Virus record (IMG/VR): IMGVR_UViG_3300036985_007703
Coordinates: 96,001 to 160,000 of that record
Reading direction: 5' to 3' (one strand)
Source: a virus
DNA: 64,000 bases
In this document: one piece after another, positions 1 through 64,000 of the stretch
Layout: every line of letters starts with the position of its first letter
Numbering within the stretch: the first letter of the stretch is position 1
Translations under genes and position numbers: made by a program
Notes under the pieces: generated by a model
What the model saw: the letters and a program-made list of their open reading frames with translations, nothing else
The model's database searches: none
Told to the model about the DNA's origin: nothing

Positions 1-144
1 CGCGGGGGGCTCGAACGGCGTGTAGAACCGCACGTAGGCGTCCGCCTCGCTGTCGAATACGTACTCCTCGGCCATGCGGCGCATGGGCGAGGAGACCGGC
101 GCCTGGAGCGTCCGCAGCGTGTTGCCCTTCCCGAGATCCGCCAT
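1..144 (-). CDS. 5' part of the gene after the tape measure (probably baseplate/tail; runs off the window edge)
   Basis: ATG at 144 just after the tape-measure stop with GAGG upstream; frame open to the edge (MADLGKGNTLRTLQAPVSS...). Function from position only. Confidence 0.5.
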   Translation of the reverse strand, partial: MADLGKGNTLRTLQAPVSSPMRRMAEEYVFDSEADAYVRFYTPFEPPA

Positions 145-152
145 CGCCTACC

Positions 153-3100
153 TCACTTCGGCGGGGGCGCCGCCGCCCCGTTGCCCTGCGGGATCTGCGC
201 CCACCCGCTGCCCGCCCCCGGCGTCCAGCCCTTGAGCCCCGCCGTGTTGTCCTTGATCTCCGTGAGCACCTTGCGCGTCTCCACGCCATCCAACACCACC
301 GCGTTGATGACCCCGTAGAGCCCGCTCATGTCGAGGCTCGACTTGAGGACCTTCTTGTCGTCCTCGGTCAAGATGCCCGCATACTGCGCCGTGATCTTCC
401 CGAAGATCTCCTGGTTGATCGGGCTGTTCTTGAACTCCTCCAAGGCCTTGGCCTGGAAGGCGTCGATCGCGAACACGGCCGACTGCTCCAGCACCGTCGC
501 GAAGCCCGTCTCGAAGGAGGCCTGCGCCCCCGTGATGCCGTCCATGAGGCACTCCAGGACGTTCGCGCCGGCGTCCCATAGCACGTAGCCCGACAGCGGC
601 CCCTCCTTCGGGGGGCTGTTGCCGAAGATCTGGTTGCCAATGCTCTTCGTGAAGGTGTCCCCCACCGTCTTCGTCATCTGCGGCTCGGCCTCGACCACCC
701 CCTTGCCGACCTCGCCCAGGATCGTGATGCCCGCCGCCGCGGCCTTCGCGATCAGCTCCTGCGAGGGCCCCGCCACGCTCTGCCCATAGGCCTCGGCGAG
801 CCGCACCTGCAGGTTGTTCGCCTGAATCATCATCTGGTCGATGTCGGCCTGGCCCTTGGCGGCCCACGCCTTCTGCAGCGTGTCGAGCTGCTCGTACCGG
901 AACTGGTCCTTGCGCTGCTGGATCTGCCACGGGGCGAAGTCCTTGCTCCCGAACTCCCCCGCCTTCTCCTTCGCCGCGGCCTTCTGCTCGATCTCCGCGG
1001 CCTGCATCTGGAAGGCCGGCAGCGCCTGGACCTTGGAGAAGGTCGCCGCCATGCGGCCCATGTCGATCTTCTGCCCCGAGACCCCGCTGACGTAGTTGCT
1101 CCCCTTCAGGCGCCCCGTCTCGCCCGCGTAGTCCTTCTGGGTGCGTAGGGCGCTCTTGAGCGTCTGGTCCATCTTGGTCACGTCGCCCGTGGTGCCCGTC
1201 CGCCCAAAGTCCTCGGTGATGTTCTGCCGGTCGATGCGCGTGGCCTCCTGGAGGCCCTTAACCTTCTTGTACTGCGCGTCGATCTTCGCCTCGGCCTTGG
1301 CAATCTGCTCGTCGAGCCCCTTGTTCAGGTAGTCAAACCACGCGTTGATCGCCACCACGCCGATCCCCGTGATGATCCCCGCGAGCCCGAGCAGGCCGGG
1401 GCTCGCCTGGGCCGCGGCCCCGATCCCGTTGAACGCCAGGCCCAGGGCGCCCCCCACCACCTTCGTGATGAGCGTCCCCACGCCGGGGATCTGCGCGGCG
1501 AGGCCCCCGACCACCCCCACCATCGCGACCTTCCCGAGGACGCCCGCGTTGTCCCACATCTTGCCGAAGAACTCCTTGAGCTTGGCAATCCCCTGGTCGA
1601 TGGGGCCGCCCTCGCTCGTGAGGTAGGCCCACGCGTCCTCCCCCGCCTTCGCGATGGCCGGCCACACCGACTCCTTGAACCACTTGGTGAAGTCCGTCCA
1701 CCCCGCCTTCACGTGCGGCACGATCTTGTCCCAGACCGCCCACGCCTGCTCCTTGATCTTCACCCACATGGGCTCGAACTGCTTCCAAATCTCGTCCCGC
1801 GTGGCCTGCGGCAGCATGAACCACCCCGCGATGCCCCCGACGATCCCCGCGAAGGGCCCCATGCCCAGGGTCTCCATGAGCGGCGCGATCGACTCGCGGA
1901 CCTTGCCCACGCCGTCCATCGCCAGCTCCAGGCCGATCCCGAACTTCTGGGCCTCCTTGGTGTTCATCCCCATCTGCTTGCCGAAGTGGAGCATCACCCC
2001 CTTGGCGCCCATCTGGTCGAACACGCTGTAGGCCTTGATGAGCGGCCCCCACGTGGCGTCGCTGGCCATCAGCTTGGCCTGCTTGCCCATCTCCTTGTAG
2101 CTCGCGATCTCCTCCTTCACGAACCCCTTGACCTCGGGGCGCGTGATCGCGCGGATGCGCGTCTGGAACATCTCCTTGGCCATGTCGAGGCCCTCCTGCA
2201 GGGTGCGCCCGCTGGAATAGGAGTCGTTCGCGAACTTCTTGAGGGCCCCGTCCGCCTTGACCGTGGCCGTGCTCATCTTCGCCAGGGCGTCCGCGCCCTG
2301 CGTCGTGCTCATGGCCAGGTAGACCGCGTTGCTGCCGGCCTCCCCGAAGGTCTCCGTGAGGTCGCCGAGGACCGCAGCGTCGAGCTGCTTCCCGCTCGCC
2401 TGCGCGGCCTTCATCCACTTGCCCATCTCGGCCATGCCGGCCGCGGAGTCCTGCGAGCCGAGGGCGATCATGCGCATCGCCTCCTCGGTCCCCATCCCGA
2501 GGGCGCTGAGCTTCGTGAAGATGTCCGGCATCTCCCCGAGGCCGAGCTGCGCGCGCTCCACCGCCACCTGCCACTCGAGGAACTTGTTGGATGTCTCCGA
2601 GGCCGCCTTCGAGGCCTCCTCCCCGCTGAGCCCCATCTGGTGGTAGGCCCCCGCGAGGCGCACCGAGGCCTGCACCGTGCTCTGGATCTCGTCCGCCGAG
2701 CGCATGTGCGTGGCCACCTGCTTGGCGAGGATCGTGTTGAGGCCGCCCATCTGCTCGCCCATCTGGGTGAACATCTGCGCGCCGATCCCGCCCTGGTTGC
2801 CCATGGCGACCATGTACTCCAAGGTCTGCTTGGCCTGCTTGCCCGTGAAGCCCCACGACGCCACGAGGTCCCCGCCCAGGGCCCCGAGCTGCTCCGTGGC
2901 CATGCCCGTGCCCTCGGCGAGCTTCACGAACTCCTGCGTGCTCATCCCCAGCTCCTTGAACACGCTCTTCGAGGCCTCGCCCGCGTTGCGCAGGGCCCCC
3001 ATCGTCTTGACGACGGTCTCCACGCCCACGTTCATGCCGTAGGCCATGCCCGAGGCCTGCCCCGTGAGCTTCTTTAGCTCCGCCCCCGTGACGCCCATCA

Positions 3101-3479
3101 TCGCCAGGGCGGGCCGCGCCTGCTGCGCGTAGCTCGCCCCGATGCTCTCCATGCTATTGCTGAGGTTCCCGCTGTCCTGCGTGAGGCTGCGGACGCCGCT
3201 CGCGATCGTCGAGAGGTTGAAGCTGTTGACGCGGTTCCTGACGCTATTGGAGAAGGCCCCCGCGAGGCCCTTGGCCATGCCCCCCACCCCCAACGCGGCC
3301 CGGCCCGCGCCGCCCGCCACGGCCTTGAGGGCCCCCGCGAGCTTGCCCCCCGCCGCGAGGCCGTTCTGCGTGGCCAACCCCTTGTTGATCTTGGTGATCG
3401 AGTCGAGCGCGGACCCCATGGCCCGGCCCATGCCGTCGTCCCGCGCCCCAAAGCTAAAGGCGAACCCGAGCTTGGCCAT
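153..3479 (-). CDS. tail tape measure protein
   Basis: 1108 aa, Ala/Gly/Met-rich and helical, with Trp-spaced repeats and hydrophobic segments; directly follows the frameshifted chaperone pair. Confidence 0.9.
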   Translation of the reverse strand: MAKLGFAFSFGARDDGMGRAMGSALDSITKINKGLATQNGLAAGGKLAGALKAVAGGAGRAALGVGGMAKGLAGAFSNSVRNRVNSFNLSTIASGVRSLTQDSGNLSNSMESIGASYAQQARPALAMMGVTGAELKKLTGQASGMAYGMNVGVETVVKTMGALRNAGEASKSVFKELGMSTQEFVKLAEGTGMATEQLGALGGDLVASWGFTGKQAKQTLEYMVAMGNQGGIGAQMFTQMGEQMGGLNTILAKQVATHMRSADEIQSTVQASVRLAGAYHQMGLSGEEASKAASETSNKFLEWQVAVERAQLGLGEMPDIFTKLSALGMGTEEAMRMIALGSQDSAAGMAEMGKWMKAAQASGKQLDAAVLGDLTETFGEAGSNAVYLAMSTTQGADALAKMSTATVKADGALKKFANDSYSSGRTLQEGLDMAKEMFQTRIRAITRPEVKGFVKEEIASYKEMGKQAKLMASDATWGPLIKAYSVFDQMGAKGVMLHFGKQMGMNTKEAQKFGIGLELAMDGVGKVRESIAPLMETLGMGPFAGIVGGIAGWFMLPQATRDEIWKQFEPMWVKIKEQAWAVWDKIVPHVKAGWTDFTKWFKESVWPAIAKAGEDAWAYLTSEGGPIDQGIAKLKEFFGKMWDNAGVLGKVAMVGVVGGLAAQIPGVGTLITKVVGGALGLAFNGIGAAAQASPGLLGLAGIITGIGVVAINAWFDYLNKGLDEQIAKAEAKIDAQYKKVKGLQEATRIDRQNITEDFGRTGTTGDVTKMDQTLKSALRTQKDYAGETGRLKGSNYVSGVSGQKIDMGRMAATFSKVQALPAFQMQAAEIEQKAAAKEKAGEFGSKDFAPWQIQQRKDQFRYEQLDTLQKAWAAKGQADIDQMMIQANNLQVRLAEAYGQSVAGPSQELIAKAAAAGITILGEVGKGVVEAEPQMTKTVGDTFTKSIGNQIFGNSPPKEGPLSGYVLWDAGANVLECLMDGITGAQASFETGFATVLEQSAVFAIDAFQAKALEEFKNSPINQEIFGKITAQYAGILTEDDKKVLKSSLDMSGLYGVINAVVLDGVETRKVLTEIKDNTAGLKGWTPGAGSGWAQIPQGNGAAAPPPK

Positions 3480-3500
3480 CGTACCCTCTCCGCCCCCGGT

Positions 3501-3518
3501 TGCGCATGCGCATGCGCG
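3501..3518. repeat. 18-bp palindromic motif copy 1 (TGCGCATGCGCATGCGCG), intergenic upstream of tape measure
   Basis: Read directly; one of 11 copies. Confidence 0.9.
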
Positions 3519-3521
3519 GCC

Positions 3522-3725
3522 CTATCGCCGCCGCCGTGCTCGCGCCGTGTTCGCCTCGCGCTGCCCCGCGCGCCGCTGCTCCATCTCCATCTTCTCCCGC
3601 AGCAGCCGCTGGCGCCGGCTGTAGGGCATCGCCATCGCGTCGGTGTAGTTCAACCCCATGTGTTCGATGAGGGAGAACACATCCGACTCTAGCGCCCCGA
3701 CGCTGCCGACGGGAAGAAAAAACCC
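3522..3725 (-). CDS. tail assembly chaperone -1 frameshift extension (lambda gpGT-like)
   Basis: The -1 frame after GGGTTTT reads GFFLPVGSVGALESDVFSLIEHMGLNYTDAMAMPYSRRQRLL, typical of chaperone extensions; stops just before the tape measure. Confidence 0.8.
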   Translation of the reverse strand, partial: GFFLPVGSVGALESDVFSLIEHMGLNYTDAMAMPYSRRQRLLREKMEMEQRRAGQREANTARARRRR

Positions 3726-4552
3726 GGCTGTGACACGTCCAGGCTCGCCGTCCACTCGTGCTCGCACGCCGCGCACGCGAACTCCACCTTGTCGTCGATC
3801 CCGCCCTCGCGCTCGTCGAACGCGACCCGCAGGCGCTCGCGGTCCCGCAGGGGCAGCGCCTTGAGCGCCCGGAGGGTCTCCGCCCACCCGCGGTCGCGGT
3901 CCAGGGGCCGCCCATCCACGTGCGTCACGCGGGCCGCCAGCGACAGCGTGGCGAGGTCGTCATCGCTGCCCTTGCGCTTACGCGCCGCCCACTCCTCGTC
4001 CTCCACCCCCATCACGCGCCACACCGCGGTGCGCCCGCTGGGGAGGGGCTCCTCGAAGATCCGCACCGCGCGATCCGGCATCGCCGTGATCGCCAGCTCG
4101 CTGAGGTCCACCGCAAACGGGGTCTCCTTCCCGCACTTCGGGCAGACCACCCGCATGTCGTAAAGGTCGCCCAGGGAAGCCCGCCGCACCGCGATCAGCA
4201 GCACCGAGCGGTCCATCGAGGTCAAGACGTGCGCCACCCCCCGCAGGGCCCCGCGCCCCGTGAGGGTCCCCAGCTGCACCAGGCAGTTGCCGATCATGCG
4301 GTTCAACCGCGCGATCACCGGCCCCTTGCCCGCCAGAATGTCCTCCTCCGTGCCCGACATCTCCTGCACGATATACGTGAAGTGGATCTGGCCCTCCGCG
4401 TCGATGTGCCCGCACGGCAGCTCGCCGCCGATCGTCGCCGCGCGCGGGTCGTGCAGGTTCACGCCCGCCTTCCCCTGCTCGACCACGGGCGCCGGCGCCG
4501 GCCCCGCTCCTTGCTCCGCTGGCTGCTCTTCCACGTGCTGCTCCGTCATCAT
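3689..4552 (-). CDS. tail assembly chaperone (T4 gp26-like baseplate hub/chaperone type, two CxxC pairs)
   Basis: EMSGTEEDIL, DRSVLLIAVRRASLG, CPKCG, CAAC and C-terminal GFFFP; lies upstream of the tape measure. Confidence 0.8.
   Translation of the reverse strand: MMTEQHVEEQPAEQGAGPAPAPVVEQGKAGVNLHDPRAATIGGELPCGHIDAEGQIHFTYIVQEMSGTEEDILAGKGPVIARLNRMIGNCLVQLGTLTGRGALRGVAHVLTSMDRSVLLIAVRRASLGDLYDMRVVCPKCGKETPFAVDLSELAITAMPDRAVRIFEEPLPSGRTAVWRVMGVEDEEWAARKRKGSDDDLATLSLAARVTHVDGRPLDRDRGWAETLRALKALPLRDRERLRVAFDEREGGIDDKVEFACAACEHEWTASLDVSQPGFFFPSAASGR
3719..3725 (-). promoter_or_regulatory. programmed -1 ribosomal frameshift slippery site G GGT TTT
   Basis: X XXY YYZ heptamer in the correct frame near the end of the chaperone ORF (CCG GGT TTT TTC). 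Confidence 0.8.
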
Positions 4553-4755
4553 GCTCCGCCTTCCGCTGGTTGCTTCTCCTCAGTCAACATGGTCGGGGCC
4601 CCCACCGCCCGCAGCCGCGCCTCGACCGCGCGTTCCTCCAGGCAGTACGCGTACATGCGCTCCCGCACCACATCGGAGACCGTGCGCCCGGACCGCGCCG
4701 CGTGCCGCGTCAGCTCCTCGTAGATGTCCTGCTTGATCTCGACGTTTAACCGCAT
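4549..4755 (-). CDS. ribbon-helix-helix (CopG/Arc-like) DNA-binding protein
   Basis: MRLNVEIKQDIYEELTRHAARSGRTVSDVVRERM fits the beta-helix-G-x-S-helix pattern; AGGAG RBS. Confidence 0.75.
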   Translation of the reverse strand: MRLNVEIKQDIYEELTRHAARSGRTVSDVVRERMYAYCLEERAVEARLRAVGAPTMLTEEKQPAEGGA

Positions 4756-4774
4756 GGTGGGGCTCCTTGTGTCG

Positions 4775-4803
4775 ATCTTACTCAAGGCCCCCGCCGCCCG
4801 CAA
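4775..4803 (-). promoter_or_regulatory. putative sigma70-type promoter TTGCGG-N17-TAAGAT
   Basis: Intergenic, just upstream of the RHH gene RBS. Confidence 0.5.
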
Positions 4804-4813
4804 GTTTGTGGGA

Positions 4814-5794
4814 TCAGGCCTGCGCCACCGGCTGCTGTTGGGCGCGCCCCGCCGCCGCCTCGCGGTCGATTGCCGCCCCGCGCTTGGTCAGCTCCGCATC
4901 CGCGGCCTTCGCGCGCTGCTTCGCCGCCGCCTTGGCCTTCAGGCGCTCCTTCGCCGCCGCCGCATCCCGCTTGGTGGGCGCCGCGGCCTTCTTCTTGGCG
5001 CCCTGGCTCGCCAGCGCCTTGGCCGCGTGCTTGCTCGGGCCCGTGCCCCCACCAGCCCGGTGCTTGGCGATCAGCTTGAGGGCCGCCGCCGCCGCCTTCA
5101 CGCGCTTCGCATCGCCCCGCCCCATGCCCTGCTGCATCATGGAGAGGGCCCGCACCAGCTCCTTGTCGCCGCCCTTGCGTGCCGCCTTCAGCGCCTTGCC
5201 CACCTTCGCGGTGGTCTCCTGCGCCTTCGCCGTCTGGTAGGCCGCGTGGACCGTGCGCGCGCTCGCCGCCACGCCCCGCCCCAACGTCTTGAGCCCGCGC
5301 CCCGTGGCCCGCAGGGCCTTGCCGAAGCGCGACTTCATGAGCTGCTTGCCCTTCTTCTTGAGGGCCTTCTTGACCACCTTGAGCTTGTGCTTGCCCCGCC
5401 GCTTGAGGGCCGCCGCCTTGCCGCCCAGCACCGCGATCTTGTGCCGCATCTCGGGCGACATCGCGTCCTTGGCCGCGCCCCAGCCCTTCTTGGCCAGCCG
5501 CGCCGTGCCCTGGGCCGCCGCCTTGCCCACCGCGGCCCCCGCCCGGCCCAGCCCCTTGGCCGCCGCCTGGCCGAGGATGCCCGCCATGCGCGTCCCCACG
5601 CCCTCGTCAAGTTGCTGGCCCGCCGGCGTCAGGGCCTCCACGCGCACGAGCCCCTTGCGCATGCGCATGCGCGCCCCGCGCCCCGGCAGCGCCCCCGCCG
5701 CCACGAGCCCCGGCCGGATCGTCCCCGGCCGCTTGCGGGGCATCCGGCTCCCCAGCGGCACGGGGACCCCCGCCACGTTTGCGCTCGTGATCAC
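4814..5794 (-). CDS. Lys/Ala/Arg-rich histone H1-like protein, putative internal head protein
   Basis: 326 aa, extremely basic (KKALKKKGKQLMK, AKKKAAAPTK); candidate protease sites VRVE/A and QLDE/G. Confidence 0.7.
   Translation of the reverse strand: MITSANVAGVPVPLGSRMPRKRPGTIRPGLVAAGALPGRGARMRMRKGLVRVEALTPAGQQLDEGVGTRMAGILGQAAAKGLGRAGAAVGKAAAQGTARLAKKGWGAAKDAMSPEMRHKIAVLGGKAAALKRRGKHKLKVVKKALKKKGKQLMKSRFGKALRATGRGLKTLGRGVAASARTVHAAYQTAKAQETTAKVGKALKAARKGGDKELVRALSMMQQGMGRGDAKRVKAAAAALKLIAKHRAGGGTGPSKHAAKALASQGAKKKAAAPTKRDAAAAKERLKAKAAAKQRAKAADAELTKRGAAIDREAAAGRAQQQPVAQA
5656..5673. repeat. 18-bp palindromic motif copy 2 (in CDS, encodes RMRMR)
   Basis: TGCGCATGCGCATGCGCG. Confidence 0.9.
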
Positions 5795-6141
5795 GGGACG
5801 CCCTCAGCCCCGATCGGCTGTAGGACCACAATGGCCCCGCGCCGGTCGCGCTCCACGACGGCCCGCCAGCCGGCCTCGCGCTCGAAGCGCCGCGCCACCT
5901 GCCGCGCCACCGCCGCCGCGTCGTGCCCCTCCAGGACCGCCCGCAGGCCGCCCCCCTCCTCGATGAAGCGGCAGGCGCGGCCCTTGGTCGCGCGCTCCGC
6001 CTCCATGCGTAGGAGGCGCCCCACGCGCCGCTCCTCGGGGCCCAACCCCGTCGACAGCACCGGGGCCACGGTCTCGTGGGCCCGCACGGCCCGTGGGGTC
6101 GCCACGATCTCGCGCAGCTTCGATGATAGCCGTCCGCGCAT
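5791..6141 (-). CDS. hypothetical protein with leader-like N-terminus (MRGRLSSKLREIVA)
   Basis: ATG at 6141 with GAGG RBS; stop overlaps the next start (GTGA). Confidence 0.6.
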   Translation of the reverse strand: MRGRLSSKLREIVATPRAVRAHETVAPVLSTGLGPEERRVGRLLRMEAERATKGRACRFIEEGGGLRAVLEGHDAAAVARQVARRFEREAGWRAVVERDRRGAIVVLQPIGAEGVP

Positions 6142-6167
6142 GGTCACCTCGTGCGCCCGCAGGCGCG

Positions 6168-6971
6168 CTACTTCTTCGCCTTCGCCCGCCGCGCCAAGAC
6201 GCCCTTCATCCCCTTCTTGGCCGACTTGCGGAACTTCCCGCTCTTCTTCGTCCAGCCGGGCCGCGCCGGGGACCCGCCCCAGGGCCCGCTCCCATCCTGC
6301 GGGTAGAACACGTGCTTGCCCCCCACGGTGCGCCACACGCCCTTCTTGCCCGGAGGCTTCACGTTCCACACCTTGCCGCCCTTGCCGCTCGGCGTCGTGC
6401 TCCACCCCGGCGTCTTGTACTCCGCGAGGATGCCCGTCAGGGCCTCGCTCAGGCACCGCCCCCCGTAGGTGCGGGCCTCGTGCTTCTTCTTGCCCCGCCC
6501 AATGCCGGGGAGCCCGAGCTGGCCCTTCTGCGGCATCACGCCGCGGGCCGCGCGGAACTTCCCGCCCTTGCCCGCCCAGCCCGGCCGGAACGGCGCGCCG
6601 CCCCAGGGGCCCTCGGGGACGTCCCCGCCCGGCTTGTCCGGGAAGAAGAGGCGCTTGCCGTTGACCGTCACCCACCGCCCGTCGACCGCGCCCTTGGGCC
6701 CCGGCATCGTGGCCTCGCCCCCGGCGCTCTTGCCGCTAGGGGCATCGCGGTCCTGCGCCATCTTCTTGCGCCGCAGCTGGCCCATCGGCGTGCTGTGGTA
6801 GTCGCCGACGGAGGGCGCGAGGGCCCGGTGCGCCGCCGCCCGCTTGCGGAACTCCGCGACCGGCACGCCCGCCGTCGTGCTCTGGTGCGCTGGCGCCTTG
6901 GCCTTGGCCGCCTTGCGCGCCTCGACCACCATCCCCCGCAAGCCCTCGATCAGCTGTCGCACTGTCCGCAT
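6168..6971 (-). CDS. basic leader-bearing protein with duplicated W-x-T-V-x-G-K module
   Basis: MRTVRQLIEGLRGMVVE/A; repeats GRWVTVNGKRLFFPD..GPWGG.P.RPGW and GVWRTVGGKHVFYPQ..GPWGG.P.RPGW; GGAGG RBS. Confidence 0.75.
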   Translation of the reverse strand: MRTVRQLIEGLRGMVVEARKAAKAKAPAHQSTTAGVPVAEFRKRAAAHRALAPSVGDYHSTPMGQLRRKKMAQDRDAPSGKSAGGEATMPGPKGAVDGRWVTVNGKRLFFPDKPGGDVPEGPWGGAPFRPGWAGKGGKFRAARGVMPQKGQLGLPGIGRGKKKHEARTYGGRCLSEALTGILAEYKTPGWSTTPSGKGGKVWNVKPPGKKGVWRTVGGKHVFYPQDGSGPWGGSPARPGWTKKSGKFRKSAKKGMKGVLARRAKAKK

Positions 6972-6983
6972 GGGGTCCTCCGT

Positions 6984-7280
6984 TCAATACTCGCTGTGGA
7001 TCTTATCGAAGTACACGATCTGGGAGTTGTTGCGCCCATCACGGCGCCGTTCTCCGGGTAATCCCATAAAGATCCGCACAAAGGCCCTGCCCGTCTTGGT
7101 CAGCGCCGCCGCCGTTTCAAGCTGCCGCTTTACGACCCCATCCTCGCCCATGACCAAGATCGTGTCGCCAGGCTCGTACTTCTTGTTGAACGCCGCCACA
7201 TCCTCCGCGTCCTCCGCGTTGCCCCGGATTGTGGCCTCCGCCAGCTGCCTAATCAGATCGCGCATCGTCCGCATGGTCAT
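6984..7280 (-). CDS. leader-bearing small protein
   Basis: MTMRTMRDLIRQLAE/A; GAGGAG RBS. Confidence 0.75.
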   Translation of the reverse strand: MTMRTMRDLIRQLAEATIRGNAEDAEDVAAFNKKYEPGDTILVMGEDGVVKRQLETAAALTKTGRAFVRIFMGLPGERRRDGRNNSQIVYFDKIHSEY

Positions 7281-7341
7281 CGCTCCTCGCGTCGGTCGTC
7301 CTCGTCTCGTTATAGCGCGCGCACCCGCCCCCGTCGCGCTT

Positions 7342-8007
7342 TTAGCCGCATCGCCCCATCACAAATTCCAACGGGTATCTCCCATCGGCGTGGTTCGCGA
7401 AGTCCCGGTGCGCGACCACGCCGGGCCCCGGAACCGCCGCCGGCCGCCGGTCCCAGCCGGGGATCTTCCGCAGCTTGGGCCCCAGCCCCGCCGTGGGGAA
7501 CGCCACCGGGATGCCCAGCGCCCCGCAGAGCCACGGCACCAGCGCCTTGAGCACCATGAGCTGCGTCGGCGTCGGCAGCACGTAGGCCTTGACCCCGCCC
7601 GCCGGCACCCACGTCCACCACTCCGCCGGGATCGTTGCCCCAAACGGCTTGCGCGCGTAGGCCGGCGCGTACGGATTGCATACCTCGATCCCGAGGCTCG
7701 TCGGGTTCACCTGGTTCGCGTGGACCATCACGGCCGCCCCGAGGTCCCCGTGGCAGCTCAGGCGCCCATCCGGCCCCAGGATGAGCTGGACGCCGTACCC
7801 CTTGCGGATCAGGGTGTCCTTGCACCCGCTCGCCGTGTTCCCGCAGGTCTCGTGCAGCACGAAGTGCTGGAGGGGCCGCACGCGGGCCTTGGCCTTGAAC
7901 GCGGGCTCCCCGTCGTCCAGGTAGTTCGCCGCGCTGCCCCCCGCCGCGCGCACGGCGTCCGGCAACGGCACGCGCGCCCCGAAGATGATCACCGCGTTCG
8001 ACGGCAT
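7342..8007 (-). CDS. N-acetylmuramoyl-L-alanine amidase (Amidase_2-type endolysin)
   Basis: FVLHET, HANQVNPTSLGIEVCN, PTPTQL and VVAHRDF...DG match the Zn-amidase motifs. Confidence 0.8.
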   Translation of the reverse strand: MPSNAVIIFGARVPLPDAVRAAGGSAANYLDDGEPAFKAKARVRPLQHFVLHETCGNTASGCKDTLIRKGYGVQLILGPDGRLSCHGDLGAAVMVHANQVNPTSLGIEVCNPYAPAYARKPFGATIPAEWWTWVPAGGVKAYVLPTPTQLMVLKALVPWLCGALGIPVAFPTAGLGPKLRKIPGWDRRPAAVPGPGVVAHRDFANHADGRYPLEFVMGRCG

Positions 8008-8673
8008 CTAGCGCCCCCGTCCCATGCGCTGGAACTTCTCCTCGCGGTCCGCCTCGGCCCACCCCTCGGGGTGCCGCTTGAGGTACTGCGTGACGTATAC
8101 CCGCGCCTTCGTCAGCATCTCGTCGATGGTCCTCCCATAGAGAGGGACGACCTGCGCCGCATCGCCAGTGGCGTTGTACGGCGACTCGTCATCATAGATA
8201 GACAGTTCCCACTCCTCTGCCGTGCGCCCCGGCAAGGCCTCAACATGCACCCCCGGCCGCGGCTCCGAGCGGAACCCCTTGCCCGTGCGCTGCGCCTGGA
8301 ACGTCACGACCCCCTCGGTCATGGCCCGCATGCCCCGCCCGGTCGCCTCGCGCACGGCCCGCCCCTTCTGCCCCAGGTACTTCAGGGTCACCTCGATCGC
8401 GGCCTCCTCGGCCTCGTCCTGCGTGAGCCCCTTCGCGAAGGCATGCCCGCCTACGATGCCGTCGGGGCTGTCCTCCGCGTCCACATCATCGAGGATCGTC
8501 GCGTGCCAACGGTCCGTCTGTGCGTAGTGCTCCAGCTCCACGCTGACCGTCTTCGTGGGCTTCGCCACCAGCTTCACGTCCGGGCCAAAGCTCGCGTTGC
8601 CCAGCTTTTCCGGCTTGAAGATGAACCGATAGCGCCCCGTGAGGCGCTCTAGCAACATGCGCATGGTGCCCAT
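8008..8673 (-). CDS. leader-bearing two-part protein
   Basis: MGTMRMLLE/RLTG; internal second leader-like segment GMRAMTE/G. Confidence 0.7.
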   Translation of the reverse strand: MGTMRMLLERLTGRYRFIFKPEKLGNASFGPDVKLVAKPTKTVSVELEHYAQTDRWHATILDDVDAEDSPDGIVGGHAFAKGLTQDEAEEAAIEVTLKYLGQKGRAVREATGRGMRAMTEGVVTFQAQRTGKGFRSEPRPGVHVEALPGRTAEEWELSIYDDESPYNATGDAAQVVPLYGRTIDEMLTKARVYVTQYLKRHPEGWAEADREEKFQRMGRGR

Positions 8674-8675
8674 GG

Positions 8676-9248
8676 TCACGCCCCTTCGATCCGCTGCGCG
8701 GCGACCACCTGCTCCTCGGCCGTCTCCAGATCGCCCGCCCGCAACGCCTTGAGCGCCACGAGGGCCGCCCCCTGCGCCTTGGGGCTCCACTCAGCCATCC
8801 AGTTGTCCCCCGCGGCCACGTGCCCATGGAACTTCCGCATCGCGTTGAGCGCCTTAGCGTCCGCCGCCGTGAGGACCCATGCCTTATCCGCTGGCCCCAT
8901 CCGGCCGCCCCACTTATTCCCCTCTGCCTCAATCATCGCGCGCATGCCAGCATAGTCCTGGCTCTCGCCGAAGGCCCGCGCAAGCCCCTTTGAGGAGTGC
9001 CGCTGGGCCGCGGGGACCTTCACCAAGATCCCCTTGGGGGACCGCATGACCTTGAACTTCGGCTTTTCCGCTGCAGCCTGCCGCTTGATCCGCTTGCGCA
9101 TGCCCTTGCTGGTCTTTACCCACTTGCCAAAGACCATCTTCTCGTCTGCGCCATGCTGCGCCAGCTCCTCGGGCGCGTGCTTCTGCGCCACGTCCCGCAG
9201 GGTCATGGCCTCTTGGAGATCCTCGATCAATCGCCTCATGCTTCGCAT
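8676..9248 (-). CDS. leader-bearing basic two-part protein
   Basis: MRSMRRLIEDLQE/A; internal GMRAMIE/A; AGGAG RBS. Confidence 0.75.
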   Translation of the reverse strand: MRSMRRLIEDLQEAMTLRDVAQKHAPEELAQHGADEKMVFGKWVKTSKGMRKRIKRQAAAEKPKFKVMRSPKGILVKVPAAQRHSSKGLARAFGESQDYAGMRAMIEAEGNKWGGRMGPADKAWVLTAADAKALNAMRKFHGHVAAGDNWMAEWSPKAQGAALVALKALRAGDLETAEEQVVAAQRIEGA

Positions 9249-9261
9249 CGTCGTCTCCTGC

Positions 9262-9717
9262 TCACACGGCCTTGAGGCCGCTCGCAAAGGCGCGGTCCCG
9301 CGCCGGTTGTACCCGCTCCGTCCGGTAGGCCCGGTTGAGGCTCTTGCGGATCACGCTCCGGTCCACGCTGCGCCCCACGTCCGCGAGGGCCGCGCGCATC
9401 CGGCCGTCGTCCGCCAGGGCCTCCGCGTCCCGCAGGCGCCAGCGCGCCGTCCACCAGTAGCCCAGGGGGCTGCGCGTCCACCGCAGGAGGACCCACGGGG
9501 TCCCGCCCGCCCAGCGGGGGGCCCGCACCGTGAGGCGCACCTCGCCCCCGCCCAGGCGCCCCCGGATCGGGGCCCGCAGCCGCCCCTGCACCCAGCCCGC
9601 CGTGCGCTCCAGGGGCGCCGTCCACCGCGCAGGCGCATTGGGCCGCACACGCCCCCCGTGCGTCAGCACGGTCAGCACGTGGTCCAGGGCCAGCTGCACG
9701 GCGTCATCGGGGGTCAT
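9262..9717 (-). CDS. hypothetical Arg/Trp-rich protein
   Basis: 151 aa ORF, ATGA-coupled to the upstream gene. Confidence 0.6.
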   Translation of the reverse strand: MTPDDAVQLALDHVLTVLTHGGRVRPNAPARWTAPLERTAGWVQGRLRAPIRGRLGGGEVRLTVRAPRWAGGTPWVLLRWTRSPLGYWWTARWRLRDAEALADDGRMRAALADVGRSVDRSVIRKSLNRAYRTERVQPARDRAFASGLKAV

Positions 9718-10118
9718 CGGCGGCGCTTGTCCCGCATGCTATCCGGTGGCCAGTCCATGCGATCCGCCGGGTCGCTCGGCTGCTTGGGCTCCTCATGGCG
9801 CACGTCCACCGTGAGGCCGTCGCGCCCCGGCAGCGTGATGCGCTTGCCCAGCTTCCCGGCCAGCATCTTCTGGACCTTGGCCGCGGGGACGTCCGCGCGC
9901 TCCAGCGCGGCGCGGAGGTCATCCTCGTCTACCGGCCACTGCTCGATGGCGCCCTCGCTGACATCGTAGATCTCCTCGTCGCTCAGGTCGGCCACCCACC
10001 CCTCGTCCGGGTCCAGCACGAAGGCCGTGACCTTGACCCGCGTGTGGCTCGTGACCGTCTCCATGCGCCCCGCGCGCCCCTCGACCAGCGCCCGCAGGCG
10101 GCTGCTCAGCGTGCCCAT
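9714..10118 (-). CDS. leader-bearing hypothetical protein
   Basis: MGTLSSRLRALVE/G; AGGAGG RBS. Confidence 0.75.
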   Translation of the reverse strand: MGTLSSRLRALVEGRAGRMETVTSHTRVKVTAFVLDPDEGWVADLSDEEIYDVSEGAIEQWPVDEDDLRAALERADVPAAKVQKMLAGKLGKRITLPGRDGLTVDVRHEEPKQPSDPADRMDWPPDSMRDKRRR

Positions 10119-10131
10119 CGTCGCCTCCTTG

Positions 10132-10740
10132 CTACATCCCGCGGCGGTCGCCCGCTGCGTTCTTGCCCGCCGTCGTCAGGCTCAGCGCCCCCGCCTTGTT
10201 CTTAGCCAACATCTTCTTGGCCACCAGGGCATCGATCTCGTCCGAGGTCACCTTGTTGTCCGCCAACAGCTCCTTCCGGTACGCCGACGTGAAGCCCATC
10301 ATGGCCAGGATGCGCGCCTCGCGCTCCGTCACGTCCGCGTTGCCCGGCAGCAGGGGCGCCAGCGCGCTCGGGTGCACGTAGATGCTCGCCGAGGTCCCGT
10401 GGTAGCCCGTGGTCCCCACGATCGCCGCCCCGTCCGGCGGCAAGGGATAGCGCTCCTGCACGGTGTCGATCGACCGGCTCGTAAACATGTTGGCCCCGCC
10501 CCAGGAGCCCTCGGAGGCCTTGTAAACCCCGGTCGCCAGGTTGACGACCACAGCAAAGCCCTTCTGGCCGTCCCCCGCGTAGGGGTTCAGGTCGACATCC
10601 GTGCGCGCCGACACGTGGATGTCCCGGCGCCCGTAGCCCACGCTCTTCAGGGCCTTCTGCAGGGGCGCCGGCAGCTCCTTCACCGCCACCGCCGTGCCGC
10701 CGCTAAGCCCCTCTTCCAGTCGCTCCAACAACGCTCTCAT
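10132..10740 (-). CDS. leader-bearing protein with possible C-terminal winged helix
   Basis: MRALLERLEE/G; C-terminus EIDALVAKKMLAKNKAGALSLTTAGK is wHTH-like. Confidence 0.75.
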   Translation of the reverse strand: MRALLERLEEGLSGGTAVAVKELPAPLQKALKSVGYGRRDIHVSARTDVDLNPYAGDGQKGFAVVVNLATGVYKASEGSWGGANMFTSRSIDTVQERYPLPPDGAAIVGTTGYHGTSASIYVHPSALAPLLPGNADVTEREARILAMMGFTSAYRKELLADNKVTSDEIDALVAKKMLAKNKAGALSLTTAGKNAAGDRRGM

Positions 10741-10973
10741 GGCTTCCTCACCACGCGGTCCATCCGGCCGCGCCGCTCCAGCTCCGCCAGCATCTCGTCC
10801 TTCGCCGCCCCCACCCAGACCTGGCCCGTGCTCGGCGACCACAGGATCTCCTCGCCCGCCGCGTAGGCCCCGCCGATCCCCGTGCCCGCGCGGGGCGCCG
10901 GTTTTAGCTCCATGGGCAGGCCCTCGCGGCGGACCCGGAAACCCTCCTCCAAGCGGGTCAGCAGGGCGCGCAT
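10737..10973 (-). CDS. leader-bearing small protein (paralog of 10979-11251)
   Basis: MRALLTRLEE/G; AYAAGEEILWSP. Confidence 0.7.
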   Translation of the reverse strand: MRALLTRLEEGFRVRREGLPMELKPAPRAGTGIGGAYAAGEEILWSPSTGQVWVGAAKDEMLAELERRGRMDRVVRKP

Positions 10974-10978
10974 CGCCC

Positions 10979-11251
10979 TCAGTAGCCCCCGCCCATGAAG
11001 GCCTCGTCGTCCCGCGCCGCCTGGAACTCGCGCCACGCCTTGTCCTTGTTGGCGCCCGCCAGGATGAGCTTGTCGTTGGGGTAGTAGAGGACCTCCTCGC
11101 CCTTCTTGTAGGCCAGGCCCTTGGCATCGGTCCCCGCGGCCTTCGCCTTCATCAGGTAGGGGTCACGCCCGCGCCCGCCGCTGCGCCCCCCCCACTCCAC
11201 GATCGTCCGCAGGTCCGCCGCCAAGGCCCGTAGGTTCCGTGCCATCGTCAT
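10979..11251 (-). CDS. leader-bearing small protein (paralog of 10737-10973)
   Basis: MTMARNLRALAADLRTIVE/W; AYKKGEEVLYYP; AAGGAG RBS. Confidence 0.7.
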   Translation of the reverse strand: MTMARNLRALAADLRTIVEWGGRSGGRGRDPYLMKAKAAGTDAKGLAYKKGEEVLYYPNDKLILAGANKDKAWREFQAARDDEAFMGGGY

Positions 11252-11258
11252 CGCTCCT

Positions 11259-11276
11259 TGCGCATGCGCATACGCA
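11259..11276. repeat. 18-bp palindromic motif copy 3 (intergenic)
   Basis: TGCGCATGCGCATACGCA. Confidence 0.9.
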
Positions 11277-11285
11277 GCGCCGTTG

Positions 11286-11717
11286 TCACTTGTCCTCGAC
11301 CAGCAGCCCCGGCTTGGGGCCGTCGACCACCGTGCGGTCCGCCGAGGGGCTGTCCTCACGGTCGGCCGCCTCCTGGTCCGCCACGTCCATGGCGCTCGTG
11401 TCCGCCCACTGGGGCTGCGCCGCATCGGGGTCCCCCGCCGGCGCCGCCACCGGCGCCCGGCTGAGGGCCGCCGTGACCGCCATGGCCACGGCCTCGCCCT
11501 GCTTGGCCGCCCGGCGCACCGCGATGGCCGCGCCCTGTTGCCCGTGGTCCGCGATGCCCTGCGCGAGGAGCCACGCCCCGACGAGCCCAAGGACCGTCAG
11601 CATGGTCTCCTCGTCGATGCGCTTTCCCGTCAGCGCGTTGGTCAGGTACGCCGCCACGCTGATGAGCATCACGATCAACTTCCGGCTCTCGATCTTCAGC
11701 TTCGCCAGCCACGTCAT
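11286..11717 (-). CDS. holin-like membrane protein
   Basis: ESRKLIVMLISVAAYL...VLGLVGAWLLAQGIADHG: two TM helices with the SRK...GQG.AD holin-like pattern. Confidence 0.65.
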   Translation of the reverse strand: MTWLAKLKIESRKLIVMLISVAAYLTNALTGKRIDEETMLTVLGLVGAWLLAQGIADHGQQGAAIAVRRAAKQGEAVAMAVTAALSRAPVAAPAGDPDAAQPQWADTSAMDVADQEAADREDSPSADRTVVDGPKPGLLVEDK

Positions 11718-11725
11718 GGATCACC

Positions 11726-12382
11726 TCACGCAGTCTTGACCAACGCCGCGATGCCCAACCCGATGGGCGCCGCTGCCGCCATCATATCCGACTTGCTGGC
11801 CCCCAGCACGATCTCCTCGATCGCGTGGGGCTGCAGCTCCAGCTCCATCATGCTCACCTCGGCGCTGTTCGCGTCGAAGTCCGTCCCCGCCTTGTACCGC
11901 GTGGGGAGGCAGTCCCAGAGGACCCAGACGCGCCCCGGCACGAACGAGGCGCCCTCCCAGGTCTCCAGGGGGGCCGGGAGGTCGAGGTTGTAGCCCCCCG
12001 CCTCCTGGAAGGCGTTCACGCCCGTGTAGTGGATGAGGAGCAGGGTGCGCTGCACCATGTCGGAGCCGCGCATCGCCCGCTTCACCCAGTCGTACAGCGT
12101 GTCGTCGTTCATGCGGGCCCCGCGCGTCAGCGAGATCGGCCCGCAGCCGCCCCCCTCGTAGGCCACCGTGGTCCACATGGAGTTGAGCTGCTTGATCTCC
12201 CGCGTCTGCAGGGTGATCTCCGGGGCCGTGATGCTCGCGAACCCGTACATGGGCGAGCCCAACACGAAGAAGGGGAAGGTCGTCGAGGGGATCAGGTCCA
12301 GCAGCCAGAAGCGGTGCGCCTGCAGCAGGTCGAACATGCGACTCTTGCTGACCGCCTTGAGCGTGTTCCGCACATCGACCAC
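11726..12382 (-). CDS. second tail tube-like protein (T4 gp19 family; possible tube initiator)
   Basis: GFASITAPEITL, ISLTRG, LYDW, WVLWDCLPTRYKAGTDFDANSAEVSMMELEL. Confidence 0.85.
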   Translation of the reverse strand: MVDVRNTLKAVSKSRMFDLLQAHRFWLLDLIPSTTFPFFVLGSPMYGFASITAPEITLQTREIKQLNSMWTTVAYEGGGCGPISLTRGARMNDDTLYDWVKRAMRGSDMVQRTLLLIHYTGVNAFQEAGGYNLDLPAPLETWEGASFVPGRVWVLWDCLPTRYKAGTDFDANSAEVSMMELELQPHAIEEIVLGASKSDMMAAAAPIGLGIAALVKTA

Positions 12383-12430
12383 TGCCTACCTCATGGCCCC
12401 GCGCCCCCCGCCGCGGGGAGGCCGCAGGGA

Positions 12431-12949
12431 TCAGACCGTCTCACCGTTGATCTTCAGCTCGACCGACTCGACCGCGAGGCCGAACTCGGCGATCGACACG
12501 TCGCCGCTCGTCGCGTCCATGTCCGCCGCGAGCTTCACGCGGATCGGCACGCACTCCCGGCAGATGTACTCGCGCGTCGCGCCGCTGGCCGCCACGAGGT
12601 TGGCGCCGAAGGCGTCCTCGCGGCTGAAGTGCAGGATCTGGAGGTCGGCGCGGTACTCGCCGCCCTTCGCCGCGCTCTGGCCCCAGCGCCAGAAGTCGCT
12701 ATCCAGGGCCGTGATGCCGCGGGTCAGGGTGACCTCGCTGAACGTCGGGATGCCGCTGAGCTTCTTCGTGAAGATCGTCGTGCCCTCACGGTACTCCACG
12801 GCGTCCATCGTCAGCTCGGGGATGCTCAGCGTGTTGAAGCCCGCCTGGACCTTGAACACGTCCCCCTGCGACCCGATGGGCGAGCCGTCGATGACCCGCG
12901 CGTGGTAGCGGAAATTCTGAAAGAAGTCGGTCGTGATTGCCCGTGCCAT
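12431..12949 (-). CDS. tail tube protein (T4 gp19 family)
   Basis: DFFQNFRY, AGFNTLSIPELT, VEYREG, VTLTRG, DMDATSGDVSIAE. Confidence 0.9.
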   Translation of the reverse strand: MARAITTDFFQNFRYHARVIDGSPIGSQGDVFKVQAGFNTLSIPELTMDAVEYREGTTIFTKKLSGIPTFSEVTLTRGITALDSDFWRWGQSAAKGGEYRADLQILHFSREDAFGANLVAASGATREYICRECVPIRVKLAADMDATSGDVSIAEFGLAVESVELKINGETV

Positions 12950-12980
12950 ATCTGCTCCTTTTGTCCTTCTAGCCCGGCCC

Positions 12981-13436
12981 TCAGCCCGGCAGCGTTTCCG
13001 TCCCGATGACGCCCGGCAGCGTCTGCGGCCAGCCCCTGAACGCGCACACCACCACGCGCCCCAGCGCGGTGCAGGCGAGCGAACTCTCCACCTTGAGCTT
13101 CCACCCCGGCGGCACGAGGACCCCGTTGCTGCCGAAGCGCAAGGAGCCCGTCCCCGCCGCGAGGCTCTCGACCTTGTAGACGTTGTTGGTGCCGTCCACG
13201 AGGCTCACCGTGATCGTCGGGGATCCCCCCGTGGGGAGGTTCCACGCCACGTACTCCACCCGCATGCCGACGCGCGCGTGGGCCGGGAAGAGCCCACCCT
13301 TGGTCCCCGCCGTGAAGACCTGGATGCGCCCGCGCTCGATCGTCTCCTCCGAGCTGACGCCATCCGTGGCCGTCCCATCGATGTGGCCCGAGGTCGCCAC
13401 CTCATGGATTTTCATCACCGCAAATACATCCGTCAT
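12981..13436 (-). CDS. hypothetical virion protein between sheath and tube
   Basis: 151 aa beta-rich ORF with GAGGAGG RBS. Confidence 0.65.
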   Translation of the reverse strand: MTDVFAVMKIHEVATSGHIDGTATDGVSSEETIERGRIQVFTAGTKGGLFPAHARVGMRVEYVAWNLPTGGSPTITVSLVDGTNNVYKVESLAAGTGSLRFGSNGVLVPPGWKLKVESSLACTALGRVVVCAFRGWPQTLPGVIGTETLPG

Positions 13437-13477
13437 CGCCGCCTCCTCTGGCTGCGCCTACCGCCCGCCGCGCTCGC

Positions 13478-16027
13478 TCACACCAGGGCCTTCTGCGAGA
13501 AACGGAACACTATGAACTCCGCGGGCTTGTTCGACGCGAGGCCCACGTCAACGAACATGAGGCCCTGGTCCACGGTGTTCTGCGGGTTGTTGGTCTTGTC
13601 GCAGATCACGAAGAAGGCCTCCTTGGGCGAGGTCCCCGCGAAGTACCCTTGCTGGAAGAGGCCGAGCAGGAACGTGTCGAGCTGGAGCTTCACGCGGCCC
13701 CACAACTGGGGCCCATTGTTCTCGAAGACATGCACGTGAGTCGCGTTGAACACGCTCTTCTCCACGAACTGGAACAAGCGCGTCATCTGGATGTAAGGCC
13801 AATCGCCGCCCGCGATGTCGAGGGTCTTGGCGCCCCAGATCACGCGGCCCGTCTGCGGCCAGCTCACGAGGCAGTTGAGCTTGTCCTGGTAGCAGATGCC
13901 CACCTGCAGCGGGGTGAGGTCGCGCTCCAGGCCGATCTGCCAGCTCAGCGCGCCGTCGCCCGTGCCGGCCGGCGCCTTGCCGACGTTCTTGTTGATGTCG
14001 GTCGTCGCGTAGCGTCCCGCCACGTGGCCGCCGCAGGGCAGGTTGATGGCCGCCTGGGTCACGGGGTCGATCACGCGCACGTGCGGGTAGTACACCGCGG
14101 CGTACTTCGTGAAGCGGCCCAGGGTGAACTTCTTCCAGTTCACGGCCTCTTGCGGTTCCAGGCCCTCCGGCGCGGTGAAGATCGCGAACTTGTCCTTGCG
14201 GAGCATGGCGTAGTCGATGACGTCCGTGCAGACCAGCTCGTCGGTTTGGAAGTCGGCGACCACGACGCTCATCATCGCGTCCACTTGGTCGAGGGCGTAG
14301 AGGCCCTTGTAGTCCGCGACGAGCGTGGCGCCCGTCACGTCGCTGCGGTCGAGGGCCGAGCCGTCGGCGCCGTCGAAGAACTGCACGACCACGGCCGCGC
14401 CGGGCTGCGTGTAGTAGGTCGCGGTCTGCGGCTTCGTGATCGGGGCCTGGGCGGGGTAGGTGTCCGCCGTGGGGCCCGCGGCCGGGTTGCCCGCGATCTT
14501 CCACGTCAGCGTGCAGGCGCCCGTGGTGTAGTCCACGCGGTTCGTGCCGTTGCTGTTGAGGGCGTAGGCGCCGCAGGGGCGCTGCAGGCTGAGGTTGCCG
14601 TTGCCGTCGTCGATCACGACGGGCCCGTAGTAAAGCTGCGTGATGCGCACCGCCGCCACCCCGTCGAACGTGTCGGCGAGCCCGCTCACATCGAGGGCCA
14701 GGGCCCCTGTCAGGTAGTTCACGGTGCCCACGGTGGTGCCCGTGCAGTTGCCGGCCACGACCAGCTTGAGGTTGCCCGCGCCGTCGTCGCCCGCGATCTT
14801 GGCGCCGTCCCCGTCCAGGGTAAAGCTCACGAGCACGCCCGCGGCCACCGAGGTCTTCGCGGTCGAGGTGTTGGGGTGGAGCTGGGTCGGCGTCGCCGGG
14901 GTCCATGCCCACGTGGTGTCCGTGACGAGCGGGATCGTCGTGATGATCGGCAGCGGGCTGTGCTTGAAGCCGAACTGCATCGCCAGGGTGGTCTTCGCCA
15001 CCGATGTGCCGATCTGGTACACGAACTCCTTGTTGGCGCCGTTGTAGGCCGGGGAGTTGCTGACGTCCCTGGACGCGTAGTGCGTGCCCGCCAGCTCGGG
15101 GGGCAGCTCGCGGTTGAAGGCCACGACCGCGGCGATGTCGGAACCCGCGTTGAGGTCGTTCAGCACCGTGGCGATGAACTGCGGGCTGCTCGCGTCATCG
15201 AGCACCACGCCCTGATAGGTCTCGAACGTGTTCCAGCCCTGGATTTTCTCGATGTACTCATCGATGGTCACGTCGAAGCGCGTGTAGCTCGCCGTGGCGG
15301 CCACGTAGTAGTCGGGGGTCCCGCTGACCACGGCGCGGTAGTTGTTGCCCGCGAGGCCCGGCCACTTCAGGTCGAAGCGGAAGGTCTCGTAGACCCAGCT
15401 TGCCGTGAGGAACTGGCCCGCCGGGAAGTCGGCCGGCGTGCCGAAGGTGAGGTGCACCTCGCCGGTCTCGTAGTCGATCGAGCCCGTGGTGTCCACGCCA
15501 TCGTCGAACCCGCCCGTGCCCGTGACGGTGAAGGTCCCATCGCCGTTGTCGGTGAAGGTGCCGATCTTCGGCACGACCTCGCCATCCGTCGTCGTCAGCA
15601 CCAAGGAGGCGGCCAGCGTGTAGGGGCTGGGGCCGTAGCTGCCGTGCGGGACCACCGGGGTCTTGGGCAGGCTGAAGCTGTAGCTCGCCGCGCTGTCGCC
15701 CTCCACCACGTCCATGCCCTGGACGTCTTTGGTGAGGAAGCAGCGCGCCTTCACGGCGTCGACCTCGTGGACCACGCGCACGAAGTACAAAGTGGTGCCG
15801 CCGTTCTGGAAGAACGCGTAGGCCTCGGTCGGGGCCAGCGAGGCCGCGGTGAAGTCGCCGAACTTGGCCGTGAACTCCTGGAAGGAGGTCACGATAGTCG
15901 GCTTGTTCGTCGGGCCTTTCTTGGAGAACCCGATCAGGCCGAGGTTGCTGGTGCTCACGCCCTGGATGGGGCCCGGCCCGCTGCTGCGCTCCTCGATGTA
16001 CACGCCCGGATAGTTACGCTCTGGCAT
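13478..16027 (-). CDS. contractile tail sheath protein with large insertion
   Basis: YPGVYIEE, GFSKKGP, FFQNGG, AVYYP, KAPAG, VIWGAKTL, AFFVICDKTNN, KPAEFIVFRFSQ. Confidence 0.95.
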   Translation of the reverse strand: MPERNYPGVYIEERSSGPGPIQGVSTSNLGLIGFSKKGPTNKPTIVTSFQEFTAKFGDFTAASLAPTEAYAFFQNGGTTLYFVRVVHEVDAVKARCFLTKDVQGMDVVEGDSAASYSFSLPKTPVVPHGSYGPSPYTLAASLVLTTTDGEVVPKIGTFTDNGDGTFTVTGTGGFDDGVDTTGSIDYETGEVHLTFGTPADFPAGQFLTASWVYETFRFDLKWPGLAGNNYRAVVSGTPDYYVAATASYTRFDVTIDEYIEKIQGWNTFETYQGVVLDDASSPQFIATVLNDLNAGSDIAAVVAFNRELPPELAGTHYASRDVSNSPAYNGANKEFVYQIGTSVAKTTLAMQFGFKHSPLPIITTIPLVTDTTWAWTPATPTQLHPNTSTAKTSVAAGVLVSFTLDGDGAKIAGDDGAGNLKLVVAGNCTGTTVGTVNYLTGALALDVSGLADTFDGVAAVRITQLYYGPVVIDDGNGNLSLQRPCGAYALNSNGTNRVDYTTGACTLTWKIAGNPAAGPTADTYPAQAPITKPQTATYYTQPGAAVVVQFFDGADGSALDRSDVTGATLVADYKGLYALDQVDAMMSVVVADFQTDELVCTDVIDYAMLRKDKFAIFTAPEGLEPQEAVNWKKFTLGRFTKYAAVYYPHVRVIDPVTQAAINLPCGGHVAGRYATTDINKNVGKAPAGTGDGALSWQIGLERDLTPLQVGICYQDKLNCLVSWPQTGRVIWGAKTLDIAGGDWPYIQMTRLFQFVEKSVFNATHVHVFENNGPQLWGRVKLQLDTFLLGLFQQGYFAGTSPKEAFFVICDKTNNPQNTVDQGLMFVDVGLASNKPAEFIVFRFSQKALV

Positions 16028-16112
16028 CTGTCGATCCTCCCGTCGCCCGCGCCATCCGGGCGGGCCGTCTTGCTAGTTCCCCGCGCCTCACGCGCGCGCT
16101 GTTGCCCGTCGT

Positions 16113-16556
16113 CTACCGCTTGCGCCGCCGCCCCCCCTCGGGGCTCTCCGCAGCGTCCCCCGCCTCCGCTGGCTGCTCCTGGTCCACCGTATCACCGGAC
16201 GGCGGGGCGATCACCTTTTCCCCCGCCGCCACGGCCCGCTCCAGGGCCGTGGGCTCGACCACGCCCACACTCACGGGGGGAAGATCGGGGTTGCGCGTGA
16301 CGCCGCGCTCCGAGAAGTAACCCGCGAACTTCGTGGGGGTCAGCGCCGTGCCGCCCCCCTCCACCTGCATGGGGTGCACGCCGGGCTTCGCGTCCGCGGG
16401 CCGCCCGCAAGGGCGCAGGACTCCGCGCTTCACCATGGACTCCGTGCTGGGCACGAGCTGGTGGACCTCCACCTTGCCGTACGGCGGCACCGCCACCGTG
16501 TTGCCCATGCCCGTTGCGACCGACTGCACCCGACTGCCCGTATAGAGGTACCACAT
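16113..16556 (-). CDS. hypothetical protein upstream of sheath
   Basis: MWYLYTGSRVQ...; start overlaps the previous stop; AGGAG upstream. Confidence 0.6.
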   Translation of the reverse strand: MWYLYTGSRVQSVATGMGNTVAVPPYGKVEVHQLVPSTESMVKRGVLRPCGRPADAKPGVHPMQVEGGGTALTPTKFAGYFSERGVTRNPDLPPVSVGVVEPTALERAVAAGEKVIAPPSGDTVDQEQPAEAGDAAESPEGGRRRKR

Positions 16557-17272
16557 TAGAACTTCGCTCCTTGCCCGCCCACCGCAGGCCGGTAGTTGTA
16601 CATCGCCAAATCCACGACCTGCAGCGCCGGCCAATTCTCCGACTCGCAGAGGTCGATCTCCGCCCGCACCGTCCACGACACCGTGAAGCCCACCGAGCGG
16701 TTCGCGATGTCCGTGAGGTCGGACACGTCCGAGATGTTCAGGTCGCCCGTGTCGTAATGCCGCACGTCCCCCTTGCTGTCGGTGACGGCCAGGGGGAACC
16801 ACGGCGGCTTGCACGCCCGCAGGATCTGCATGAGCATCCGCGTGGAGTCCGTGCGCAGGCGCGCGAAGCCCTGCACGTCATAGGCGAAATTGAAGGGGTG
16901 CGCGTTCCAGCGCTCCGCATACTGGTCATAGCCGCGCTCGCCCGTGGGGAGGACCACGGGGCGCGCCCCCGGCGCCGCGATGCGCTCGGTGCCGTACCAC
17001 GGCGCCCGGTCGTAGGCCACGTCCAGGCTGTTCCGCTTGATCACGTACGCCGGCAGGATGTGGTGCTGGTAGGCGTCGTCCGGCGCGCCCCAGAAGATGG
17101 GCACGCGCCCCCCGAGGTGGGCGAGGTCCGTGGGGAGGTCGCGCACGGTCACCGCATAGGCCTGGCGCTGCGTGCCGTCCACGGCGTAGCTCACCAGCTC
17201 GCCGCCGAAGGCCCGCATCACGCCCTCATCAAAGGCGCGGATGCCCACGGTGCTAAACGCGCTCTCGACCAC
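16556..17272 (-). CDS. putative tail completion/terminator protein (gp15-like)
   Basis: 238 aa; VPIFWGAPDD, LPAYVIKR, PFNFAYDV pattern; lies between neck and sheath. Confidence 0.6.
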   Translation of the reverse strand: MVESAFSTVGIRAFDEGVMRAFGGELVSYAVDGTQRQAYAVTVRDLPTDLAHLGGRVPIFWGAPDDAYQHHILPAYVIKRNSLDVAYDRAPWYGTERIAAPGARPVVLPTGERGYDQYAERWNAHPFNFAYDVQGFARLRTDSTRMLMQILRACKPPWFPLAVTDSKGDVRHYDTGDLNISDVSDLTDIANRSVGFTVSWTVRAEIDLCESENWPALQVVDLAMYNYRPAVGGQGAKF

Positions 17273-17292
17273 CTCGGCTCCTCACCGCGGGC

Positions 17293-17310
17293 TGCGCATG
17301 CGCATGCGCG
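17293..17310. repeat. 18-bp palindromic motif copy 4 (intergenic)
   Basis: TGCGCATGCGCATGCGCG. Confidence 0.9.
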
Positions 17311-17312
17311 GC

Positions 17313-17495
17313 CTACTCGTCGTCGTCATCGGGGGCATCGTCCCCCTCGTCGTCATCGTCGTCGTCGTCATCCTCGTCCCCCTCCTCGCCGGTCGCCACC
17401 GCGAGCGCCGTCTGCAGCGCGCCGTTCTGGCGCCGCAGCAACTCCGTCTCGATGTCCCCGAGCGTGCGATTCAACTGATCCAGCTTGTTCGGCAT
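17313..17495 (-). CDS. small protein with poly-Asp/Glu tail
   Basis: MPNKLDQLNRTL...GEEGDEDDDDDDDDEGDDAPDDDDE; AAGGAG RBS. Confidence 0.65.
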   Translation of the reverse strand: MPNKLDQLNRTLGDIETELLRRQNGALQTALAVATGEEGDEDDDDDDDDEGDDAPDDDDE

Positions 17496-17534
17496 GATGC
17501 TCTCCTTGGCTGTGCAACCCGACAACAGTCCGCA

Positions 17535-18461
17535 TTAGAACTTCCGACGCGGCGCAAACGGCGCGATGCGCCTGGTGAAGGCCTCCGCCGCCCCGCCCAG
17601 ATCACTTATACCGAGGGAATCCGCCTCCGGCAACGAATGGCCCGTCCAACGCCCCGTTTCTACATAGCGCACGTAGGCCTTCAGCAGCTTCGGGATGGCC
17701 TTCCCCAGGGCCTCCAGCGCGGGGCGCCAGTGGGCCTTGCCCTCGCCCCCGCCCAGCCCGAACTCGGCCCGCAGGACGGCCCACGCCACGTCCTGGTGCA
17801 CCTCGGCCCCCACGCCCTCGCCCGGCGGCGCCACCTGCGCGTTGATCACCCCCATCGCGCGCAAGCTCGACTCGATGAGGTCGGCCTCGCGCCGGCGCTC
17901 CGCCACGAAGTACGCCACCTCGTCGGGGCGCGCGGCCCGCGCCACGAGCGTCGCATCCTGGGGGTCCGGCCGGATCGGCAGCCAGTCCGGCGGCCACGGG
18001 CTGTACCGCGCCAGCACCTCGACGAAGGGCCGCGCGCCGGGCCGCGGCACCACGAACAGCAGCGTGGTCCCCACCTGCTGCTCCGTGAGCCCCTCGGGCT
18101 GCCCCTCGAAGTACACCGCGACGCCCTCCCCCGCGTCGACGCCCTCCAGCAGGGCGATCTGGAGCTGCTCCGCATAGGGGATCGTCCCGAGGCTCGGCGC
18201 ACGGGCGCGCACCTCCTCGCGCAGCACGTCGGCCAGCGCCAGCAGGAACAGCTCGCGCCCCTTCGCCATGCGCTTGGGGTAGAGCGTGAAGAACCGCTTG
18301 ATGTCCCGCCCCGTCTGGGGGGCCCACCCGAAGACCGGCACCGGCGAGGCCTGCGCGCGCGGGGCGTTCCCCGCCTTGGTCCCCGCCGGGGGGCGGACGC
18401 GCTTCAGGGGGACGTTGCGCCCCTTGAACCGCTGTCCCGTGCCCGTGAACGCCTTGCCCAC
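17535..18461 (-). CDS. putative neck/tail completion protein
   Basis: C-terminal LRAEFGLGG...AHWRPAL resembles the EFGT..P.RP motif of head-tail joining proteins. Confidence 0.5.
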   Translation of the reverse strand: MGKAFTGTGQRFKGRNVPLKRVRPPAGTKAGNAPRAQASPVPVFGWAPQTGRDIKRFFTLYPKRMAKGRELFLLALADVLREEVRARAPSLGTIPYAEQLQIALLEGVDAGEGVAVYFEGQPEGLTEQQVGTTLLFVVPRPGARPFVEVLARYSPWPPDWLPIRPDPQDATLVARAARPDEVAYFVAERRREADLIESSLRAMGVINAQVAPPGEGVGAEVHQDVAWAVLRAEFGLGGGEGKAHWRPALEALGKAIPKLLKAYVRYVETGRWTGHSLPEADSLGISDLGGAAEAFTRRIAPFAPRRKF

Positions 18462-18462
18462 G

Positions 18463-19155
18463 CTAGGCGCCCTGGGCCTGCCCCTGGGGCTTGCGCTTGG
18501 TGGGCACCTGGGCCTGCGCCTTCAGCGCCCGCCGCGTCTCGTGCCCCTTCTTTGCCGCCGCGCTGCGCTTGGCCGCCACCTGCTGCACCGCCAAGGCCTT
18601 GGCCGCCTTCTTCTGCGTGCGCTGCGCGCTGATCAGCTTCGCCGCCATCGTGACGCGGCCCTCGCGCTGCTTCTCGGCCGGCTTCAACCGCTCCATCCCC
18701 ATACGCCGCGAGGCGCCCTTGAGGTGCTGGCGGATGCCCTCCATCATGCTCTGGCGCTTGGTGCGCTTGGGCCGGAAGCCGTAGTGGCGCTTCACCTGGT
18801 TCTTCCAGAAGCGCATGGCCTGCTCGTAGTTCGGCTTGCCCTTGGCCACGATCCGCCCCTCGGTCGCCATGCGCGCCACCGCGCTCCACCAGAAGGCCGC
18901 GGAGTCTGGGAACGGGATCTGCGCGGGGTCGATCAGGTACCACGGCGGCTGCAGGTAGCGCCCGTACTTGGCCTTGGCCTGCTCCATCGTCAGCTTCTCG
19001 GGCCGCGGGTTGCGCGTCGGCATGCGGGGCTGGATCGCGCGCTCCTCCAGCAGGGCCGCAAGGCGCCCCGCCAGCCCCTCGTTGCGTACGCGCATACGCA
19101 GGGGAGAGCCCGTGATCGCCCGCAGGGCCCCCGCGAGTTGCCCCGCCGTCCTCAC
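18463..19155 (-). CDS. basic leader-bearing protein
   Basis: GTG start; RTAGQLAGALRAITG...LAGRLAALLEE/R; Lys/Arg-rich C-terminus. Confidence 0.65.
   Translation of the reverse strand: MRTAGQLAGALRAITGSPLRMRVRNEGLAGRLAALLEERAIQPRMPTRNPRPEKLTMEQAKAKYGRYLQPPWYLIDPAQIPFPDSAAFWWSAVARMATEGRIVAKGKPNYEQAMRFWKNQVKRHYGFRPKRTKRQSMMEGIRQHLKGASRRMGMERLKPAEKQREGRVTMAAKLISAQRTQKKAAKALAVQQVAAKRSAAAKKGHETRRALKAQAQVPTKRKPQGQAQGA
19083..19100. repeat. 18-bp palindromic motif copy 5 (in CDS, encodes RMRVR)
   Basis: TGCGTACGCGCATACGCA. Confidence 0.85.
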
Positions 19156-19526
19156 AACTGCACCGCCGGCATCGGCACGTGCGCGAGGGCCGGGCGGCCG
19201 TCCGCCATCCCCTTGGGCACGTACTGGTGCACGAGGGGCTCGTGCCCCGCGCAGACCCCGATGAGGCCGGGCTGGCCCGCCACGCGGATCCCCGCATGCG
19301 AGGCCGCCCCGCACAGGAAGCAGTAGCCCGCGAGGTGCCCGAGGAGCGGCCCCTTATACCAGGGGTAGGTGCCCCCGCCCCAGGGCCCGCAGCAGGCCTC
19401 CCCGCGCGCCGTGGCCTCGCAGTAGGGGAGGCCGCGCTCGCGCCCCCACCAGTAGCGGTCGCACATCGCGCACGCCCAGACGACGCCCTCCCGGAGCGCC
19501 GCCCCCACGTCCCGCGCCGCGCTCAC
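19152..19526 (-). CDS. Cys-rich (zinc-binding) hypothetical protein
   Basis: CAMC, CE..CC, CFLCG, CAGH; GTGA-coupled to both neighbours. Confidence 0.6.
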   Translation of the reverse strand: MSAARDVGAALREGVVWACAMCDRYWWGRERGLPYCEATARGEACCGPWGGGTYPWYKGPLLGHLAGYCFLCGAASHAGIRVAGQPGLIGVCAGHEPLVHQYVPKGMADGRPALAHVPMPAVQL

Positions 19527-19825
19527 GCGAACCTCGCGCTCACGCGGAACCGCGTGGTGTCCCCGTGCCCCCGCCAGCCCGCCATCTCCACGTAGGCCTG
19601 CACGCGGTAGTCCCCGGCCTGATCCCAGTCCCCCGCCTGCACGAAGTAGGCGATGCTCGTGGTGCCCTCCAGGGCCCCCACCCACGTCACCAGCGTGCCG
19701 TCCGGCTTCTGCACGTGCAGCTCGCGCGTGGTCGCCGCCGTGATGTCCACGCAGGCGTCCACGACGATCTTCGTGCCGATGTCGCCGACGTAATACTTCG
19801 AGATGCCATCGCAACAGTCAGCCAT
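19523..19825 (-). CDS. BppU-N/Ig-like virion structural protein
   Basis: YVGDIGT, VQKPDGT, YFVQAGDWDQAGDYRVQAYV. Confidence 0.6.
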   Translation of the reverse strand: MADCCDGISKYYVGDIGTKIVVDACVDITAATTRELHVQKPDGTLVTWVGALEGTTSIAYFVQAGDWDQAGDYRVQAYVEMAGWRGHGDTTRFRVSARFA

Positions 19826-20006
19826 CGGCCGGATCCTCCTCTAGCCCGAGCTTCGAGCACATCGCCAGCGTGCGCGCCACGCACCCCACCAGCGCCAGCC
19901 CCGGCGCCGCGGGCCCCCGCAGCGCCACCAGCGTAGCGCAGGGCGAGCACGCGGCCAAGGTTTGCGCCACGCACGAGGTCAGGCACAGGCGGTCCTCGTC
20001 AGCCAT
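19818..20006 (-). CDS. small Cys-rich hypothetical protein
   Basis: 62 aa, coupled to neighbours. Confidence 0.45.
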   Translation of the reverse strand: MADEDRLCLTSCVAQTLAACSPCATLVALRGPAAPGLALVGCVARTLAMCSKLGLEEDPADG

Positions 20007-20007
20007 C

Positions 20008-20172
20008 CTAGCAGTCCTCCGTCCGCTTGGGCGCGCTGATCAGGCCCAAGCGCAGCGCGATCCGCGAGCACAGGCGCACGATCTCCCGCAGGTGCCCCAC
20101 CCAGGCCCCCGCGTAGCCCTGCGTCGCCATCAAGCTCTTGGGCCCGAGCCCGCGCGTCACGATGCGGTTCAC
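20008..20172 (-). CDS. small hypothetical protein
   Basis: GTG start overlapping the upstream stop; NRIVTRGLG...ATQGY. Confidence 0.5.
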   Translation of the reverse strand: MNRIVTRGLGPKSLMATQGYAGAWVGHLREIVRLCSRIALRLGLISAPKRTEDC

Positions 20173-20642
20173 GCGGGCACCCGCTCGAAGACGTTCTCCA
20201 TCGTGGGGAGCCCCGCCTGGTCCTTCAAATCGAACGTCAAGATCGGCGTGGTGTCGTCCGCCCCGTAGAAGATCATCTGGTCGCCGATGATGCGCCAGCG
20301 CCCCGTCTCCACCTGCCGCACGAGCGCGAGGTCCGCCTGGAGCGCGAGGTCGTGCACCGTCACGTCCTCGACCACCACGCACAGCACGCCATTGGCGTCG
20401 ACGAGCTGGTACTCCGCCACGTACTGCTCCACGGGGAGCGCCGGGGGGAGCCACACGAGGCGCCACGTGCTCGATGCCCCCACCTGCGCGAGGTCCGTCA
20501 GGGGGAGGTCCTCGACCTCGCCGCCCCCCGCCACGTGGTATACGCGCACCGCGGCCCCCGCCACGTCGAGCTTGGGCGTCCCGTCCAGGTCCACCGCGAG
20601 CACCTGGAGCACCACCTGCGCCGGGTTCGGCCGTAGCAGCAT
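20169..20642 (-). CDS. hypothetical virion protein
   Basis: VETGRWRI...QMIFYGADDTTPILTFDLKD; GGAGG RBS. Confidence 0.65.
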   Translation of the reverse strand: MLLRPNPAQVVLQVLAVDLDGTPKLDVAGAAVRVYHVAGGGEVEDLPLTDLAQVGASSTWRLVWLPPALPVEQYVAEYQLVDANGVLCVVVEDVTVHDLALQADLALVRQVETGRWRIIGDQMIFYGADDTTPILTFDLKDQAGLPTMENVFERVPA

Positions 20643-20651
20643 CCCGCCTCC

Positions 20652-21134
20652 TCAGCGCGTCAGCGCCAGCCCCGTGACGATCGCCCCGAGCACCACGGCG
20701 GCCCCCGCCGCGACGCCCGCAAGGATGCCCATGCGCTTGGCCCGCGCGCGCTCCGCCTCCGTCTTCCCCAGCGCCTCGCGCGCCCGCTCCTCCGCCAGCG
20801 CCTCGCGCGCGAGGGCCGCGTCCGTGGCGCCCTTCTGCACCTCTGCCTGCGCCTCGTTCAGCGCGGTCCGCGCCACCTGCGTGGCGTACAACGTCTCCGC
20901 ACGGGCCGCCCAGTCGAGCAAGGCGCGGTAGTCGAGCACGATGTGCCCGAGGTCCCGCCACTCATCGAGCGTGAAGCACTTCTGGTCCGCGCTACCGATG
21001 TGGCAGATCGCCCCCGGCGGGAGCGCGCGCTCCACCATCGGCCGCGGGGGCAGCTCCTCCGCCCACGCCGGCATGCTCACGGCCATACAGCACAGCATCC
21101 ACAGCCCCAAGGCTCGTCGCGCCATCAATCGCAT
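20652..21134 (-). CDS. secreted/membrane coiled-coil protein, spanin-like candidate
   Basis: Signal peptide (…MPAWA/EE), coiled coil, C-terminal TM; overlaps the upstream membrane gene by about 140 nt. Confidence 0.55.
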   Translation of the reverse strand: MRLMARRALGLWMLCCMAVSMPAWAEELPPRPMVERALPPGAICHIGSADQKCFTLDEWRDLGHIVLDYRALLDWAARAETLYATQVARTALNEAQAEVQKGATDAALAREALAEERAREALGKTEAERARAKRMGILAGVAAGAAVVLGAIVTGLALTR

Positions 21135-21396
21135 CGTGTCCTCCCTGCGTGTCCGCCGCCACCGCCGCGCCCCCCGCCCGCGTCGCCGCGTCCGCGGCGT
21201 CCAGCGCCCCCTCCGCGACCTTGATCGGCCCCAGGGCCGGCGTGGGGTCGGGTAGGGGCCCCGGCGCGGGCTGAGGTGCCACGGGCACCTTGGTGCGCCG
21301 CACGCGCACCGCGATCAGGATGCCCATCACCAGCCCCATGACTGCCGAGGTGAGCACCTGCCAGTGGTCCTTCGCCCAATCCCATACCGCGCTCAT
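20992..21396 (-). CDS. N-anchored membrane protein, i-spanin-like candidate
   Basis: MSAVWDWAKDHWQVLTSAVMGLVMGILIAV TM, then a Pro-rich linker and Ala-rich helix. Confidence 0.55.
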   Translation of the reverse strand: MSAVWDWAKDHWQVLTSAVMGLVMGILIAVRVRRTKVPVAPQPAPGPLPDPTPALGPIKVAEGALDAADAATRAGGAAVAADTQGGHDAIDGATSLGAVDAVLYGREHAGVGGGAAPAADGGARAPAGGDLPHR

Positions 21397-21755
21397 GCGT
21401 GTCTCTTTCTGGGGGGGATCGGCCCGGTCTGCCCCACGTTCCCCCGCCTGCGTAGCAGCCACCAGATCGCGAGCCCCCCGAGGGTGTTGGCGATCATGTC
21501 GCGCCAGCTCGCCCCGTACCGGAAGCACCCGTCCCAGAGGACCTCCCAGAGCCCCATCATCGCGGCCCACGCCACGAGAGGCCCCCACCACTTGCCAAGC
21601 CAGCGGCTCAGCAGCCAACCGAGGAAGAACACGATGAGGAAGTGCATCAGCTTGTCGGGCAGCGCCACGTTCCACGCCTCTGGGAGCCCCAGCTCGTCGA
21701 GCCGCAGCATCTCCCACCAATAGTCCTCCCCCTCCCAGCGAAATTGCATCGTCAC
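21393..21755 (-). CDS. VanZ-like membrane protein
   Basis: DKLMHF...GLWEVL...ASWRDMIANTLG matches the VanZ-family pattern. Confidence 0.65.
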   Translation of the reverse strand: MTMQFRWEGEDYWWEMLRLDELGLPEAWNVALPDKLMHFLIVFFLGWLLSRWLGKWWGPLVAWAAMMGLWEVLWDGCFRYGASWRDMIANTLGGLAIWWLLRRRGNVGQTGPIPPRKRHA

Positions 21756-22258
21756 GCCTCCTTGCCCATCGCCTCAAAGTCCGCCCCGTGCGCGCGACAG
21801 AAATCCCGGATGTCCTCGGGAGTCGTCAGCTCGGGCGGCAACTCCCCCTCCACCGCCACCCCGGCCGCCCGCAGGAAGATCGCGATCAGCTCGGAGCACT
21901 TCACCGACGAGGTCTGCCACCGGATCCGCGTCACCTTCACGCGGAACCACTCCTTGAGCATGAGCGCCCACGCGATCACGAGGAGGCCCTCGTAGTCGTA
22001 GCGCGCCCCCATCTCGTCGGAGATCGCCGCGAGCCCCGCCCGCGCCCCAAACTTGCACCGATACTCCGCCACGACGTGGTGCCGCGCCCGGATCGACGGC
22101 ACCATGCGCACGCCCCCGATGCGCGCCTCCGCCACCATGCGGCGCCCCCACACCGGGAACTCGATCATGCAGTGCGAGACCGGGCTACGGGTGATCCACC
22201 GGATCACCGCACCCAGCGGCGTCTTGGAGGCAGTCAGCACGATGCGCACGTCGTCCAT
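21752..22258 (-). CDS. permuted papain-like NlpC/P60 (YiiX/YaeF-like) enzyme
   Basis: IRWITRSPVSH, GARYDY, CSELIA, TPED: His precedes Cys. Confidence 0.75.
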   Translation of the reverse strand: MDDVRIVLTASKTPLGAVIRWITRSPVSHCMIEFPVWGRRMVAEARIGGVRMVPSIRARHHVVAEYRCKFGARAGLAAISDEMGARYDYEGLLVIAWALMLKEWFRVKVTRIRWQTSSVKCSELIAIFLRAAGVAVEGELPPELTTPEDIRDFCRAHGADFEAMGKEA

Positions 22259-22266
22259 GCCACTCC

Positions 22267-23214
22267 CTAGTTAAGCGCGTTGGCCCGCGCCCGGTAGAGC
22301 GTCGCCGCCACCTGGATCAGCTTCGCGCTTGTGTTGTGCAACGTCACCTTGAACCGCCAGTGCGCGAGCACGCGGATCGGCTTCACGGCGGGCACGATCA
22401 GGGGGTAGTGGTCCGTTCCGAGCAGCGGCAACTTGGTGACGAACTCGTTGAGGGCCACATCCGCATCGAAGAGGTGATACCCCCCCGTGCCCGCCGCGTT
22501 GAGCGTCACGGCCTCGGTCACGGGATCCCAGTCAAAGTAGCCGTGCCCCCCCGGCGCGGGCACCGGCCGCACCTTAGTGAACGCCACGTTCGCGTTCTCC
22601 TTGGCGGTCAAATCGAGGTCCCAGTTGCCCGTCCCTGGGGTCGCCGGGACGAACACATGCGCCCCGCCCCCCACCGCCACCTTGTTGTAATTGCCCGCCC
22701 CCAGATGCTCCGTCCCCGCCGTTGCAGGGCAGTACACCGTGAGCGAAACATGATCGCCGAGCGCGAACCCCGTGTGGCCGAGGTGCCCGCCCGCGAGGTA
22801 CGACCACTGCACGAACTGGAACTCCTGCACGTCGGCCCCCTGGGCGTCCGCCTCGAACGCCAACAGCTCCGTGCCGATGGTCCCTGCCGCCACGTCATCG
22901 CTGGCCCCGCAGAAGTTCGTCAGCACGCCGAGCGGGAAGAGGTTGGGCGCCGTGTACTTGCGCCCGTCCACGTCCTGGGGCTCCACGAGCGCCGCCAACG
23001 GCACCCCGCTGTGCGCCGCCACCAACGCGGCCAGCACGCCGACTTCCCCCTCGCTGAGCGTCGCCTTGAACCACAGATCGCAGGCATCTCCCGCGGTGTC
23101 GATCCGCGCTAACGCCACCGTGATCGCGCTGGTCCCCACCTCTTGGGCAAGCCGATCGGGCGCCACGCAGTGATTAAGGAAATCGCCTGAAATAGAAAAC
23201 TCGTACTTCTGCAT
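22267..23214 (-). CDS. hypothetical virion structural protein
   Basis: 315 aa beta-rich ORF in the structural block. Confidence 0.65.
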   Translation of the reverse strand: MQKYEFSISGDFLNHCVAPDRLAQEVGTSAITVALARIDTAGDACDLWFKATLSEGEVGVLAALVAAHSGVPLAALVEPQDVDGRKYTAPNLFPLGVLTNFCGASDDVAAGTIGTELLAFEADAQGADVQEFQFVQWSYLAGGHLGHTGFALGDHVSLTVYCPATAGTEHLGAGNYNKVAVGGGAHVFVPATPGTGNWDLDLTAKENANVAFTKVRPVPAPGGHGYFDWDPVTEAVTLNAAGTGGYHLFDADVALNEFVTKLPLLGTDHYPLIVPAVKPIRVLAHWRFKVTLHNTSAKLIQVAATLYRARANALN

Positions 23215-23245
23215 GAATACGCTCCCTCTGCCCCACCGGAACCGA

Positions 23246-23878
23246 TCAGATCTTGCGATCTTCCACCAACAGCGACCCGTGATAGATCGCTGGATTCGTC
23301 ACCGCCGAGATGCGCGCCGTCCCGCCCGTGGTCTTCCACTGGATCTTCACCGTGTGCGAAGCCGCCGTCGCACTACGCCGCAACACAATCGACCCCGACT
23401 GGAGCTGTCCCGTTGTGACACGCATCTGGATGCCCCGCTGCACCGCCCCATCAATCAACACCTGGAAGGCGATGTCCTGGAGCGCCGAGGCATCCGCACC
23501 TACCGAGAACCAGATGTGCAGGTATCCCGCTGTCGCCACCGTCAACGTCACGCTGAGCGCCGTCAAATCTACGAACGACGTGGAAGTCGTCGTGACATCC
23601 GTCGTTACCTCGGCGAACCCCACCTGCCGGATCTCCGGCGCCGCGAGGTGGGCGTCGATCTGGGCGTGCGTGTTCGTCCCCCGATCGGCGATGTTCAGAT
23701 GCGAGAGCTGATCCGATGCCCCCTGGGAGTGGCTCGCCGCATGCGCCGTCGCCAGCGTCTCCTCGGTCCCGTCGTCCTTCTTCGAGTACCAGACGCCATC
23801 CAGCTTGGGATAGAGCTTCTGGAACCCCGTCGAAGGCGTGGCGTGCGTGTCGCTCTTGCTGATATTCAACTCACCCAT
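23246..23878 (-). CDS. fibre/decoration-like protein
   Basis: HAASH and THAQIDAH fibre motifs; C-terminal beta-sandwich (TTSTSFVDL...HTVKIQWK). Confidence 0.6.
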   Translation of the reverse strand: MGELNISKSDTHATPSTGFQKLYPKLDGVWYSKKDDGTEETLATAHAASHSQGASDQLSHLNIADRGTNTHAQIDAHLAAPEIRQVGFAEVTTDVTTTSTSFVDLTALSVTLTVATAGYLHIWFSVGADASALQDIAFQVLIDGAVQRGIQMRVTTGQLQSGSIVLRRSATAASHTVKIQWKTTGGTARISAVTNPAIYHGSLLVEDRKI

Positions 23879-23889
23879 CGTGCCGCCTC

Positions 23890-24270
23890 CTACAGGATGA
23901 ACACGCGCCCCTCGACGCGTAGTTCCCCCTCCAACGTCAACTGATCCGCGATGATGAACTGATACGGAATCCGCACCCACGCCACTTCATCCGCATAGAC
24001 CCACTCGCGCATGTAGGCGAGCCCCGTCCCCCCGTGCGCCAGCTCCTTGAGCGTCATGGGCTCGGGCACCGCCACGTCCTGGAACGTCAGGTTGTCGTCC
24101 GCATCCCGCGTGACGAGCACCTGGGCATCGTTCGAGATGTCGCTCTGGATCGCCACGCCCCGGCAATCGAGGAAGTCCTCGTGCACGTCGATCTCGGACG
24201 GCGACAGATCCGTCTCTGTCCCCCCGTGGGTCGGATCCTCCCACTTCAGCGCCTGTGTACGATCTACCAT
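23890..24270 (-). CDS. hypothetical virion protein
   Basis: 126 aa; C-terminal LTLEGELRVEGRVFIL. Confidence 0.6.
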   Translation of the reverse strand: MVDRTQALKWEDPTHGGTETDLSPSEIDVHEDFLDCRGVAIQSDISNDAQVLVTRDADDNLTFQDVAVPEPMTLKELAHGGTGLAYMREWVYADEVAWVRIPYQFIIADQLTLEGELRVEGRVFIL

Positions 24271-24309
24271 AGGCCCAGCCTATCACCGGGCGGGGATCAA
24301 CTCCAAGGT

Positions 24310-25194
24310 TCAGGCGAGGGATGATGTCGACTCATCCGCGATGTGCTGGTGCGTGCGACGGTTGATGACGTTATAAATAGTCACCGTCGTCACCCCAAAG
24401 ATTTGCGCCAACTCGACCACGGAATGGGAATCGCAAAGTCTAGCTTTTCGGATAAACAGAACATCCCCGTCATCAAAAATTGAATTTCTCGCTCTAAATT
24501 TAACGACCATGTCCCGTGCATTGTCCACGTGCGTTCCCAAAAACAGATGTTCTGGGTTCACACACGCCGGATTGTCACACCGATGCAGGACGTTCTGTCC
24601 CTCTAGGATCGCCCCGTGATGGATCTCCCAAGACACACGGTGTGCCATCACCTTCTCCTTGTGCGCCACATCGTAGATCCGCCCATACGTCACCCCCTCC
24701 ACCGCCCCCTTCCATAGCCAACACCCATCCGTCTTCTCCACATACTTCCAAAACCGCTCCTCTATCGGCACCGGCACCGGGCCATTACGCGACCCCATCC
24801 TAATCTTGGATGCCTGTGTCTTCTGAATACGCTCCTCAGACTGCCTAACCCCCGTGTTCCAGTGCCGATCCCCACTGTAGGTCCGATGCTCCTCGTAGAT
24901 CCCCTGACGCCGCAACTGCGACACAATGCGCCGCTGTGTGGTCCCAAAGTGCTCCGCCAACAATTGCGGAGATCCCCCCGCTTGATACACTGCCGCCAAC
25001 TCCTTGGCATCCACCTCCTGCTCACGCGCAACAAGCAACTGTGCCTCCCCTCGTGACCGCACTGGGATCCCCACCTTGGCCAACCGAGCCCGTATTGTGT
25101 TTGGCTTCAACCCCACCTCGTTGGCAATCTCCACCGAGGTCTTCTTTTCCACCACATACCGCATCCACAAAAACTCACGCGTCAACTCCAGCAT
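24310..25194 (-). mobile_element. free-standing HNH homing endonuclease with N-terminal HTH/NUMOD-like DNA-binding repeats
   Basis: ERFWKYV..TDGCWLWKG, AHRVSW, VLHRCDNPACVNPEHLFLGTHVDN; visibly lower GC than its flanks. Confidence 0.9.
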
Positions 25195-25268
25195 CGCTTC
25201 CTCCTTGGGTTCGTTGCCGGATCCGCCGTATCAATTTTTGTGTGTAAAGTAAAGGCTGGATTTAAACC

Positions 25269-26666
25269 TTACGCCAATTTTCGCCCATAATCCGCGATGG
25301 CCACGTCGAGGTCCGTCGCGTTCTTGGCGTAGCCCACGCGGATGACCTGCCCCGGCTTGGGCACGTTCGCGTAGGTCACGAGGGCGCCCGTGGTGCCGAG
25401 GTAGTAGGGCTCGCCCACGGTCGCGCCGGTCAGGCAGCCCGTGCACACGCCGCTCTTCACGACCTCGGAGGTGCCGGGGTTCGCCGCGCCGCCCGTGCGG
25501 GCCACGCCGATCGCGCGCCCGTGCGGGGCCGTGTCGTTGTCGGCGACGGCGATCTCGTTATTGGTGCCCGCCCAGCGGACCACCTTGCCCGTCGCCACGA
25601 CCTCGGTGTTGAGGTGCGTGTCCTCGACGCGCTTCGCCTCGTCGACCGCCGTCACGGAGTGCGTGTGCAAGGCATCCGCGTTCGAGCTGCTGCCCGCCGT
25701 GAGGGTGCCGAGGTTGGTCGCCGTCACGTTCGCCGACACCGCGCTGTCGTTGATCTTGAACAGCGAGGGGAGACCCACGACTCGGAGGCCATCGCCGTCC
25801 ACGTCGAGGGTGTCCGGCGTGTCGTCGATCTTGACCGAGACACCCGCTGCGACCACTTGCAGGCCGCCCAACGGCGCCGCGAGCACCGACACGACCTTCG
25901 TCGGCGAGGTACCCGTAAGCTGGAGGCCCGGATCGGTCCCGAGCGCCAAGCTGATCGCATCCGACGCAATCGCGATACCGTCACCCGCGCCCACGCCGAT
26001 GAGGTTGCCGTCCTTGTAGAGGCCGGGCCCCGCGTTGATCTGGCCCGCACCGGAGAACTGGACCCACGTCGTGTTATTGTAGGTCCACGCGGTATCCGCC
26101 CACATCCCCGCATCGCCGTTGATGAGCGCGGCCCACCCGTCCGTGGGCACCTCGAACGACCATGTGTTCAACGTGGCATTATAGGTCGCGATCTGGTTGG
26201 CCTTCGCACTGAAGGACCCCGTGGCGCCCGACGCCTTCACGATCACGCGCGTCCCGTTGGCGGGCTCGCCCGCCGTGTTCACCTGCACGATGGTCCACGC
26301 GGTGCCCGACCACTCCACGATGTCGCCATCGGTGTAACCCACGCCCCACGTGTTCACCACATAGCAGTCACCCTTTGTCGGCGTAGCTGGTGGGGCTCCA
26401 GATGGCGTGGGAACCGCATCGCTGACCATATTGAGGACGAGGGCAGGCGCCCGCCACGTGAGCCCGCTGACCGCGTTGTCGAGGTACTGCTTGGTCACCG
26501 CGTCCTGCGGATTGTCAGGATTCCCCAGACCCGTGATCTTGTGGGTGGCCATGGCGATGTTGCCGCCCATGGTGAGGCCGAACAGCGTCATGGTGTCGGA
26601 GAGGGTGTCCTGCTCCTCGTGGTAGCCGTAGGTCGGGTTGAAGAAGATGAATTTACGCTCGGTCAT
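25269..26666 (-). CDS. head/tail fibre or decoration protein
   Basis: KITGLGNPDNPQDAVTKQYLD fibre motif, WVQFSGAGQINAG, and a C-terminal capsid-cement-like domain. Confidence 0.7.
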   Translation of the reverse strand: MTERKFIFFNPTYGYHEEQDTLSDTMTLFGLTMGGNIAMATHKITGLGNPDNPQDAVTKQYLDNAVSGLTWRAPALVLNMVSDAVPTPSGAPPATPTKGDCYVVNTWGVGYTDGDIVEWSGTAWTIVQVNTAGEPANGTRVIVKASGATGSFSAKANQIATYNATLNTWSFEVPTDGWAALINGDAGMWADTAWTYNNTTWVQFSGAGQINAGPGLYKDGNLIGVGAGDGIAIASDAISLALGTDPGLQLTGTSPTKVVSVLAAPLGGLQVVAAGVSVKIDDTPDTLDVDGDGLRVVGLPSLFKINDSAVSANVTATNLGTLTAGSSSNADALHTHSVTAVDEAKRVEDTHLNTEVVATGKVVRWAGTNNEIAVADNDTAPHGRAIGVARTGGAANPGTSEVVKSGVCTGCLTGATVGEPYYLGTTGALVTYANVPKPGQVIRVGYAKNATDLDVAIADYGRKLA

Positions 26667-26720
26667 CGTGATCCTCCTGGGTTGGCCCGTCGCACGCGGC
26701 GTGGGCCTCTAGCGCCGGCC

Positions 26721-27200
26721 TCAGCCGACGAGCGTGCCCTCTACCGTGATCATCACGCGCGCCGTCGCGGTGGTGTCCGCACTGGTCACCGTGCCGTGCA
26801 GCGTCGCGTTGCCCGCGATAGCCGGCATGACGCCGCTCACCGGCGCCAGGGGCAGGCTCTTGCCCGCCGCCGTGACGCCCGTCAGCGCCGTCGCCGCGAG
26901 GAGGTCCACCCCGCTGACCGTGGTGCCCACGGAGACCTCGGCATCGCCCGTCCCCGCGGTCAGGCCCGTGGCCACGATGCGGCTCGGCACGAACTTGCGC
27001 GTGCCCTCGCCCTTGAGGGTGAGCGTGAAGGCCCCGGTGCCGCCCGTGAGGACGCTGGCCGCGACGGCCGCGACCTCGATGGCCATCTTGCCGCCCACGC
27101 TGGGGACCTCGAACAGCAGCTTCTCCGCCGCCGCCGTGGGGTCCGCGTCGTCGCTGAAGTGGTGCGTCGGGTTGAAGAAATTAAACTGCTTGTCTGGCAT
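26721..27200 (-). CDS. virion decoration-like protein sharing an N-terminal F-x-FFNPT motif with 25269-26666
   Basis: MPDKQFNFFNPTHH versus MTERKFIFFNPTYG. Confidence 0.65.
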   Translation of the reverse strand: MPDKQFNFFNPTHHFSDDADPTAAAEKLLFEVPSVGGKMAIEVAAVAASVLTGGTGAFTLTLKGEGTRKFVPSRIVATGLTAGTGDAEVSVGTTVSGVDLLAATALTGVTAAGKSLPLAPVSGVMPAIAGNATLHGTVTSADTTATARVMITVEGTLVG

Positions 27201-27237
27201 GGATGCCTCCTTCGCCCCCGACGCCCGCGACGCCGGG

Positions 27238-27639
27238 TCAGTTGTTCGTAGGGGCCGGCACGAGCCGCCCCGAATCCTGCACCAAATACTCGTCCAGGCT
27301 CACGCCCAGGCGCCCTTGGATGCGCTCCCGCAGCGCGTTGTACTCGCCTCGGATCCGCTCGATCGACGCCGTGTTCTCCGTCTGCTGCTTGCGGAACTGG
27401 TCGCGCTTGGCCTGGTACTCGATCATGAGCAGCTGCTCCTGCACCGCCAGCTTGTCCCGCACCGCCACGTTCATCTCGATGCGCGCCGTGTGCAGCTCCA
27501 ACAGGGCTATCTCCTCGCCCGTCATGTACAAGGCATCCGCTTCTGGGCCCTCAGGAGCCGCGGGGGCCGCCGCTGCCGTCACTGCCTTCAACGCCTTCGC
27601 CGCCCGCCGCACGCCTTTTTTCATCTCGTCGCTCATCAC
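27238..27639 (-). CDS. coiled-coil protein (possible fibre chaperone)
   Basis: 133 aa, heptad-rich; AAGGAGG RBS. Confidence 0.6.
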   Translation of the reverse strand: MMSDEMKKGVRRAAKALKAVTAAAAPAAPEGPEADALYMTGEEIALLELHTARIEMNVAVRDKLAVQEQLLMIEYQAKRDQFRKQQTENTASIERIRGEYNALRERIQGRLGVSLDEYLVQDSGRLVPAPTNN

Positions 27640-27659
27640 AGCTCTCCTCCTTCAGCTCG

Positions 27660-28091
27660 TCACGTCTCAGCCATGGCCCGCTTCGTTAAGGGGCCGATTT
27701 CACCCGTCAAAAATAGCACATCAGCCGCGATCGGCGCACCAAATCGCTGGATAATTACCGCGCCAGCGTCAGACCAGGGGCAGGTCTGCGTGGGCCGCCC
27801 ATCGAGCCCCACCCACACGGGGCGCGCCGGGTTCAGCCCCGCGAAGAGCCCGCGCACGAGCCCCACGCGCTGCATCAGCCCCGTAGTCGGGGTGTCCTTG
27901 CGCACGAGCACGCCCAGGGCCGGCATCCGCGCGTCCAGCGCGGGGTCCGCCCGCGTCACGCGCCAGCGCCCGGTCCCCGTCGCCCCGTCGCGCAGCGCCA
28001 GGCAGTCCCCCACAGCGTCGCCCGCGAGGCACGCCACTGGGATGGCCTCCTCCGCGTCGGTCCCGAAGCCGAAGCGCGCAACAACCGCCAC
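27660..28091 (-). CDS. capsid cement/decoration-like protein
   Basis: PALGVL...GLVRG...VWVGLDG, similar to the C-terminal domain of 25269-26666. Confidence 0.55.
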   Translation of the reverse strand: MAVVARFGFGTDAEEAIPVACLAGDAVGDCLALRDGATGTGRWRVTRADPALDARMPALGVLVRKDTPTTGLMQRVGLVRGLFAGLNPARPVWVGLDGRPTQTCPWSDAGAVIIQRFGAPIAADVLFLTGEIGPLTKRAMAET

Positions 28092-28115
28092 ACTGCGCCC
28101 CTATCCGCGCCCGCC

Positions 28116-28619
28116 CTACGGCAGGCGGCGCTCCGGCGCGAAGTGCTCGCGCCGCTTTACGTTGATCGTCCACGCCACCGTCGTGGGGGTGTCCAGGACG
28201 TTCCCACTCCGTCCCACCTTCACGACGTCCCAGTAGTGCTCGAACACCGCCACCACGTCGTCCTCCTTGGGGACCGCGCCCGCGGGGGCCGCCTGCTCCC
28301 ACGCGAGGGCCGCCACGCGCATGATCGCGTCGTACTCGACCTCCTGGCCCTCCTCGCGCACGCTGGGCTCGCGGTTCTCGCTCTCCTGGTACTCGATCAG
28401 GCACACCACGTCGAAGGGCGCGAACCAGCCCCAGGCCTCGCGGCCCGGCGCGGGCCCCCCGCCGTACACGGGGTCGCTCGGCTCGTTGTAGAGCGCGTCC
28501 ACGTTGGCCCCGCGGTTCAGGCGGTAGTACTCCGCCGTCGGGCCCACCATGGCCTGCCGCTCGGCCTCCAGCCGCTTGAGGTAGGCCGCGTCCTCTGCGC
28601 CCCTGCACTTGATCGGCAC
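28116..28619 (-). CDS. neck/head-closure protein (T4 gp14-like)
   Basis: YYRLN...DALYNEP...PKEDDVV...YWDVVKV pattern and position. Confidence 0.65.
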   Translation of the reverse strand: MPIKCRGAEDAAYLKRLEAERQAMVGPTAEYYRLNRGANVDALYNEPSDPVYGGGPAPGREAWGWFAPFDVVCLIEYQESENREPSVREEGQEVEYDAIMRVAALAWEQAAPAGAVPKEDDVVAVFEHYWDVVKVGRSGNVLDTPTTVAWTINVKRREHFAPERRLP

Positions 28620-28628
28620 GCCGGCCCC

Positions 28629-29084
28629 CTATGCGTCGATCAGGTCTTTGGCCAACCCGGTCAGGCGCTGCACCACGTCGGGGCGGTCCCGCAGCACCGC
28701 CGGCATCACGTGGACCGAGTACTGCTCGCTCTCCGGCACCAGCGACAGCTGCACCTCGCCCGGCAGCAGCCAGATCAGGGCCGTGCTGTAAAGGGTCTCG
28801 GCCTGCACCGCCGCGGGGAAGCGGAAGACCAATTCGCCGTCCGCCCACTTGCCCTGCAAGTTCGGCATCGGCTTGGCCTGCACGAGCTTGTTGTCGCCGT
28901 GCCAGAACTGGTCGCTCTGGGGGGCATCTGCCACCTCCTGCAGGAGGCGCCCCGGCCCCCCGCGCTCCGCACGCGCCTCGGGGGCCCCGCTCCCGCCCAG
29001 CGCCGCCCGGACGTCCGGGGGCAGCGCCGCGTAGGTGGCCTCCACGTCGCCCATCCAATCATGCACCGGCAATACCATGGTCAC
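28629..29084 (-). CDS. hypothetical protein
   Basis: 151 aa ORF between the neck genes. Confidence 0.55.
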   Translation of the reverse strand: MTMVLPVHDWMGDVEATYAALPPDVRAALGGSGAPEARAERGGPGRLLQEVADAPQSDQFWHGDNKLVQAKPMPNLQGKWADGELVFRFPAAVQAETLYSTALIWLLPGEVQLSLVPESEQYSVHVMPAVLRDRPDVVQRLTGLAKDLIDA

Positions 29085-29093
29085 ACCTCGCTC

Positions 29094-29111
29094 TGCGCAT
29101 GCGCATGCGCA
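29094..29111. repeat. 18-bp palindromic motif copy 6 (perfect, intergenic)
   Basis: TGCGCATGCGCATGCGCA. Confidence 0.9.
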
Positions 29112-29117
29112 GCGTCG

Positions 29118-29828
29118 TCATCCCATAAAGAGCGGGATCGGCGGGGCCAGCTGGCGCGCCTTCTCCTCGCACTTGTCCATGAGCTGCTGCGCGTTGCTCA
29201 GCAGCGTGTCGCCGTTCATGCTCGTGGTCCCGCTCGCCGTCGGGATCTCCGCGAACTTCGTGCGGATGTACCCGAGCGTCTCCATGCACTGCGCCAGCGC
29301 GTAGTCCAGGAGCAGCTGCTGCTCGTAGCCCTTGAGGTAGCTCAGCGCGATCGTCGTGGCGAGGTAGAACACCATCACGCGCTCCCCGCTCGCCGGGGCC
29401 GGGCTCACGATCAGCTTGCGCCGCGCCCGGTCGTAGTCCCACGCGCGCTCCGCGCTCAGTAGCCGCTTGCCCAGCTCCAGGTACTGCATGCGCTGCGCGA
29501 TGTCGACGTAGCCCTGGTTGGGGGACAGCGCCATGAGGTCTGTCGCGTTCACCTCCACCCCCGCCCACCTAAACATATCGAACAGGCTGTCGCTCTGCGC
29601 CTCGAACACGACCTCCACGGGGACCTCGCAGTCCGCGGGGAGGTCCACCTCCGACCCGTTGGTGAAGGTGATCACCGTCGCCTTCTGGTGCCCCACCCAC
29701 TGCTGGAGCCACAGGGAGGCGCGCATCACGGCGTCCGCGAGCTGGTCGTCGGTCAGCTCCACGCAGACCACGCCGTCGCCGAGCTTGCGCTTGATGTAGT
29801 CGTGTACGGCCTGCTCGGTGAGTGCCAT
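29118..29828 (-). CDS. neck/head-tail adaptor (T4 gp13-like)
   Basis: YIKRKLG..VVCVELTDDQL, DYALA..LG.IRTKF, MNGDTLL. Confidence 0.85.
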   Translation of the reverse strand: MALTEQAVHDYIKRKLGDGVVCVELTDDQLADAVMRASLWLQQWVGHQKATVITFTNGSEVDLPADCEVPVEVVFEAQSDSLFDMFRWAGVEVNATDLMALSPNQGYVDIAQRMQYLELGKRLLSAERAWDYDRARRKLIVSPAPASGERVMVFYLATTIALSYLKGYEQQLLLDYALAQCMETLGYIRTKFAEIPTASGTTSMNGDTLLSNAQQLMDKCEEKARQLAPPIPLFMG

Positions 29829-29840
29829 GGCGGCTCCTTG

Positions 29841-30497
29841 TTACTGGGCGCCCAGCGCGTCCATCGCTGCGGCGGCATCGGCCACGGCGCCCTCGGCATC
29901 CGTGTCCTCCGCATCGCTCGCCTCTTCGGCATCCGCCTCCTCGTCCCCGGCCGCATCCGCCGCGGCCTGCGCCGCCTCGTCCGCGACCTTGGCCGCCTCG
30001 TCCGCGTACTTGCCCACGACGCCCATCACGGCCTGCTGGATGGCGTCCACGATGCCGTAGAGGTCCTCGGCCGGCGCGCCGCCCCGCTTGAGGGCGCTCA
30101 TCGCCGCCTCGCCCACGGCCGCGAGCACGAGCTGCACGCCATCCGCGCCGAACTGCGCCTGCGGGGAGACCGCCTGCTGGATGTCGGGGGGGAGGTCCTC
30201 CGCCGACACGGGGCTATCCCCCGGCAGCGTGTCCTTCGCGGCCTGCTCGCGCAGCACCGCGCGGTCCACCCAGAGGTGGCGCGGGACCTCGCCCTCGGGC
30301 GCGCGCGGCAAGAACAAGTAGACGTCCTCCCGGAAGAAGGCCGCCCCGTTGCCGCCCCGCACCACGAGGCCCACGGGCGAGGACATCTCGACGATGCCCT
30401 CCGCCACGGGGTGCCCGAGGCGCGTCACCACGGTCACGCGCTCGCCCGCGCCCAGCGTGGCCGCCGCCGCCGCGCCATCCATGCGCCTGCGCCCCAT
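29841..30497 (-). CDS. hypothetical protein with acidic Ala-rich C-terminus
   Basis: 218 aa; candidate site VLRE/Q; D/E/A-rich tail. Confidence 0.55.
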   Translation of the reverse strand: MGRRRMDGAAAAATLGAGERVTVVTRLGHPVAEGIVEMSSPVGLVVRGGNGAAFFREDVYLFLPRAPEGEVPRHLWVDRAVLREQAAKDTLPGDSPVSAEDLPPDIQQAVSPQAQFGADGVQLVLAAVGEAAMSALKRGGAPAEDLYGIVDAIQQAVMGVVGKYADEAAKVADEAAQAAADAAGDEEADAEEASDAEDTDAEGAVADAAAAMDALGAQ

Positions 30498-30500
30498 CGG

Positions 30501-30869
30501 TCAGCGCCCGCGCCGCGCGGCCCGCGCCGCCGCCTTCGCCAGGGGGGCCGCATCGCCGCCCTCGCCGGAGGCCTCGGGCTCCGCGCTCGGGGCCTCGGGC
30601 TCCTCAGCCGGCCCCGGCTCCGGGACGGGCGCCGGCAGGGGCTCCGCCACCGGGAGCGCCGCCTTGAACTTCGCCGCCGCGTCGAAGACCTCGACCACAA
30701 GGCCCTCCTTGATCCACGGACTCAGGTCGAGGTCCGTGTCCACCACCTCGCCGGGGCGGATGAGCACGTCCTTGCGTACCGTCACCGCATACGGGAGCCC
30801 CGGCCGCCGCTCCGGCACGTGCACCGCGAGCGACTGCATCTTCACCCCCTCCGCCAGCTTGTACCTCAT
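30501..30869 (-). CDS. small protein downstream of capsid, Pro/Glu-rich tail
   Basis: GGAGGAG RBS; has its own promoter candidate. Confidence 0.65.
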   Translation of the reverse strand: MRYKLAEGVKMQSLAVHVPERRPGLPYAVTVRKDVLIRPGEVVDTDLDLSPWIKEGLVVEVFDAAAKFKAALPVAEPLPAPVPEPGPAEEPEAPSAEPEASGEGGDAAPLAKAAARAARRGR

Positions 30870-30916
30870 CGCTGCTCCTCCTCCGTGCGGCCCGCATGGG
30901 GCCTGCGTCTCGCCCC

Positions 30917-30945
30917 ACTATAGCCGCCCCCGCGCGCCTTGTCTA
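30917..30945 (-). promoter_or_regulatory. putative sigma70-type promoter TAGACA-N17-TATAGT
   Basis: Intergenic, near consensus. Confidence 0.6.
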
Positions 30946-31040
30946 ACAAGCACACAGCGCTGCCGCGCCCCCTCGCGGGGGCGGGCTCTCAGGCTGGATC
31001 GATCGGGGAGGGGGTCACGCCGCTAGGGCGTGGGGATGGC

Positions 31041-32633
31041 TCAGAAGGTCGAGGAGACGCTCGGGAGCCCGCTGACGGTCACGACGCCGTAGTACTCCGG
31101 GCGGAGCAGCTTGGTGGCGAAGCGCGACGCGAAGCCCTTCTTGAAGGTGAAGGTGTGCGGGTCCTGCCAGGTCGGGGTGACCTGCAGCGGGATGTACGGG
31201 GCGAACACGTAGCCCGCGTCGAGGAAGTTCGAGCCGCGGAGCCCGACGAGCACCTTGTTGTCGTCCAGGAACGGATCCTGGTAGACGGTGAACTTCCGCA
31301 TCATGGTGCCGACCATCTGGATGCCGTAGTCGCTCGTGAGCGGGCCGTAGCTCGGGGGCACGACCTGGCTGGCGCCCATGTCGAAGTCCTTGTGGCTCGT
31401 GAGCTGGCTGAGCAGCGACACGACGGCCGGGCTGGCGACGATGAAGTTCGCCGGGGCGCGCAGCGTGGTCTTGTGGATCTTCGCGGCCACCGCGTCGATC
31501 TGGGTCAGCAGCTCGCGGATGCTCTCGATCTCGCCCGGCACCGTCGGGCTGTAGCTGTAGGTCGCCTGGTGCGCAGCGCCGGCCACGAGGTCCGTGATGA
31601 CCTTGCGGTCGATTTCGAGGGCGATCTCGTTGGAGAGGCCGGCGACCAGCTCGGCCTCCATGTTGAGGCCGTGGAGGGCGCGGAGGTCGTCCATGGCCTC
31701 CTGCGACCACGAGGCGCGCAGCTTGTAGGGCTCGGCCGTCACGGTCGACATGGCCATGTCCATGCTGATGCCCGGCACCGCGGCGCCGGAGGTCGTGTTC
31801 ACGAGTTCCCAGTTCACATAGTACTGGGCGTACACGACGTGGTTCGCGCTGAAGTTGCAGGGAGCGCCCGCAGCGGTCTGGGGCGTCAGGGTCCAGGCGC
31901 CCGTGGAGGCGGTGAAGGTGCCCACGGCGTGACCGTGGTTGTCCGTGAGGGTCGTGGTGGCGCCCGTCGGATCGAGCGTGGCGACCTTGTTCTCGGAGCC
32001 CGCCTCGACCGTGCGGTAGTAGAGCTTCACCGAGAAGGTGCGCTGGCCGCTGGTGCCCGGCGTGCGGATCGGCTTCCAGGCCGGGATGCGGCAGTTGCCG
32101 GCGCCCTGGTTCAGGGTGCCGGTGGCCGCGCCGGTGTCCGTGCAGAGCACGTCGTAGTCGACGTACTCGGAGGCGTAGTTCTTCGCGAAGTTGCGGATGA
32201 GGGCGTCGCCCGCGCTCAGTTCGCCGTCGTAGCCCTGGCTGTAGGGGTAGTCCGTGATGCCGTTGGCCGGGATCTTGACGCCCTTGCGGCCCTCGTACTT
32301 GTAATCCCAGGTGAAGACCGCGCCGACCGGGGCCGACAGCGGCTGGACCGACGTGATCTGGTTGGCGATCAGGTTGGGGAACACGCGGCGGAGCACCGGG
32401 AAGATGTACTTGGTGAACGAGCCGACGTTCGTGCTCAGCGCATCCTCGCTGAGGTTCTTCATGTACGTGGCCTGGTTCTCCAGGAGGATGGCGGCGACGC
32501 CCTTGGTGTAGGCGTGGCGCACGCCGTCGGTGCCCTCCAGCAGTTGGCCCCACTTGCGGCTGAGCTGGGAGACGTAGGACTTGTCGGCGACGGTCTTCGC
32601 GCCGCTCTCGGTCAGGATGTTGCGAGCTTCCAT
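31041..32633 (-). CDS. major capsid protein (T4 gp23-like)
   Basis: AILLENQ, FPVLRRVFPNLIANQITSVQPL, KLRASWSQEAMDDL, EIALEIDR, AGYVFAPYIPL. Confidence 0.97.
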   Translation of the reverse strand: MEARNILTESGAKTVADKSYVSQLSRKWGQLLEGTDGVRHAYTKGVAAILLENQATYMKNLSEDALSTNVGSFTKYIFPVLRRVFPNLIANQITSVQPLSAPVGAVFTWDYKYEGRKGVKIPANGITDYPYSQGYDGELSAGDALIRNFAKNYASEYVDYDVLCTDTGAATGTLNQGAGNCRIPAWKPIRTPGTSGQRTFSVKLYYRTVEAGSENKVATLDPTGATTTLTDNHGHAVGTFTASTGAWTLTPQTAAGAPCNFSANHVVYAQYYVNWELVNTTSGAAVPGISMDMAMSTVTAEPYKLRASWSQEAMDDLRALHGLNMEAELVAGLSNEIALEIDRKVITDLVAGAAHQATYSYSPTVPGEIESIRELLTQIDAVAAKIHKTTLRAPANFIVASPAVVSLLSQLTSHKDFDMGASQVVPPSYGPLTSDYGIQMVGTMMRKFTVYQDPFLDDNKVLVGLRGSNFLDAGYVFAPYIPLQVTPTWQDPHTFTFKKGFASRFATKLLRPEYYGVVTVSGLPSVSSTF

Positions 32634-32694
32634 GGGTCAGTTCCTCTCGTTGCGATCAAGGTCGTTGTTGTGATGCCGCGCCCCGCGCCTGCCC

Positions 32695-34299
32695 TCATGA
32701 CAGACCGGAGAGCTGCCGCATCATTGCGGGGTCCAGGCCGAACTCGGCCAAGTCGCCCGCGCCCGCCGTGCCTGCCCCGCGTGGGGCCACGGCCTCCTCC
32801 TCCAGCGTCGACGGCCGCGCCTGGGCCCGCGTCAGCTGCGCGCGCATGCGCTCCAGCTGCCCGTCGCCCATCGTCGTCCGCCCCCGCTGCCGCACCAGCC
32901 GATCGACCTCATCTGTGTTCGCAACGCCCTCTAGCAACCCAATCAACTCGCGCCCGTTCGTCAACCCTGCGACGCTCTCGGCCTTGTACGCCGCGAGGTC
33001 CGCCGCGGCCCGCGCCTCGGCTAGATCCCGCTGTAGCGTGGCGACGCGCTGCTCGGATCCCCGTGCGCGCGCCTCCAGGCCCTCGCCGCCTTCAACAGCC
33101 AGCTTCAACTGCATCTGCTTCTCGGCCAGTCTCTCGTGCAATTCCTGCGACTCCGCGAGGAGCCGCTTGCGCTCGCCCTCCCACCGCCGCGTGGCCTCGG
33201 CCAGCGGGTTGGGGGCAGGGGGGAGCTTCTCTAGCTGCCGCAGCACGCCGCGCACGCGCGTGCGCACCTCGGCCTCGTCCTCCAATAGCCCGGCGTCGGC
33301 CAGCAGCTCGCGCGCCATCGCCGCGTGGGGGTGCCCCGCCACGAGGCGCTCCGCGAGGAGCTGGTAGCCCGCCTCGCGGGCCACCCCGCGATAGGCCTCC
33401 GCCTGCTCGCGCAGGCCCGTGATCTCCGTGCGCTGCGCCTGCAGGGCCGCCGCCACGTGGTCCTCAGGGACCGCCGGCAGGTAGGGCCGCAGGAGCTGCG
33501 CCACCGTGGCCAGCACCGCGCCCGCGCCGTCCGCCTCGGCCTCCTCGCGCAGCTCCGCGCGCACCTCGGCCCGCAGCCCCTGCAGGGCCTCGACGAGCCC
33601 GCGCTCGAAGCGCTCGCGCTCCTCCTCGCGGGCCGCCGCCACGGCCGCCTCGACGTCCGTGCTCGCCGCCGCCTGGAGTTGCGCCTGCGCCCGCGCCATC
33701 GCCTTGTCCATCAGGCCCTCCTCCAGGGCCGCGAGGGCCTCGGGGATCTGCGCCTGCAGGGCGTCGGTCGCGTAGGGCGTGTTCACATCCTCGTTGAAGA
33801 TCTCGGGGTACGCCGACTTCATCGCGGGGTCCGCCACGAAGTCCCAGGTCTTGAGGTTGTAGTCCTCGCACACGTCCTCGCCGTCCCCGCTCTCGCTCGG
33901 CTTCGTGCTCCCGAAGCCCCGCGAGCTGACGCCGATCTCCACCCCGTGGCGGATCAGCGCCGCGAGCGTGCGGCCGTTCGGCGTGTCGAGGATCTCGGCG
34001 GCCCCCAGCACGCGCCCATCGTCGGCGATGGACGCCTCGGTGATCAGCGCCGCCGCGCGCGTCAGCTTGGTCTTCCCGTCGTCCGGGTGGTCCAGCTCGG
34101 CCAGCACGCGCCGCCGCTTGATGTCCTCCTGGAGCTTCTTGACCTCGCGCTCATAGATCGCGCGGGGATAGCGCCGGCCGTTCTGCGTCGGGGTGTCGTA
34201 GCGCCCAAACTCGCCGCGGGCCACGAGCTTGCCCGTGCCCTTGTCCTCGGTCAGGGTGAACGTCGTGGTGATCGTCTCAGTCAGCAGCTTGCCGCTCAT
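32695..34299 (-). CDS. prohead protease (T4 gp21-like) fused to a coiled-coil scaffold
   Basis: NGRRYP, ELDHP, ILDTPNG, GVSSRGFGS, WDFVADPA; about 350 aa helical C-terminus. Confidence 0.92.
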   Translation of the reverse strand: MSGKLLTETITTTFTLTEDKGTGKLVARGEFGRYDTPTQNGRRYPRAIYEREVKKLQEDIKRRRVLAELDHPDDGKTKLTRAAALITEASIADDGRVLGAAEILDTPNGRTLAALIRHGVEIGVSSRGFGSTKPSESGDGEDVCEDYNLKTWDFVADPAMKSAYPEIFNEDVNTPYATDALQAQIPEALAALEEGLMDKAMARAQAQLQAAASTDVEAAVAAAREEERERFERGLVEALQGLRAEVRAELREEAEADGAGAVLATVAQLLRPYLPAVPEDHVAAALQAQRTEITGLREQAEAYRGVAREAGYQLLAERLVAGHPHAAMARELLADAGLLEDEAEVRTRVRGVLRQLEKLPPAPNPLAEATRRWEGERKRLLAESQELHERLAEKQMQLKLAVEGGEGLEARARGSEQRVATLQRDLAEARAAADLAAYKAESVAGLTNGRELIGLLEGVANTDEVDRLVRQRGRTTMGDGQLERMRAQLTRAQARPSTLEEEAVAPRGAGTAGAGDLAEFGLDPAMMRQLSGLS

Positions 34300-34442
34300 C
34301 GCGTCCCCTTCTTCAGCCCGGCCTCGCGCCGGAGCGCCATCCGTACCACCTGCCCGAACCGCACCCGCCGGCTGGTCTTACGCGGCCCGCGGTCGGTCAA
34401 GCGAAGGGCACGGTCAGCAGGCCGCACTCCCATGAGCGCCAT
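34296..34442 (-). CDS. possible small basic protein
   Basis: 48 aa Arg-rich ORF, ATGA-coupled to the protease start. Confidence 0.35.
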   Translation of the reverse strand: MALMGVRPADRALRLTDRGPRKTSRRVRFGQVVRMALRREAGLKKGTR

Positions 34443-34498
34443 CCGCTGACCGGCCGTCCGTCCCTTCCACTGCGGGCCCTCTAACAGGCCAGCCCGCG

Positions 34499-35566
34499 TC
34501 AGTTTCCCGACTCGTCCTCGTCGTCCTCGTCGTCCTCGTCGATGTCCTCGCCGAGGTAATCGAAGTCGATCTCGCCGTCCTCGATCGACTCCATGATGCG
34601 CGTCACGAGGTTGAAGCACGGGGCCAGCGTGGCCACGAACTCGTCCTCGTTCAGGGCGTCCTCGACCAGGGTGCCCGCGTTGGCGCGATCGATCACGGGG
34701 ATCAGGGCCTCTTCGAGCACGGCGTCAACCTCGGGGGAGCCGTACATCTCGCTCATGAGGGCGAAGATGTTGTTCAGGCGCTCGACGATCTCCGCCCGGC
34801 TGCCGGCCTGCACGCGGCTCTCGTGGAGCACGCTGCGGAGGTCGTTCGCGATCTCGCTGTCGGCCGAGGCCCCGAGGCTGCTGAAGCCACGGACGGGCCC
34901 GCGATTGCCGGCGCCGAGGAGCTTGCGGATCGGCTTGGCCGCGATCCGGGCCGCGAGCTTGTTGCCCTTCGCGCCCATCTTGGCCGCGCGGACCTTCTGC
35001 ACCTTCTTGTACCAGGCCTTGGCCTGCATCTTCTTGGTCGAGCGCTTGATCTGGCTCTTGTGCGTGCGGCGGTACTGCTTCGCTAGGAGGCGGGCCTTGC
35101 GCCCCTTGGTGTCCGTGCGGCGGTGCTTCGTGACCATCTTGCCGCTCTTCGCCCCGAAGGTGCGGAAGGCCGAGCCCTCTTCGAGCCGGCCCTTGGCCCG
35201 CAGGAGCATCTCCACGACCTCCTGCGCACGCGCGGTCAGCGCGGCGTCGCCCTCGGGGAGGTCCTTCTTGCCCAGCTCCTCGAGGAGGGCGTCGATGTCC
35301 CCGGCGTCCATGCTCTCGAAGGGGAGGGCCGCGATCCGGTTGAACAGCTCGCGCGTCACCACGGGGCCGTCGATCGGGTCATGGTCCTCGGTCTGCGTTG
35401 TGCCGCTCACCGCGATGGTGTCGAGGCGCTTGACGCCGCCGCCCACCACGCTGTCCTCGGTGAGGACGTTCATCCCCGCGAGGGTGCGCTGGTCCTCGAC
35501 CATCGTCGAGAGCCCCAGGGCCGCCATATCCTGCTCGAACGTGCTGTCAATGATCCGCTGTGCCAT
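34499..35566 (-). CDS. prohead core protein (acidic-basic-acidic)
   Basis: Lies between portal and protease; central Lys/Arg block flanked by VLTE/D, RLEE/G and VLHE/S. Confidence 0.7.
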   Translation of the reverse strand: MAQRIIDSTFEQDMAALGLSTMVEDQRTLAGMNVLTEDSVVGGGVKRLDTIAVSGTTQTEDHDPIDGPVVTRELFNRIAALPFESMDAGDIDALLEELGKKDLPEGDAALTARAQEVVEMLLRAKGRLEEGSAFRTFGAKSGKMVTKHRRTDTKGRKARLLAKQYRRTHKSQIKRSTKKMQAKAWYKKVQKVRAAKMGAKGNKLAARIAAKPIRKLLGAGNRGPVRGFSSLGASADSEIANDLRSVLHESRVQAGSRAEIVERLNNIFALMSEMYGSPEVDAVLEEALIPVIDRANAGTLVEDALNEDEFVATLAPCFNLVTRIMESIEDGEIDFDYLGEDIDEDDEDDEDESGN

Positions 35567-36434
35567 CGTCGCCGTCTCCTTGTTCGTTGGGGTCGCGGCC
35601 CCGCAGTGCGAGGTAGCCCGCGACGATCACCATGTGCCTGGCCCGCTCCGCGCACGTCCCATGCGCCCTTGCCATCCGCGCGACATCCCGTGGGACGTCC
35701 TCCAGCATCAACCGTTCGGCACGTGTGAGCGCGGCCACCATGGCCTCCGCCTCGCCGATCAACGAACTCCTGATGGCGTCCAGGTCCGCTTCGCCCTTAT
35801 CAAATCGCACGGATCGGCCCTCGTCAAGGATTTGGGCGTACGCCGCCTTGAGCCCCTCGACGGCCATCCGCAATTCGCCCACTGGGATCCCCGTGTCGGG
35901 GCGCCCCGCGAAGGTCGCGGGATCGGGGACGCGCGCCTCGCGCGCCCGCACCTCGCCCCACATGCGCCGGCGGATGCGCTCCGCGTCCGCCAGGTACCAG
36001 CGCTGCCACGCCGCGTCCTGCGCGGCCTCGATCTCCGCCACCGCGTCCACGAGCCAATAGCGCTCGCCCGCCTCGATCAGGTGGGCGAGGTTGCGCATGC
36101 GCATGCGCGAGGCCTCCCCCGCGCACCGCCCCTCCGCGACGTCCCGCACGAGGGCCCGCACCTGCCCCGCCACGTAGCGCGGGACCTCGGCCTCGCCGAT
36201 CGCCGCCACCGCGTAGGGCCCGTGCCCCTGCAGGGCCACCGCGCCGCCCACGCAGTCGTAGTCCACGCGCTCGAAGCGCTCCTCGTCGTCGACCACCACC
36301 GCGCGGTCCACCCACGTCGCGACGGCCCGCACGGGGCGCTGGAGCGCCGCGCTCGCCGCCCGCTCGATCTGGTCGATCAGCGCCTCGTAGCTCCCCGCCC
36401 GCATCTCCGCGAGCTGCGCCTCGGTGATGTACAT
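35547..36434 (-). CDS. hypothetical head assembly protein
   Basis: 295 aa, directly after the portal. Confidence 0.6.
   Translation of the reverse strand: MYITEAQLAEMRAGSYEALIDQIERAASAALQRPVRAVATWVDRAVVVDDEERFERVDYDCVGGAVALQGHGPYAVAAIGEAEVPRYVAGQVRALVRDVAEGRCAGEASRMRMRNLAHLIEAGERYWLVDAVAEIEAAQDAAWQRWYLADAERIRRRMWGEVRAREARVPDPATFAGRPDTGIPVGELRMAVEGLKAAYAQILDEGRSVRFDKGEADLDAIRSSLIGEAEAMVAALTRAERLMLEDVPRDVARMARAHGTCAERARHMVIVAGYLALRGRDPNEQGDGDDGTADH
36092..36109. repeat. 18-bp palindromic motif copy 7 (in CDS, encodes RMRMR)
   Basis: TGCGCATGCGCATGCGCG. Confidence 0.9.
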
Positions 36435-36437
36435 CGC

Positions 36438-38294
36438 TTAATCCCTCCGCCCATGGCCCGCCGCCCGCCGATCCCGGCGCGCTTGCCGAGCCTGTGCCTC
36501 TAGCGTCCGATCGATCCCTTCGACCCGCGCCGCCATGCGCTCCGTGAGCCGCGTGACGCGCCCGTGCTCGCTCAGCAAGCGGTCCAGCCGCGCCTTCACC
36601 GCCGCGTCGCCCTCCAGGGCGCGCCCGCGGGGCTCCTCCGCCTCGGGGACCGCCCCCTCGGCCGCCCCCATCTCCGGTGGGAGCCCGCCCTCGGCGCCCA
36701 TCGGCCCCATCACGGTCTCCGGGTACTCCCGGATGATCTCCGCCTGCGTCGCCGCGTCGCCCTTCATGGCCCCGCGCTTGTCCTTGCGCGCCTCGTCCGT
36801 CACGTAGATGGCCTCGTCCTGCGAGAAGCCGAACACGTGCTGGAGGATCCAGGGCTGCGGCACCAACTCGCCGAGGCCCTGCGCGAGCTGCGCCTGCTGC
36901 AGCCGCACCTCCAGCTGTGCCAGCTCGAAGATGTAGCTCGGCACCGTCATGTGGAGATCGAAGGCCACCGCGTCGGGGTCGATCCCCAGCGCCGCGAGGT
37001 GGACCCGGCAGATCTGCTTCACACCGTTGCGCACCTCGCGCTGCACCCGCATGGCCGCCCGCGCGAACCGCACGTCGTCCCCGCTCGCGATGCGCCCCGT
37101 GGTCTCCTCCATCCCGAGGAGGCGCTTGGGGGTCTGCGCCGCGGCGAGCACCTTGTTGCGGAAATACTCCAGAATGTCGAGGTCCTGCGAGTCCACGCCC
37201 TGCAGCACGTCGACGCGCGTCGAGTCCTTGCCCCCGCGCGTCGGCAGCCAGAGGTCCTCCAGCTGCCCCTGCACGTTGTAGCGGAAGTCCAGCTGCCCCG
37301 TGCTCGGGTTGAAGACCTTCTTGCGCGTGTACTGCTGCTGGATCTTCTTGACGTGCGCCCAACCCTCGGTTGGGGGCATGTCCCCGGTATCAATATAGAA
37401 TGCGTTGCGCGAGGGCCCGCGCGTCAGCTTGGTGACCAGCGCGGTGTCCTCCATCATCATGAGCCGCTTCCAGGCCCAGCGCCCGCCGTCCAGCACGCTC
37501 ACGCCGTAGACCGCCGTGGTGTCCTTCTGCCGCAACCGCCAGTGGACGATCTCCCAGGGCTCGAACACCACGCACCCGTTGACGGGCTTGCGCTGGTCGC
37601 GCGCCACCTTCAACGCCGCGTCGAACTCGCGCTGCGTGAGCTTGAACTGCCCCGTGGGGTCCTGGATGAAGCCGAGGGTCGTCCCGTGGTTGTCCTGCAC
37701 GCGCCGCATCGTGGGGGGCGCCAGGAAGTTGATCCCGACGACGCCCATCTTGCCCACGAGGACCTCGCCGAAGCGGTTGCCGTACTTGCCCAGCGTGCGG
37801 GCGAGCCCGTGGACGTCGTCCTCCAGGCGCAGGCGCCGCGTGAGGAGGTCCTCCAGCACGTCGCGCACCAGCTTGTCCTTCGAGGAGGCCCAGATGCTGC
37901 GCCCCGTGTTGCTGTCCGGGATCGAGGCGTCGTCCGCGTAGAGCGTGAAGATCGACGAGGTGAGGTCGTAGTCGTCCATGTCCTCGGCGTCGCGGTACCG
38001 CTGCATGAGGTCGTCGGAGAGCTGGAGGGCCTGCGCGACGGGGCTGTTCGCGTCGAAGTTGCCGCCGGTCTGCAGGGCCAGGGCCCCCACGTAGCCGTCC
38101 TTGGCAAGGAGCGGGTTGTCCTGGTGCTTGCCCGCGATCTCGGCGCCCTGGGTCACGCCGCGGGGCGCCGTGGGGCCCTCGTGGGCCGGTCCGCTCCCGC
38201 GCCCCAGCCATCCCCGGATCTTGTCCCAGAGGCCCCCGCCCTTGTCCCCGGCTCCGGTCGGCTGCTGCTGTTGCTGCTGCTTGGGATCCGCCAT
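36438..38294 (-). CDS. portal protein (T4 gp20-like)
   Basis: WKRLMMMEDTALVTKLTRGPSRNAFYIDTGDMP, EDLWLPTRGG, DILEYFRNK. Confidence 0.95.
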   Translation of the reverse strand: MADPKQQQQQQPTGAGDKGGGLWDKIRGWLGRGSGPAHEGPTAPRGVTQGAEIAGKHQDNPLLAKDGYVGALALQTGGNFDANSPVAQALQLSDDLMQRYRDAEDMDDYDLTSSIFTLYADDASIPDSNTGRSIWASSKDKLVRDVLEDLLTRRLRLEDDVHGLARTLGKYGNRFGEVLVGKMGVVGINFLAPPTMRRVQDNHGTTLGFIQDPTGQFKLTQREFDAALKVARDQRKPVNGCVVFEPWEIVHWRLRQKDTTAVYGVSVLDGGRWAWKRLMMMEDTALVTKLTRGPSRNAFYIDTGDMPPTEGWAHVKKIQQQYTRKKVFNPSTGQLDFRYNVQGQLEDLWLPTRGGKDSTRVDVLQGVDSQDLDILEYFRNKVLAAAQTPKRLLGMEETTGRIASGDDVRFARAAMRVQREVRNGVKQICRVHLAALGIDPDAVAFDLHMTVPSYIFELAQLEVRLQQAQLAQGLGELVPQPWILQHVFGFSQDEAIYVTDEARKDKRGAMKGDAATQAEIIREYPETVMGPMGAEGGLPPEMGAAEGAVPEAEEPRGRALEGDAAVKARLDRLLSEHGRVTRLTERMAARVEGIDRTLEAQARQARRDRRAAGHGRRD

Positions 38295-38313
38295 GCCGTC
38301 ACGCTCCTCGCGC

Positions 38314-41268
38314 CTAACCCATCAGGAAGGGCAACATGGGGACCTCGGCCTCGCCCTCGGGGCCCGGCTGCCCGGTCACCCACGCGAAATCCTCGGCCTC
38401 GGCGCGCCCCTCGCCTGGTTGTAGCACCCCGAGGGGCACCCTCGGAACTTTTTTCAGGAGCCCCGCCACGACGCCCGCCACGGCGTCCGCGCAGTCCTTG
38501 GAATTGTGCACAAACACGCCCGCAGACAACGCAAAATTGTTCCACACGTCGACCTCCAGGTCGTACACCGGCACAGGATCGGCCAACTGCACGGGGATGA
38601 CAGCACGCACCTTGTGGTTCAAACCGTGGCGCGCCAGCAGGTCACTCCATGAGGAAAACCCATGTTCGCGCAGCACCCGCATCACGGTATTGCGACCACA
38701 TCCGATAGCACGGGACGCGGCATTGGCATTGTCTACAGATGGATTACGGGCGGCCTCCAACACAACACCAAGATCCACGTCAGATCGGAACGCGCCACTC
38801 TTCCGAGCACGGGCACGTCGCTGCTCAGGCGTCATAGAAGCTATCATGCGGCTCATCGCCTCGGCATGGATGGCTCGCCCACGCGCACTCAAATTAAACG
38901 CCTGCAGACCATCGCGCACATGCTGCTCATACACAGCATCCTCTAGGTGCCGTTGGATCGTGTGCTCTCGCGAGTGGTCCTCTCGTCGAATGATCTCAAT
39001 GTTGTCTGGCCTATTGTCGGTCTTTACCCCGTTGCGATGATGCACGATCTCATCCTCGCACACAGGACGCTGGAAGTGCTCAGCCACAAGATAGTGGGTG
39101 AGTGTCCTGTGACCGTGCGCATCGGTCAGGCGCTCATACCCACCATTGACAGGCCAAACCTGACTGATAGGCATCAGACGATCTACCCCAGGCACAAGAT
39201 CGCTTGCTGGCTTGTAAGATCCATCCCGAAGCATCCACGGATGCTCTGGCGTGCAACGGACGACGGCCCCGCTGTCAAGCACAACATCCAATAGGGCACT
39301 CGTCGTTTTCGTAAGGCGCCCCCGCGCCAGCCCCGGCACAATCGTCCCATCATTCCGCGCAGAATAAACCCACACCTCGCGCCCGCATAGCTCCGCTATC
39401 GTAGGCCGCGTGCCATCCATCAAAGGAATGCGCGTCTCCCCCACAAAACATCCCGCCATCGGGTGGTCAATTTTTCCTCGCATACGATCGTGCTCCAGGG
39501 CCCGCAGCTCCCCGAGCAGGGGCGCGTGGTCGTACAGCTCGATGCGCCGCTCGTAGATCGCCGAGCGCAGGGCCTCGTAGGGCACCATCGTGACGTCCAC
39601 GCTGAGGATCTCCGAGGCCACGCCGCGCCGGCGCATCGCCTGCAGGGTGTCGGCGCTCTGGTACTGGTCGCACGAGAACCCGATCAGCGAGAACCCGTGC
39701 GCCTGGAGGTCGTAGACCACGGCCCGGATGTCGGCGAGCTGGATCTGCTCCCCCGGCGGGGGCCGCACCTGCAGCACGAGGTCGAGCACGAAGGCCGGGG
39801 CGAGGTCCGTGTAGTGATCGCCCTCAGGCGTCCGCCGCACGACCTCCACCCAGCGCTCGATGTGCCCCATGGCGATCCCCGTGCAGTCCCCCGACAGCGA
39901 GGTGTCGATGTGGACGTAGCGGAAGGCCTTGGGGTTGCGGAGGGGCGTCCAGGCCTCCTCCTCGAACCCGCCCGGCAGGCGCCGCACCGAGGACTTGGCC
40001 AGCTGGTGCCAGTGGATCACGAGGGGCTCCCCGTACTGCCAGGTCTGGCGGTGCGCGGGGTGGCGCCGCGCGGGGTCCACGGCCTCCTGGATCTTCTCCG
40101 TGCGCTGGATGAACACGCTGATGGCCGTCGTGGGGACGCCCGCGATGTCGCGGATCGCATCCTCCAGGTTGGACTCGAAGTCCACGCGGTACTCCTCGGG
40201 GACCGCGATCACGCGCGCCTCGTCGGGGAGGGTCGCGAGGTTCACCTCCTCGCCGGGGGGCAGGATGCGACTGCGCAGGGAGCTTCCCCCGCAGAGCACT
40301 TGGAAGGTGCGCCCGCTGAAGCTCCCCGGCGGCTTGACCTCCCACGTGGCCATCTCCATCGCGTAGATCGAGGGGTCGTGGTGGGCCGCCGCGAGGCGCC
40401 GGTCGATGAACGACCCCACCGTGTTTGCGCTCGACACCATCACGATCATGCCGGGGAGGTCCCCGCTCGCCTGCACGAAGCGCGACTTGATGCGGCGCTC
40501 CAGGGAGCGGTACGTGACCTCGGCGTGGTCGTAGTGCGCGAGGCTCTTCTGCTGGCCGTCCGCCGTGCGGATCTTCTGCTTGGTGGAGCGCACGAAGTTG
40601 GTCTCGTCGAGGGCCGCGGCGAAGGCGTTGGTGCCCATGGAGCGCTCGGCGAGGTAGCTCGCGACGATCATCTGCACGTTGTAGGGGAAGTACGTCGCCT
40701 CGGTGTGGACGTCGGGCTTGAAGTGCTCCTGGAAGTACGGGCTGATCGCGAGCTTGTTGTCGATGGCCGACTTGAGGACCTGGCGCGCAAGGACCAGGTT
40801 GCGGCTCACGAGCACGATGCTCATCTCGGAGCCCGGCGACATGCCGTAGGAGGCCTGCGGGTTCACGAGGCAGCTCAGCTCGTAGAGGAGGCGGCACATG
40901 GCGATCGAGAGGGCCGTTGTCTTCCCCCACCCCGTGCTGCCCCCCAGGATGACCTCGCGGTAGTGCGCGCCCGGCTCGAAGATCTCGATGAGCTTGCGCC
41001 GCAGGACCGGGTAGAGCGTCTGGCAGGATTCCCCCAGGTAGTAGGGATCATCGATAAAGGTCGCCATGTCGACAGGGGCCACGCGGTACCGCTTCGCGTA
41101 GCACTCGTTGGCGATCTCGGGGCGCCCCGCCTGCTCCTCGTACAGGAGGGCCTCGAAGAGGCGCCGCTCGTCGGGGGGCAGCGCGCCCAGGCGCCGCAGG
41201 AGGGCGGCCCGGCGCTCGGCCGGCGTGCGGACGGTCCGCGTGCGCCCCTCGGGGGTGCGGATGATCAC
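38314..41268 (-). CDS. terL: terminase large subunit (intein-containing)
   Basis: Walker A GGSTGWGKTT, Walker B AAALDE, nuclease motifs YVHIDTSLSGD and KIDHP../SKDCADAVAG. Confidence 0.95.
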   Translation of the reverse strand: MIIRTPEGRTRTVRTPAERRAALLRRLGALPPDERRLFEALLYEEQAGRPEIANECYAKRYRVAPVDMATFIDDPYYLGESCQTLYPVLRRKLIEIFEPGAHYREVILGGSTGWGKTTALSIAMCRLLYELSCLVNPQASYGMSPGSEMSIVLVSRNLVLARQVLKSAIDNKLAISPYFQEHFKPDVHTEATYFPYNVQMIVASYLAERSMGTNAFAAALDETNFVRSTKQKIRTADGQQKSLAHYDHAEVTYRSLERRIKSRFVQASGDLPGMIVMVSSANTVGSFIDRRLAAAHHDPSIYAMEMATWEVKPPGSFSGRTFQVLCGGSSLRSRILPPGEEVNLATLPDEARVIAVPEEYRVDFESNLEDAIRDIAGVPTTAISVFIQRTEKIQEAVDPARRHPAHRQTWQYGEPLVIHWHQLAKSSVRRLPGGFEEEAWTPLRNPKAFRYVHIDTSLSGDCTGIAMGHIERWVEVVRRTPEGDHYTDLAPAFVLDLVLQVRPPPGEQIQLADIRAVVYDLQAHGFSLIGFSCDQYQSADTLQAMRRRGVASEILSVDVTMVPYEALRSAIYERRIELYDHAPLLGELRALEHDRMRGKIDHPMAGCFVGETRIPLMDGTRPTIAELCGREVWVYSARNDGTIVPGLARGRLTKTTSALLDVVLDSGAVVRCTPEHPWMLRDGSYKPASDLVPGVDRLMPISQVWPVNGGYERLTDAHGHRTLTHYLVAEHFQRPVCEDEIVHHRNGVKTDNRPDNIEIIRREDHSREHTIQRHLEDAVYEQHVRDGLQAFNLSARGRAIHAEAMSRMIASMTPEQRRARARKSGAFRSDVDLGVVLEAARNPSVDNANAASRAIGCGRNTVMRVLREHGFSSWSDLLARHGLNHKVRAVIPVQLADPVPVYDLEVDVWNNFALSAGVFVHNSKDCADAVAGVVAGLLKKVPRVPLGVLQPGEGRAEAEDFAWVTGQPGPEGEAEVPMLPFLMG
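38503..39450 (-). mobile_element. intein (316 aa) with HNH endonuclease, in TerL
   Basis: Starts CFVGETRI; block B CTPEHPW; ends VYDLEV...FVHN followed by Ser; internal IVHHRNGVKTDNRPDNI; lower GC. Confidence 0.95.
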
Positions 41269-42035
41269 GGGGCGGGGGCCTCAGCCTGCCCCTCAGCCCC
41301 CGTGATGTCGATGGTCTCGCTCCCGTAGAGGTCCCCGTCGTCGTCCGTGGCCAGGGTCTTGAACTCCTCCAACAGGGCGAGCACGCGCCCCCGCGCCGCG
41401 GGCCGCTGCAGCACGGCCGCCACCTCGTCCCCGAAGCGCTGCTGCACGTTGACCACGACGCTCTGGTTCATGACCACGCTGGCGCCCTTGCTGCCGTGGT
41501 TGAAGCCGTAGGCCTCCTTGACCATGTGCATGCGGCAGATGGTGTCGACCACCTGCTGGGCCGCCTGCCCCACGGCCGGGATGGGGACGCCCACCTGCTG
41601 CTCGTAGGCGAGGCCCATGTCCACCCGGCTCTTCAAGATGCGGTACATCTCCTCCAGCCGGCTGAACTCCAGCTCCTCGTCCTCCATGCGCTTGCGCAGC
41701 CACCCCGCCATGCGGAGCTGCGCGGCCCCCACGAACATCGCGCTCGGCATGTAGTTGGTGCGATAGGACAGGAGCTGGTTCTCCAGGACCCCGCGCGTGA
41801 TCTCCGTGCGCTCCTGCGCCTCATTCTGGATAAAGGCCGCCGTCGCCGCACAGGAGTAGCCCTCCGACAGCATGTCCCGCACCTGGGGCCAGCACGTCAG
41901 GGACTCCAGCTTGCGCGCCACCGCCGTCTTCGTCTTCCACCCGCTCTGGGGGGGCAACGTCGGCTTGTTGCGCTTCGAGATTGTAGGTTTGGGCTTCTGA
42001 GCCCCCTTCTTACCAACCACTCCGCCTGTCCGCAT
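41265..42035 (-). CDS. putative terminase small subunit
   Basis: Directly upstream of and coupled to TerL; N-terminal HTH-like region, helical middle, beta C-terminus (SVVVNVQ). Confidence 0.6.
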   Translation of the reverse strand: MRTGGVVGKKGAQKPKPTISKRNKPTLPPQSGWKTKTAVARKLESLTCWPQVRDMLSEGYSCAATAAFIQNEAQERTEITRGVLENQLLSYRTNYMPSAMFVGAAQLRMAGWLRKRMEDEELEFSRLEEMYRILKSRVDMGLAYEQQVGVPIPAVGQAAQQVVDTICRMHMVKEAYGFNHGSKGASVVMNQSVVVNVQQRFGDEVAAVLQRPAARGRVLALLEEFKTLATDDDGDLYGSETIDITGAEGQAEAPAP

Positions 42036-42080
42036 CGCTCCGCTCCGCTCGCAACATCAGCTGTCTGCCATCAACCGGGC

Positions 42081-42098
42081 TGCGCATGCGCATGCGCA
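42081..42098. repeat. 18-bp palindromic motif copy 8 (perfect, intergenic upstream of TerS)
   Basis: TGCGCATGCGCATGCGCA. Confidence 0.9.
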
Positions 42099-42110
42099 AC
42101 GCGCTCCTCG

Positions 42111-42665
42111 CTACTCGCCACGCCCCCCCGCGATCCCGAGCTTCTCCCGGATCGCCGCGAGGTCCGAGCGCAGCCCGCTGAGCTGCTCCCGCAGCCCATC
42201 CAACTGCGGCTGGATGCGGTCGCCCGCCAGCCGCAGGGCCGTCACGTGCTCCTGCATCACCCGCGCATCCGAGGCCATCGCGCTCACGCGATCCGACACG
42301 AGGCGCACCTGGTCTTCCAGGGCGTCTTGCCGCGCCACCGTCGCCTGCAAGTTGAAATACAGGGTCCCTGCCATGAAGACCAAGGGCACGATCCAGATAA
42401 TGATCCGCACCCAGGTGTCCCGCGTGAGCCCCCCCGGCGTCGCGGGCGGGGGGGGCGGCGGGGGGGCATAGCCCTGCACCGGCCCATAGTACGCGGGCCC
42501 CTCGGGCAGCGTGAACTGCCCCGTCACGTCCTCGTAGGCCCCCACCTGGCCGGGCCGCCCCGCGGGGTGATCGGGCCCACCCGAGTTGGCAGGGCCCGGC
42601 CCGTAGCCGCCCGGACTTGGGGGCGGGGCCATGTGCGGGGGACGGGGGTTGCGGCGGTCCATCAT
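42111..42665 (-). CDS. Pro-rich single-pass membrane protein with coiled coil
   Basis: Pro/Gly N-terminus, TM WVRIIIWIVPLVFMAGTLYF, heptad C-terminus. Confidence 0.65.
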   Translation of the reverse strand: MMDRRNPRPPHMAPPPSPGGYGPGPANSGGPDHPAGRPGQVGAYEDVTGQFTLPEGPAYYGPVQGYAPPPPPPPATPGGLTRDTWVRIIIWIVPLVFMAGTLYFNLQATVARQDALEDQVRLVSDRVSAMASDARVMQEHVTALRLAGDRIQPQLDGLREQLSGLRSDLAAIREKLGIAGGRGE

Positions 42666-42733
42666 GCCGCCAGCGTACCGAACGCCCTGCACATCTGCAA
42701 GGATCGCGTCGATCGCGCCGCGCGGACGCGGGC

Positions 42734-42822
42734 AAAAAAAAGGGGCCGGCGACAAGCTAGGACCAGGGGGGGTGGTCGCGTCGCTCAAGTCGCCGGCCCC
42801 ACAAGCCATAATGGGAGCCAAC
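42734..42822 (-). ncRNA. putative ~90-nt structured small RNA/attenuator ending in an intrinsic terminator
   Basis: 12-bp stem GGGGCCGGCGAC/GTCGCCGGCCCC enclosing a GACCA-C7-TGGTC hairpin, followed by T8; starts just after a promoter. Confidence 0.6.
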
Positions 42823-42828
42823 GCCATC

Positions 42829-42858
42829 ACCGTAGCGGGCCACCCCCGCTGCTGTCAA
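42829..42858 (-). promoter_or_regulatory. sigma70-type promoter TTGACA-N18-TACGGT
   Basis: Perfect -35, intergenic; same 18-bp spacing as the promoters at 46.06 and 62.65 kb. Confidence 0.7.
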
Positions 42859-42868
42859 GGGAGAAGCG

Positions 42869-43897
42869 TTAGGGCTTCGCGTTGCCGATGTCGGCCAGGG
42901 TGGTCTCGCCGAAGAGAATCTCCGGGGCGCCCCCCGCGAAGGCCACGATGCGGACCTGCGTGAGGTCCTGCAGGGCCTTGAGGTGCCCCGCCAGATCCAG
43001 CGTGGGATCGGGCAGCGCCGCGGCCGGGGCCTCCGGGGCCTCCGCGCCGGCCTGCTCCGCCGCCTCCAGCAGGGCCCCGCCGTAGAGCACCTTGCCATCC
43101 TTGGGGTCGACCGCCACGATGCGCCAGCCCGTCGCGTGCTCCACCTGCGCGAGGTACTCCGCGGGCTCGTTGCGGTTCATGTTCGTCGCCAGGAACTCCG
43201 TGCAGATCATCGCCAGGGCGTGCGGCTCGCTCTCCGAGGCCGCCATGTCGCACGCCTTCTTGATCGCCCGCTCCACCGTGTCGACTTGCGACCGCATGAG
43301 GTTCCGGCTCCACTTGACGGGCTTCTGCTGGATCTGGAGCTTCTCCTCGTCCTCGTCCGCCGCCGCGCCAGTCGGGAGGCCGTTGAGGCGCTCTTGCTCC
43401 GCGTCGACCTCACCCCGCACGAGCTTCTGCACGTCGCGCGTGCTCAGGCCCTCCACGCGGCCCAGCCAGTGCTCCGCGTTCTCCGCCGTGACCACCGGCG
43501 CGAGGTCGCGCGCCTTCGAGGCCCCCAGGCGGTCGATGCGCTCCTGCAAGGGCGCCGGGAGGCTGCGCCGCCACGCCCAGATCTGCACGAGGTACTGGGC
43601 CTTGCGCAGCTCGAAGTCGACCTCCGATTCCACGTACTCCTTCCACGAGGCGAACCCCCACGTCTGGTACAGCACCTTGTCGTACACGTGCCAGAGGGCC
43701 TCGCTCAGCTTCCAATAGTTGCTCTCGACGTTCGCCCGCAGGCGCTTCACGTCCTTGCGCACCTTCTCGGGCGCCCACTCGGCGAGGCGATCCTCGATCC
43801 CCACCTCCGCCGCGGGTTCCCCCACGCACGCCAGCTCCGTGTGCAGCCGCTCCGTCAAGACCTCCGGCACCGCCAACTCATCCTGCTTCTTCGCCAT
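42869..43897 (-). CDS. putative DNA-binding/regulatory protein
   Basis: YWKLSEAL...LYQTWGFASWKEYVE.E.DF..RKAQYL, a helical module seen in phage DNA-binding proteins; duplicated C-terminal RIVA segment. Confidence 0.55.
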   Translation of the reverse strand: MAKKQDELAVPEVLTERLHTELACVGEPAAEVGIEDRLAEWAPEKVRKDVKRLRANVESNYWKLSEALWHVYDKVLYQTWGFASWKEYVESEVDFELRKAQYLVQIWAWRRSLPAPLQERIDRLGASKARDLAPVVTAENAEHWLGRVEGLSTRDVQKLVRGEVDAEQERLNGLPTGAAADEDEEKLQIQQKPVKWSRNLMRSQVDTVERAIKKACDMAASESEPHALAMICTEFLATNMNRNEPAEYLAQVEHATGWRIVAVDPKDGKVLYGGALLEAAEQAGAEAPEAPAAALPDPTLDLAGHLKALQDLTQVRIVAFAGGAPEILFGETTLADIGNAKP

Positions 43898-43915
43898 CGT
43901 TCTGCTCGCTTTCCC

Positions 43916-43933
43916 TGCGCACGCGCGTGCGCA
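43916..43933. repeat. 18-bp palindromic motif copy 9 (perfect variant, intergenic)
   Basis: TGCGCACGCGCGTGCGCA. Confidence 0.85.
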
Positions 43934-43952
43934 GCCCGCCGTCTGCGTTCTG

Positions 43953-44501
43953 CTAGAACAGCTTCTCTTGCTTCCACTCAAACGATCCTACGTCGACCGC
44001 CCCGCCCGTCAACCTGTGAAGGTGGAGGGCCGCCACCGCCCAGGCGTCCGCCTGATTGTGGTCCGCCACGGGCACCCCCAGCTTTATCACGTGGGGCAGG
44101 ATCTTGTCCTTCTTGAGGTTCCCCTTGCCGAAGATCTCCTTGCGGATCTGGCTCACGATGTAGAGCGCGGGCTCCACCCGGCACGCCAGCCACAGTTGCG
44201 TCTTCACGACCCCATGCAGCTCCCCGAGGTCGTTCTGCGCCCCACGCGCCCCCCAGGCGAACTGCTCGATGGCCACCCCGCAGGGGGCCGGTGCCGCCCG
44301 GTAGGCCCGCACCACCGCCGTCGCGATGTCGAGCATGCGCTCCACACGCTCCCGCGTCGTGGCCGTGCGCTTCAGCGCGTACCCCACGGTCTCCGCCGCC
44401 CAGACAGAGCCCGTGGCCCCGTCAAGCGTTACAAGTCCGGCCCCCCGATCCGAGAGATCGAGGCCGAGCACGCTCCCGAGATCTATTTTATGCTCCTCCA
44501 C
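43953..44501 (-). CDS. ruvC: RuvC-like Holliday junction resolvase
   Basis: VLGLDLS, VAIEQF, LGELHGVVK, GKGNLKKD, DHNQADAWAVA. Confidence 0.85.
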   Translation of the reverse strand: MEEHKIDLGSVLGLDLSDRGAGLVTLDGATGSVWAAETVGYALKRTATTRERVERMLDIATAVVRAYRAAPAPCGVAIEQFAWGARGAQNDLGELHGVVKTQLWLACRVEPALYIVSQIRKEIFGKGNLKKDKILPHVIKLGVPVADHNQADAWAVAALHLHRLTGGAVDVGSFEWKQEKLF

Positions 44502-44558
44502 GAATACTTCCTCCGGTGGATTTCGCCCAGACCGCCCCCTGGGGACCACTTTCCATGT

Positions 44559-45569
44559 TCATGGCGATGGTTTCTGCATAGATCCATCACCCGCGCACGC
44601 CTTGGCGATGTCCCGCGCGAAGCACGCCGCGCGCTGCGGGCACAACTTGGCCTTCCGATCCCCCTTGTAGCGGCACCCCGGCACGCAGCGCGCGGGCCAC
44701 GGGGGGCGCTCCCCCGCGCATCCCACCGCCCACCAGGCCTCATGCCCGGCCAGAGCGGCCCGCACATCCGCCACCGTCGCGTGCACCTCGGCCACCACGT
44801 TAGGGTCCGGGCGCACGAGGTGCTCCGCGAGGGCCCCCACCGCTGCGTCGGCCTCCTTGCGCACGTAGATGAGGCGCCCGCGCGCGAGCCCCGCCCAGTG
44901 CATGTACATCTGCACCTGCAGCGTGTGCTCGCGGAACGGGGCCCCGCCCACGGCCGGGTCGATCATGGCGAAGGCGCGGGGGCTCACCGTCTTCAGCTCC
45001 ACAACCTCTAGGGCCCCATCCGCCCACCGCAGGACCCCATCGCAGTGCCCCGTAAGGCCGTGGACGCGGTCCTGGAAGGCCAGCTCCACGTAGCGCCACC
45101 CCTCCCCCGCCGGCCGGGGGATCCAGCCATGGGCTAGGGCGGGCACCGGGGCCCTAGCGCCCACCACCCGCTCGACCGCGCGGTATTCTGGGCCCCCCTT
45201 GACGATGGGCACGTCCCGCTCCCACCACCCCAACAGGGTGACCCCCGGCAGCAGGGGCAGCAGCTCCTCCTGCCACGCGCGGTGGTAGGCCGTGCCCACC
45301 GCCGTCGCCCACACGTCCTTGGCGTCGTCCTCGCGGACCACCATGGGGGGCTCATCGGGCAGCAACACGGCGTGCGCCCGCCGCGCCCCCTCGGCCGCGA
45401 TCACGGCCCCGCGCGGGCAGAGCCGCCCCAGGCCGCTCGCGCGGAAGGGCCCGTCGCTCGTGGGGATGGGGTGCCGCTCGCGCCGCACGACCCCCGCGAG
45501 GGCGCGCTGCACGGCGTCATCGGGGGTCGTGGGGCGGGCCCACGCGTGGTCGGTGAAGGTCGCGAGCAT
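44559..45569 (-). CDS. Cas4-like PD-(D/E)xK exonuclease
   Basis: RASGLGRLCPR, GTAYH, GHCDG, VELKT, QVQMYM, C-terminal Cys cluster. Confidence 0.85.
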   Translation of the reverse strand: MLATFTDHAWARPTTPDDAVQRALAGVVRRERHPIPTSDGPFRASGLGRLCPRGAVIAAEGARRAHAVLLPDEPPMVVREDDAKDVWATAVGTAYHRAWQEELLPLLPGVTLLGWWERDVPIVKGGPEYRAVERVVGARAPVPALAHGWIPRPAGEGWRYVELAFQDRVHGLTGHCDGVLRWADGALEVVELKTVSPRAFAMIDPAVGGAPFREHTLQVQMYMHWAGLARGRLIYVRKEADAAVGALAEHLVRPDPNVVAEVHATVADVRAALAGHEAWWAVGCAGERPPWPARCVPGCRYKGDRKAKLCPQRAACFARDIAKACAGDGSMQKPSP

Positions 45570-45583
45570 GGCCTCCCCCCCGC

Positions 45584-45958
45584 CTAGCGCTTGAAGACCT
45601 CGTCGATGCGCATGGTGAGGCGGTGGACGGGCGTCATGTCGTTCATGGGGCCGTACATCTGCTGGAAGTGCACGTACCAGGCCTTGGCGTTCTCGAACCC
45701 CTCCAGGATGGCCTTGCGGTCGTCCTGGCGGCGCTCCCCGAGGCCGGACTTGTCCACGGTGGTGATGGTGGCGCGGGCGATGGGGTGGTCGGGCCCGAAG
45801 GTGACGCCCGGCACGGGGCTCGCGTGGGGGCTCGCCAGCATGACGACGGTCCCCGGCGTGTGGGGGCAACCGTTGTCTTTGTCGTAAAGGCGTGAGAGCG
45901 CGGTGGCTTCGCCGGCGAGGATCTTGCCGGTCTCAAAGCGGTCGAGGGTCACGGGCAT
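45584..45958 (-). CDS. ASCH/PUA-like domain protein
   Basis: KILAGEATALSR, IARATITTV, AILEGFENAKAWYVHFQQMYG. Confidence 0.6.
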   Translation of the reverse strand: MPVTLDRFETGKILAGEATALSRLYDKDNGCPHTPGTVVMLASPHASPVPGVTFGPDHPIARATITTVDKSGLGERRQDDRKAILEGFENAKAWYVHFQQMYGPMNDMTPVHRLTMRIDEVFKR

Positions 45959-46062
45959 TGGGGGCTCCTGCGGGGGGAGGGGATCTGGGGGCGGCGCGGT
46001 CCTGGGCTCCCCCCGTGGGGCCGCGGGCCCGCCCGCCGCGCGCCATGCGCGGGGGCACGGGG

Positions 46063-46092
46063 ACCATAGCGCGCCCGCGGGGGATTTGTCAA
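46063..46092 (-). promoter_or_regulatory. sigma70-type promoter TTGACA-N18-TATGGT
   Basis: Perfect -35, upstream of the ASCH-Cas4-RuvC unit. Confidence 0.7.
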
Positions 46093-46379
46093 CCGTTTGC
46101 GAGGGCGCGGCGGAGGGCGGCGACGGTGGCGTCCCAGGCGGCGCCGTGGAGGTCCAGGGGGACGGCCACGGCATCCGCGGGGGTCAGGGGGTGGACGCGG
46201 ACCCCGCCGGGGGCCTCCGCCACGAGGGCGGCGCGGCCGTCGAGAGTGACGAGGGCGGTGGCGTGGCCGTCCATGGGGCCGCTCCACTGGACGGTGGCCC
46301 CGGCGGCCTTGAGGACGCTGGCGAGGGTGGGGGCGTGCAGGGCGCGCTCCGTGAGGGCCTGGATCGAGGGGATCGTCAT
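46089..46379 (-). CDS. hypothetical protein (MTIPSIQALTE/R)
   Basis: GGAGG RBS; ATGA-coupled. Confidence 0.55.
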   Translation of the reverse strand: MTIPSIQALTERALHAPTLASVLKAAGATVQWSGPMDGHATALVTLDGRAALVAEAPGGVRVHPLTPADAVAVPLDLHGAAWDATVAALRRALANG

Positions 46380-47023
46380 GGGGGAGCCTCCGTCTTGATG
46401 GTCTGTGCAACCTCTGCGAGCCACGCACCGAGGGCCGCGCCGACCGCCGACGGGGCCAGGGGCCAGCGGTCCACACCCGGCAGGGCCGCGGGCGCCGGCT
46501 GGGGCAGGGCCGCCCCGTCGATGCTCACCTTGAGCTTGGGCGCGCCGCTCCCCGTGCGGGGCAGCGCGAGGGCTGCGTCGACGCGGATGCGGGCGGCCCC
46601 CGCGTACCACGCGGCCATCACGCTGAGGCGCCGGGTCAGGTCGTCCTTGCCCAGCTCGACCTCGCCGACCACGCGCACAGCGCCGCGCGGCCCGACGGCG
46701 GCCTCCAGGACCCGCCCGGCGACGGCCGCCGCGACCTCCATCTGCCCGTCGTCCCACTCGCGGGCCATCCCCGCCTGCAGGGCCGCCTCGGCCGCCTGCG
46801 CCTCGGGGTGCTGATGGCGCCACGCCGCGTTGCCCTGGCGGTCCGCCTGCTCGCCCCCGAGATCCGCTACGCGATCGAGGTAGCTGGTGTAATAGAAGTC
46901 CCCGCGCACGGGGTCGGTGGGCGCCTTGGCCGCCGCCGCCACGAGGGCGCGGGCCACGGCGCGCTCCACGCTCCGCCGCATGCGGTAGGCCTCCTCCAGA
47001 CGCTGCAAGAGCGTGCGCATCAT
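46376..47023 (-). CDS. leader-bearing protein
   Basis: MMRTLLQRLEE/A. Confidence 0.75.
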   Translation of the reverse strand: MMRTLLQRLEEAYRMRRSVERAVARALVAAAAKAPTDPVRGDFYYTSYLDRVADLGGEQADRQGNAAWRHQHPEAQAAEAALQAGMAREWDDGQMEVAAAVAGRVLEAAVGPRGAVRVVGEVELGKDDLTRRLSVMAAWYAGAARIRVDAALALPRTGSGAPKLKVSIDGAALPQPAPAALPGVDRWPLAPSAVGAALGAWLAEVAQTIKTEAPP

Positions 47024-47424
47024 GCGGCCTCAAAGCCTTTCTGCGCGGCCTGCGCGAGGGCCTGCTGCACCGCCGCCCGCACCGCGTCGGCCGCCGCCTG
47101 GGGCGCCACCGGCCACCCATCCCCCACCGGCACGCGCGCCATCAGCGGCGCGGGACGCACCCCGTAGCGGCCCACCCACGCCTCGGCCACCCATGGCCCG
47201 TCCGGGGCCATGCGCACCTGCACCACGAGGGTCGAGCGCTCCCCGCGCGAGCGCGCCAGGCGCGTCCCCACCTCGCCGCCCGCCCGCGCCTTGATCTCCA
47301 CGCGCACCTTGCACAGCGCGGGCTCGTCGACCACCACCTCCACCGCCCCCACCGGGACAGCGCGCTGCAGCGCCGCCTCGATCCCCATCGCCTCCTCTAG
47401 CCGTCGCAGCAAGGTGCGCATCAT
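47020..47424 (-). CDS. leader-bearing protein (partial paralog of 46376-47023)
   Basis: MMRTLLRRLEE/A; shared C-terminal WP[LV]AP.A; GGAGG RBS. Confidence 0.75.
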   Translation of the reverse strand: MMRTLLRRLEEAMGIEAALQRAVPVGAVEVVVDEPALCKVRVEIKARAGGEVGTRLARSRGERSTLVVQVRMAPDGPWVAEAWVGRYGVRPAPLMARVPVGDGWPVAPQAAADAVRAAVQQALAQAAQKGFEAA

Positions 47425-47432
47425 GTCCTCCG

Positions 47433-47654
47433 TCACTCGCCGCGCGGGGCGGCCTCGATGTCCACCTCGGTGTACCAGCACGCGCAGAGCCGCTGCCCGT
47501 TCGGGGCCGTCCCCACCGGGGCACTCCCCGTCAGGGTGGGGTGCGCCCGCGCGCAGGCCACCCGGCATTGATCCGCCCCGCGCGGGGGAGGCATCGCCCC
47601 GCAGGCCCCCGCCAGCAGCCCCCCCGCGAGCAGGAGCCCCCAGCGCTCACGCAT
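47433..47654 (-). CDS. small Cys-rich lipoprotein
   Basis: MRERWGLLLAGGLLAGA/C lipobox; four further Cys. Confidence 0.6.
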   Translation of the reverse strand: MRERWGLLLAGGLLAGACGAMPPPRGADQCRVACARAHPTLTGSAPVGTAPNGQRLCACWYTEVDIEAAPRGE

Positions 47655-48660
47655 GCGGGATCCCCTCCTCGACGGTCGCCAGGGCGCTCTCCGCCGCCAT
47701 GAGCGCCTTGGCCAACCGCCCCGCCTCGGGGTTCGCGAGGAACCCGTTGTCGCACACCGGGCAGATCGGCTCGCAGAGGCGACACCGGGGATCGTGGACC
47801 TGCGGGGGGCCCTCCACGCACTCCATGCACCCCACGCACCCATGCGAGGCGTCCCGCAGGGGGCCCGTGTAGCCGCACTCCTGGCAGGTCCCCGGCTCCG
47901 TGGTCTGCCCATCGGGCTCCTCGCCCCGCAGGTGGCCGATCACCTCCCGCAGCGCGCACCCCACGATCGCCAGGCGGTTCGTCGCGTCGTCCATCCGGCC
48001 CTCAGCGCCGCTTCCCGTCGTGCGGCTCGATGATCGCCTGGACCCGCGCCTGGAGCTGCCGCTCCTCGGCCGGGGTCCACCCGCTGGCCCGCGCGACCGG
48101 CGTCGGGGGGGGCGCCTTGCGTACGCGCGTACGCAGCTCCGCGTCGCAGGCCTGCTCCTGGTGCAGGCGCCGCGTCAGCTCCGCCGCGACCCCCATGGCC
48201 TCGTGGCTCACCACCACGAGGAGGGTCGCCAGCAGCACGACGAGGCCGCTCATCACCGCGATCCAGATGCTCCGCACGTACACGCTCGTGTTCATGGCCG
48301 GGGCACCCCCTCGATCGTGGCGTAAAAGGCCGCCACGCCGCGGTGCGCCGTGCAGGCGAGCCCCCACCCCGGTATCTGCACCACCTTGTCGTCGCCCACC
48401 TGCGGGGCGTCCGTGGTATCTCCTAGCCGCACCACGCGCCCGCAGATCCGGCAGGCCCCCACCCGCATCGCGGGGTCCGCGGGCCGCGGCGCGTAGGCCT
48501 GGTCCTCCCAGAAGGTCGCCCCGCAGGGGCATCGGTAGGCCAGCGTGGTGTTCCCGTTGGCCAGCAGGGACTGCCCCACGTCCGCCGGGATCGCCCAGCG
48601 CCCCGTGTCGGGATCCCGCACGGGGATCCCGCAGACGCTGCAGGTGCAGGGCTCCGTCAT
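47647..48660 (-). CDS. three small coupled ORFs: Cys-rich (47647-47994), membrane (48002-48295), zinc-finger (48292-48660)
   Basis: CxxC pairs; one TM helix; overlapping start/stop codons. Confidence 0.55.
48118..48135. repeat. 18-bp palindromic motif copy 10 (perfect variant, in CDS, encodes RTRVR)
   Basis: TGCGTACGCGCGTACGCA. Confidence 0.85.
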
Positions 48661-49109
48661 GGCGCCGGGGGCATCCAGGAGCCCGTCTCCAGGCGCGCCC
48701 CGAGGTAGCGCGCCACCGCGTCCAGGGGGCTGCTCACGATCCCCGCGACCTGGGGGCAGACCCCCGAGGGCTCGAACTTGGTGCCCCGCCACGCCGCCGT
48801 GAGGTCGTCGAGGCCCCACGCCCCGAGCTGCAGGAGCGTGCTCGCCTGCCGGCAGATCACCTCCAGCTGCGCCCGCGCGTCGTCCACGATCTGCGTCGCC
48901 AGCTCGTCCGCCACGGGGTCCGCGTAGCCCTCCGCGTGGGCCCCCCGGCTGATCGTGATGTTGATGTAAATGGGGCGATCCCCCGAGAACGCCACCTTGG
49001 TATAGAGGTCGTGCGCGCCGATCGTCAGCTTCGCAGTGCGCCCCACCGCCCCCTTCCCCAGACAGGCCTCGCCCTGCGCCCAGACATCGCGATGTGGATA
49101 CGCTTCCAT
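48657..49109 (-). CDS. stand-alone TSCPD-like domain (C-terminal part of class II ribonucleotide reductase)
   Basis: STLLQLG...GTKFEPSG...SSPLDAVARYL. Confidence 0.65.
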   Translation of the reverse strand: MEAYPHRDVWAQGEACLGKGAVGRTAKLTIGAHDLYTKVAFSGDRPIYINITISRGAHAEGYADPVADELATQIVDDARAQLEVICRQASTLLQLGAWGLDDLTAAWRGTKFEPSGVCPQVAGIVSSPLDAVARYLGARLETGSWMPPAP

Positions 49110-49165
49110 GCGGGCAGTTCTACCACGGATCGCCGCCCAACTCACGCTTCACCACGCCCCATCGC

Positions 49166-49778
49166 TCACTCGACCGACACGGCCCCCACGGTCCACCGGA
49201 GGTCCGCACAGTCCGCGTGAGGGCGCTCGCTCGCGTCATCGGTCGCCAGGAACTCCACGGCCCCATCGGGCTGCTCATTCCAACGCACGGGAGCCCCCGT
49301 GTCGCCCTCCCACATCCGAAAGCGATCCCCCCGCCGGATGTCCCGCAGCTCCACCTCTGCCCACTGCCCATCCGCCCCCAACCGCTCGATGCGCCGCAGC
49401 AGTTTATCAGTCGCCATGGGGATCCTCCGCCGTGATCTCCGACGCCACGCCGATCCGCGTCTTCTGCAGCTCCGCCCGGATCGCCATCAACTCCTGGAGC
49501 GTCCCGTGGAGCACCAACTGCCCCCGCCGATCCTTGTTGTGGTGGTCCGCAACGGTCATCTTTAACTTGAGGATCGCCGCCTGCCACCCCTCCTGAAACG
49601 CCTGCGCGACGAAATCCCGAGCCTCCTCCTCGGTCTTGCGGGTGATGTCGGCCTGGTAATGATTCACATACACCCCCGCCGCCCGCTTGGCAGCCATGGC
49701 GACGGTGTAGTCGATGCTCTGCGAGGCGGCCTCTGCGGCCACCCAGCGCACGTCCTCGGGGGTCATCACCTTGCCCAT
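49166..49778 (-). CDS. two small hypothetical ORFs (49166-49417, 49407-49778)
   Basis: RBS-preceded, overlapping ORFs. Confidence 0.55.
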
Positions 49779-49779
49779 G

Positions 49780-51288
49780 TCAATCCTCCTTGCCCAACAA
49801 GACCGCCAGGTACTCGTCCGCAATCGCGCGGTCGCTGGCCTGCTCCGCCGCGGGCAGCTCCGCATACGGGGTCTTGGCCTGGCGGTACCACCGCGCGATG
49901 GCCTCGTGCCCCCGCGCGAGCCCCGCCCCACCCTCGGCGTCGGTCGTCAGCGCGATGAGCCCCGCGTGCTCCCCCTGCCACGCCATCCAGCGCGCCCACA
50001 CCATGTGGACGTGATCCGCGAGGGCCTCCCGCCGCTCGCGCATGCGCATACGCAGGGCCGCGTCCGCATCGGTCAGGATCCCGATGGCCCACCCCACGTC
50101 CGCCCGCAGGAGGGATTCCAAGATCCGCTGCGCCCACGCCTCTATCTGCTCCGGGGCCACCCGCAGCCCCGCCTCGCCGGTCAACAGGCACAGCGCATCG
50201 AACACGGCGAAGGCCGCGGTCTCCTGCGCATCGGCCCGCAGCGCCTCGGCCGGCGGGGCCCCCGCCGTCAGCTGGGCCCGCTCCGCCTCGCGCTCCTGCC
50301 GCTGCTTCGTCAGCAGGAAGTCGTGCATGGCCATCATGGCGTTGGCGAACCAGCCCCGCATGAGGTCGAGGTCCGCCGTGGGATAGTGCGCGCAGTAGAG
50401 GCGCGCCCAGGCGTCCGCATCCGGGTTGAAGTGGATGCTGTGGTCGTAGTCGGCCACATCGACCGCGTCCTCGGGCTGGCCCTCGGCGGGCTGGTCGGGC
50501 GTGTCGTCACAATACGGCGCCACGGGGCCCAGGCACCGCGCGGCCAGCCCCTGCGTCACGCGCACCCCGTGCCCGCCCTCGTCGGTCCAGAGGCCCCCGC
50601 TGCCGTCCCGCACCACGCGGCGCACCACGCGCTTCTCGGCGCCATCCGCGCAGTCCTCCTCGAACCAGAAGTACCCCTCCACGCCCGGCTGCACGCCCTC
50701 GAACGTGGCCAGCAGGGCCCGGTCCACGGCCGCCGAGATCGCATCGCTCAGCGCATCGTCATGGTAGCTCCGCGAGCCATCCGGGTGCGTCGTCCACCCC
50801 TCCGCGGGGCCCAGGGCGTCGATCGTCCGGTCCAGCTGCTCGGAGAACGCCTCCAGGGCCTCCGCCACCTGCGCCCCGGCCGCCGTCACGCTGCCCCGCA
50901 CGCGCAGGTCCTCGATCGGCTCGGGGGCCTGCGTCAGCACCACGTCCACCCCCAGCACGTCGCCCTCCTTCATCTCGATCCTCGCAATCTCGGCCGCCAT
51001 GCTCGCCGCGGCGACCGCCTCGTTGTGGCGCACCATCCGGTCCGCCGTCTCACGATCGCACACCATCGGGGACGCCGGGGGCATCAGCTGCACGTCGATG
51101 ATCCGGGGCGCTACCGCCACGTAGTCCACGCGCCCCAGCGCCGCCCGCGCCCAAGGCGCCAAGATCCCCCGCGGCGCCTGGTAGGTCGGCGCCTCGGCCT
51201 GCATGCGCCGGATGCGCTGCCGGACCGCCTCGGGGTCCCACTGGAACGCGTCCCCGTTGGCGTTCCCCTTGGGATCGTCGTCACCCAT
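49780..51288 (-). CDS. mosaic multi-module hypothetical protein
   Basis: 502 aa; capsid-like N-terminal peptide, GWFANAMM module, C-terminal HMVWARW...PYAELPAAEQASDR (RyR-repeat-like). Confidence 0.6.
   Translation of the reverse strand: MGDDDPKGNANGDAFQWDPEAVRQRIRRMQAEAPTYQAPRGILAPWARAALGRVDYVAVAPRIIDVQLMPPASPMVCDRETADRMVRHNEAVAAASMAAEIARIEMKEGDVLGVDVVLTQAPEPIEDLRVRGSVTAAGAQVAEALEAFSEQLDRTIDALGPAEGWTTHPDGSRSYHDDALSDAISAAVDRALLATFEGVQPGVEGYFWFEEDCADGAEKRVVRRVVRDGSGGLWTDEGGHGVRVTQGLAARCLGPVAPYCDDTPDQPAEGQPEDAVDVADYDHSIHFNPDADAWARLYCAHYPTADLDLMRGWFANAMMAMHDFLLTKQRQEREAERAQLTAGAPPAEALRADAQETAAFAVFDALCLLTGEAGLRVAPEQIEAWAQRILESLLRADVGWAIGILTDADAALRMRMRERREALADHVHMVWARWMAWQGEHAGLIALTTDAEGGAGLARGHEAIARWYRQAKTPYAELPAAEQASDRAIADEYLAVLLGKED
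50037..50054. repeat. 18-bp palindromic motif copy 11 (in CDS, encodes RMRMR)
   Basis: CGCGCATGCGCATACGCA. Confidence 0.85.
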
Positions 51289-51290
51289 CG

Positions 51291-51698
51291 TCAGTCCTCC
51301 TGATAGGTCTCGTACCACTCCAACTGGTCCGCCGCCGGCCAACAGATGCACGTGTCCGCAGGCAGGGCCACCCCGCCCCGTGCATCGCCCCGGATCTGCT
51401 TGGCCAGCTCCGCCGCCAGCTCGTTCGCCGCATCCTCGTCCGGCGCCTCGACCCGGAACTCCAGGTCCACCGTCGCCGTCGCGCGCACCTTAAATTTCGC
51501 CATGATCCGCTCCTTCTGTGGCGTCCTCGCCACGTAGCACTCGCAGTCCGCCGCGCCGGGGTCCGAGGCCCGCTGAAAACGGGCATACCCAGCGTGCTTC
51601 TCAAACGCCCAAAATGGCGCTGTTGCCCGGCACTCGCCATGGTTGGCATCCGTGGGGAGACACCGCCGCCAGTGCCCGCACGTCCCGCACGTCCTCAT
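51291..51698 (-). CDS. hypothetical protein (Cys-rich N-terminus; possible internal start at 51503)
   Basis: CGTCGHW...C; AAGGAG before the internal MAKFKV. Confidence 0.5.
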   Translation of the reverse strand: MRTCGTCGHWRRCLPTDANHGECRATAPFWAFEKHAGYARFQRASDPGAADCECYVARTPQKERIMAKFKVRATATVDLEFRVEAPDEDAANELAAELAKQIRGDARGGVALPADTCICWPAADQLEWYETYQED

Positions 51699-52318
51699 CG
51701 CGTCACCCCATGCCACGCTACCGCGATGGCGTCGTAGATCACCTTCCGCTGGGCATCGGTGAAGGCCCACCGCACCCCCACGTTTGCGTCCGCCCACTCC
51801 ACCGGAGACCCTCCACGCTCCTCGCTCACCGCGCACCAGTCCGCGACCATCTCGTACAGGTAGAGGTCGAGCATCCGCGTCGCATCCACGATCTTGGCGG
51901 GCGGCGCATCTCGGTCCTGCAGGTTGATGCACGCCGCGCGGATCCGCACGTCGGGATCCCAGTGCTCGGGGTGGTGCGGGTTGACCCGCACGTGCAGCTC
52001 CGTCGCTGCCCGCATCCGCCCCTCCATTCCCGGAGGCGGATCGAAGGGCACCCCGAGGTCCCGGCAGCGGTACTGCCACGTCACCCAGATATAGGGCTCG
52101 CGCTCGGGCTCGCGCAGCTTGCTCTGGTCGTGCACCTCCATCCGGCATATCAGCTGCCCCGCCATTATGTCGGAAAGCGCATCCGCCAGCCGCCGGCAAT
52201 ACTTCTGCACGAGGTCGATGTGCCGGTAGGTGCGCCGCTCGAAGTGCGCCACCATCTCGTCCACCCGCTGCTGCCACGCCAGCGTCGGCACGTTCACGCC
52301 ATTCACGTCAATCGGCAT
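51695..52318 (-). CDS. HD-like phosphohydrolase (DUF5662-type)
   Basis: HIDLV, HDQSK, H...NPHHPEHW, EMVADWCA. Confidence 0.7.
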   Translation of the reverse strand: MPIDVNGVNVPTLAWQQRVDEMVAHFERRTYRHIDLVQKYCRRLADALSDIMAGQLICRMEVHDQSKLREPEREPYIWVTWQYRCRDLGVPFDPPPGMEGRMRAATELHVRVNPHHPEHWDPDVRIRAACINLQDRDAPPAKIVDATRMLDLYLYEMVADWCAVSEERGGSPVEWADANVGVRWAFTDAQRKVIYDAIAVAWHGVTR

Positions 52319-52913
52319 CACGCTTCTCCTCCGCGTAGGCCAGGGCCTGCACCAGCGCCCGTCGCCGCACATAGCGGAAGTCCGGCTGTTGGTATCCTTT
52401 GTCGTGCGTCCTCAAGACCACGAACCCGTAGCAGCGCAGGTTCATAAAAATCGCGCCATCCCAGCCCGCCATGGGCTCGCAGCAGGCGTTGCGCACCGCC
52501 ACCCGCACATACCACGCGATCTCATGCTCCGGCACCGCCGCCGTGGCCTCCCGCACCGCCTCGCGCACCTCCCGCAGGCGATCCGCCGACGCCTCCCCCT
52601 CCGCATAGGCCCGCACCACCCGCAGCGCCTCGGCACAGGCGGGGTGCTCGTCTTTCGCGCTCTCCCGCGTCCACTGCGCGAGGTCGGCCGCCAGGTGGCG
52701 CCGCCGCCGCTCATCCAACACGTGCTCCACGAGCAGCCACGTGAGGTCACGGATGTCCACGTCGGGGTCCTTCGCGAGGGCCGCCACCTCGGCGGGGGCC
52801 AACTCCACGCGCCCCCGCCAGAGCTTGGCCACCCGCTTGGGGGTCCATACCCCGCTGGGCCGGCGGGCCAGCACCATCGCCTCCGTGAGGCCCGTCGGGC
52901 GCTCCGCGCTCAT
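52308..52913 (-). CDS. helical hypothetical protein (Imm5-like)
   Basis: LAADLA...EALRVVRAYAEGEAS. Confidence 0.45.
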   Translation of the reverse strand: MSAERPTGLTEAMVLARRPSGVWTPKRVAKLWRGRVELAPAEVAALAKDPDVDIRDLTWLLVEHVLDERRRRHLAADLAQWTRESAKDEHPACAEALRVVRAYAEGEASADRLREVREAVREATAAVPEHEIAWYVRVAVRNACCEPMAGWDGAIFMNLRCYGFVVLRTHDKGYQQPDFRYVRRRALVQALAYAEEKRDAD

Positions 52914-55900
52914 CGCGGCTCCCCCGCCTGCTGCGCCCCCGCCTGCCAACGCTTTTCCATGCAGTGTACGCAGGGATGCAGTTCAAGGATGACCTTGCTC
53001 TTCCACTCCTCGCGCCGGGCCACCATCAGGGGCGCCCCACAGCTTGCGCACTTCGCCTCAATCTCCTTCGACTTCATGCTGCCCCTCCCAGCGGAACGCC
53101 GGTTCGCGCACGGCCCACTCGTGGCCAGCCGCGCATGTTGCAATCAGGCGCTCAGTCAGCCCCTTGTCGGCCTCGATAAACCCAGCATGCCGCGCGTCGA
53201 CCACCCCTCCAGCACAGTGCGGACATGTCCCCCGCTGCAAGGCATCCTCGATGTCCGCCACCTTCTTCGCCTCAATCTTGCCCATGACTGCGCTGATCTC
53301 GCCCAAGAGATCCTTAATCTCGCTCATCCCTCGTGCTCCTTCCCCAACAACGGGGGCGCCCCGCACCCCGGATAGCGGTACGCGACCATCCGCTCGATGT
53401 ACTCGTCGCTCGTCCAGGCCTTGTCCTCAAACAGCCCAGGGCACTCGCGCAGGGCGATGTGCGAGGCCCGGAGAAACCGCTCGCGCGGGGTGGCGGGCCG
53501 GGTGCTCTTGCCCACGCCCTTGTGCATGTTGACCGCCCGCCGCAGCTCCGTGCGGTAGGCCTTCGCGCCATCCCAGTCGATCATGGCGTCACCCCCACCA
53601 TCCTGCCAAAACACGGCATGGAGCACGCGGGATGCACCCCGCTCCAGTGCGCCTCGATCTCGGGCACCTGCCGCCCGCACTGCTCGCAGACCACGCACTC
53701 CCCCAACGGCACGTAGTCCCCGTGCCCCTGCGTGGGGAACTGCGCCGCGGTCGGGTCATCGACCGTCCCGTCCGGGCGCACGCACCACCAGTGGGGTTGT
53801 TGGCCCCACGCGGCGTCATGGTAGTGGCCCCGCACAAGCCGCAAGGTAGGATCCGCCTGGCACCGCGCCTCGGCCAACTCCCGGCAGCGCCCGCGCAACG
53901 CCCGATCAACTGAGGTCATGGCTTGATCCTCTTGAGCTGCTCGACGATCCACCGCGCCGTCGTGGCCGTGTCTTCGGACATACGATCCCCGTGAGCAAAG
54001 TTGTTCTCCACCATGTCCACCGCCTCGACGATGGCCGCCGCCCGCCCCGAGGCGATCCCCTCTGTTCGCGCCACCGCTTTTTGCGCATACGCCGTCCGCA
54101 GGATCGCGACTAACGCCGTGATCTTCTCGGCCAAGGTATCGCCCGCTGGGCCGCGCGGGACCATCTCGTTCGCGGCCTCTAGCGCCCGATACGCCGCGTC
54201 AATGCGCTCCCGCAAGGCCCCCGCCTCCCGCCGCGCCGCATCCCGCTCCATGAGCAGCTTCTCCACCGCCCCCGGCAGCAGCTTCTCATCGAGCTTGTCG
54301 AACTCGACATGCTTGGCCGCCGCGTGGATGAGCTGCCACCGCTCGTTCGACCGCTTCCGCTCTCGTTCGAACCCCTCGCGCAGGGCCTCCACCTCCCGCT
54401 TCCACCGATCCAGCGCCACCTCCAGGTCCCGGCGCTGCCCCAGGAGCGACTCCGCGAAGGTCCCCAGCCGCTTTGGCAGGGTCTCCAGGTCCCCCATCTC
54501 CCCGCCGTACCCGAGCGCCCGGAACGCCTCGCACACGGCGTGGACGATGCCCTTGTAGGCATGGGCCTTCGCCCACCAGTAGTCGACCGAGTTGCCCTTG
54601 TAGATCATCGACCGCGCGAGCGGTTCCATCTGCGCCTCGACCGCCTCCAACTCCTCGCGCACCGCGTCCCGCTCGGCGGTCAACCGCGCGACCACCGTCC
54701 GGTGCAACAACTGGGGGACCGTGGGCGCAGGGGGATCGAGCGGCCGGGCCACCGGCAAATCCGCCGCATGCAGGTGGTGCCCGCAGTCGAAGCACACTTC
54801 TTGCGAGATGTTCACATGCCCCGACCCGCAGATCGGACACGTCACCCAGGCACTTGTGCTCATTGCGTGGCCTCCTCCTCCAGCAGCGCCACCACCCACC
54901 CGAACAGGGCGAGCTGCTCGTCGAGGTCCGCCTCGCCGTACCAGTCGGCCAGCACCTCGGAGTGCGCCCGCAGGGCCGCCTCGAACCCCACCAGCGCCGC
55001 GTAGTGCCCCTGCTCGGCCTCGTGCGCCTGGATCCAGCGGTCAATCACCGTCGACATCGCGCGCCTCCTTGGGATCCAGGCCGTACCGCCCCAGGATCTC
55101 CCGGCGCAGGGCCCGCGCCTCCCGGATCTGCCGGTTGACCTCGACCAGGACCGCCCAGTCCGCCGCCTCTGCGCGGGGTGGATCCTCCACCTCATCTGGT
55201 GGGCAGATGCAGTAGGAGTCCCGGCGCGTCCCCTCAGGCCACCGATCCCGGCAGGCGGGGCACTGGCGCTCGTAGGGCCACCCCACCGCGCAGAAGCACC
55301 TGGAGACGTGCTTATGGCAGTACGCCCCCTCCGCGGCCAGCCGCTCGTCAATCTCTACCGTCATAACGTCACCTCGCGCTCCAAGTAGGCCGCATCGCTC
55401 TCGATGTGTTCCGCCCGGTAGCGGTCGTGTCCCTCCTCGTGCCCCACGTAGCGCTGCGCCCGGTCCCGCAGGGCCGCCGCGCACGCCGCGAGGGCCTCTG
55501 CCCGCCCCGCCCGGCGCTCCCGTTGGCACGCCGCCTCCAGGGCCTCGCTGCGCGCCCGCTCCTCGGTCAGGGACTCGCACTGCTCAGCCCACTGCCGGTT
55601 CTGGCTCTCCGCCGCGCGCTGCCACCCCGCCGCGCTCGCCCACACCTCCTCCAACTCGACCTTTAGGCGCGCGTTCTCCAACTTCAGGTTCTCAAGCTCG
55701 CGCATCATCACTCCTCCCCCGAAAACAGCAGATCGCATCCGCTGGCCGACATGCTCAGGCCCACTAGCGTCGCCAGGTCGCGCCGGCGGTTCTGCCGATG
55801 CCGCTCCGTGCGCCGCACCGACTCCCGCTGCTCCTCGGTGAGGCCCTCCCACCAGGCCGCCCGCTCGATCGCGTTGCGCTCCCGCAGCGCCTCCTGCTGC

Positions 55901-58900
55901 GCCCGCAGGGCGGCATCCCGCTCGAACGCCTGCGCCCGCCGCTGCCCGAGGTCGCCCCGTCGCCGTGCCTCGCCCATCAGGGGTGCTCCTTCCAAAACCG
56001 CCGCAGCTCATCGCTCACCGTGGCGAGCCCCCAGCGCTCCCCCTCGTACACCTCGGGGCGCTGGGTGGCCTCAGCCATGCGTGCCTTCAACCATGTCCGC
56101 ACCTCATCGCGTGCCACCGCCCGTCCCTTCTGCTCTGCCGCACGCAGCGCCGCCGCCACGTCCATGCACATCTCCTTGGCTGTCGTGTCCTTGTTCACTT
56201 CAACCTCCCCATCGATCCTATCGAAGCCGTATAGCTCTCGTCATATCGCCCACGCAGGTATGCATCGCGCAACGCCGCCGCCACCCGCATCGCCACCGTC
56301 TCCACGGGCGGTTCCTCCTCGGCGGTCGTGCGATCGTTCGTCCGTAGCGCGACCTCCACCCCGTCCAACCACGCCGACAGCGCCCGCACCCGATCCCGCA
56401 TCTCCCGCCATTCCGCATGCAGATCCCGGATCTTGTGCCGCAGGGCCGCGACCTCCGCCGCCTCCCAGCAGCGCTCCCCGCAGGGGAACCCCGCCAGCAC
56501 CGGCAGCGGCAGCTCCCCGACCTGCACCCAGAGCGCCCCGTCCTGCGCGCGGGTCACCTGGTAGGCGATCCGCGTGTTGTCCGACAGGCCCTGGATCCCC
56601 TCGGGGGGACAATGCCAGTACCAAGCCCGCTGCCCCGGCGCGAGGTCCGCATACTTCTCCTGCCAGGCGTCCATCTCGATGCTCATGGCTTCTCCCCGCG
56701 CCGCACGCTCATCCGCTCGGGCGGCAGCTTGAACCCCCATCTGGCCGCCTCCGCCTTCAGGGGGCCCCAATGGTGGTGGTTGTCGCACCGCTCCCAGAGG
56801 TCCAGCATGCGCGCGTAAAGCACCTCGACGGGCTCCTCGATCATCTCGACCGTCACGCGCCACCGCCGCACGCTCACCTCACCGCTGCAGCAAGAGGGCA
56901 ACTCCTGCCGGAGCTGATCCAGAACGTGCTTCGAGGGGCGGTGGTAGGTCTCGAACATCACCAGATCCGGCACTCTCGTCATGACAACCCCTCGTCCGTA
57001 TCCACCAGCGCCCGCCACCCCCACACGGTGATCGCGAACGCCGGCCCCTCGTGGGTCTGCGCACACGTCTGGCAGTCCGCCCAGTCGTTGCACTTATCGA
57101 CCAGCTGCTCCCGCTCTAGCCGGCGGATCGCCGTCCAGTCAGCGGACCCATGGGGCATAATCCCCTCCCATGTTTCGAACGCCTTCGCCGCCGCCTGGAG
57201 CACCCGCCGGTCGTTCACCGTCAACCGCATGGATCCCCCGGCGGATCGAACAGCAGCTTGCCCCGTGGCTCGATGTACATGTCCGACCCGCGCTCGTAGT
57301 ACATCTCGCACCCCTGGTGCAGATACTCGACGCCGTCCGGGTGCTGGACCTCCACGGCTGTCATCTCCTTGATCTTGTCCCCGCACCCCGGCGCCGAGCA
57401 GCGCCACGTGCGGACCGTCGGATCCCCCAGACTCGTATTGGGCACGATCCGCGCCCGGCAGGTGGGCACGGCGAAGGAATCGATCCACGCCTGCTCGCGC
57501 CGCCGGCTCTCCTCCTCGTGCTTCGAGGTGGAGTGGGGCACCCAAATCACGTCCAACCCTGCTGGTGTCTTCTCGCTCATGGCCGCACCACCCCGTGCTC
57601 CCGCGCCGTCCGCTCGTGGACCGCGTCCCCCGTCACGTCCTCGCAGAGGGGGTCGCCGGGGTCCTCACCCGCCAGGCGCCAGAAGTAACAGTCGCTCTCG
57701 GGGTGCAGCCACAGCCGGTACGCCCCAGAGATTACGACCTCCCACCCGCGCTCCCGCAGGTCGTCCTTAATTTTCGCGATCAGCTTGCTGTGATCCATCG
57801 GTCATCCTCGCTTGCTCGTTCAGGGGGTAGATGCACTTGGCGACCGCCCACGAGAGGTGCCAGTCCATGCGGATGCTCTCGTACGGGCGCCAAACGATGC
57901 TCGCGAACAACCGCAGGCGCTTGAGCCACTCGGGTTGCAGGTTCCACCAGTCGATCATGGCTTCACCACCATCTCGGCGAGGCGGTCCATGGCCTCCCCG
58001 ACCACGTCCGCGGGGCCGAACTTCCCGAGCACGCGGTAGGCCTCCGCGCGCTTCTGCAGCACGGCCAGGGCCTCGGCCAGCAGGGCCTCGCGCCCCCGCT
58101 GAAAGGCCCCTTGGACCACCGCCTCGTGCAACGCGAGGGGCACCCACCCCGCCTCCAGGAAGGCCGCCGTGCGGGCCGAGCGCCGGAGGGCCCCCAGCTC
58201 ACGGCAGACCTGCGCGTCCAGGTCCTCCCGCGCCTCCGGCACGAGTTCCCCCATGATCCGCGCGTCCACATGCGCCGCCATCGCCCCCACGGTCTGCGCC
58301 CACATCACCTCCATGACCCCCGAGCGCGCCCGCCGCTCCGCGTCCTTGATCAGCAGGCGGCGGCACGTCGCGCAGGTGTGGTCCGGCGTCAGCGTCGGCG
58401 CCCCGCCCTCGACGTGGCCCATGCCGCACCAGCTCCGCGCCGTGAGGTCCTCCGTGCCGTCGAGCCCCACGCGGCGGTCGTGCCAGTGCGCAACCCCATA
58501 GCGGTTCACCATCCAAATCCCGGAGGGTGCGCTCATGGCGCGTCCCCCTCTAGCATCTCGCCCACTAACTCCTCGAGGAGCAGCTTCGTGTTGCTGGACA
58601 GCGGCGTGAAGGCCCCCTCCTTGCGCTGCACGACCCCCACGCACGCGATGACCCCGCGCGTCCGCCCCCAGAAGGCCCCCTGCACCCAAGCCGTGGCCAC
58701 CGCCGTGATCGCCTCGCGATCCACCCCCGCCGGCACCACGACCTCCTCCCCACAGCCCGGCCACACCGGGGCGACCTCCCAGGCGATGGCCCGCGTGGGA
58801 GGCAGCGTGGTCTGGCGGATCACCACCGCACACCCCCGCTCCGGCTGCGGCTCCGCCACGAAGACCCCGTGCCGCAGCACCCACGTGATCTCCTCCCCCG

Positions 58901-58917
58901 GTTCACGGCAGCTCATA
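52910..58917 (-). CDS. array of about 18 small, translationally coupled hypothetical early genes, many with CxxC motifs or coiled coils
   Basis: Continuous chain of ORFs with GGAG/GGGG RBS and ATGA overlaps (e.g. 53058-53327, 53324-53584, 53581-53919, 53916-54863, 54860-55057, 55041-55364, 55361-55708). Confidence 0.6.
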
Positions 58918-59253
58918 GTCAAAGTCCCAGGTGCCCCGCGCATCCTCCGTGATGTTGCAGAGGACCTTCCCCAGCCGCAGGGCCTCGCCCTGCTCCGCCA
59001 GCTGCCCCGCCGTGAGGGCCGCCCCGCGGCGGAAGATCCACACCTCGTCGCAGGCCCCCACGAGGTCCAGACACAGGGCCATCGCCCGTTCCCGCTCCGT
59101 CGCGTCGTCCATGAACTGCGGCAGATAGAGCTGCGGGGGGACCGGGTTGTGCCCGATGCCCACCACGCGCCGGCAGACCTCCCGGATGGCCCGCACGTTC
59201 CCCTCGGGGTCCGCGCTGAAAGGGTGGCAGATGTACACGCGCTTCATTTTCAT
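58903..59253 (-). CDS. nucleoside 2-deoxyribosyltransferase-like / DUF4406-type protein
   Basis: RVYICHPFS, GHNPVPPQLY, CLDLVGACDEVWIF, G...E. Confidence 0.7.
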   Translation of the reverse strand: MKMKRVYICHPFSADPEGNVRAIREVCRRVVGIGHNPVPPQLYLPQFMDDATERERAMALCLDLVGACDEVWIFRRGAALTAGQLAEQGEALRLGKVLCNITEDARGTWDFDYELP

Positions 59254-62200
59254 GGTCCCTCCGCATAGGCGCGCTCGACCTCAGCGCCCATCTCTAATCG
59301 CATCTCGCCCGCGAGGCTCTCCAGGAGCCCCCGCAGGTCGTGAAAGTGCCCCGGCGCGATCCGCGCCGCACGGGCGTCCAGCCACGCCGCGCAGGCGCGC
59401 ACCGCGTGCCCCGCCGCCGCATGGGAGGCCCCCTGCACCGCCGCCCGCAGCTCGTTGTCCGTATAGGTCCGCCGCGGCTCCAGCAGCTCCAAGGGGACCC
59501 GGCGTTCCCGCGCCGGGGTCAGCGTCACGCGCCCCGTCTCCTCGCGCCACAGGGCGTGGCAGCGCGGGCAGAGGTCCGCGACCTCCTCGGTGGTGCTCCC
59601 GTCGCTATCTTCCAAGGTGAAGGCCACGTGGTGCGTCGCGGGCGCCACGCACCCGTGCCCCACGGGGTCCCCGTCGATGGTGCGCCCCTGGTCGACCAGG
59701 GCGTCGCACACCACGCGGGTGAGGCTCGTGCCGCCCCCCGGCATCATGACCGTCACGCGGCTCATGGCCGCACCACGCGCTCCAGGTAATCCGCGTCGTC
59801 CAGCATGATCCCCCCGCCCTCCGTGGGCGCCATGGTCCCCCGGCGGCGCAGGGTCGCCACGCACACCGCGATGGCGTCCGCCCGCCCCCGGTCGTAGGCC
59901 TCCTGCCGCCCCTGCGCCCCGTCCTCCCGCTGGTAGCAGGCACACGCGCACTCCGCCGTGTTCAGCGCCCGCGCGAGGCTTCGGATGCGCTCGACGATGG
60001 GGCCCGCCGCGACGCCCCGCGCATCCAGGAGGCAGTGCGCCCTGGCCAGCTCATCGACATGCTGGATGACGTGCTCCGCCTGGCCCACCCCGCGCGCCGT
60101 CCACCCCTGCTGGTAGCAGGCATCCGCGAGGGTCTGGATGTGATCCGCCAGCGCCCCGTCCGGCAAGATCTCCCGGCGCCCCGGCATGGCCATGGCCACC
60201 GCCGCGTAGCCCTTCCTGAGGGCCTCCTGCGCCGCCACCTCCCGCGCCTGCCCCTGGAGGTCCTGCTCCCGCGCCGCCAGCCACCCCGCATCGTAGCCCA
60301 CCCGCTGGCTGGTCCGCGCCAGGGCGTCGATGCGCTCCGCGAGGGACAGCGTCGTGTTGGCGTCGGGCTCCGCCCCCGTGGGGAAGTTCCGCGTCACCGC
60401 GCGGTGGGCGTCCATCATGCGCTGGTGGTCCGCCGTGCTCGCCCCGAGCGCGCGCTGGCAGTCCTCCAGGAGGCACGCGAGGCGCTCGGTGAAGGAGGCG
60501 TGCTCCCCCACCCCCGCCTCCGAGAGGGCCAAGTTGGCCTGCAGCAGCACGGCCGCGAGGTCATCGTACTTATCCTTCAGGTCCTCGTACTTATCCTTCC
60601 AGTCCGTCATGGCTGACTCCTTCCTTACTCAAAACGCGCACGCCCCCGATCACCCGCATGAGGCGCTGCTGGACCTCCAGCGGCATGTCCTCCACGCGCG
60701 CCGCCGTGAGGCGCGCCAACCACTTGCCCGCCTCGTGGGCCCGCCGGCAGAGGATCTGCGCCGCGATGGTGGCCCGCACGGCCTCCGTCACGGGCTTCAG
60801 CATCCGCTTGTTGTCCCCCACCTCCCACCCCGTGCGGCGATTGAAGCGCTCGGGGGTCGCCATCTCGTTGAAGGGCTCCAAGATGATCTGCGTATTTGTG
60901 AGCCGCGCCACCCGGCGCACGATGATCCCCCCGTAGGGATACGTGCTATCCGCATAGACCTCGTCGCCCGGCTTCAGCGCGTCCATCCACATCGCATGCT
61001 CGTCCTTGCGTAACGGTTCCATGCTTCCCCCTCCTCTTCACACAGGGCTGCGGTTCAGCGCCCACAGCATGCGCGCCCCCTCGGTCTCCCCGACCGGGCG
61101 CAGGACCTGGATCTCGAACCGCGGCAGGCGCTTCCGCGTCAGCCACGGGTCGGCCTGGCGCTGGCGCTCCTGATACTCGGCCCGCATGTGCCGCGCGTAG
61201 GCCTCGGCCTCCGGCCGCGTCGCGAACGCCTGCCAGTAGTGGCCCTCGATCGGGGCGTCGTCGTCCCGCCAGCGCACCAAATAGTAGGGCCTACTCGCCA
61301 TCGGAGGCCCCCTCGGATTCAAAGTCATATAGCTTGCGCGGCTCGCGCACGGGCAGCACGGCCACCAGGGCCCGCACCGCCGCCTGGATCGCCTCCATCT
61401 GCACCAGCGACGCAAACGTATTCCGCATCAGGGCGCTATGCCCCGCCTCGATCTGGTCCGTCAAAGCCTCCAACACCGCCGACAGATCCGCACGCGCCTG
61501 CAGGAGCCCCGCAAGCTCCACGTGCTCCGCGCTCCCCGGCTGGATCAGCCGCTGCTTGATGTCGTACTCCCACAGACAGCCATGCCCCGTCGCCACATCG
61601 AAGTTCCAGCGGTCCCAACGGTCATAGTTGCCCGTCGTGTAAATCTGCCCCTTGCGCCGACTCGTCATGCGGCGCTCACAGAGCGCGGCGGGATGATGGT
61701 CGAAGATGATCACGGGATCCCCTGCCTTGAGCCCCGCGAGCCACGCCTGGTACTGCGCGTCCCTCATGACGCCACCCTCCGCTCGCTCCCCCGCGGGGAT
61801 CCGGGGCACCCCCATCTGGCAGAGCACGCACCGCTCCTCCCCCGCATGCGCCCCCGCGACGAGGGGCCGCGCCGCAACAACGCGGTGCAGGTAGAAGCCG
61901 TCAATCTCCGTGGGCTCGCTCATGCGCGCTCCCGCTTCTCCATCTCCACGATGGCCGTATCGCGCCGCACCCGCAGGGCCTCCTGCACGGCCCGCTGGCA
62001 CCCTGGGCAGATGGCCGCGAGGGCCTCCGCCGTCCACGCGCCCTCCGTGAGCCCCACCGTCGTGTGCATGAAGCCGTGGGCCGTGCCGTAAGGCCACGAC
62101 ACGCAGACCGCCGTCAGCGGGGTCAGCCCCGTGGCGAGGCGCGGGAGCTGGAAGACCGCCCGCTCGCGCCGCTCGTAGCCCCCCTCCGCGGAGAACTGCT

Positions 62201-62584
62201 CCCCGCACACGTCGCACAGGTAGGTCGTCGCCAGGGGGGCGCTCATGACGCCACCCGGATACGCGCGGGGCGCCCGTCCACGACGTCCCGCAGGGGGTGC
62301 AGGGGGCTCACGTCCACGAGCTTCACGAGGTGCCCCAGGCCGCCCCGCCGATCCCCATAGTCCCCGTTGGCGAGGTCCACGTGGGCCAAGATGTGGTCGT
62401 CAAAGACCACCACCACCGCGCCATCGCAATCGACTCGCATGGTGCGCAGCCCCCGCGCGTGCCCGTCCTCCTCCGTAACCCAGACCGCGAACGTCTGGGC
62501 CTCCCGCAAGAGAAGGGCCGCCCCGCGCAGCCGCTCGATGACCATCCGTAGATCCGCCCACGATGCCGTCGTCTGTTGTGTCAT
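59250..62584 (-). CDS. array of about 7 coupled hypothetical early genes
   Basis: 59250-59765, 59762-60610, 60591-61022, 61038-61301, 61291-61923, 61920-62246, 62243-62584. Confidence 0.6.
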
Positions 62585-62646
62585 GTCGTCCTCCGGGCGC
62601 AGCGCCCACCGGCCGGGGGCGCGCCATGCGCACCGGGCCTCCTGGA

Positions 62647-62676
62647 AACATGCGCACGATCGCCCAGGTTTGTCAA
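62647..62676 (-). promoter_or_regulatory. putative promoter TTGACA-N18-CATGTT
   Basis: Perfect -35 in an intergenic gap; weak -10. Confidence 0.5.
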
Positions 62677-62686
62677 CACAAAAGCA

Positions 62687-63427
62687 TCACCCCACCCCGT
62701 CGATGGGGTGCAGGCGCAGCGCCCGCCCATCCTGCTCCAGGCGCACCCCCGGCACCTTGCCCTTCTGGATCCACGTCCGCAGGCTGCCGATCGCCGTGGC
62801 CTCCGTGCGGTAGTGGTGCTTGATGCCCGCGAAGCCGATGTCGGTGAGCGTCGGGACCCGCCCCCCGATGGCCTCCTTGAGCGTGCATCCGGGGTGGGCC
62901 CGCACCACTTGGGCGAGGTTGCGGCAGGTCTCCTTGAACGGGGTCCAGCCCCCGCCGCAGGGGCTCCCCGCCGCAAGAAAGGTCTTCTGCTCCTCACAGA
63001 GCCACCGCCGCAGGTGGACCGCGCGCCCATGCCGGTGGAGGCGCGGGGGGTAGTGCGTGTTGTCCACGAGCTTGTCGATCGCGCTGCCCCCGTAGAGGGC
63101 ATCCAGGGGCCGCACCCCGATGACCCCGAGGCCCCACGCGCGCACGATGTGGTTGAAGGCCGGCCCCAGGTGCAAGTAGTGGTAGGGCACCGCCACCGAG
63201 GCATAGTGCGCGTACTGCCGCCACCACTGGGCCTGCTCCAGGACCTCGACGTTGAGGCGGACCTTAGCCTCGACCACCCACACGAGGGGGCCCCGCGTGG
63301 CCACGATGTCGCAGCTCCGCTCGCCGCCCTTGCCGTTGCGGACCTCCTGGTACACATCCCAGCCCCCCGCGCGCAGCCAGGCCACCACGGGGGCCGCCAC
63401 GTCGACCTCGGCGAGCCGGGGCTTCAC
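62687..63427 (-). CDS. PD-(D/E)xK nuclease-fold protein (MmcB-like)
   Basis: VYQEV...CDIVA....VWVVEAK...QA...GLGVI. Confidence 0.7.
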   Translation of the reverse strand: MKPRLAEVDVAAPVVAWLRAGGWDVYQEVRNGKGGERSCDIVATRGPLVWVVEAKVRLNVEVLEQAQWWRQYAHYASVAVPYHYLHLGPAFNHIVRAWGLGVIGVRPLDALYGGSAIDKLVDNTHYPPRLHRHGRAVHLRRWLCEEQKTFLAAGSPCGGGWTPFKETCRNLAQVVRAHPGCTLKEAIGGRVPTLTDIGFAGIKHHYRTEATAIGSLRTWIQKGKVPGVRLEQDGRALRLHPIDGVG

Positions 63428-63992
63428 GGGCCATCCCCGTCGAGACAATCACAGATGTAGTCAAGCCGCCTGGCATCCACTTGGTATCCGTGGGCCCGCG
63501 CCTCATCTCGCAGAAGAACCACGCGCTCCCGCAAGTCCGCCAAGGACCCCGCCCAGCGCCGCACCCGTTCCTCCTCCTGCTCTGCCGCAGACAAGGGCGC
63601 CGGAAGGTCGGGAAAGATCACCATCTGCATGCTCATGGCTGGGCCTCCCAGTGCCCGTGGCTCCCGTCCTCGACGCCCACGTAGCCCCGCCCGCAGTCCG
63701 GGCACACCAGGGGCCATCCCGCCCGCACCACGAGGGGGGCCCGCACGCGCTCCCCGCAGGCGCACTCCATCTGGCCCCACCCGTGGTGGGGACAGGGGTC
63801 GTCACAGAAATCATCGCAGGTGCAGCGCCCCGCGACGGCGAGCGGCACAGGGGCCTCCGGGGGCCGCACCACCCCCGCCAGCGTCCGCCACGCCCCCTCG
63901 ACCCAAGGCGCAAGCGTCTCCCGGACCGCCATGGTCAGCGAGGCCTGGGGGCACGGCACGAAGGCCCCATCGTCGTCGACCTCCCCCGTCAC
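63424..63992 (-). CDS. two small hypothetical ORFs (63424-63636; 63633-63992, Cys-rich)
   Basis: Coupled ORFs; the second has CTC..C, CACG and CPDCG. Confidence 0.5.
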
Positions 63993-64000
63993 CGCGAGCA

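Follow-up and report, generated by a model that had tools for sequence, protein, structure and literature searches.

What is the role of a short palindrome that recurs, almost without change, throughout the genome of a large uncultured T4-like phage? The question was raised by a first-pass annotation of a 64,000-nucleotide stretch (the window) of virus record IMGVR_UViG_3300036985_007703 (hereafter G000), in which eleven dispersed copies of an 18-bp palindrome of alternating purines and pyrimidines, YGCGYAYGCGCRTRCGCR, were noticed. To answer it, we re-examined the copies in the window, extended the search to the whole record, and compared the sites with the corresponding positions in related phages (designated here by G or L numbers). 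Gene coordinates in G000 were obtained with our own codon-usage gene caller rather than with a standard program.

Copies in the window and in the whole genome

The observation held and could be extended. All eleven copies were found where they had been placed, and a twelfth, at 33249-33266, had been missed. No copy was found between 50054 and 64000, as had been stated. The whole record (168,532 bp), which closes on itself and has all genes on one strand, contains 26 copies, and a search with the reversed pattern as control gave none. One hundred dinucleotide-preserving shuffles likewise gave no matches. In the histogram of runs of alternating purines and pyrimidines the counts fall to 2-3 runs at 16-17 bases, and then there are 25 runs of exactly 18. 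Only two further copies carry one mismatch, in both cases G at position 1, and copies with two mismatches (2) are no more frequent than in a reversed control (3). Isolated half-sites are not enriched.

Strict alternation in every variant, as well as the symmetric changes that keep the copies at 43916 and 48118 perfect palindromes, were confirmed. Twelve positions of the word are invariant and six vary only by transition. The symmetry runs through the centre (GCGC) and extends to position -1/+1, which is Y/R. Of the 26 copies, 18 lie between a stop codon and the next Shine-Dalgarno (SD) sequence (binomial P 2e-16 against a non-coding fraction of 6.3%), whereas eight lie inside genes, where they are mostly read as R-M-R-M-R. 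The copies are spaced more evenly than chance, with a coefficient of variation (CV) of 0.62 (P 0.005) in G000 and 0.52 (P 0.0005) in the related G001.

Location of the individual copies

The copy at 3501-3518 (sense strand CGCGCATGCGCATGCGCA) is in the 42-nt gap between the stop of ORF 3522-3680 and the SD of the 1108-aa gene 153-3479. The latter had been labeled as a tape measure gene. It matches no family, but it lies where relatives have a 1233-1452 aa protein between baseplate genes. The copies at 11259-11276 and 17293-17310 are in stop-to-SD gaps of 34 and 40 nt, upstream of genes 10979-11251 and 16556-17272, respectively. The copy at 29094-29111 is in the 39-nt gap after the gp13-like gene 29118-29828, upstream of 28629-29078. 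The copy at 42081-42098 is in the 75-nt gap upstream of gene 41265-42035, which had been called TerS; this gene is homologous to the gene just upstream of the large terminase gene in L203, thus it is a plausible small terminase. The copy at 43916-43933 (TGCGCACGCGCGTGCGCA) is in the 55-nt gap after the RuvC-like gene 43953-44501, upstream of 42869-43897. The labels given to the neighboring genes in the first-pass annotation could therefore be verified only in part.

Six copies in the window are inside genes: at 5656-5673 in gene 4814-5794 (read as R-M-R-M-R), at 19083-19100 near the 5' end of gene 18463-19155, at 33249-33266 in the C-terminal half of the prohead protease gene 32695-34299, at 36092-36109 at codons about 109-114 of the scaffold-like gene 35547-36434, at 48118-48135 in gene 48002-48295, and at 50037-50054 in gene 49780-51288. 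The common reading frame that had been described for five of them was confirmed, and the frame xYG-CGY-AYG-CGC-RTR-CGC also applies to the copy at 33249.

Orthologous positions in related phages

Conservation in relatives had been named beforehand as a test of whether the sites are selected. Sites persist where the surrounding non-coding DNA is only 74-84% identical. In related lineages the same positions are occupied by different palindromes, GCACACGTGTGC, GCGCACCCGGGTGCGC, GCAATCGATTGC or CGAAC-TYRA-GTTCG, depending on the lineage. The gap orthologous to that at 3501 contains the same word in L187, CGTACGCGCGTACG in L188, GCAATCGATTGC in L192, and ACGAAC-TTGA/TCAA-GTTCGT in L190/L191. The gap corresponding to that at 29094 holds the core of the word in L182, GCGCACCCGGGTGCGC in L047, CGGCACACGTGTGCCG in L046 and CGAACTTGAGTTCG in L045. 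The core of the copy at 42081 is kept in L182 (760-775) and in L199 (3309-3324). The in-gene copy at 5656 is kept in G001, G002 and G004, and as GGCGCACGCGCGTGCGCA in L189, whose neighboring baseplate protein is only 49% identical.

The most deeply conserved site is the one in the scaffold-like gene. Each lineage's own word sits here with the dyad axis after the first base of the same codon, and the encoded amino acids change to fit each word (SRMRMR, GTRVT, SRTQVR, CNRLH), as predicted for a DNA palindrome. Among 69 representative proteins the peptide pairs were T-V in 24, N-L/F in 28, T-L in 3 and N-V in none (Fisher 1e-12).

The centres of four other word families are also self-complementary (CCGG, ACGT, ACGT and CG). 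The one asymmetric centre, that of the CGAAC-TYRA-GTTCG lineage, occurs in both orientations and is flipped between the near-identical strains L190 and L191 at the same site, so the site works regardless of orientation.

Candidate binding proteins

Two proteins had been proposed as binders. The product of 4549-4755 (minus strand) is a genuine RHH_1 (CopG-type) protein (Pfam, E 3.5e-5) and the only one in the genome. However, its DNA-reading beta-strand (R-x-N-x-E/D-x-K/R) is the same in orthologues from lineages whose palindromes are entirely different, which makes it an unlikely candidate. The 42869-43897 protein, proposed because its own upstream region has a copy, matched no Pfam family and no solved relative, its AlphaFold2 model had a pLDDT of only 40, and the corresponding stretch of L182, the one relative that could be inspected, does not hold it. 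Searches of G000 for ParB_N, LexA_DNA_bind, Peptidase_S24 and type II topoisomerase domains gave no match. L203 does have a ParB_N protein, but G000 has no homologue of it. Screening against domain libraries (Pfam or PHROGs) covered 34 of the 240 predicted proteins, and among these searches no repressor was found.

Interpretation

The interpretation offered with the initial observation was supported in part. That the palindrome is a selected DNA site, and not a chance or decaying repeat, is supported, and of the proposed roles a two-fold symmetric protein-binding site (operator, roadblock or organising site) is the best reading. A parS-like site is unlikely here because of the lack of a ParB_N domain, and Z-DNA is not supported as the essential property, because the palindromes GCGCACCCGGGTGCGC, GCAATCGATTGC and CGAACTTGAGTTCG, present at the same positions in sister lineages, do not alternate purine and pyrimidine.

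We consider it somewhat more likely than not that the palindromes form a genome-wide array of double-stranded DNA recognition sites, about one per 6.5 kb, for a two-fold symmetric, sequence-specific factor, most likely an as yet unidentified dimeric protein encoded by the phage. In this view G000 carries one lineage's version of a system shared by a whole clade of T4-like phages, in which the same short stop-to-SD gaps and a fixed codon of the scaffold-like gene carry whatever palindromic word the lineage uses, all words fitting G-N-A-N, four bases, N-T-N-C. The number, symmetry, placement and spacing of the copies and the replacement of one word by another at fixed positions were shown by the sequence analysis. 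In contrast, binding itself, and the suggestions that binding punctuates or gates the long one-directional transcription units as a roadblock or operon-boundary control, or organises the DNA, and that the word and its factor drift together to give each lineage its own dialect, are inferred from sequence alone. That the factor is phage-encoded is likewise an inference: three different words occur among high-GC phages whose capsid proteins are 63-76% identical to that of G000, and this is faster than host global regulators are known to change. One observation does not fit easily. The two arms covary (Fisher 0.01 for positions 5/14 and 0.0005 for positions 7/12), which is not predicted for a dimer reading two independent half-sites, and would rather fit intrastrand pairing, in RNA or DNA, or templated correction of quasi-palindromes.

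This covariation could be taken to suggest that the element acts in the polycistronic mRNA as a hairpin of 7 bp with a 4-nt loop, serving as a processing site, an exonuclease barrier or a translation insulator between cistrons, perhaps recognized by a lineage-specific RNA-binding protein as boxB is by lambdoid N proteins. Most intergenic copies are 2-9 nt after a stop codon and 7-26 nt before the next start, where an mRNA element would also lie, and with all genes on one strand and very few intrinsic terminators, long transcripts need punctuation. Moreover, the internal half-changed states in G000 are T:G in 7 cases and C:A in 1 on the sense strand, but with orthologues included this wobble bias falls to about 12 against 7 (tallied by hand). 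We regard this explanation as unlikely. The loop is invariant and, like the centres of the four other word families, self-complementary, for which a hairpin loop has no need, and the flipped centre in L190 versus L191 would change it. Twelve stem and loop positions never change, even by compensation. The distance to the start codon is loose, ranging from 7 to 64 nt, and eight copies lie inside genes and are conserved there, across lineages in the scaffold-like gene and in gene 4814-5794. RNA folds of the sites in 58-nt context were no better than those of shuffled sequences (z from -1.1 to +0.3), several minimum-energy folds did not form the full hairpin, and a search of Rfam gave no match. 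About equally doubtful is that the words are targets of a nuclease, nickase or terminase component, whose cuts or nicks would start recombination-dependent replication, load sliding clamps for late transcription, or start or phase headful packaging. Perfect palindromes with Y/R degeneracy are typical of homodimeric endonuclease sites, the spacing of about 6 kb is even, the genome is circularly permuted, one word sits just upstream of the small-terminase-like gene in three lineages, and two sites (45687 and 41816) lie exactly at insertion or replacement junctions between G000 and G001. However, junctions at repeats can arise from plain homologous recombination, the contig ends of G000 and G001 do not coincide with sites, and no dedicated nuclease is linked to them.

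Still less likely is binding by a host regulator such as LexA, which would tie phage gene expression to the state of the host and make the word differ because the hosts differ. CGAAC-N4-GTTCG is the textbook Gram-positive LexA box, all words share its 4-N4-4 geometry, and G000 itself encodes no LexA-like domain. On the other hand, LexA motifs are usually stable over whole phyla, whereas two of the three words found among the high-GC phages (see above) come from samples of the same series. In addition, the G000 word is not known to match any LexA motif, and conserved in-gene sites and even spacing are not features of SOS operators. The least likely is a structural feature without a dedicated protein, either Z-DNA or a cruciform absorbing the supercoiling produced by one-directional transcription, or merely a recombination linker spreading by gene shuffling, like PeSL cassettes. 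Strict alternation in every copy of the G000 group, even spacing, the one-strand gene arrangement and the two junction positions would be compatible with it. But alternation is absent from the words of L047, L192/L203 and L045/L190 at the same positions, a structural sink does not need twelve invariant bases or one identical word per genome, the sites are positionally stable rather than mobile, and there are no target duplications or partial copies.

A more far-reaching possibility, which the data do not exclude but which must be regarded as speculative and unlikely, is that a clade of lytic T4-like phages uses a position-conserved addressing code, in which a core phage factor of rapidly changing specificity reads one word at about 25 fixed addresses, some embedded in coding sequence. 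Switching of the word, with all addresses following, would create mutually incompatible dialects that would work as a genomic self-identity or immunity system between co-infecting relatives, and constraints on the DNA palindrome would visibly shape the sequence of a head-assembly protein across the clade.

Comparison with known dispersed elements

Dispersed dyad repeats in phage genomes have been described. The 17-bp repeat of Cluster O mycobacteriophages (TGTTCGG-N3-CCGAACA; PMC4351075) is present in more than 30 near-invariant copies per genome, in small intergenic gaps, near gene starts and inside ORFs, with no meaningful orientation and without a known binder or function. The G000 word shares the near-invariant arms, the tens of copies, the intergenic and intragenic location and the lack of orientation, but the Cluster O phages are siphoviruses of Mycobacterium, and their repeat has an odd 3-bp spacer and invariant arms. 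Replacement of the word at fixed positions in related lineages and coding-sequence covariation, which are what is new here, are not reported in the parts of that study examined.

Stoperators of Cluster A mycobacteriophages and the conserved inverted repeats of Streptomyces phage phiC31 are also present in two to three dozen copies of one short site in short intergenic gaps, where one phage repressor reads them and blocks transcription across the genome. The G000 word agrees with stoperators in copy number and in its preference for short intergenic gaps. Stoperators are, however, asymmetric 13-bp sites with one orientation relative to transcription, whereas the G000 site is a perfect or near-perfect palindrome. 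Both systems belong to temperate phages with an identified repressor, whereas G000 is a T4-like phage with all genes on one strand.

The LexA (Cheo) box, which is bound by LexA in promoters of damage-inducible genes, differs from the G000 word, which has GCAY-N4-RTGC, i.e. a half-site GCAY instead of GAAC, and a conserved core of 16-18 bp. L045 and L190 carry exactly the box CGAAC-N4-GTTCG where G000 carries its own word. This positional equivalence shows that the LexA-like sequence is one dialect among several, which weakens a literal LexA reading. KorB operators of plasmid RK2, parS/ParB sites and the DNA uptake sequence dialects of Neisseriaceae are likewise dispersed 12-16 bp palindromic or fixed words, some inside genes, read by one protein and with lineage-specific versions. 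The lack of a ParB_N match in G000 sets it apart from the ParB and KorB systems, and nothing suggests a DNA-uptake role in a phage. REP/BIME elements are imperfect 35-40 bp palindromes with a conserved tetranucleotide, present in many decaying copies and mobilised by a RAYT transposase, whereas the unit in G000 is 18-20 bp, has no halo of degenerate copies and is positionally stable.

The word does not have the features of an intrinsic terminator, a GC-rich hairpin followed by a U run: the base after it is always a purine, often the start of AGGAG, and only four runs of six or more T occur on the sense strand of the genome. PeSL cassettes of T4-type phages (PMC2839356, PMC4122927) are short repeated regulatory motifs between genes that act as points of exchange for indels, and the sites 45687 and 41816 lie at such junctions. 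PeSLs are composite units of an early promoter and a stem-loop confined to hyperplastic regions, whereas the copies in G000 lie throughout the core structural genes and inside genes, and their positions are ancient. The GTTGACAAACC promoters of G000 are separate elements, and only the copy at G000 16927 lies just downstream of one.

Distribution of the palindrome in the genome

To determine how often the palindrome occurs, the window was searched with the pattern YGCGYAYGCGCRTRCGCR. Twelve copies were found, the 11 listed in the first-pass annotation and one more at 33249-33266, whereas none was found in 100 dinucleotide-preserving shuffles. The observation made in that annotation, dispersed copies of one 18-bp palindrome, was thus confirmed. 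The whole 168,532-bp IMG/VR virus record (G000), of which the window is bases 96001-160000, has 26 copies, and the reversed-pattern control has none. The first 341 bases of the record repeat its last 341 at 97.7% identity, and a sister contig is circularly permuted relative to it. Although the record is labelled linear and 83% complete, the genome is therefore essentially complete at about 168.2 kb, and 26 is the full count.

The lengths of purine/pyrimidine-alternating runs fall off geometrically to 2-3 runs at 16-17 bases, and then there are 25 runs of exactly 18. Only two further copies have one mismatch, in both cases a G at position 1. Copies with two mismatches are no more frequent than in a reversed control, and isolated half-sites are not enriched. 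These results show that the family is sharply bounded, with no halo of decaying copies.

The phage is a distant T4-like myovirus with 70% G+C, having a gp23-type capsid protein, a sheath, a T4-type portal and a prohead protease. A megablast search with 20 kb against named phages found no match, and the capsid protein is at most about 35% identical to that of any named phage. Our codon-usage gene caller, a home-made program whose exact start sites are approximate, places all 240 genes on the minus strand, covering 94% of the DNA. On the sense strand 18 of the 26 copies follow one layout: stop codon, 2-19 nt, the palindromic word, 7-64 nt including the Shine-Dalgarno (SD) sequence, and start codon. 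This count includes one copy that overlaps the end of the upstream gene. The enrichment in non-coding DNA is significant (binomial P 2e-16). The start codon is in frame with the ATGs inside the word in only 5 of 16 gaps (counted by hand), which is about the one in three expected by chance.

Eight copies lie well inside genes. Seven of the nine copies that overlap coding sequence are in the frame xYG-CGY-AYG-CGC-RTR-CGC, which is the only frame whose third positions are all G or C, so codon usage explains the frame preference. Several of the in-gene copies, in genes 35547-36434, 32695-34299 and 4814-5794 of the window, are read as RMRMR or RTRVR and are followed within 2-10 residues by an L-x-x-L-x-E motif, and may mark prohead-protease cleavage sites in scaffold-like proteins.

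The flanks extend the symmetry: position -1 is C or T in 24 of 26 copies, +1 is always a purine, and -2 is G in 20 of 26. The spacing of the copies is more even than random, with a CV of 0.62 (P 0.005) in G000 and 0.52 (P 0.0005) in the sister genome G001.

A conserved sigma-70-like promoter motif, GTTGACAAACC followed 16-17 nt later by a TAnnnT-like hexamer, occurs only on the sense strand, at 62676 and 46092 of the window and at 39881, 30365, 27840, 21476, 21424, 16995, 8207, 5203, 4590 and 2194 of G000, and delimits an early region of about 68 kb. Nineteen copies of the word lie in the roughly 100-kb late block, whereas seven, plus the two one-mismatch copies, lie in the early region. A T4-type late promoter was rejected as the explanation of the sites, because no TATAAAT, the 7-base core of TATAAATA, occurs on the G000 sense strand.

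The exact 18-mer is multi-copy in a 9.3-Mb Polyangiaceae metagenome-assembled genome (G010; contigs L175-L181). There are nine copies of (TGCGCA)x3, each embedded as the centre of a longer hexamer-periodic palindrome (GGGCA...TGCCC). This is a REP-like element unrelated to the phage sites.

Conservation in close relatives

Among close relatives (88-95% nucleotide identity), G001 (161 kb) has 23 copies, and the genome fragments G002-G006 carry them at the same density. The sites are positionally conserved even where the surrounding non-coding DNA is only 74-84% identical. Variation is confined almost entirely to positions 1, 5, 7, 12, 14 and 18, and is almost always a transition. Within G000 the two arms covary at positions 5/14 (Fisher 0.01) and 7/12 (Fisher 0.0005), but not at all at positions 1/18. 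When orthologues are included, half-changed states on the sense strand are about 12 T:G against 7 C:A by our hand tally, which is no clear strand bias.

In coding copies the six free positions change faster than flanking third codon positions, even where the change alters the amino acid. Third codon positions at the invariant bases of in-gene copies differ in 8.3% of comparisons against 13.9% in the flanks, but this difference is not significant (P 0.16), and several of the differences are one shared event.

Two sites lie exactly at an insertion or replacement junction between G000 and G001. At 45687 two extra small genes follow the word, and at 41816 a replaced segment ends 7 nt before it. 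Two single-copy 18-bp perfect palindromes of other sequence, GCGCGGGGCGCCCCGCGC and CGCGATCACGTGATCGCG, lie in stop-to-SD gaps at 27043-27060 and 45092-45109 of G000, and the second of these closes the two-gene insertion that begins at the copy at 45687.

Different palindromes at the same positions in distant relatives

To examine the sites in more distant phages, contigs (designated L) were fetched through the capsid, baseplate and scaffold-like proteins. Some lineages keep the G000 word. L182, L187 and L199 (capsid protein 76% identical, 65% G+C) keep the core GCGCATGCGCATGCGC at orthologous places, including the in-gene one, and L189 keeps GGCGCACGCGCGTGCGCA inside the orthologue of gene 4814-5794, although the neighbouring baseplate protein is only 49% identical.

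In contrast, other lineages have a different palindrome at the same places. The gap after the gp13-like gene (29094 in the window) holds GCGCACCCGGGTGCGC in L047, CGGCACACGTGTGCCG in L046 and CGAACTTGAGTTCG in L045, and the gap before the large 1108-aa gene (3501) holds GCAATCGATTGC in L192 and ACGAACTTGAGTTCGT in L190. Each of these words is multi-copy in its own contig: GCACACGTGTGC occurs four times in the 15.7 kb of L198, GCAATCGATTGC occurs twice in L192 and twice in L203, and CGAAC-N4-GTTCG occurs three times each in L045 and L190.

The copy inside the scaffold-like gene (36092) was studied in more detail. In an alignment of the four proteins the same columns are encoded by CGCGCATGCGCATGCGCA in G000 and L182 (peptide SRMRMR), by CGGCACACGTGTAACG in L046 (GTRVT), by CGAACTCAAGTTCG in L045 (SRTQVR) and by GTGCAATCGATTGCAC in L203 (CNRLH). 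The dyad axis falls after the first base of the same codon in every case. Internal translation starts at the in-gene copies are not conserved across lineages.

A metagenome scan with the scaffold-protein alignment returned only close relatives, whereas a profile search of 1.8 billion representative proteins found 175 family members, from which 65 of the best hits were aligned with the four references (69 sequences). The pentapeptide falls into classes such as RTQVR, RTRVR, RNRLR and CNRLH. Residues 2 and 4 pair as T-V in 24, N-L/F in 28, T-L in 3 and N-V in 0 sequences (Fisher 1e-12). A DNA palindrome predicts exactly this pairing, because the C or A at the second base of codon 2 pairs with the G or T at the first base of codon 4. 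The P value is inflated by relatedness among the proteins, but even so the pattern shows that the palindrome at this address is ancient and that the protein sequence bends to it. All the words fit G-N-A-N, four bases, N-T-N-C, which is the geometry of the Gram-positive LexA box.

Recognition of the element as DNA or RNA

Most of the observations argue for a double-stranded DNA site. The centre of the G000 word (GCGC) is invariant and self-complementary, and so are the centres of four other word families (CCGG, ACGT, ACGT and CG), whereas a tetraloop would be self-complementary by chance once in 16. In the one family with an asymmetric centre (TTGA/TCAA) both orientations occur. At one site, L190 11024 and L191 1239, two near-identical contigs differ only by inversion of the 4-bp centre of the CGAAC-N4-GTTCG palindrome, so orientation is irrelevant. 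Copies inside genes are conserved, and twelve positions never change, even by compensation. Predicted folding of the sites in 58-nt context is no better than that of shuffles (z from -1.1 to +0.3), and Rfam gives no match in the window. On the other hand, the placement between a stop codon and an SD sequence and the covariation of the arms speak for an RNA or other single-strand form. We regard the covariation as unexplained. Templated correction of quasi-palindromes during replication could produce it, and the flip of the centre in L190 versus L191, which suggests template-switch inversion at the repeat, shows that such events happen.

Z-DNA had been among the possibilities raised in the first-pass annotation. 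Strict purine/pyrimidine alternation holds only for the G000-type and L046-type words, and the words of L047, L192/L203 and L045/L190 at the same addresses do not alternate. Alternation is therefore not the conserved property.

Candidate binding proteins

The first-pass annotation proposed the RHH protein (4549-4755) and the 42869-43897 protein as candidate binders. The RHH protein is genuine, but its orthologues, always encoded just upstream of the baseplate gene, keep the same beta-strand (R-x-N-x-E/D-x-K/R) in lineages with quite different words, which makes it a poor candidate. In L187, the 65% G+C sister lineage, the RHH gene itself contains the word GCGCATGCGCATGCGC at 344-359, read in the frame A-H-A-H-A, but this may be chance. 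For the 42869-43897 protein, no Pfam family and no PDB relative was found, its look-alikes in the Atlas are unnamed viral clusters, and its AlphaFold2 model had a pLDDT of only 40.

Searches of the genes next to the sites against PHROGs and Pfam mostly returned nothing. Family searches of the G000 genome for ParB_N, DNA_topoisoIV, DNA_gyraseB, LexA_DNA_bind and Peptidase_S24 were all negative. L203 has a ParB_N protein next to its small-terminase-like gene, but G000 has no homologue of it. Taking into account that three words occur among high-GC phages whose capsid proteins are 63-76% identical to that of G000, a fast-evolving phage-encoded reader appears to be favoured over a host global regulator, but this is an inference.

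Interpretation and comparison with described systems

Taken together, the comparisons show a real, strongly selected, clade-wide system of DNA address words, whereas the mechanism, and the existence and nature of the protein that would read the words, are inferred from sequence alone. The interpretation in the first-pass annotation was thus supported in part: a selected DNA site is borne out, but Z-DNA as the conserved property and the RHH protein as the binder are not.

The closest described parallel is the 17-bp dyad repeat of Cluster O mycobacteriophages (PMC4351075). The closest mechanistic models are the stoperators of Cluster A mycobacteriophages and the conserved inverted repeats of phiC31, and for the exchange-junction aspect the closest are the PeSL cassettes of T4-type phages (PMC4122927). 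What is new here is the positional equivalence of different words, the fixed dyad axis, the coding covariation, and the argument that the LexA-like sequence is one dialect among several.

Dispersed palindromes are noted in many phage genomes and are usually left unexplained. In this case the positions are ancient while the word changes, from which we infer a co-evolving reader that should be recognizable by covariation across dialects. A DNA-level constraint appears strong enough to dictate a pentapeptide in a head-assembly protein in most of 69 representative lineages, an unusual case of overlapping codes, and the resemblance of the sister lineages' sites to the LexA box is put in context. 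If the reader controls transcription or DNA handling of a 168-kb genome transcribed in one direction, it would be a regulatory layer unknown in T4-like phages, and these phages also appear to lack the classical TATAAATA late promoter.

Other sequence features of the genome

A second inverted repeat, TTGAGT-N7-AC(T/A)CAAGG, which runs into the Shine-Dalgarno sequence and resembles the HspR-associated HAIR element, is present in three copies, at 4785 of the window (upstream of the RHH gene) and at 80273 and 60851 of G000. The large terminase gene (38314-41268 of the window) is interrupted by an intein that carries an HNH endonuclease, and relatives have inteins in both the terminase and the portal genes.

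Follow-up and report, generated by a model that had tools for sequence, protein, structure and literature searches.

A shared N-terminal leader on unrelated proteins of an uncultured myovirus: a probable T4-like capsid-targeting propeptide

Known head-loading systems and the phage under study

In phage T4, the internal proteins and Alt reach the core of the head by means of N-terminal targeting propeptides of 10-19 residues, which gp21 removes (PMC8442874, PMC5694885, PMC9026906). The targeting tag is a 10-mer with glutamate at positions 6 and 10 and isoleucine at position 8 (PMC8442874, PMC9026906), and gp21 itself carries the motif L-I-E, which ends at residue 9 (PMC8442874, PMC5694885, PMC9026906). 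The T4 internal proteins are highly basic (PMC8442874), and the T-even loci that encode them show a fast turnover of genes (PMC3012670, PMC9026906). In the phiKZ-like phages, many head-internal proteins are trimmed after glutamate by a T4-related prohead protease, and paralogues can share their extreme N-terminus (PMC5694885). Moreover, in phage P1, a signal of at most 30 residues at the N-terminus of DarB suffices to bring this protein, or a reporter, into the capsid, from which it is delivered to the host (PMC9024508).

The phage that is described here is an uncultured myovirus with a 168.5-kb genome, a GC content of 70% and a T4-type head. The window, i.e., the whole stretch of DNA that was analysed, is 64,000 nucleotides long, and coordinates are window positions unless they are marked "genome"; the relatives used for comparison are IMG/VR records, apart from L012 and L013, which come from metagenomes. 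No near-identical DNA was found in the phage collection, the best capsid-protein matches among cultured phages were approximately 30% identical and no tRNA genes were found in the window. Approximately 29 genes (13% of the genes and 9% of the DNA), which form three clusters, start with a common leader, and 11 of them are located inside the window.

This leader resembles the T4 tag in having about 10 residues with glutamate at position 6, a hydrophobic residue at position 8 and glutamate at position 10, and a small residue next. Both phages combine such a tag with a portal, a protease and a capsid protein of the T4 type, and in both the tagged proteins are unrelated to one another and often basic, with loci that differ even among close relatives. 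However, the sequences differ, the T4 10-mer scoring 2.0 bits on the leader matrix, and the likeness is one of layout only. The scale is also about 10-fold larger than in T4, in which three internal proteins and a few others are tagged. In addition, two large arrays of leader genes are situated within the tail module here, the clade has a capsid protein with a similar N-terminus and some genes contain internal copies of the tag. With the inner-body and ejection proteins of phiKZ, 201phi2-1 and SPN3US, the present system shares a gp21-related protease and, as predicted here, cutting after glutamate. The phiKZ-like propeptides, however, are mostly longer than 100 residues, whereas the leaders here have 8-17; P3 of their cutting motif is a small residue (S/A/G or A), compared with L/I/M/V here, and they have no single short consensus tag across dozens of unrelated proteins. 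The N-terminal position is common to P1 DarB and, if the predicted capsid targeting is correct, so is the destination, but the Dar proteins have no N-terminal consensus and P1 builds its head without a separate scaffold system.

The leader and the genes that carry it

The leader exists, selection acts on its peptide sequence, and it is a module that is kept throughout the clade. Its core, M-R-x-L-(I/L)-E, often has x-L-x-E after it and A or G after that; the leaders end in (L/I/M/V)-x-E, mostly with G or A next. When each leader was scored on a position matrix that was built without it, 20 of the 28 leaders reached at least 12 bits compared with the 0.25 that are expected by chance, and the strict pattern M-[RKSQ]-x-[LMV]-[ILM]-[ERQTG] occurred at 20 N-termini compared with the 0.37 expected from its internal frequency. 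The motif is thus well above what chance would yield in such a GC-rich genome. A six-frame profile search produced matches on the coding strand only, almost all of which were within the three clusters. Identical leader residues shared their codon in 50% of the pairs, which is about the level that follows from the codon usage of the genome; the conservation is therefore at the level of the peptide, as had been proposed in the preliminary description of this DNA from the differing nucleotides. All of the leader genes are on one strand within the late structural operons, and a GGAGG-like ribosome-binding site precedes the first ATG of most of them.

The preliminary description had listed twelve such N-termini. 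Each of them was confirmed at the start that it gave, on the minus strand and in a reading frame with a GC3 of 0.80-0.97, and ten are clear members while two are weak (those starting at 6141 and in the gene 18463..19155). Its count of about 12 was too low, as a further 16-18 leader genes form a second cluster outside the window (genome 41.8-54.7 kb). Alternative starts are available at 8679 (GTG) versus 8673, at 11251 versus 11245 and at 47424 versus 47421.

All of the genes that follow are encoded on the minus strand. The 202-aa protein of 10132..10740 begins with M-R-A-L-L-E-R-L-E-E followed by G (22 bits), the 78-aa protein of 10737..10973 has a 10-residue leader of the same type, which is also followed by G, and the 90-aa protein of 10979..11251 has a longer variant that ends in I-V-E before W. 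The 134-aa protein of 9714..10118 opens with a variant B leader, L-S-x-R-L-R-A-L-V-E then G (13.4 bits). Internal copies of the leader were found in the products of 8676..9248 (190 aa; a second copy at residue 101) and 8008..8679 (223 aa, 21 bits; a weaker copy at residue 116). The leader of 6984..7280 (98 aa, 18.4 bits) ends in L-A-E followed by A, and the 267-aa product of 6168..6971 has a very basic body with a net charge of about +36. Cluster C consists in the window of 46376..47023 (215 aa, 18.9 bits), which lies upstream of packaging genes, and 47020..47424 (133-134 aa, 19.8 bits). The 116-aa product of 5791..6141, with a weak variant-B-like N-terminus of 7.4 bits, is a doubtful member, and 18463..19155 is probably not a leader gene, its leader-like stretch scoring 6.4 bits, being internal or near an alternative start and standing on a protein with no family match. 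Cluster B additionally contains two leaderless genes, 7342..8007 (221 aa), which is conserved in the relative G010, and 9262..9717 (151 aa), neither of which has a PHROG family.

After the leader, the proteins diverge, as had been described earlier; by BLASTP, their bodies are mutually unrelated with the exception of 10737..10973 and 10979..11251. A pI above 8 was found for 17 of the 27 bodies compared with 49 of the 194 other proteins (p = 2e-4). The observed-to-expected ratio of [LI]-x-E was 0.95 in the cargo bodies compared with 1.36 in the other proteins, a depletion that is only mild and was dropped as evidence. No significant family was found when 30 leader proteins of this phage and ten of its relatives were compared with Pfam and PHROG, the only sub-threshold hints being Peptidase_Mx and a ProQ-C-like domain. 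The bodies also showed no homology to IPI, IPII, IPIII or Alt, which is a further difference from T4. The models of two cargo proteins had no Foldseek match in the PDB at E <= 0.001, and the weak matches were to winged-helix and zincin folds only. A zinc metallopeptidase is predicted to be among the cargo. For 10132..10740, the model (pLDDT 88.6) predicts a conserved domain with a winged-helix-like C-terminus, which matches the winged-helix chain 6qh0_D with a probability of 0.99, while the leader appears as a low-confidence helix at residues 2-13. The close homologues of this 202-aa protein carry the leader, whereas the distant ones, which other large phages encode among early-type genes, have no residues of a leader in front of the body; the leader is therefore a portable add-on.

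The same leader was found in five relatives (G006-G010) on almost wholly different bodies. The capsid proteins of these relatives are only 53-57% identical and their GC content is 51-68%, which means that the leader is not an artefact of high GC. Only three to four bodies are in common with G010 and none with G006. The G010 orthologue of 8008..8679 has the same body start, and the body of 6168..6971 is homologous to that of a G010 leader gene. In the relative G002, the leader gene at the position of 10737..10973 has an unrelated body of 94 aa, the orthologues of 8676..9248 and of the gene after it form one in-frame fusion and 6984..7280 has no orthologue. The leader genes thus turn over, fuse and diverge fast even where the capsid proteins are 95% identical.

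Head machinery and the probable role of the leader

The T4-type head genes comprise a gp20-like portal, a gp21-family protease and a gp23-like capsid protein, all of which are encoded on the minus strand of the window. The portal gene, 36438..38294, matches Portal_T4 (PF07230, E = 3e-49). The presence of a gp21-like protease, as had been claimed, was borne out for 32695..34299, which matches Peptidase_S77 (PF03420, E = 2e-16), PHROG 207 and the T4 gp21 structure 5JBL (E = 7e-7). Its C-terminal side is a long, fused helical region that resembles a scaffold, its catalytic His71 and Ser125/126 are invariant and it is the single copy of this protease in the genome; presumably, the leaders are removed by this enzyme. 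Its sequence contains 23 [LIVM]-x-E sites, i.e., 4.3 per 100 aa compared with 1.6 genome-wide. Such sites are enriched two- to three-fold in the core and scaffold candidates, among them the 355-aa product of 34499..35566 (4.8 per 100 aa; acidic ends and a basic middle), whose place between the portal and protease genes is kept in the relatives, and the 295-aa product of 35547..36434 (3.4 per 100 aa). The mature capsid protein is nearly devoid of them: in the gp23-family protein of 31041..32633 (PF07068 by Pfam), four of the five sites are within the first 63 residues, and the invariant E63 is the likely maturation site.

In most of the relatives, the capsid protein has the N-terminal sequence A-R-x-L-L-E-Q, which scores 10.8 bits and belongs to the top 0.014% of the internal 8-mers, and the proteases of the relatives begin with M-P-x-L-L-I-E. 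The earlier suggestion that the capsid protein and protease carry the motif of the leader holds for this phage with regard to the hydrophobic-x-E triplet only, the fuller likeness being confined to the capsid proteins of the relatives. Across the genomes, no simple covariation of the leader consensus with the capsid N-terminus was apparent. The relative L013 has a leader gene inside its head gene block, and L012 has a leader-like gene at the same place.

Because the leader fits the known cutting rule of the head protease, the approximately 29 proteins probably end up in the capsid and are trimmed inside it, in the manner of T4. The reading that we favour, with reasonable though limited confidence, is that the leader is a T4-like capsid-targeting propeptide, which would be cut off by the head protease and would mark a large set of head-packaged proteins with a fast turnover. 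As an amphipathic helix of 8-17 residues, the leader would bind to the scaffolding core of the assembling prohead, and any protein that carries it would thereby be enclosed in the head. The gp21-family protease would then cut after the glutamate of the leader, and the mature bodies would stay among the packaged DNA and enter the host with it, where they may act early, for example in anti-defence or DNA binding. A predicted complex of the protease-scaffold protein, the 355-aa core candidate and the 78-aa leader protein scored 0.06, which is below the mark and counts neither for nor against binding. Several observations count against head targeting: some leaders lack glutamate at position 6, several bodies are strongly acidic (one with a net charge of -39), the capsid protein and protease of this phage share no more than the triplet with the leader, the T4 tag agrees with the leader in layout but not in sequence, the depletion of [LI]-x-E in the cargo bodies is slight and clusters A and B are within the tail and baseplate module rather than the head module. 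The interpretation in the preliminary description, which was the same, is partly supported by the protease with its T4-type portal and capsid protein, the fit to the cutting rule, the portable tag that the clade conserves and the unrelated, fast-changing and often basic bodies, but it leaves the tail-module location of the two large clusters unexplained.

Alternative explanations and implications

That location speaks for an alternative in which the leader directs proteins to a different part of the virion or to a dedicated adaptor, such as in a loading of the tail or baseplate like that of the contractile injection systems; the head protease would then not remove it. Cluster B has the tube genes on one side and baseplate-hub and tape-measure-like genes on the other, cluster A is arranged around a CIS_tube-like gene with baseplate genes as its neighbours, and a conserved leaderless gene of approximately 123 aa, which accompanies the clusters in four genomes, could encode an adaptor. 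We nevertheless regard this explanation as unlikely. The core of the leader recurs at the capsid N-terminus of the relatives, their proteases begin with the related L-I-E motif, the gp21 cutting motif stands at the end of the leader and both cluster C and the leader gene of L013 stand beside head or packaging genes. In myoviruses, the lumen of the tube is normally filled by the tape measure protein. With regard to the cargo of contractile injection systems, the observations are divided: the tail-module location fits, but a short helical consensus tag that also resembles the capsid N-terminus of the relatives does not. The known cargo signals of such systems are longer and disordered and have no sequence consensus.

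It is also improbable that the leader acts in the cytoplasm rather than in the virion, be it as a degradation tag, a site for a chaperone or regulator, an oligomerisation helix or a recognition site for a modifying enzyme. Short N-terminal tags of a methionine, a basic and a hydrophobic residue can act as recognition signals for bacterial proteases, which speaks for such a role. However, the leader genes belong to late structural operons, their motif is in line with the cutting specificity of the one protease encoded by the phage and PF04055 had no match in the genome (the controls were positive), which leaves it without a radical-SAM gene. The leaderless homologues among early genes also argue against it and fit a switch from early expression to ready-made delivery. 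The third explanation, an artefact of GC-rich chance, of a nucleotide element at start codons or of a recently duplicated gene family, is refuted despite the preference of high GC for Arg, Ala, Leu and Glu codons, given the leave-one-out scores, the background level of codon sharing, the same peptide in relatives with a GC content of 51-59% and the unrelated bodies.

Returning to the capsid-targeting propeptide, a wider reading can be put forward tentatively. A large, uncultured clade of phages with T4-type heads may use one portable address peptide, similar in most members to the N-terminus of the capsid protein itself, to preload 15-30 rapidly exchanged effectors per phage, which would be delivered with the DNA. 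The cargo might then include a zinc metallopeptidase together with winged-helix and highly basic DNA-binding proteins, polyproteins might be cut at the internal copies of the tag and functions that other phages express early might be supplied ready-made. If this is true, it would be the largest known arsenal of virion-delivered proteins under a single sequence code.

The T4 tag has already been used to load foreign proteins into capsids, and a second, sequence-distinct targeting tag would be useful for the same purpose if the leader is one. The leaderless and leader-bearing versions of one domain would provide a natural experiment that compares early expression with the delivery of a pre-made protein. 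If the favoured reading is true, the tagged genes would be a catalogue of candidate early effectors (anti-defence, DNA-binding and protease) in lineages that have no cultured members, and the three internal proteins of T4 would be a modest case of a far more extensive strategy in which one peptide code governs head packing and injection.

The leader and the genes that carry it

The window covers bases 96001-160000 of a virus contig. The contig is a single sequence of 168,532 bp with a GC content of 69.6%, and its approximately 221 genes are on the minus strand throughout. All twelve of the N-termini with a shared leader that were quoted in the preliminary description were found at the positions given, and their reading frames show the strong GC3 of coding sequence, although two of them, the start at 6141 and the stretch in 18463-19155, were weak. 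The count of about 12 leader genes proved to be too low; the genome has approximately 29, i.e., 13% of its genes and 9% of its DNA, of which 16-18 form a cluster outside the window (genome 41.8-54.7 kb). The leader has the core M-[RKSQ]-x-[LM]-[IL]-E, to which x-[LM]-x-E followed by G or A is often added; in a variant, L-S-x-R-L-R-A-L-(V/I)-E-G, the core R-A-L-(I/V)-E-G is held in common. A ribosome-binding site of the GGAGG type precedes the first ATG in most of the twelve. Because the conserved methionine is often not the initiator (1-8 residues can come before it), it appears to belong to an amphipathic helix, on a hydrophobic face made up of positions 1, 4, 5 and 8. The enrichment of the motif at N-termini was evident in each of three analyses: the strict pattern had 20 N-terminal matches compared to 0.37 expected, 20 of the 28 leaders reached at least 12 bits in leave-one-out scoring compared to 0.25 expected, and a six-frame profile search returned matches on the coding strand only, nearly all within three clusters. 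Identical leader residues were encoded by the same codon in 50% of the pairs, which is what codon usage predicts, and the conservation is therefore at the peptide level, as had been claimed. The divergence that had been noted after the leader was also borne out, since the bodies, with the exception of one pair, were unrelated by BLASTP.

[quoted passage not shown] The T4 tag is of the same length as the leaders here, and many leaders match its basic residue 2, hydrophobic residues 4 and 8 and glutamates 6 and 10. There is, however, no sequence similarity, and the T4 tag scores 2 bits on a position matrix built from the leaders; so, by analogy, the leader system would work like the T4 tag, but the leader is not a member of its family at the sequence level.

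Connections between the leader and a T4-type head

The head module, which is of the T4 type and on the minus strand, includes the portal gene (36438-38294; Pfam Portal_T4), the gene of a 534-aa protease-scaffold protein (32695-34299) in which an N-terminal Peptidase_S77 domain of the T4 gp21 family is followed by a long helical tail, the major capsid protein gene of the gp23 family (31041-32633) and two genes for proteins of 295 and 355 aa without an assignment. The protease, the only S77 gene product of the genome, could be aligned to the crystal structure of T4 gp21, and neither its His71 nor its Ser125/126 varies among the relatives. No close cultured phage was found, the best capsid identity being approximately 30%; the capsid homologues formed a large uncultured clade with 47-76% identity, to which 164 IMG/VR contigs belong. 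In 13 of the 19 aligned capsid proteins of this clade, the extreme N-terminus reads (E)-A-R-x-L-L-E-Q. This sequence matches the leader at R2, L4, L5 and E6, with a score of 10.8 bits (top 0.014% of the internal 8-mers). In the studied phage, this N-terminus has drifted and only I-L-T-E is kept. Moreover, the proteases of the relatives start with M-P-x-L-L-I-E, and T4 gp21 has L-I-E ending at residue 9 (PMC9026906). Four of the five [LIVM]-x-E sites of the capsid protein lie within its first 63 residues; E63 is invariant and, in the alignment of the clade capsid proteins, is near the site at which T4 gp23 is cut during maturation, after residue 65 (propeptide length: PMC5694885). The density of [LIVM]-x-E was 3.4-4.8 per 100 residues in the protease-scaffold, 355-aa and 295-aa proteins compared to 1.6 genome-wide, as would be expected of core proteins that are degraded by the protease. 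Additionally, one relative (L013) has a leader gene within its head gene block, two genes past the capsid gene, and another (L012) has a leader-like gene at the equivalent position.

Several other features of the genome were recorded. A terminase-like 984-aa frame (window 38314-41268) holds an intein with an HNH homing endonuclease; among the relatives, the portal gene of L012 holds an intein and the protease gene of G010 has an insertion after D-H-P-C. A gene for a Cas4 or PD-(D/E)xK-type exonuclease (window 44559-45569; PHROG 2506, 1706) is located between the packaging genes and leader-gene cluster C. The tail is contractile, with a sheath gene (13478-16027) and two tube-like genes, and its module includes a 68-aa protein (window 4549-4755) with a ribbon-helix-helix-like N-terminus that is kept in the relative G002. 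The first (genome 2-199) and last (genome 167959-168390) frames of the contig have the same initial 30 residues, which points to a repeat at the termini or to overlapping ends of a circular or permuted assembly. An 18-bp palindrome, (TGCGCA)x3, recurs together with its one-mismatch variants at window 3501-3518, 5656-5673, 11259-11276, 17293-17310, 29094-29111, 36092-36109, 42081-42098 and 50037-50054 (17 overlapping 12-mer matches compared to 0.6 expected). In several cases the palindrome separates a stop codon from the ribosome-binding site that follows, and one copy is directly upstream of the first gene of leader-gene cluster B. It may have a regulatory or terminator-like role in late operons.

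Cargo bodies and their turnover among relatives

Scans of the leader proteins assigned no Pfam or PHROG family to any body. A pI above 8 was found for 17 of the 27 bodies compared to 49 of the 194 other proteins (p = 2e-4). A 452-aa cargo (L007:5708-7066; genome 45708-47066) has the invariant zinc-metallopeptidase signature H-E-L-G-H plus E-E-F-A-E and is kept together with its leader across the clade; its model matched the catalytic domains of zinc metallopeptidases weakly. It is a candidate for a protease delivered from the head. In the model of a 202-aa cargo (10132..10740, minus strand), a high-confidence fold with a winged-helix-like C-terminus is accompanied by the leader as a detached, low-confidence helix. 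The first approximately 170 residues of a 562-aa cargo (L007:9606-11294; genome 49606-51294) are a widespread unannotated domain, which is N-terminal, middle or C-terminal in proteins whose length reaches 2118 aa. Where this domain opens the protein, the family members have in common a hydrophobic-x-E-[RAG]-Q-K motif close to the N-terminus, a possible conserved site of maturation. The leader matrix had four of its five best internal matches inside cluster genes. In G002, a single 363-aa frame combines the orthologues of two adjacent leader genes, and the second leader falls in its middle. This arrangement is compatible with a cleavable linker, and an internal start or an assembly error is also possible.

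Seven IMG/VR genomes or fragments of relatives were compared. Even close relatives, whose capsid proteins are 95-96% identical, differed in their leader-gene content, with some leader genes missing and some swapped for one with an unrelated body; those in common were 42-92% identical compared to 93-99% for the adjoining structural genes. The same leader was present in distant relatives (capsid identity 53-57%, GC 51-68%), G010 having approximately 20 leader genes, G006 approximately 14, and G007, G008 and G009 several apiece; G006 had no body in common with the studied genome, and G010 had only three or four. Within the clade, homologues of the 202-aa cargo have the leader, while the more distant ones begin at the first strand of the body. 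Three of the latter (L132:10001-10639 and L134:10001-10585, both leaderless, and L133:10001-10732, whose protein P0149 has another N-terminal extension) lie on phage contigs of 212-273 kb, surrounded by small genes of early type; helicases, HTH proteins and an AcrVA2-like gene are among their neighbours. It thus seems that some phages express the domain early and that here it is leader-tagged in late operons. Judging from the sequences, the leader on different bodies in the relatives and these leaderless homologues indicate that the leader is a lineage-specific add-on module, independent of the protein that carries it. Four distant homologues (P0149, P0156, P0160 and P0187) have a different, longer N-terminal extension from M-R-L-x-R-L-L-A-S-L-D, which may be the address peptide of another lineage.

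A conserved, leaderless 121-123-aa protein was observed inside the leader-gene clusters of four genomes (L007:4706-5077, genome 44706-45077; L096:5846-6211, minus strand; L095:7641-8006). It had no family match, and its role could be that of an adaptor or of a structural partner to the cargo.

Probable packaging into the head and its alternatives

We consider it fairly probable that the leader directs proteins into the head. By extension from T4 and from the motif statistics, the leader helix would bind the prohead core, the protein would be enclosed in the head and the S77 protease would cut after E6 or E10. The mature product would remain with the DNA afterwards and reach the cell interior at infection. 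Ejection and the function of the cargo are the more speculative parts. One rival is that the leader directs proteins to the tail or to an adaptor, which would fit the location of the clusters in the tail module and the conserved leaderless gene of approximately 123 aa that travels with them. A cytoplasmic handle, e.g., a degradation or modification tag, is a further alternative, against which stands a genome without a radical-SAM gene. An artefactual origin of the leader pattern was excluded.

The principle of packaging proteins by a cleavable tag is already known from T4, with looser parallels in P1 and the phiKZ-like phages. New features are the sequence of the tag, its conservation across a broad uncultured clade and its resemblance, in most clade members, to the N-terminus of the capsid protein itself, as well as the scale of approximately 29 genes, the internal tag copies and the direct evidence that the tag was added to domains that are leaderless elsewhere.
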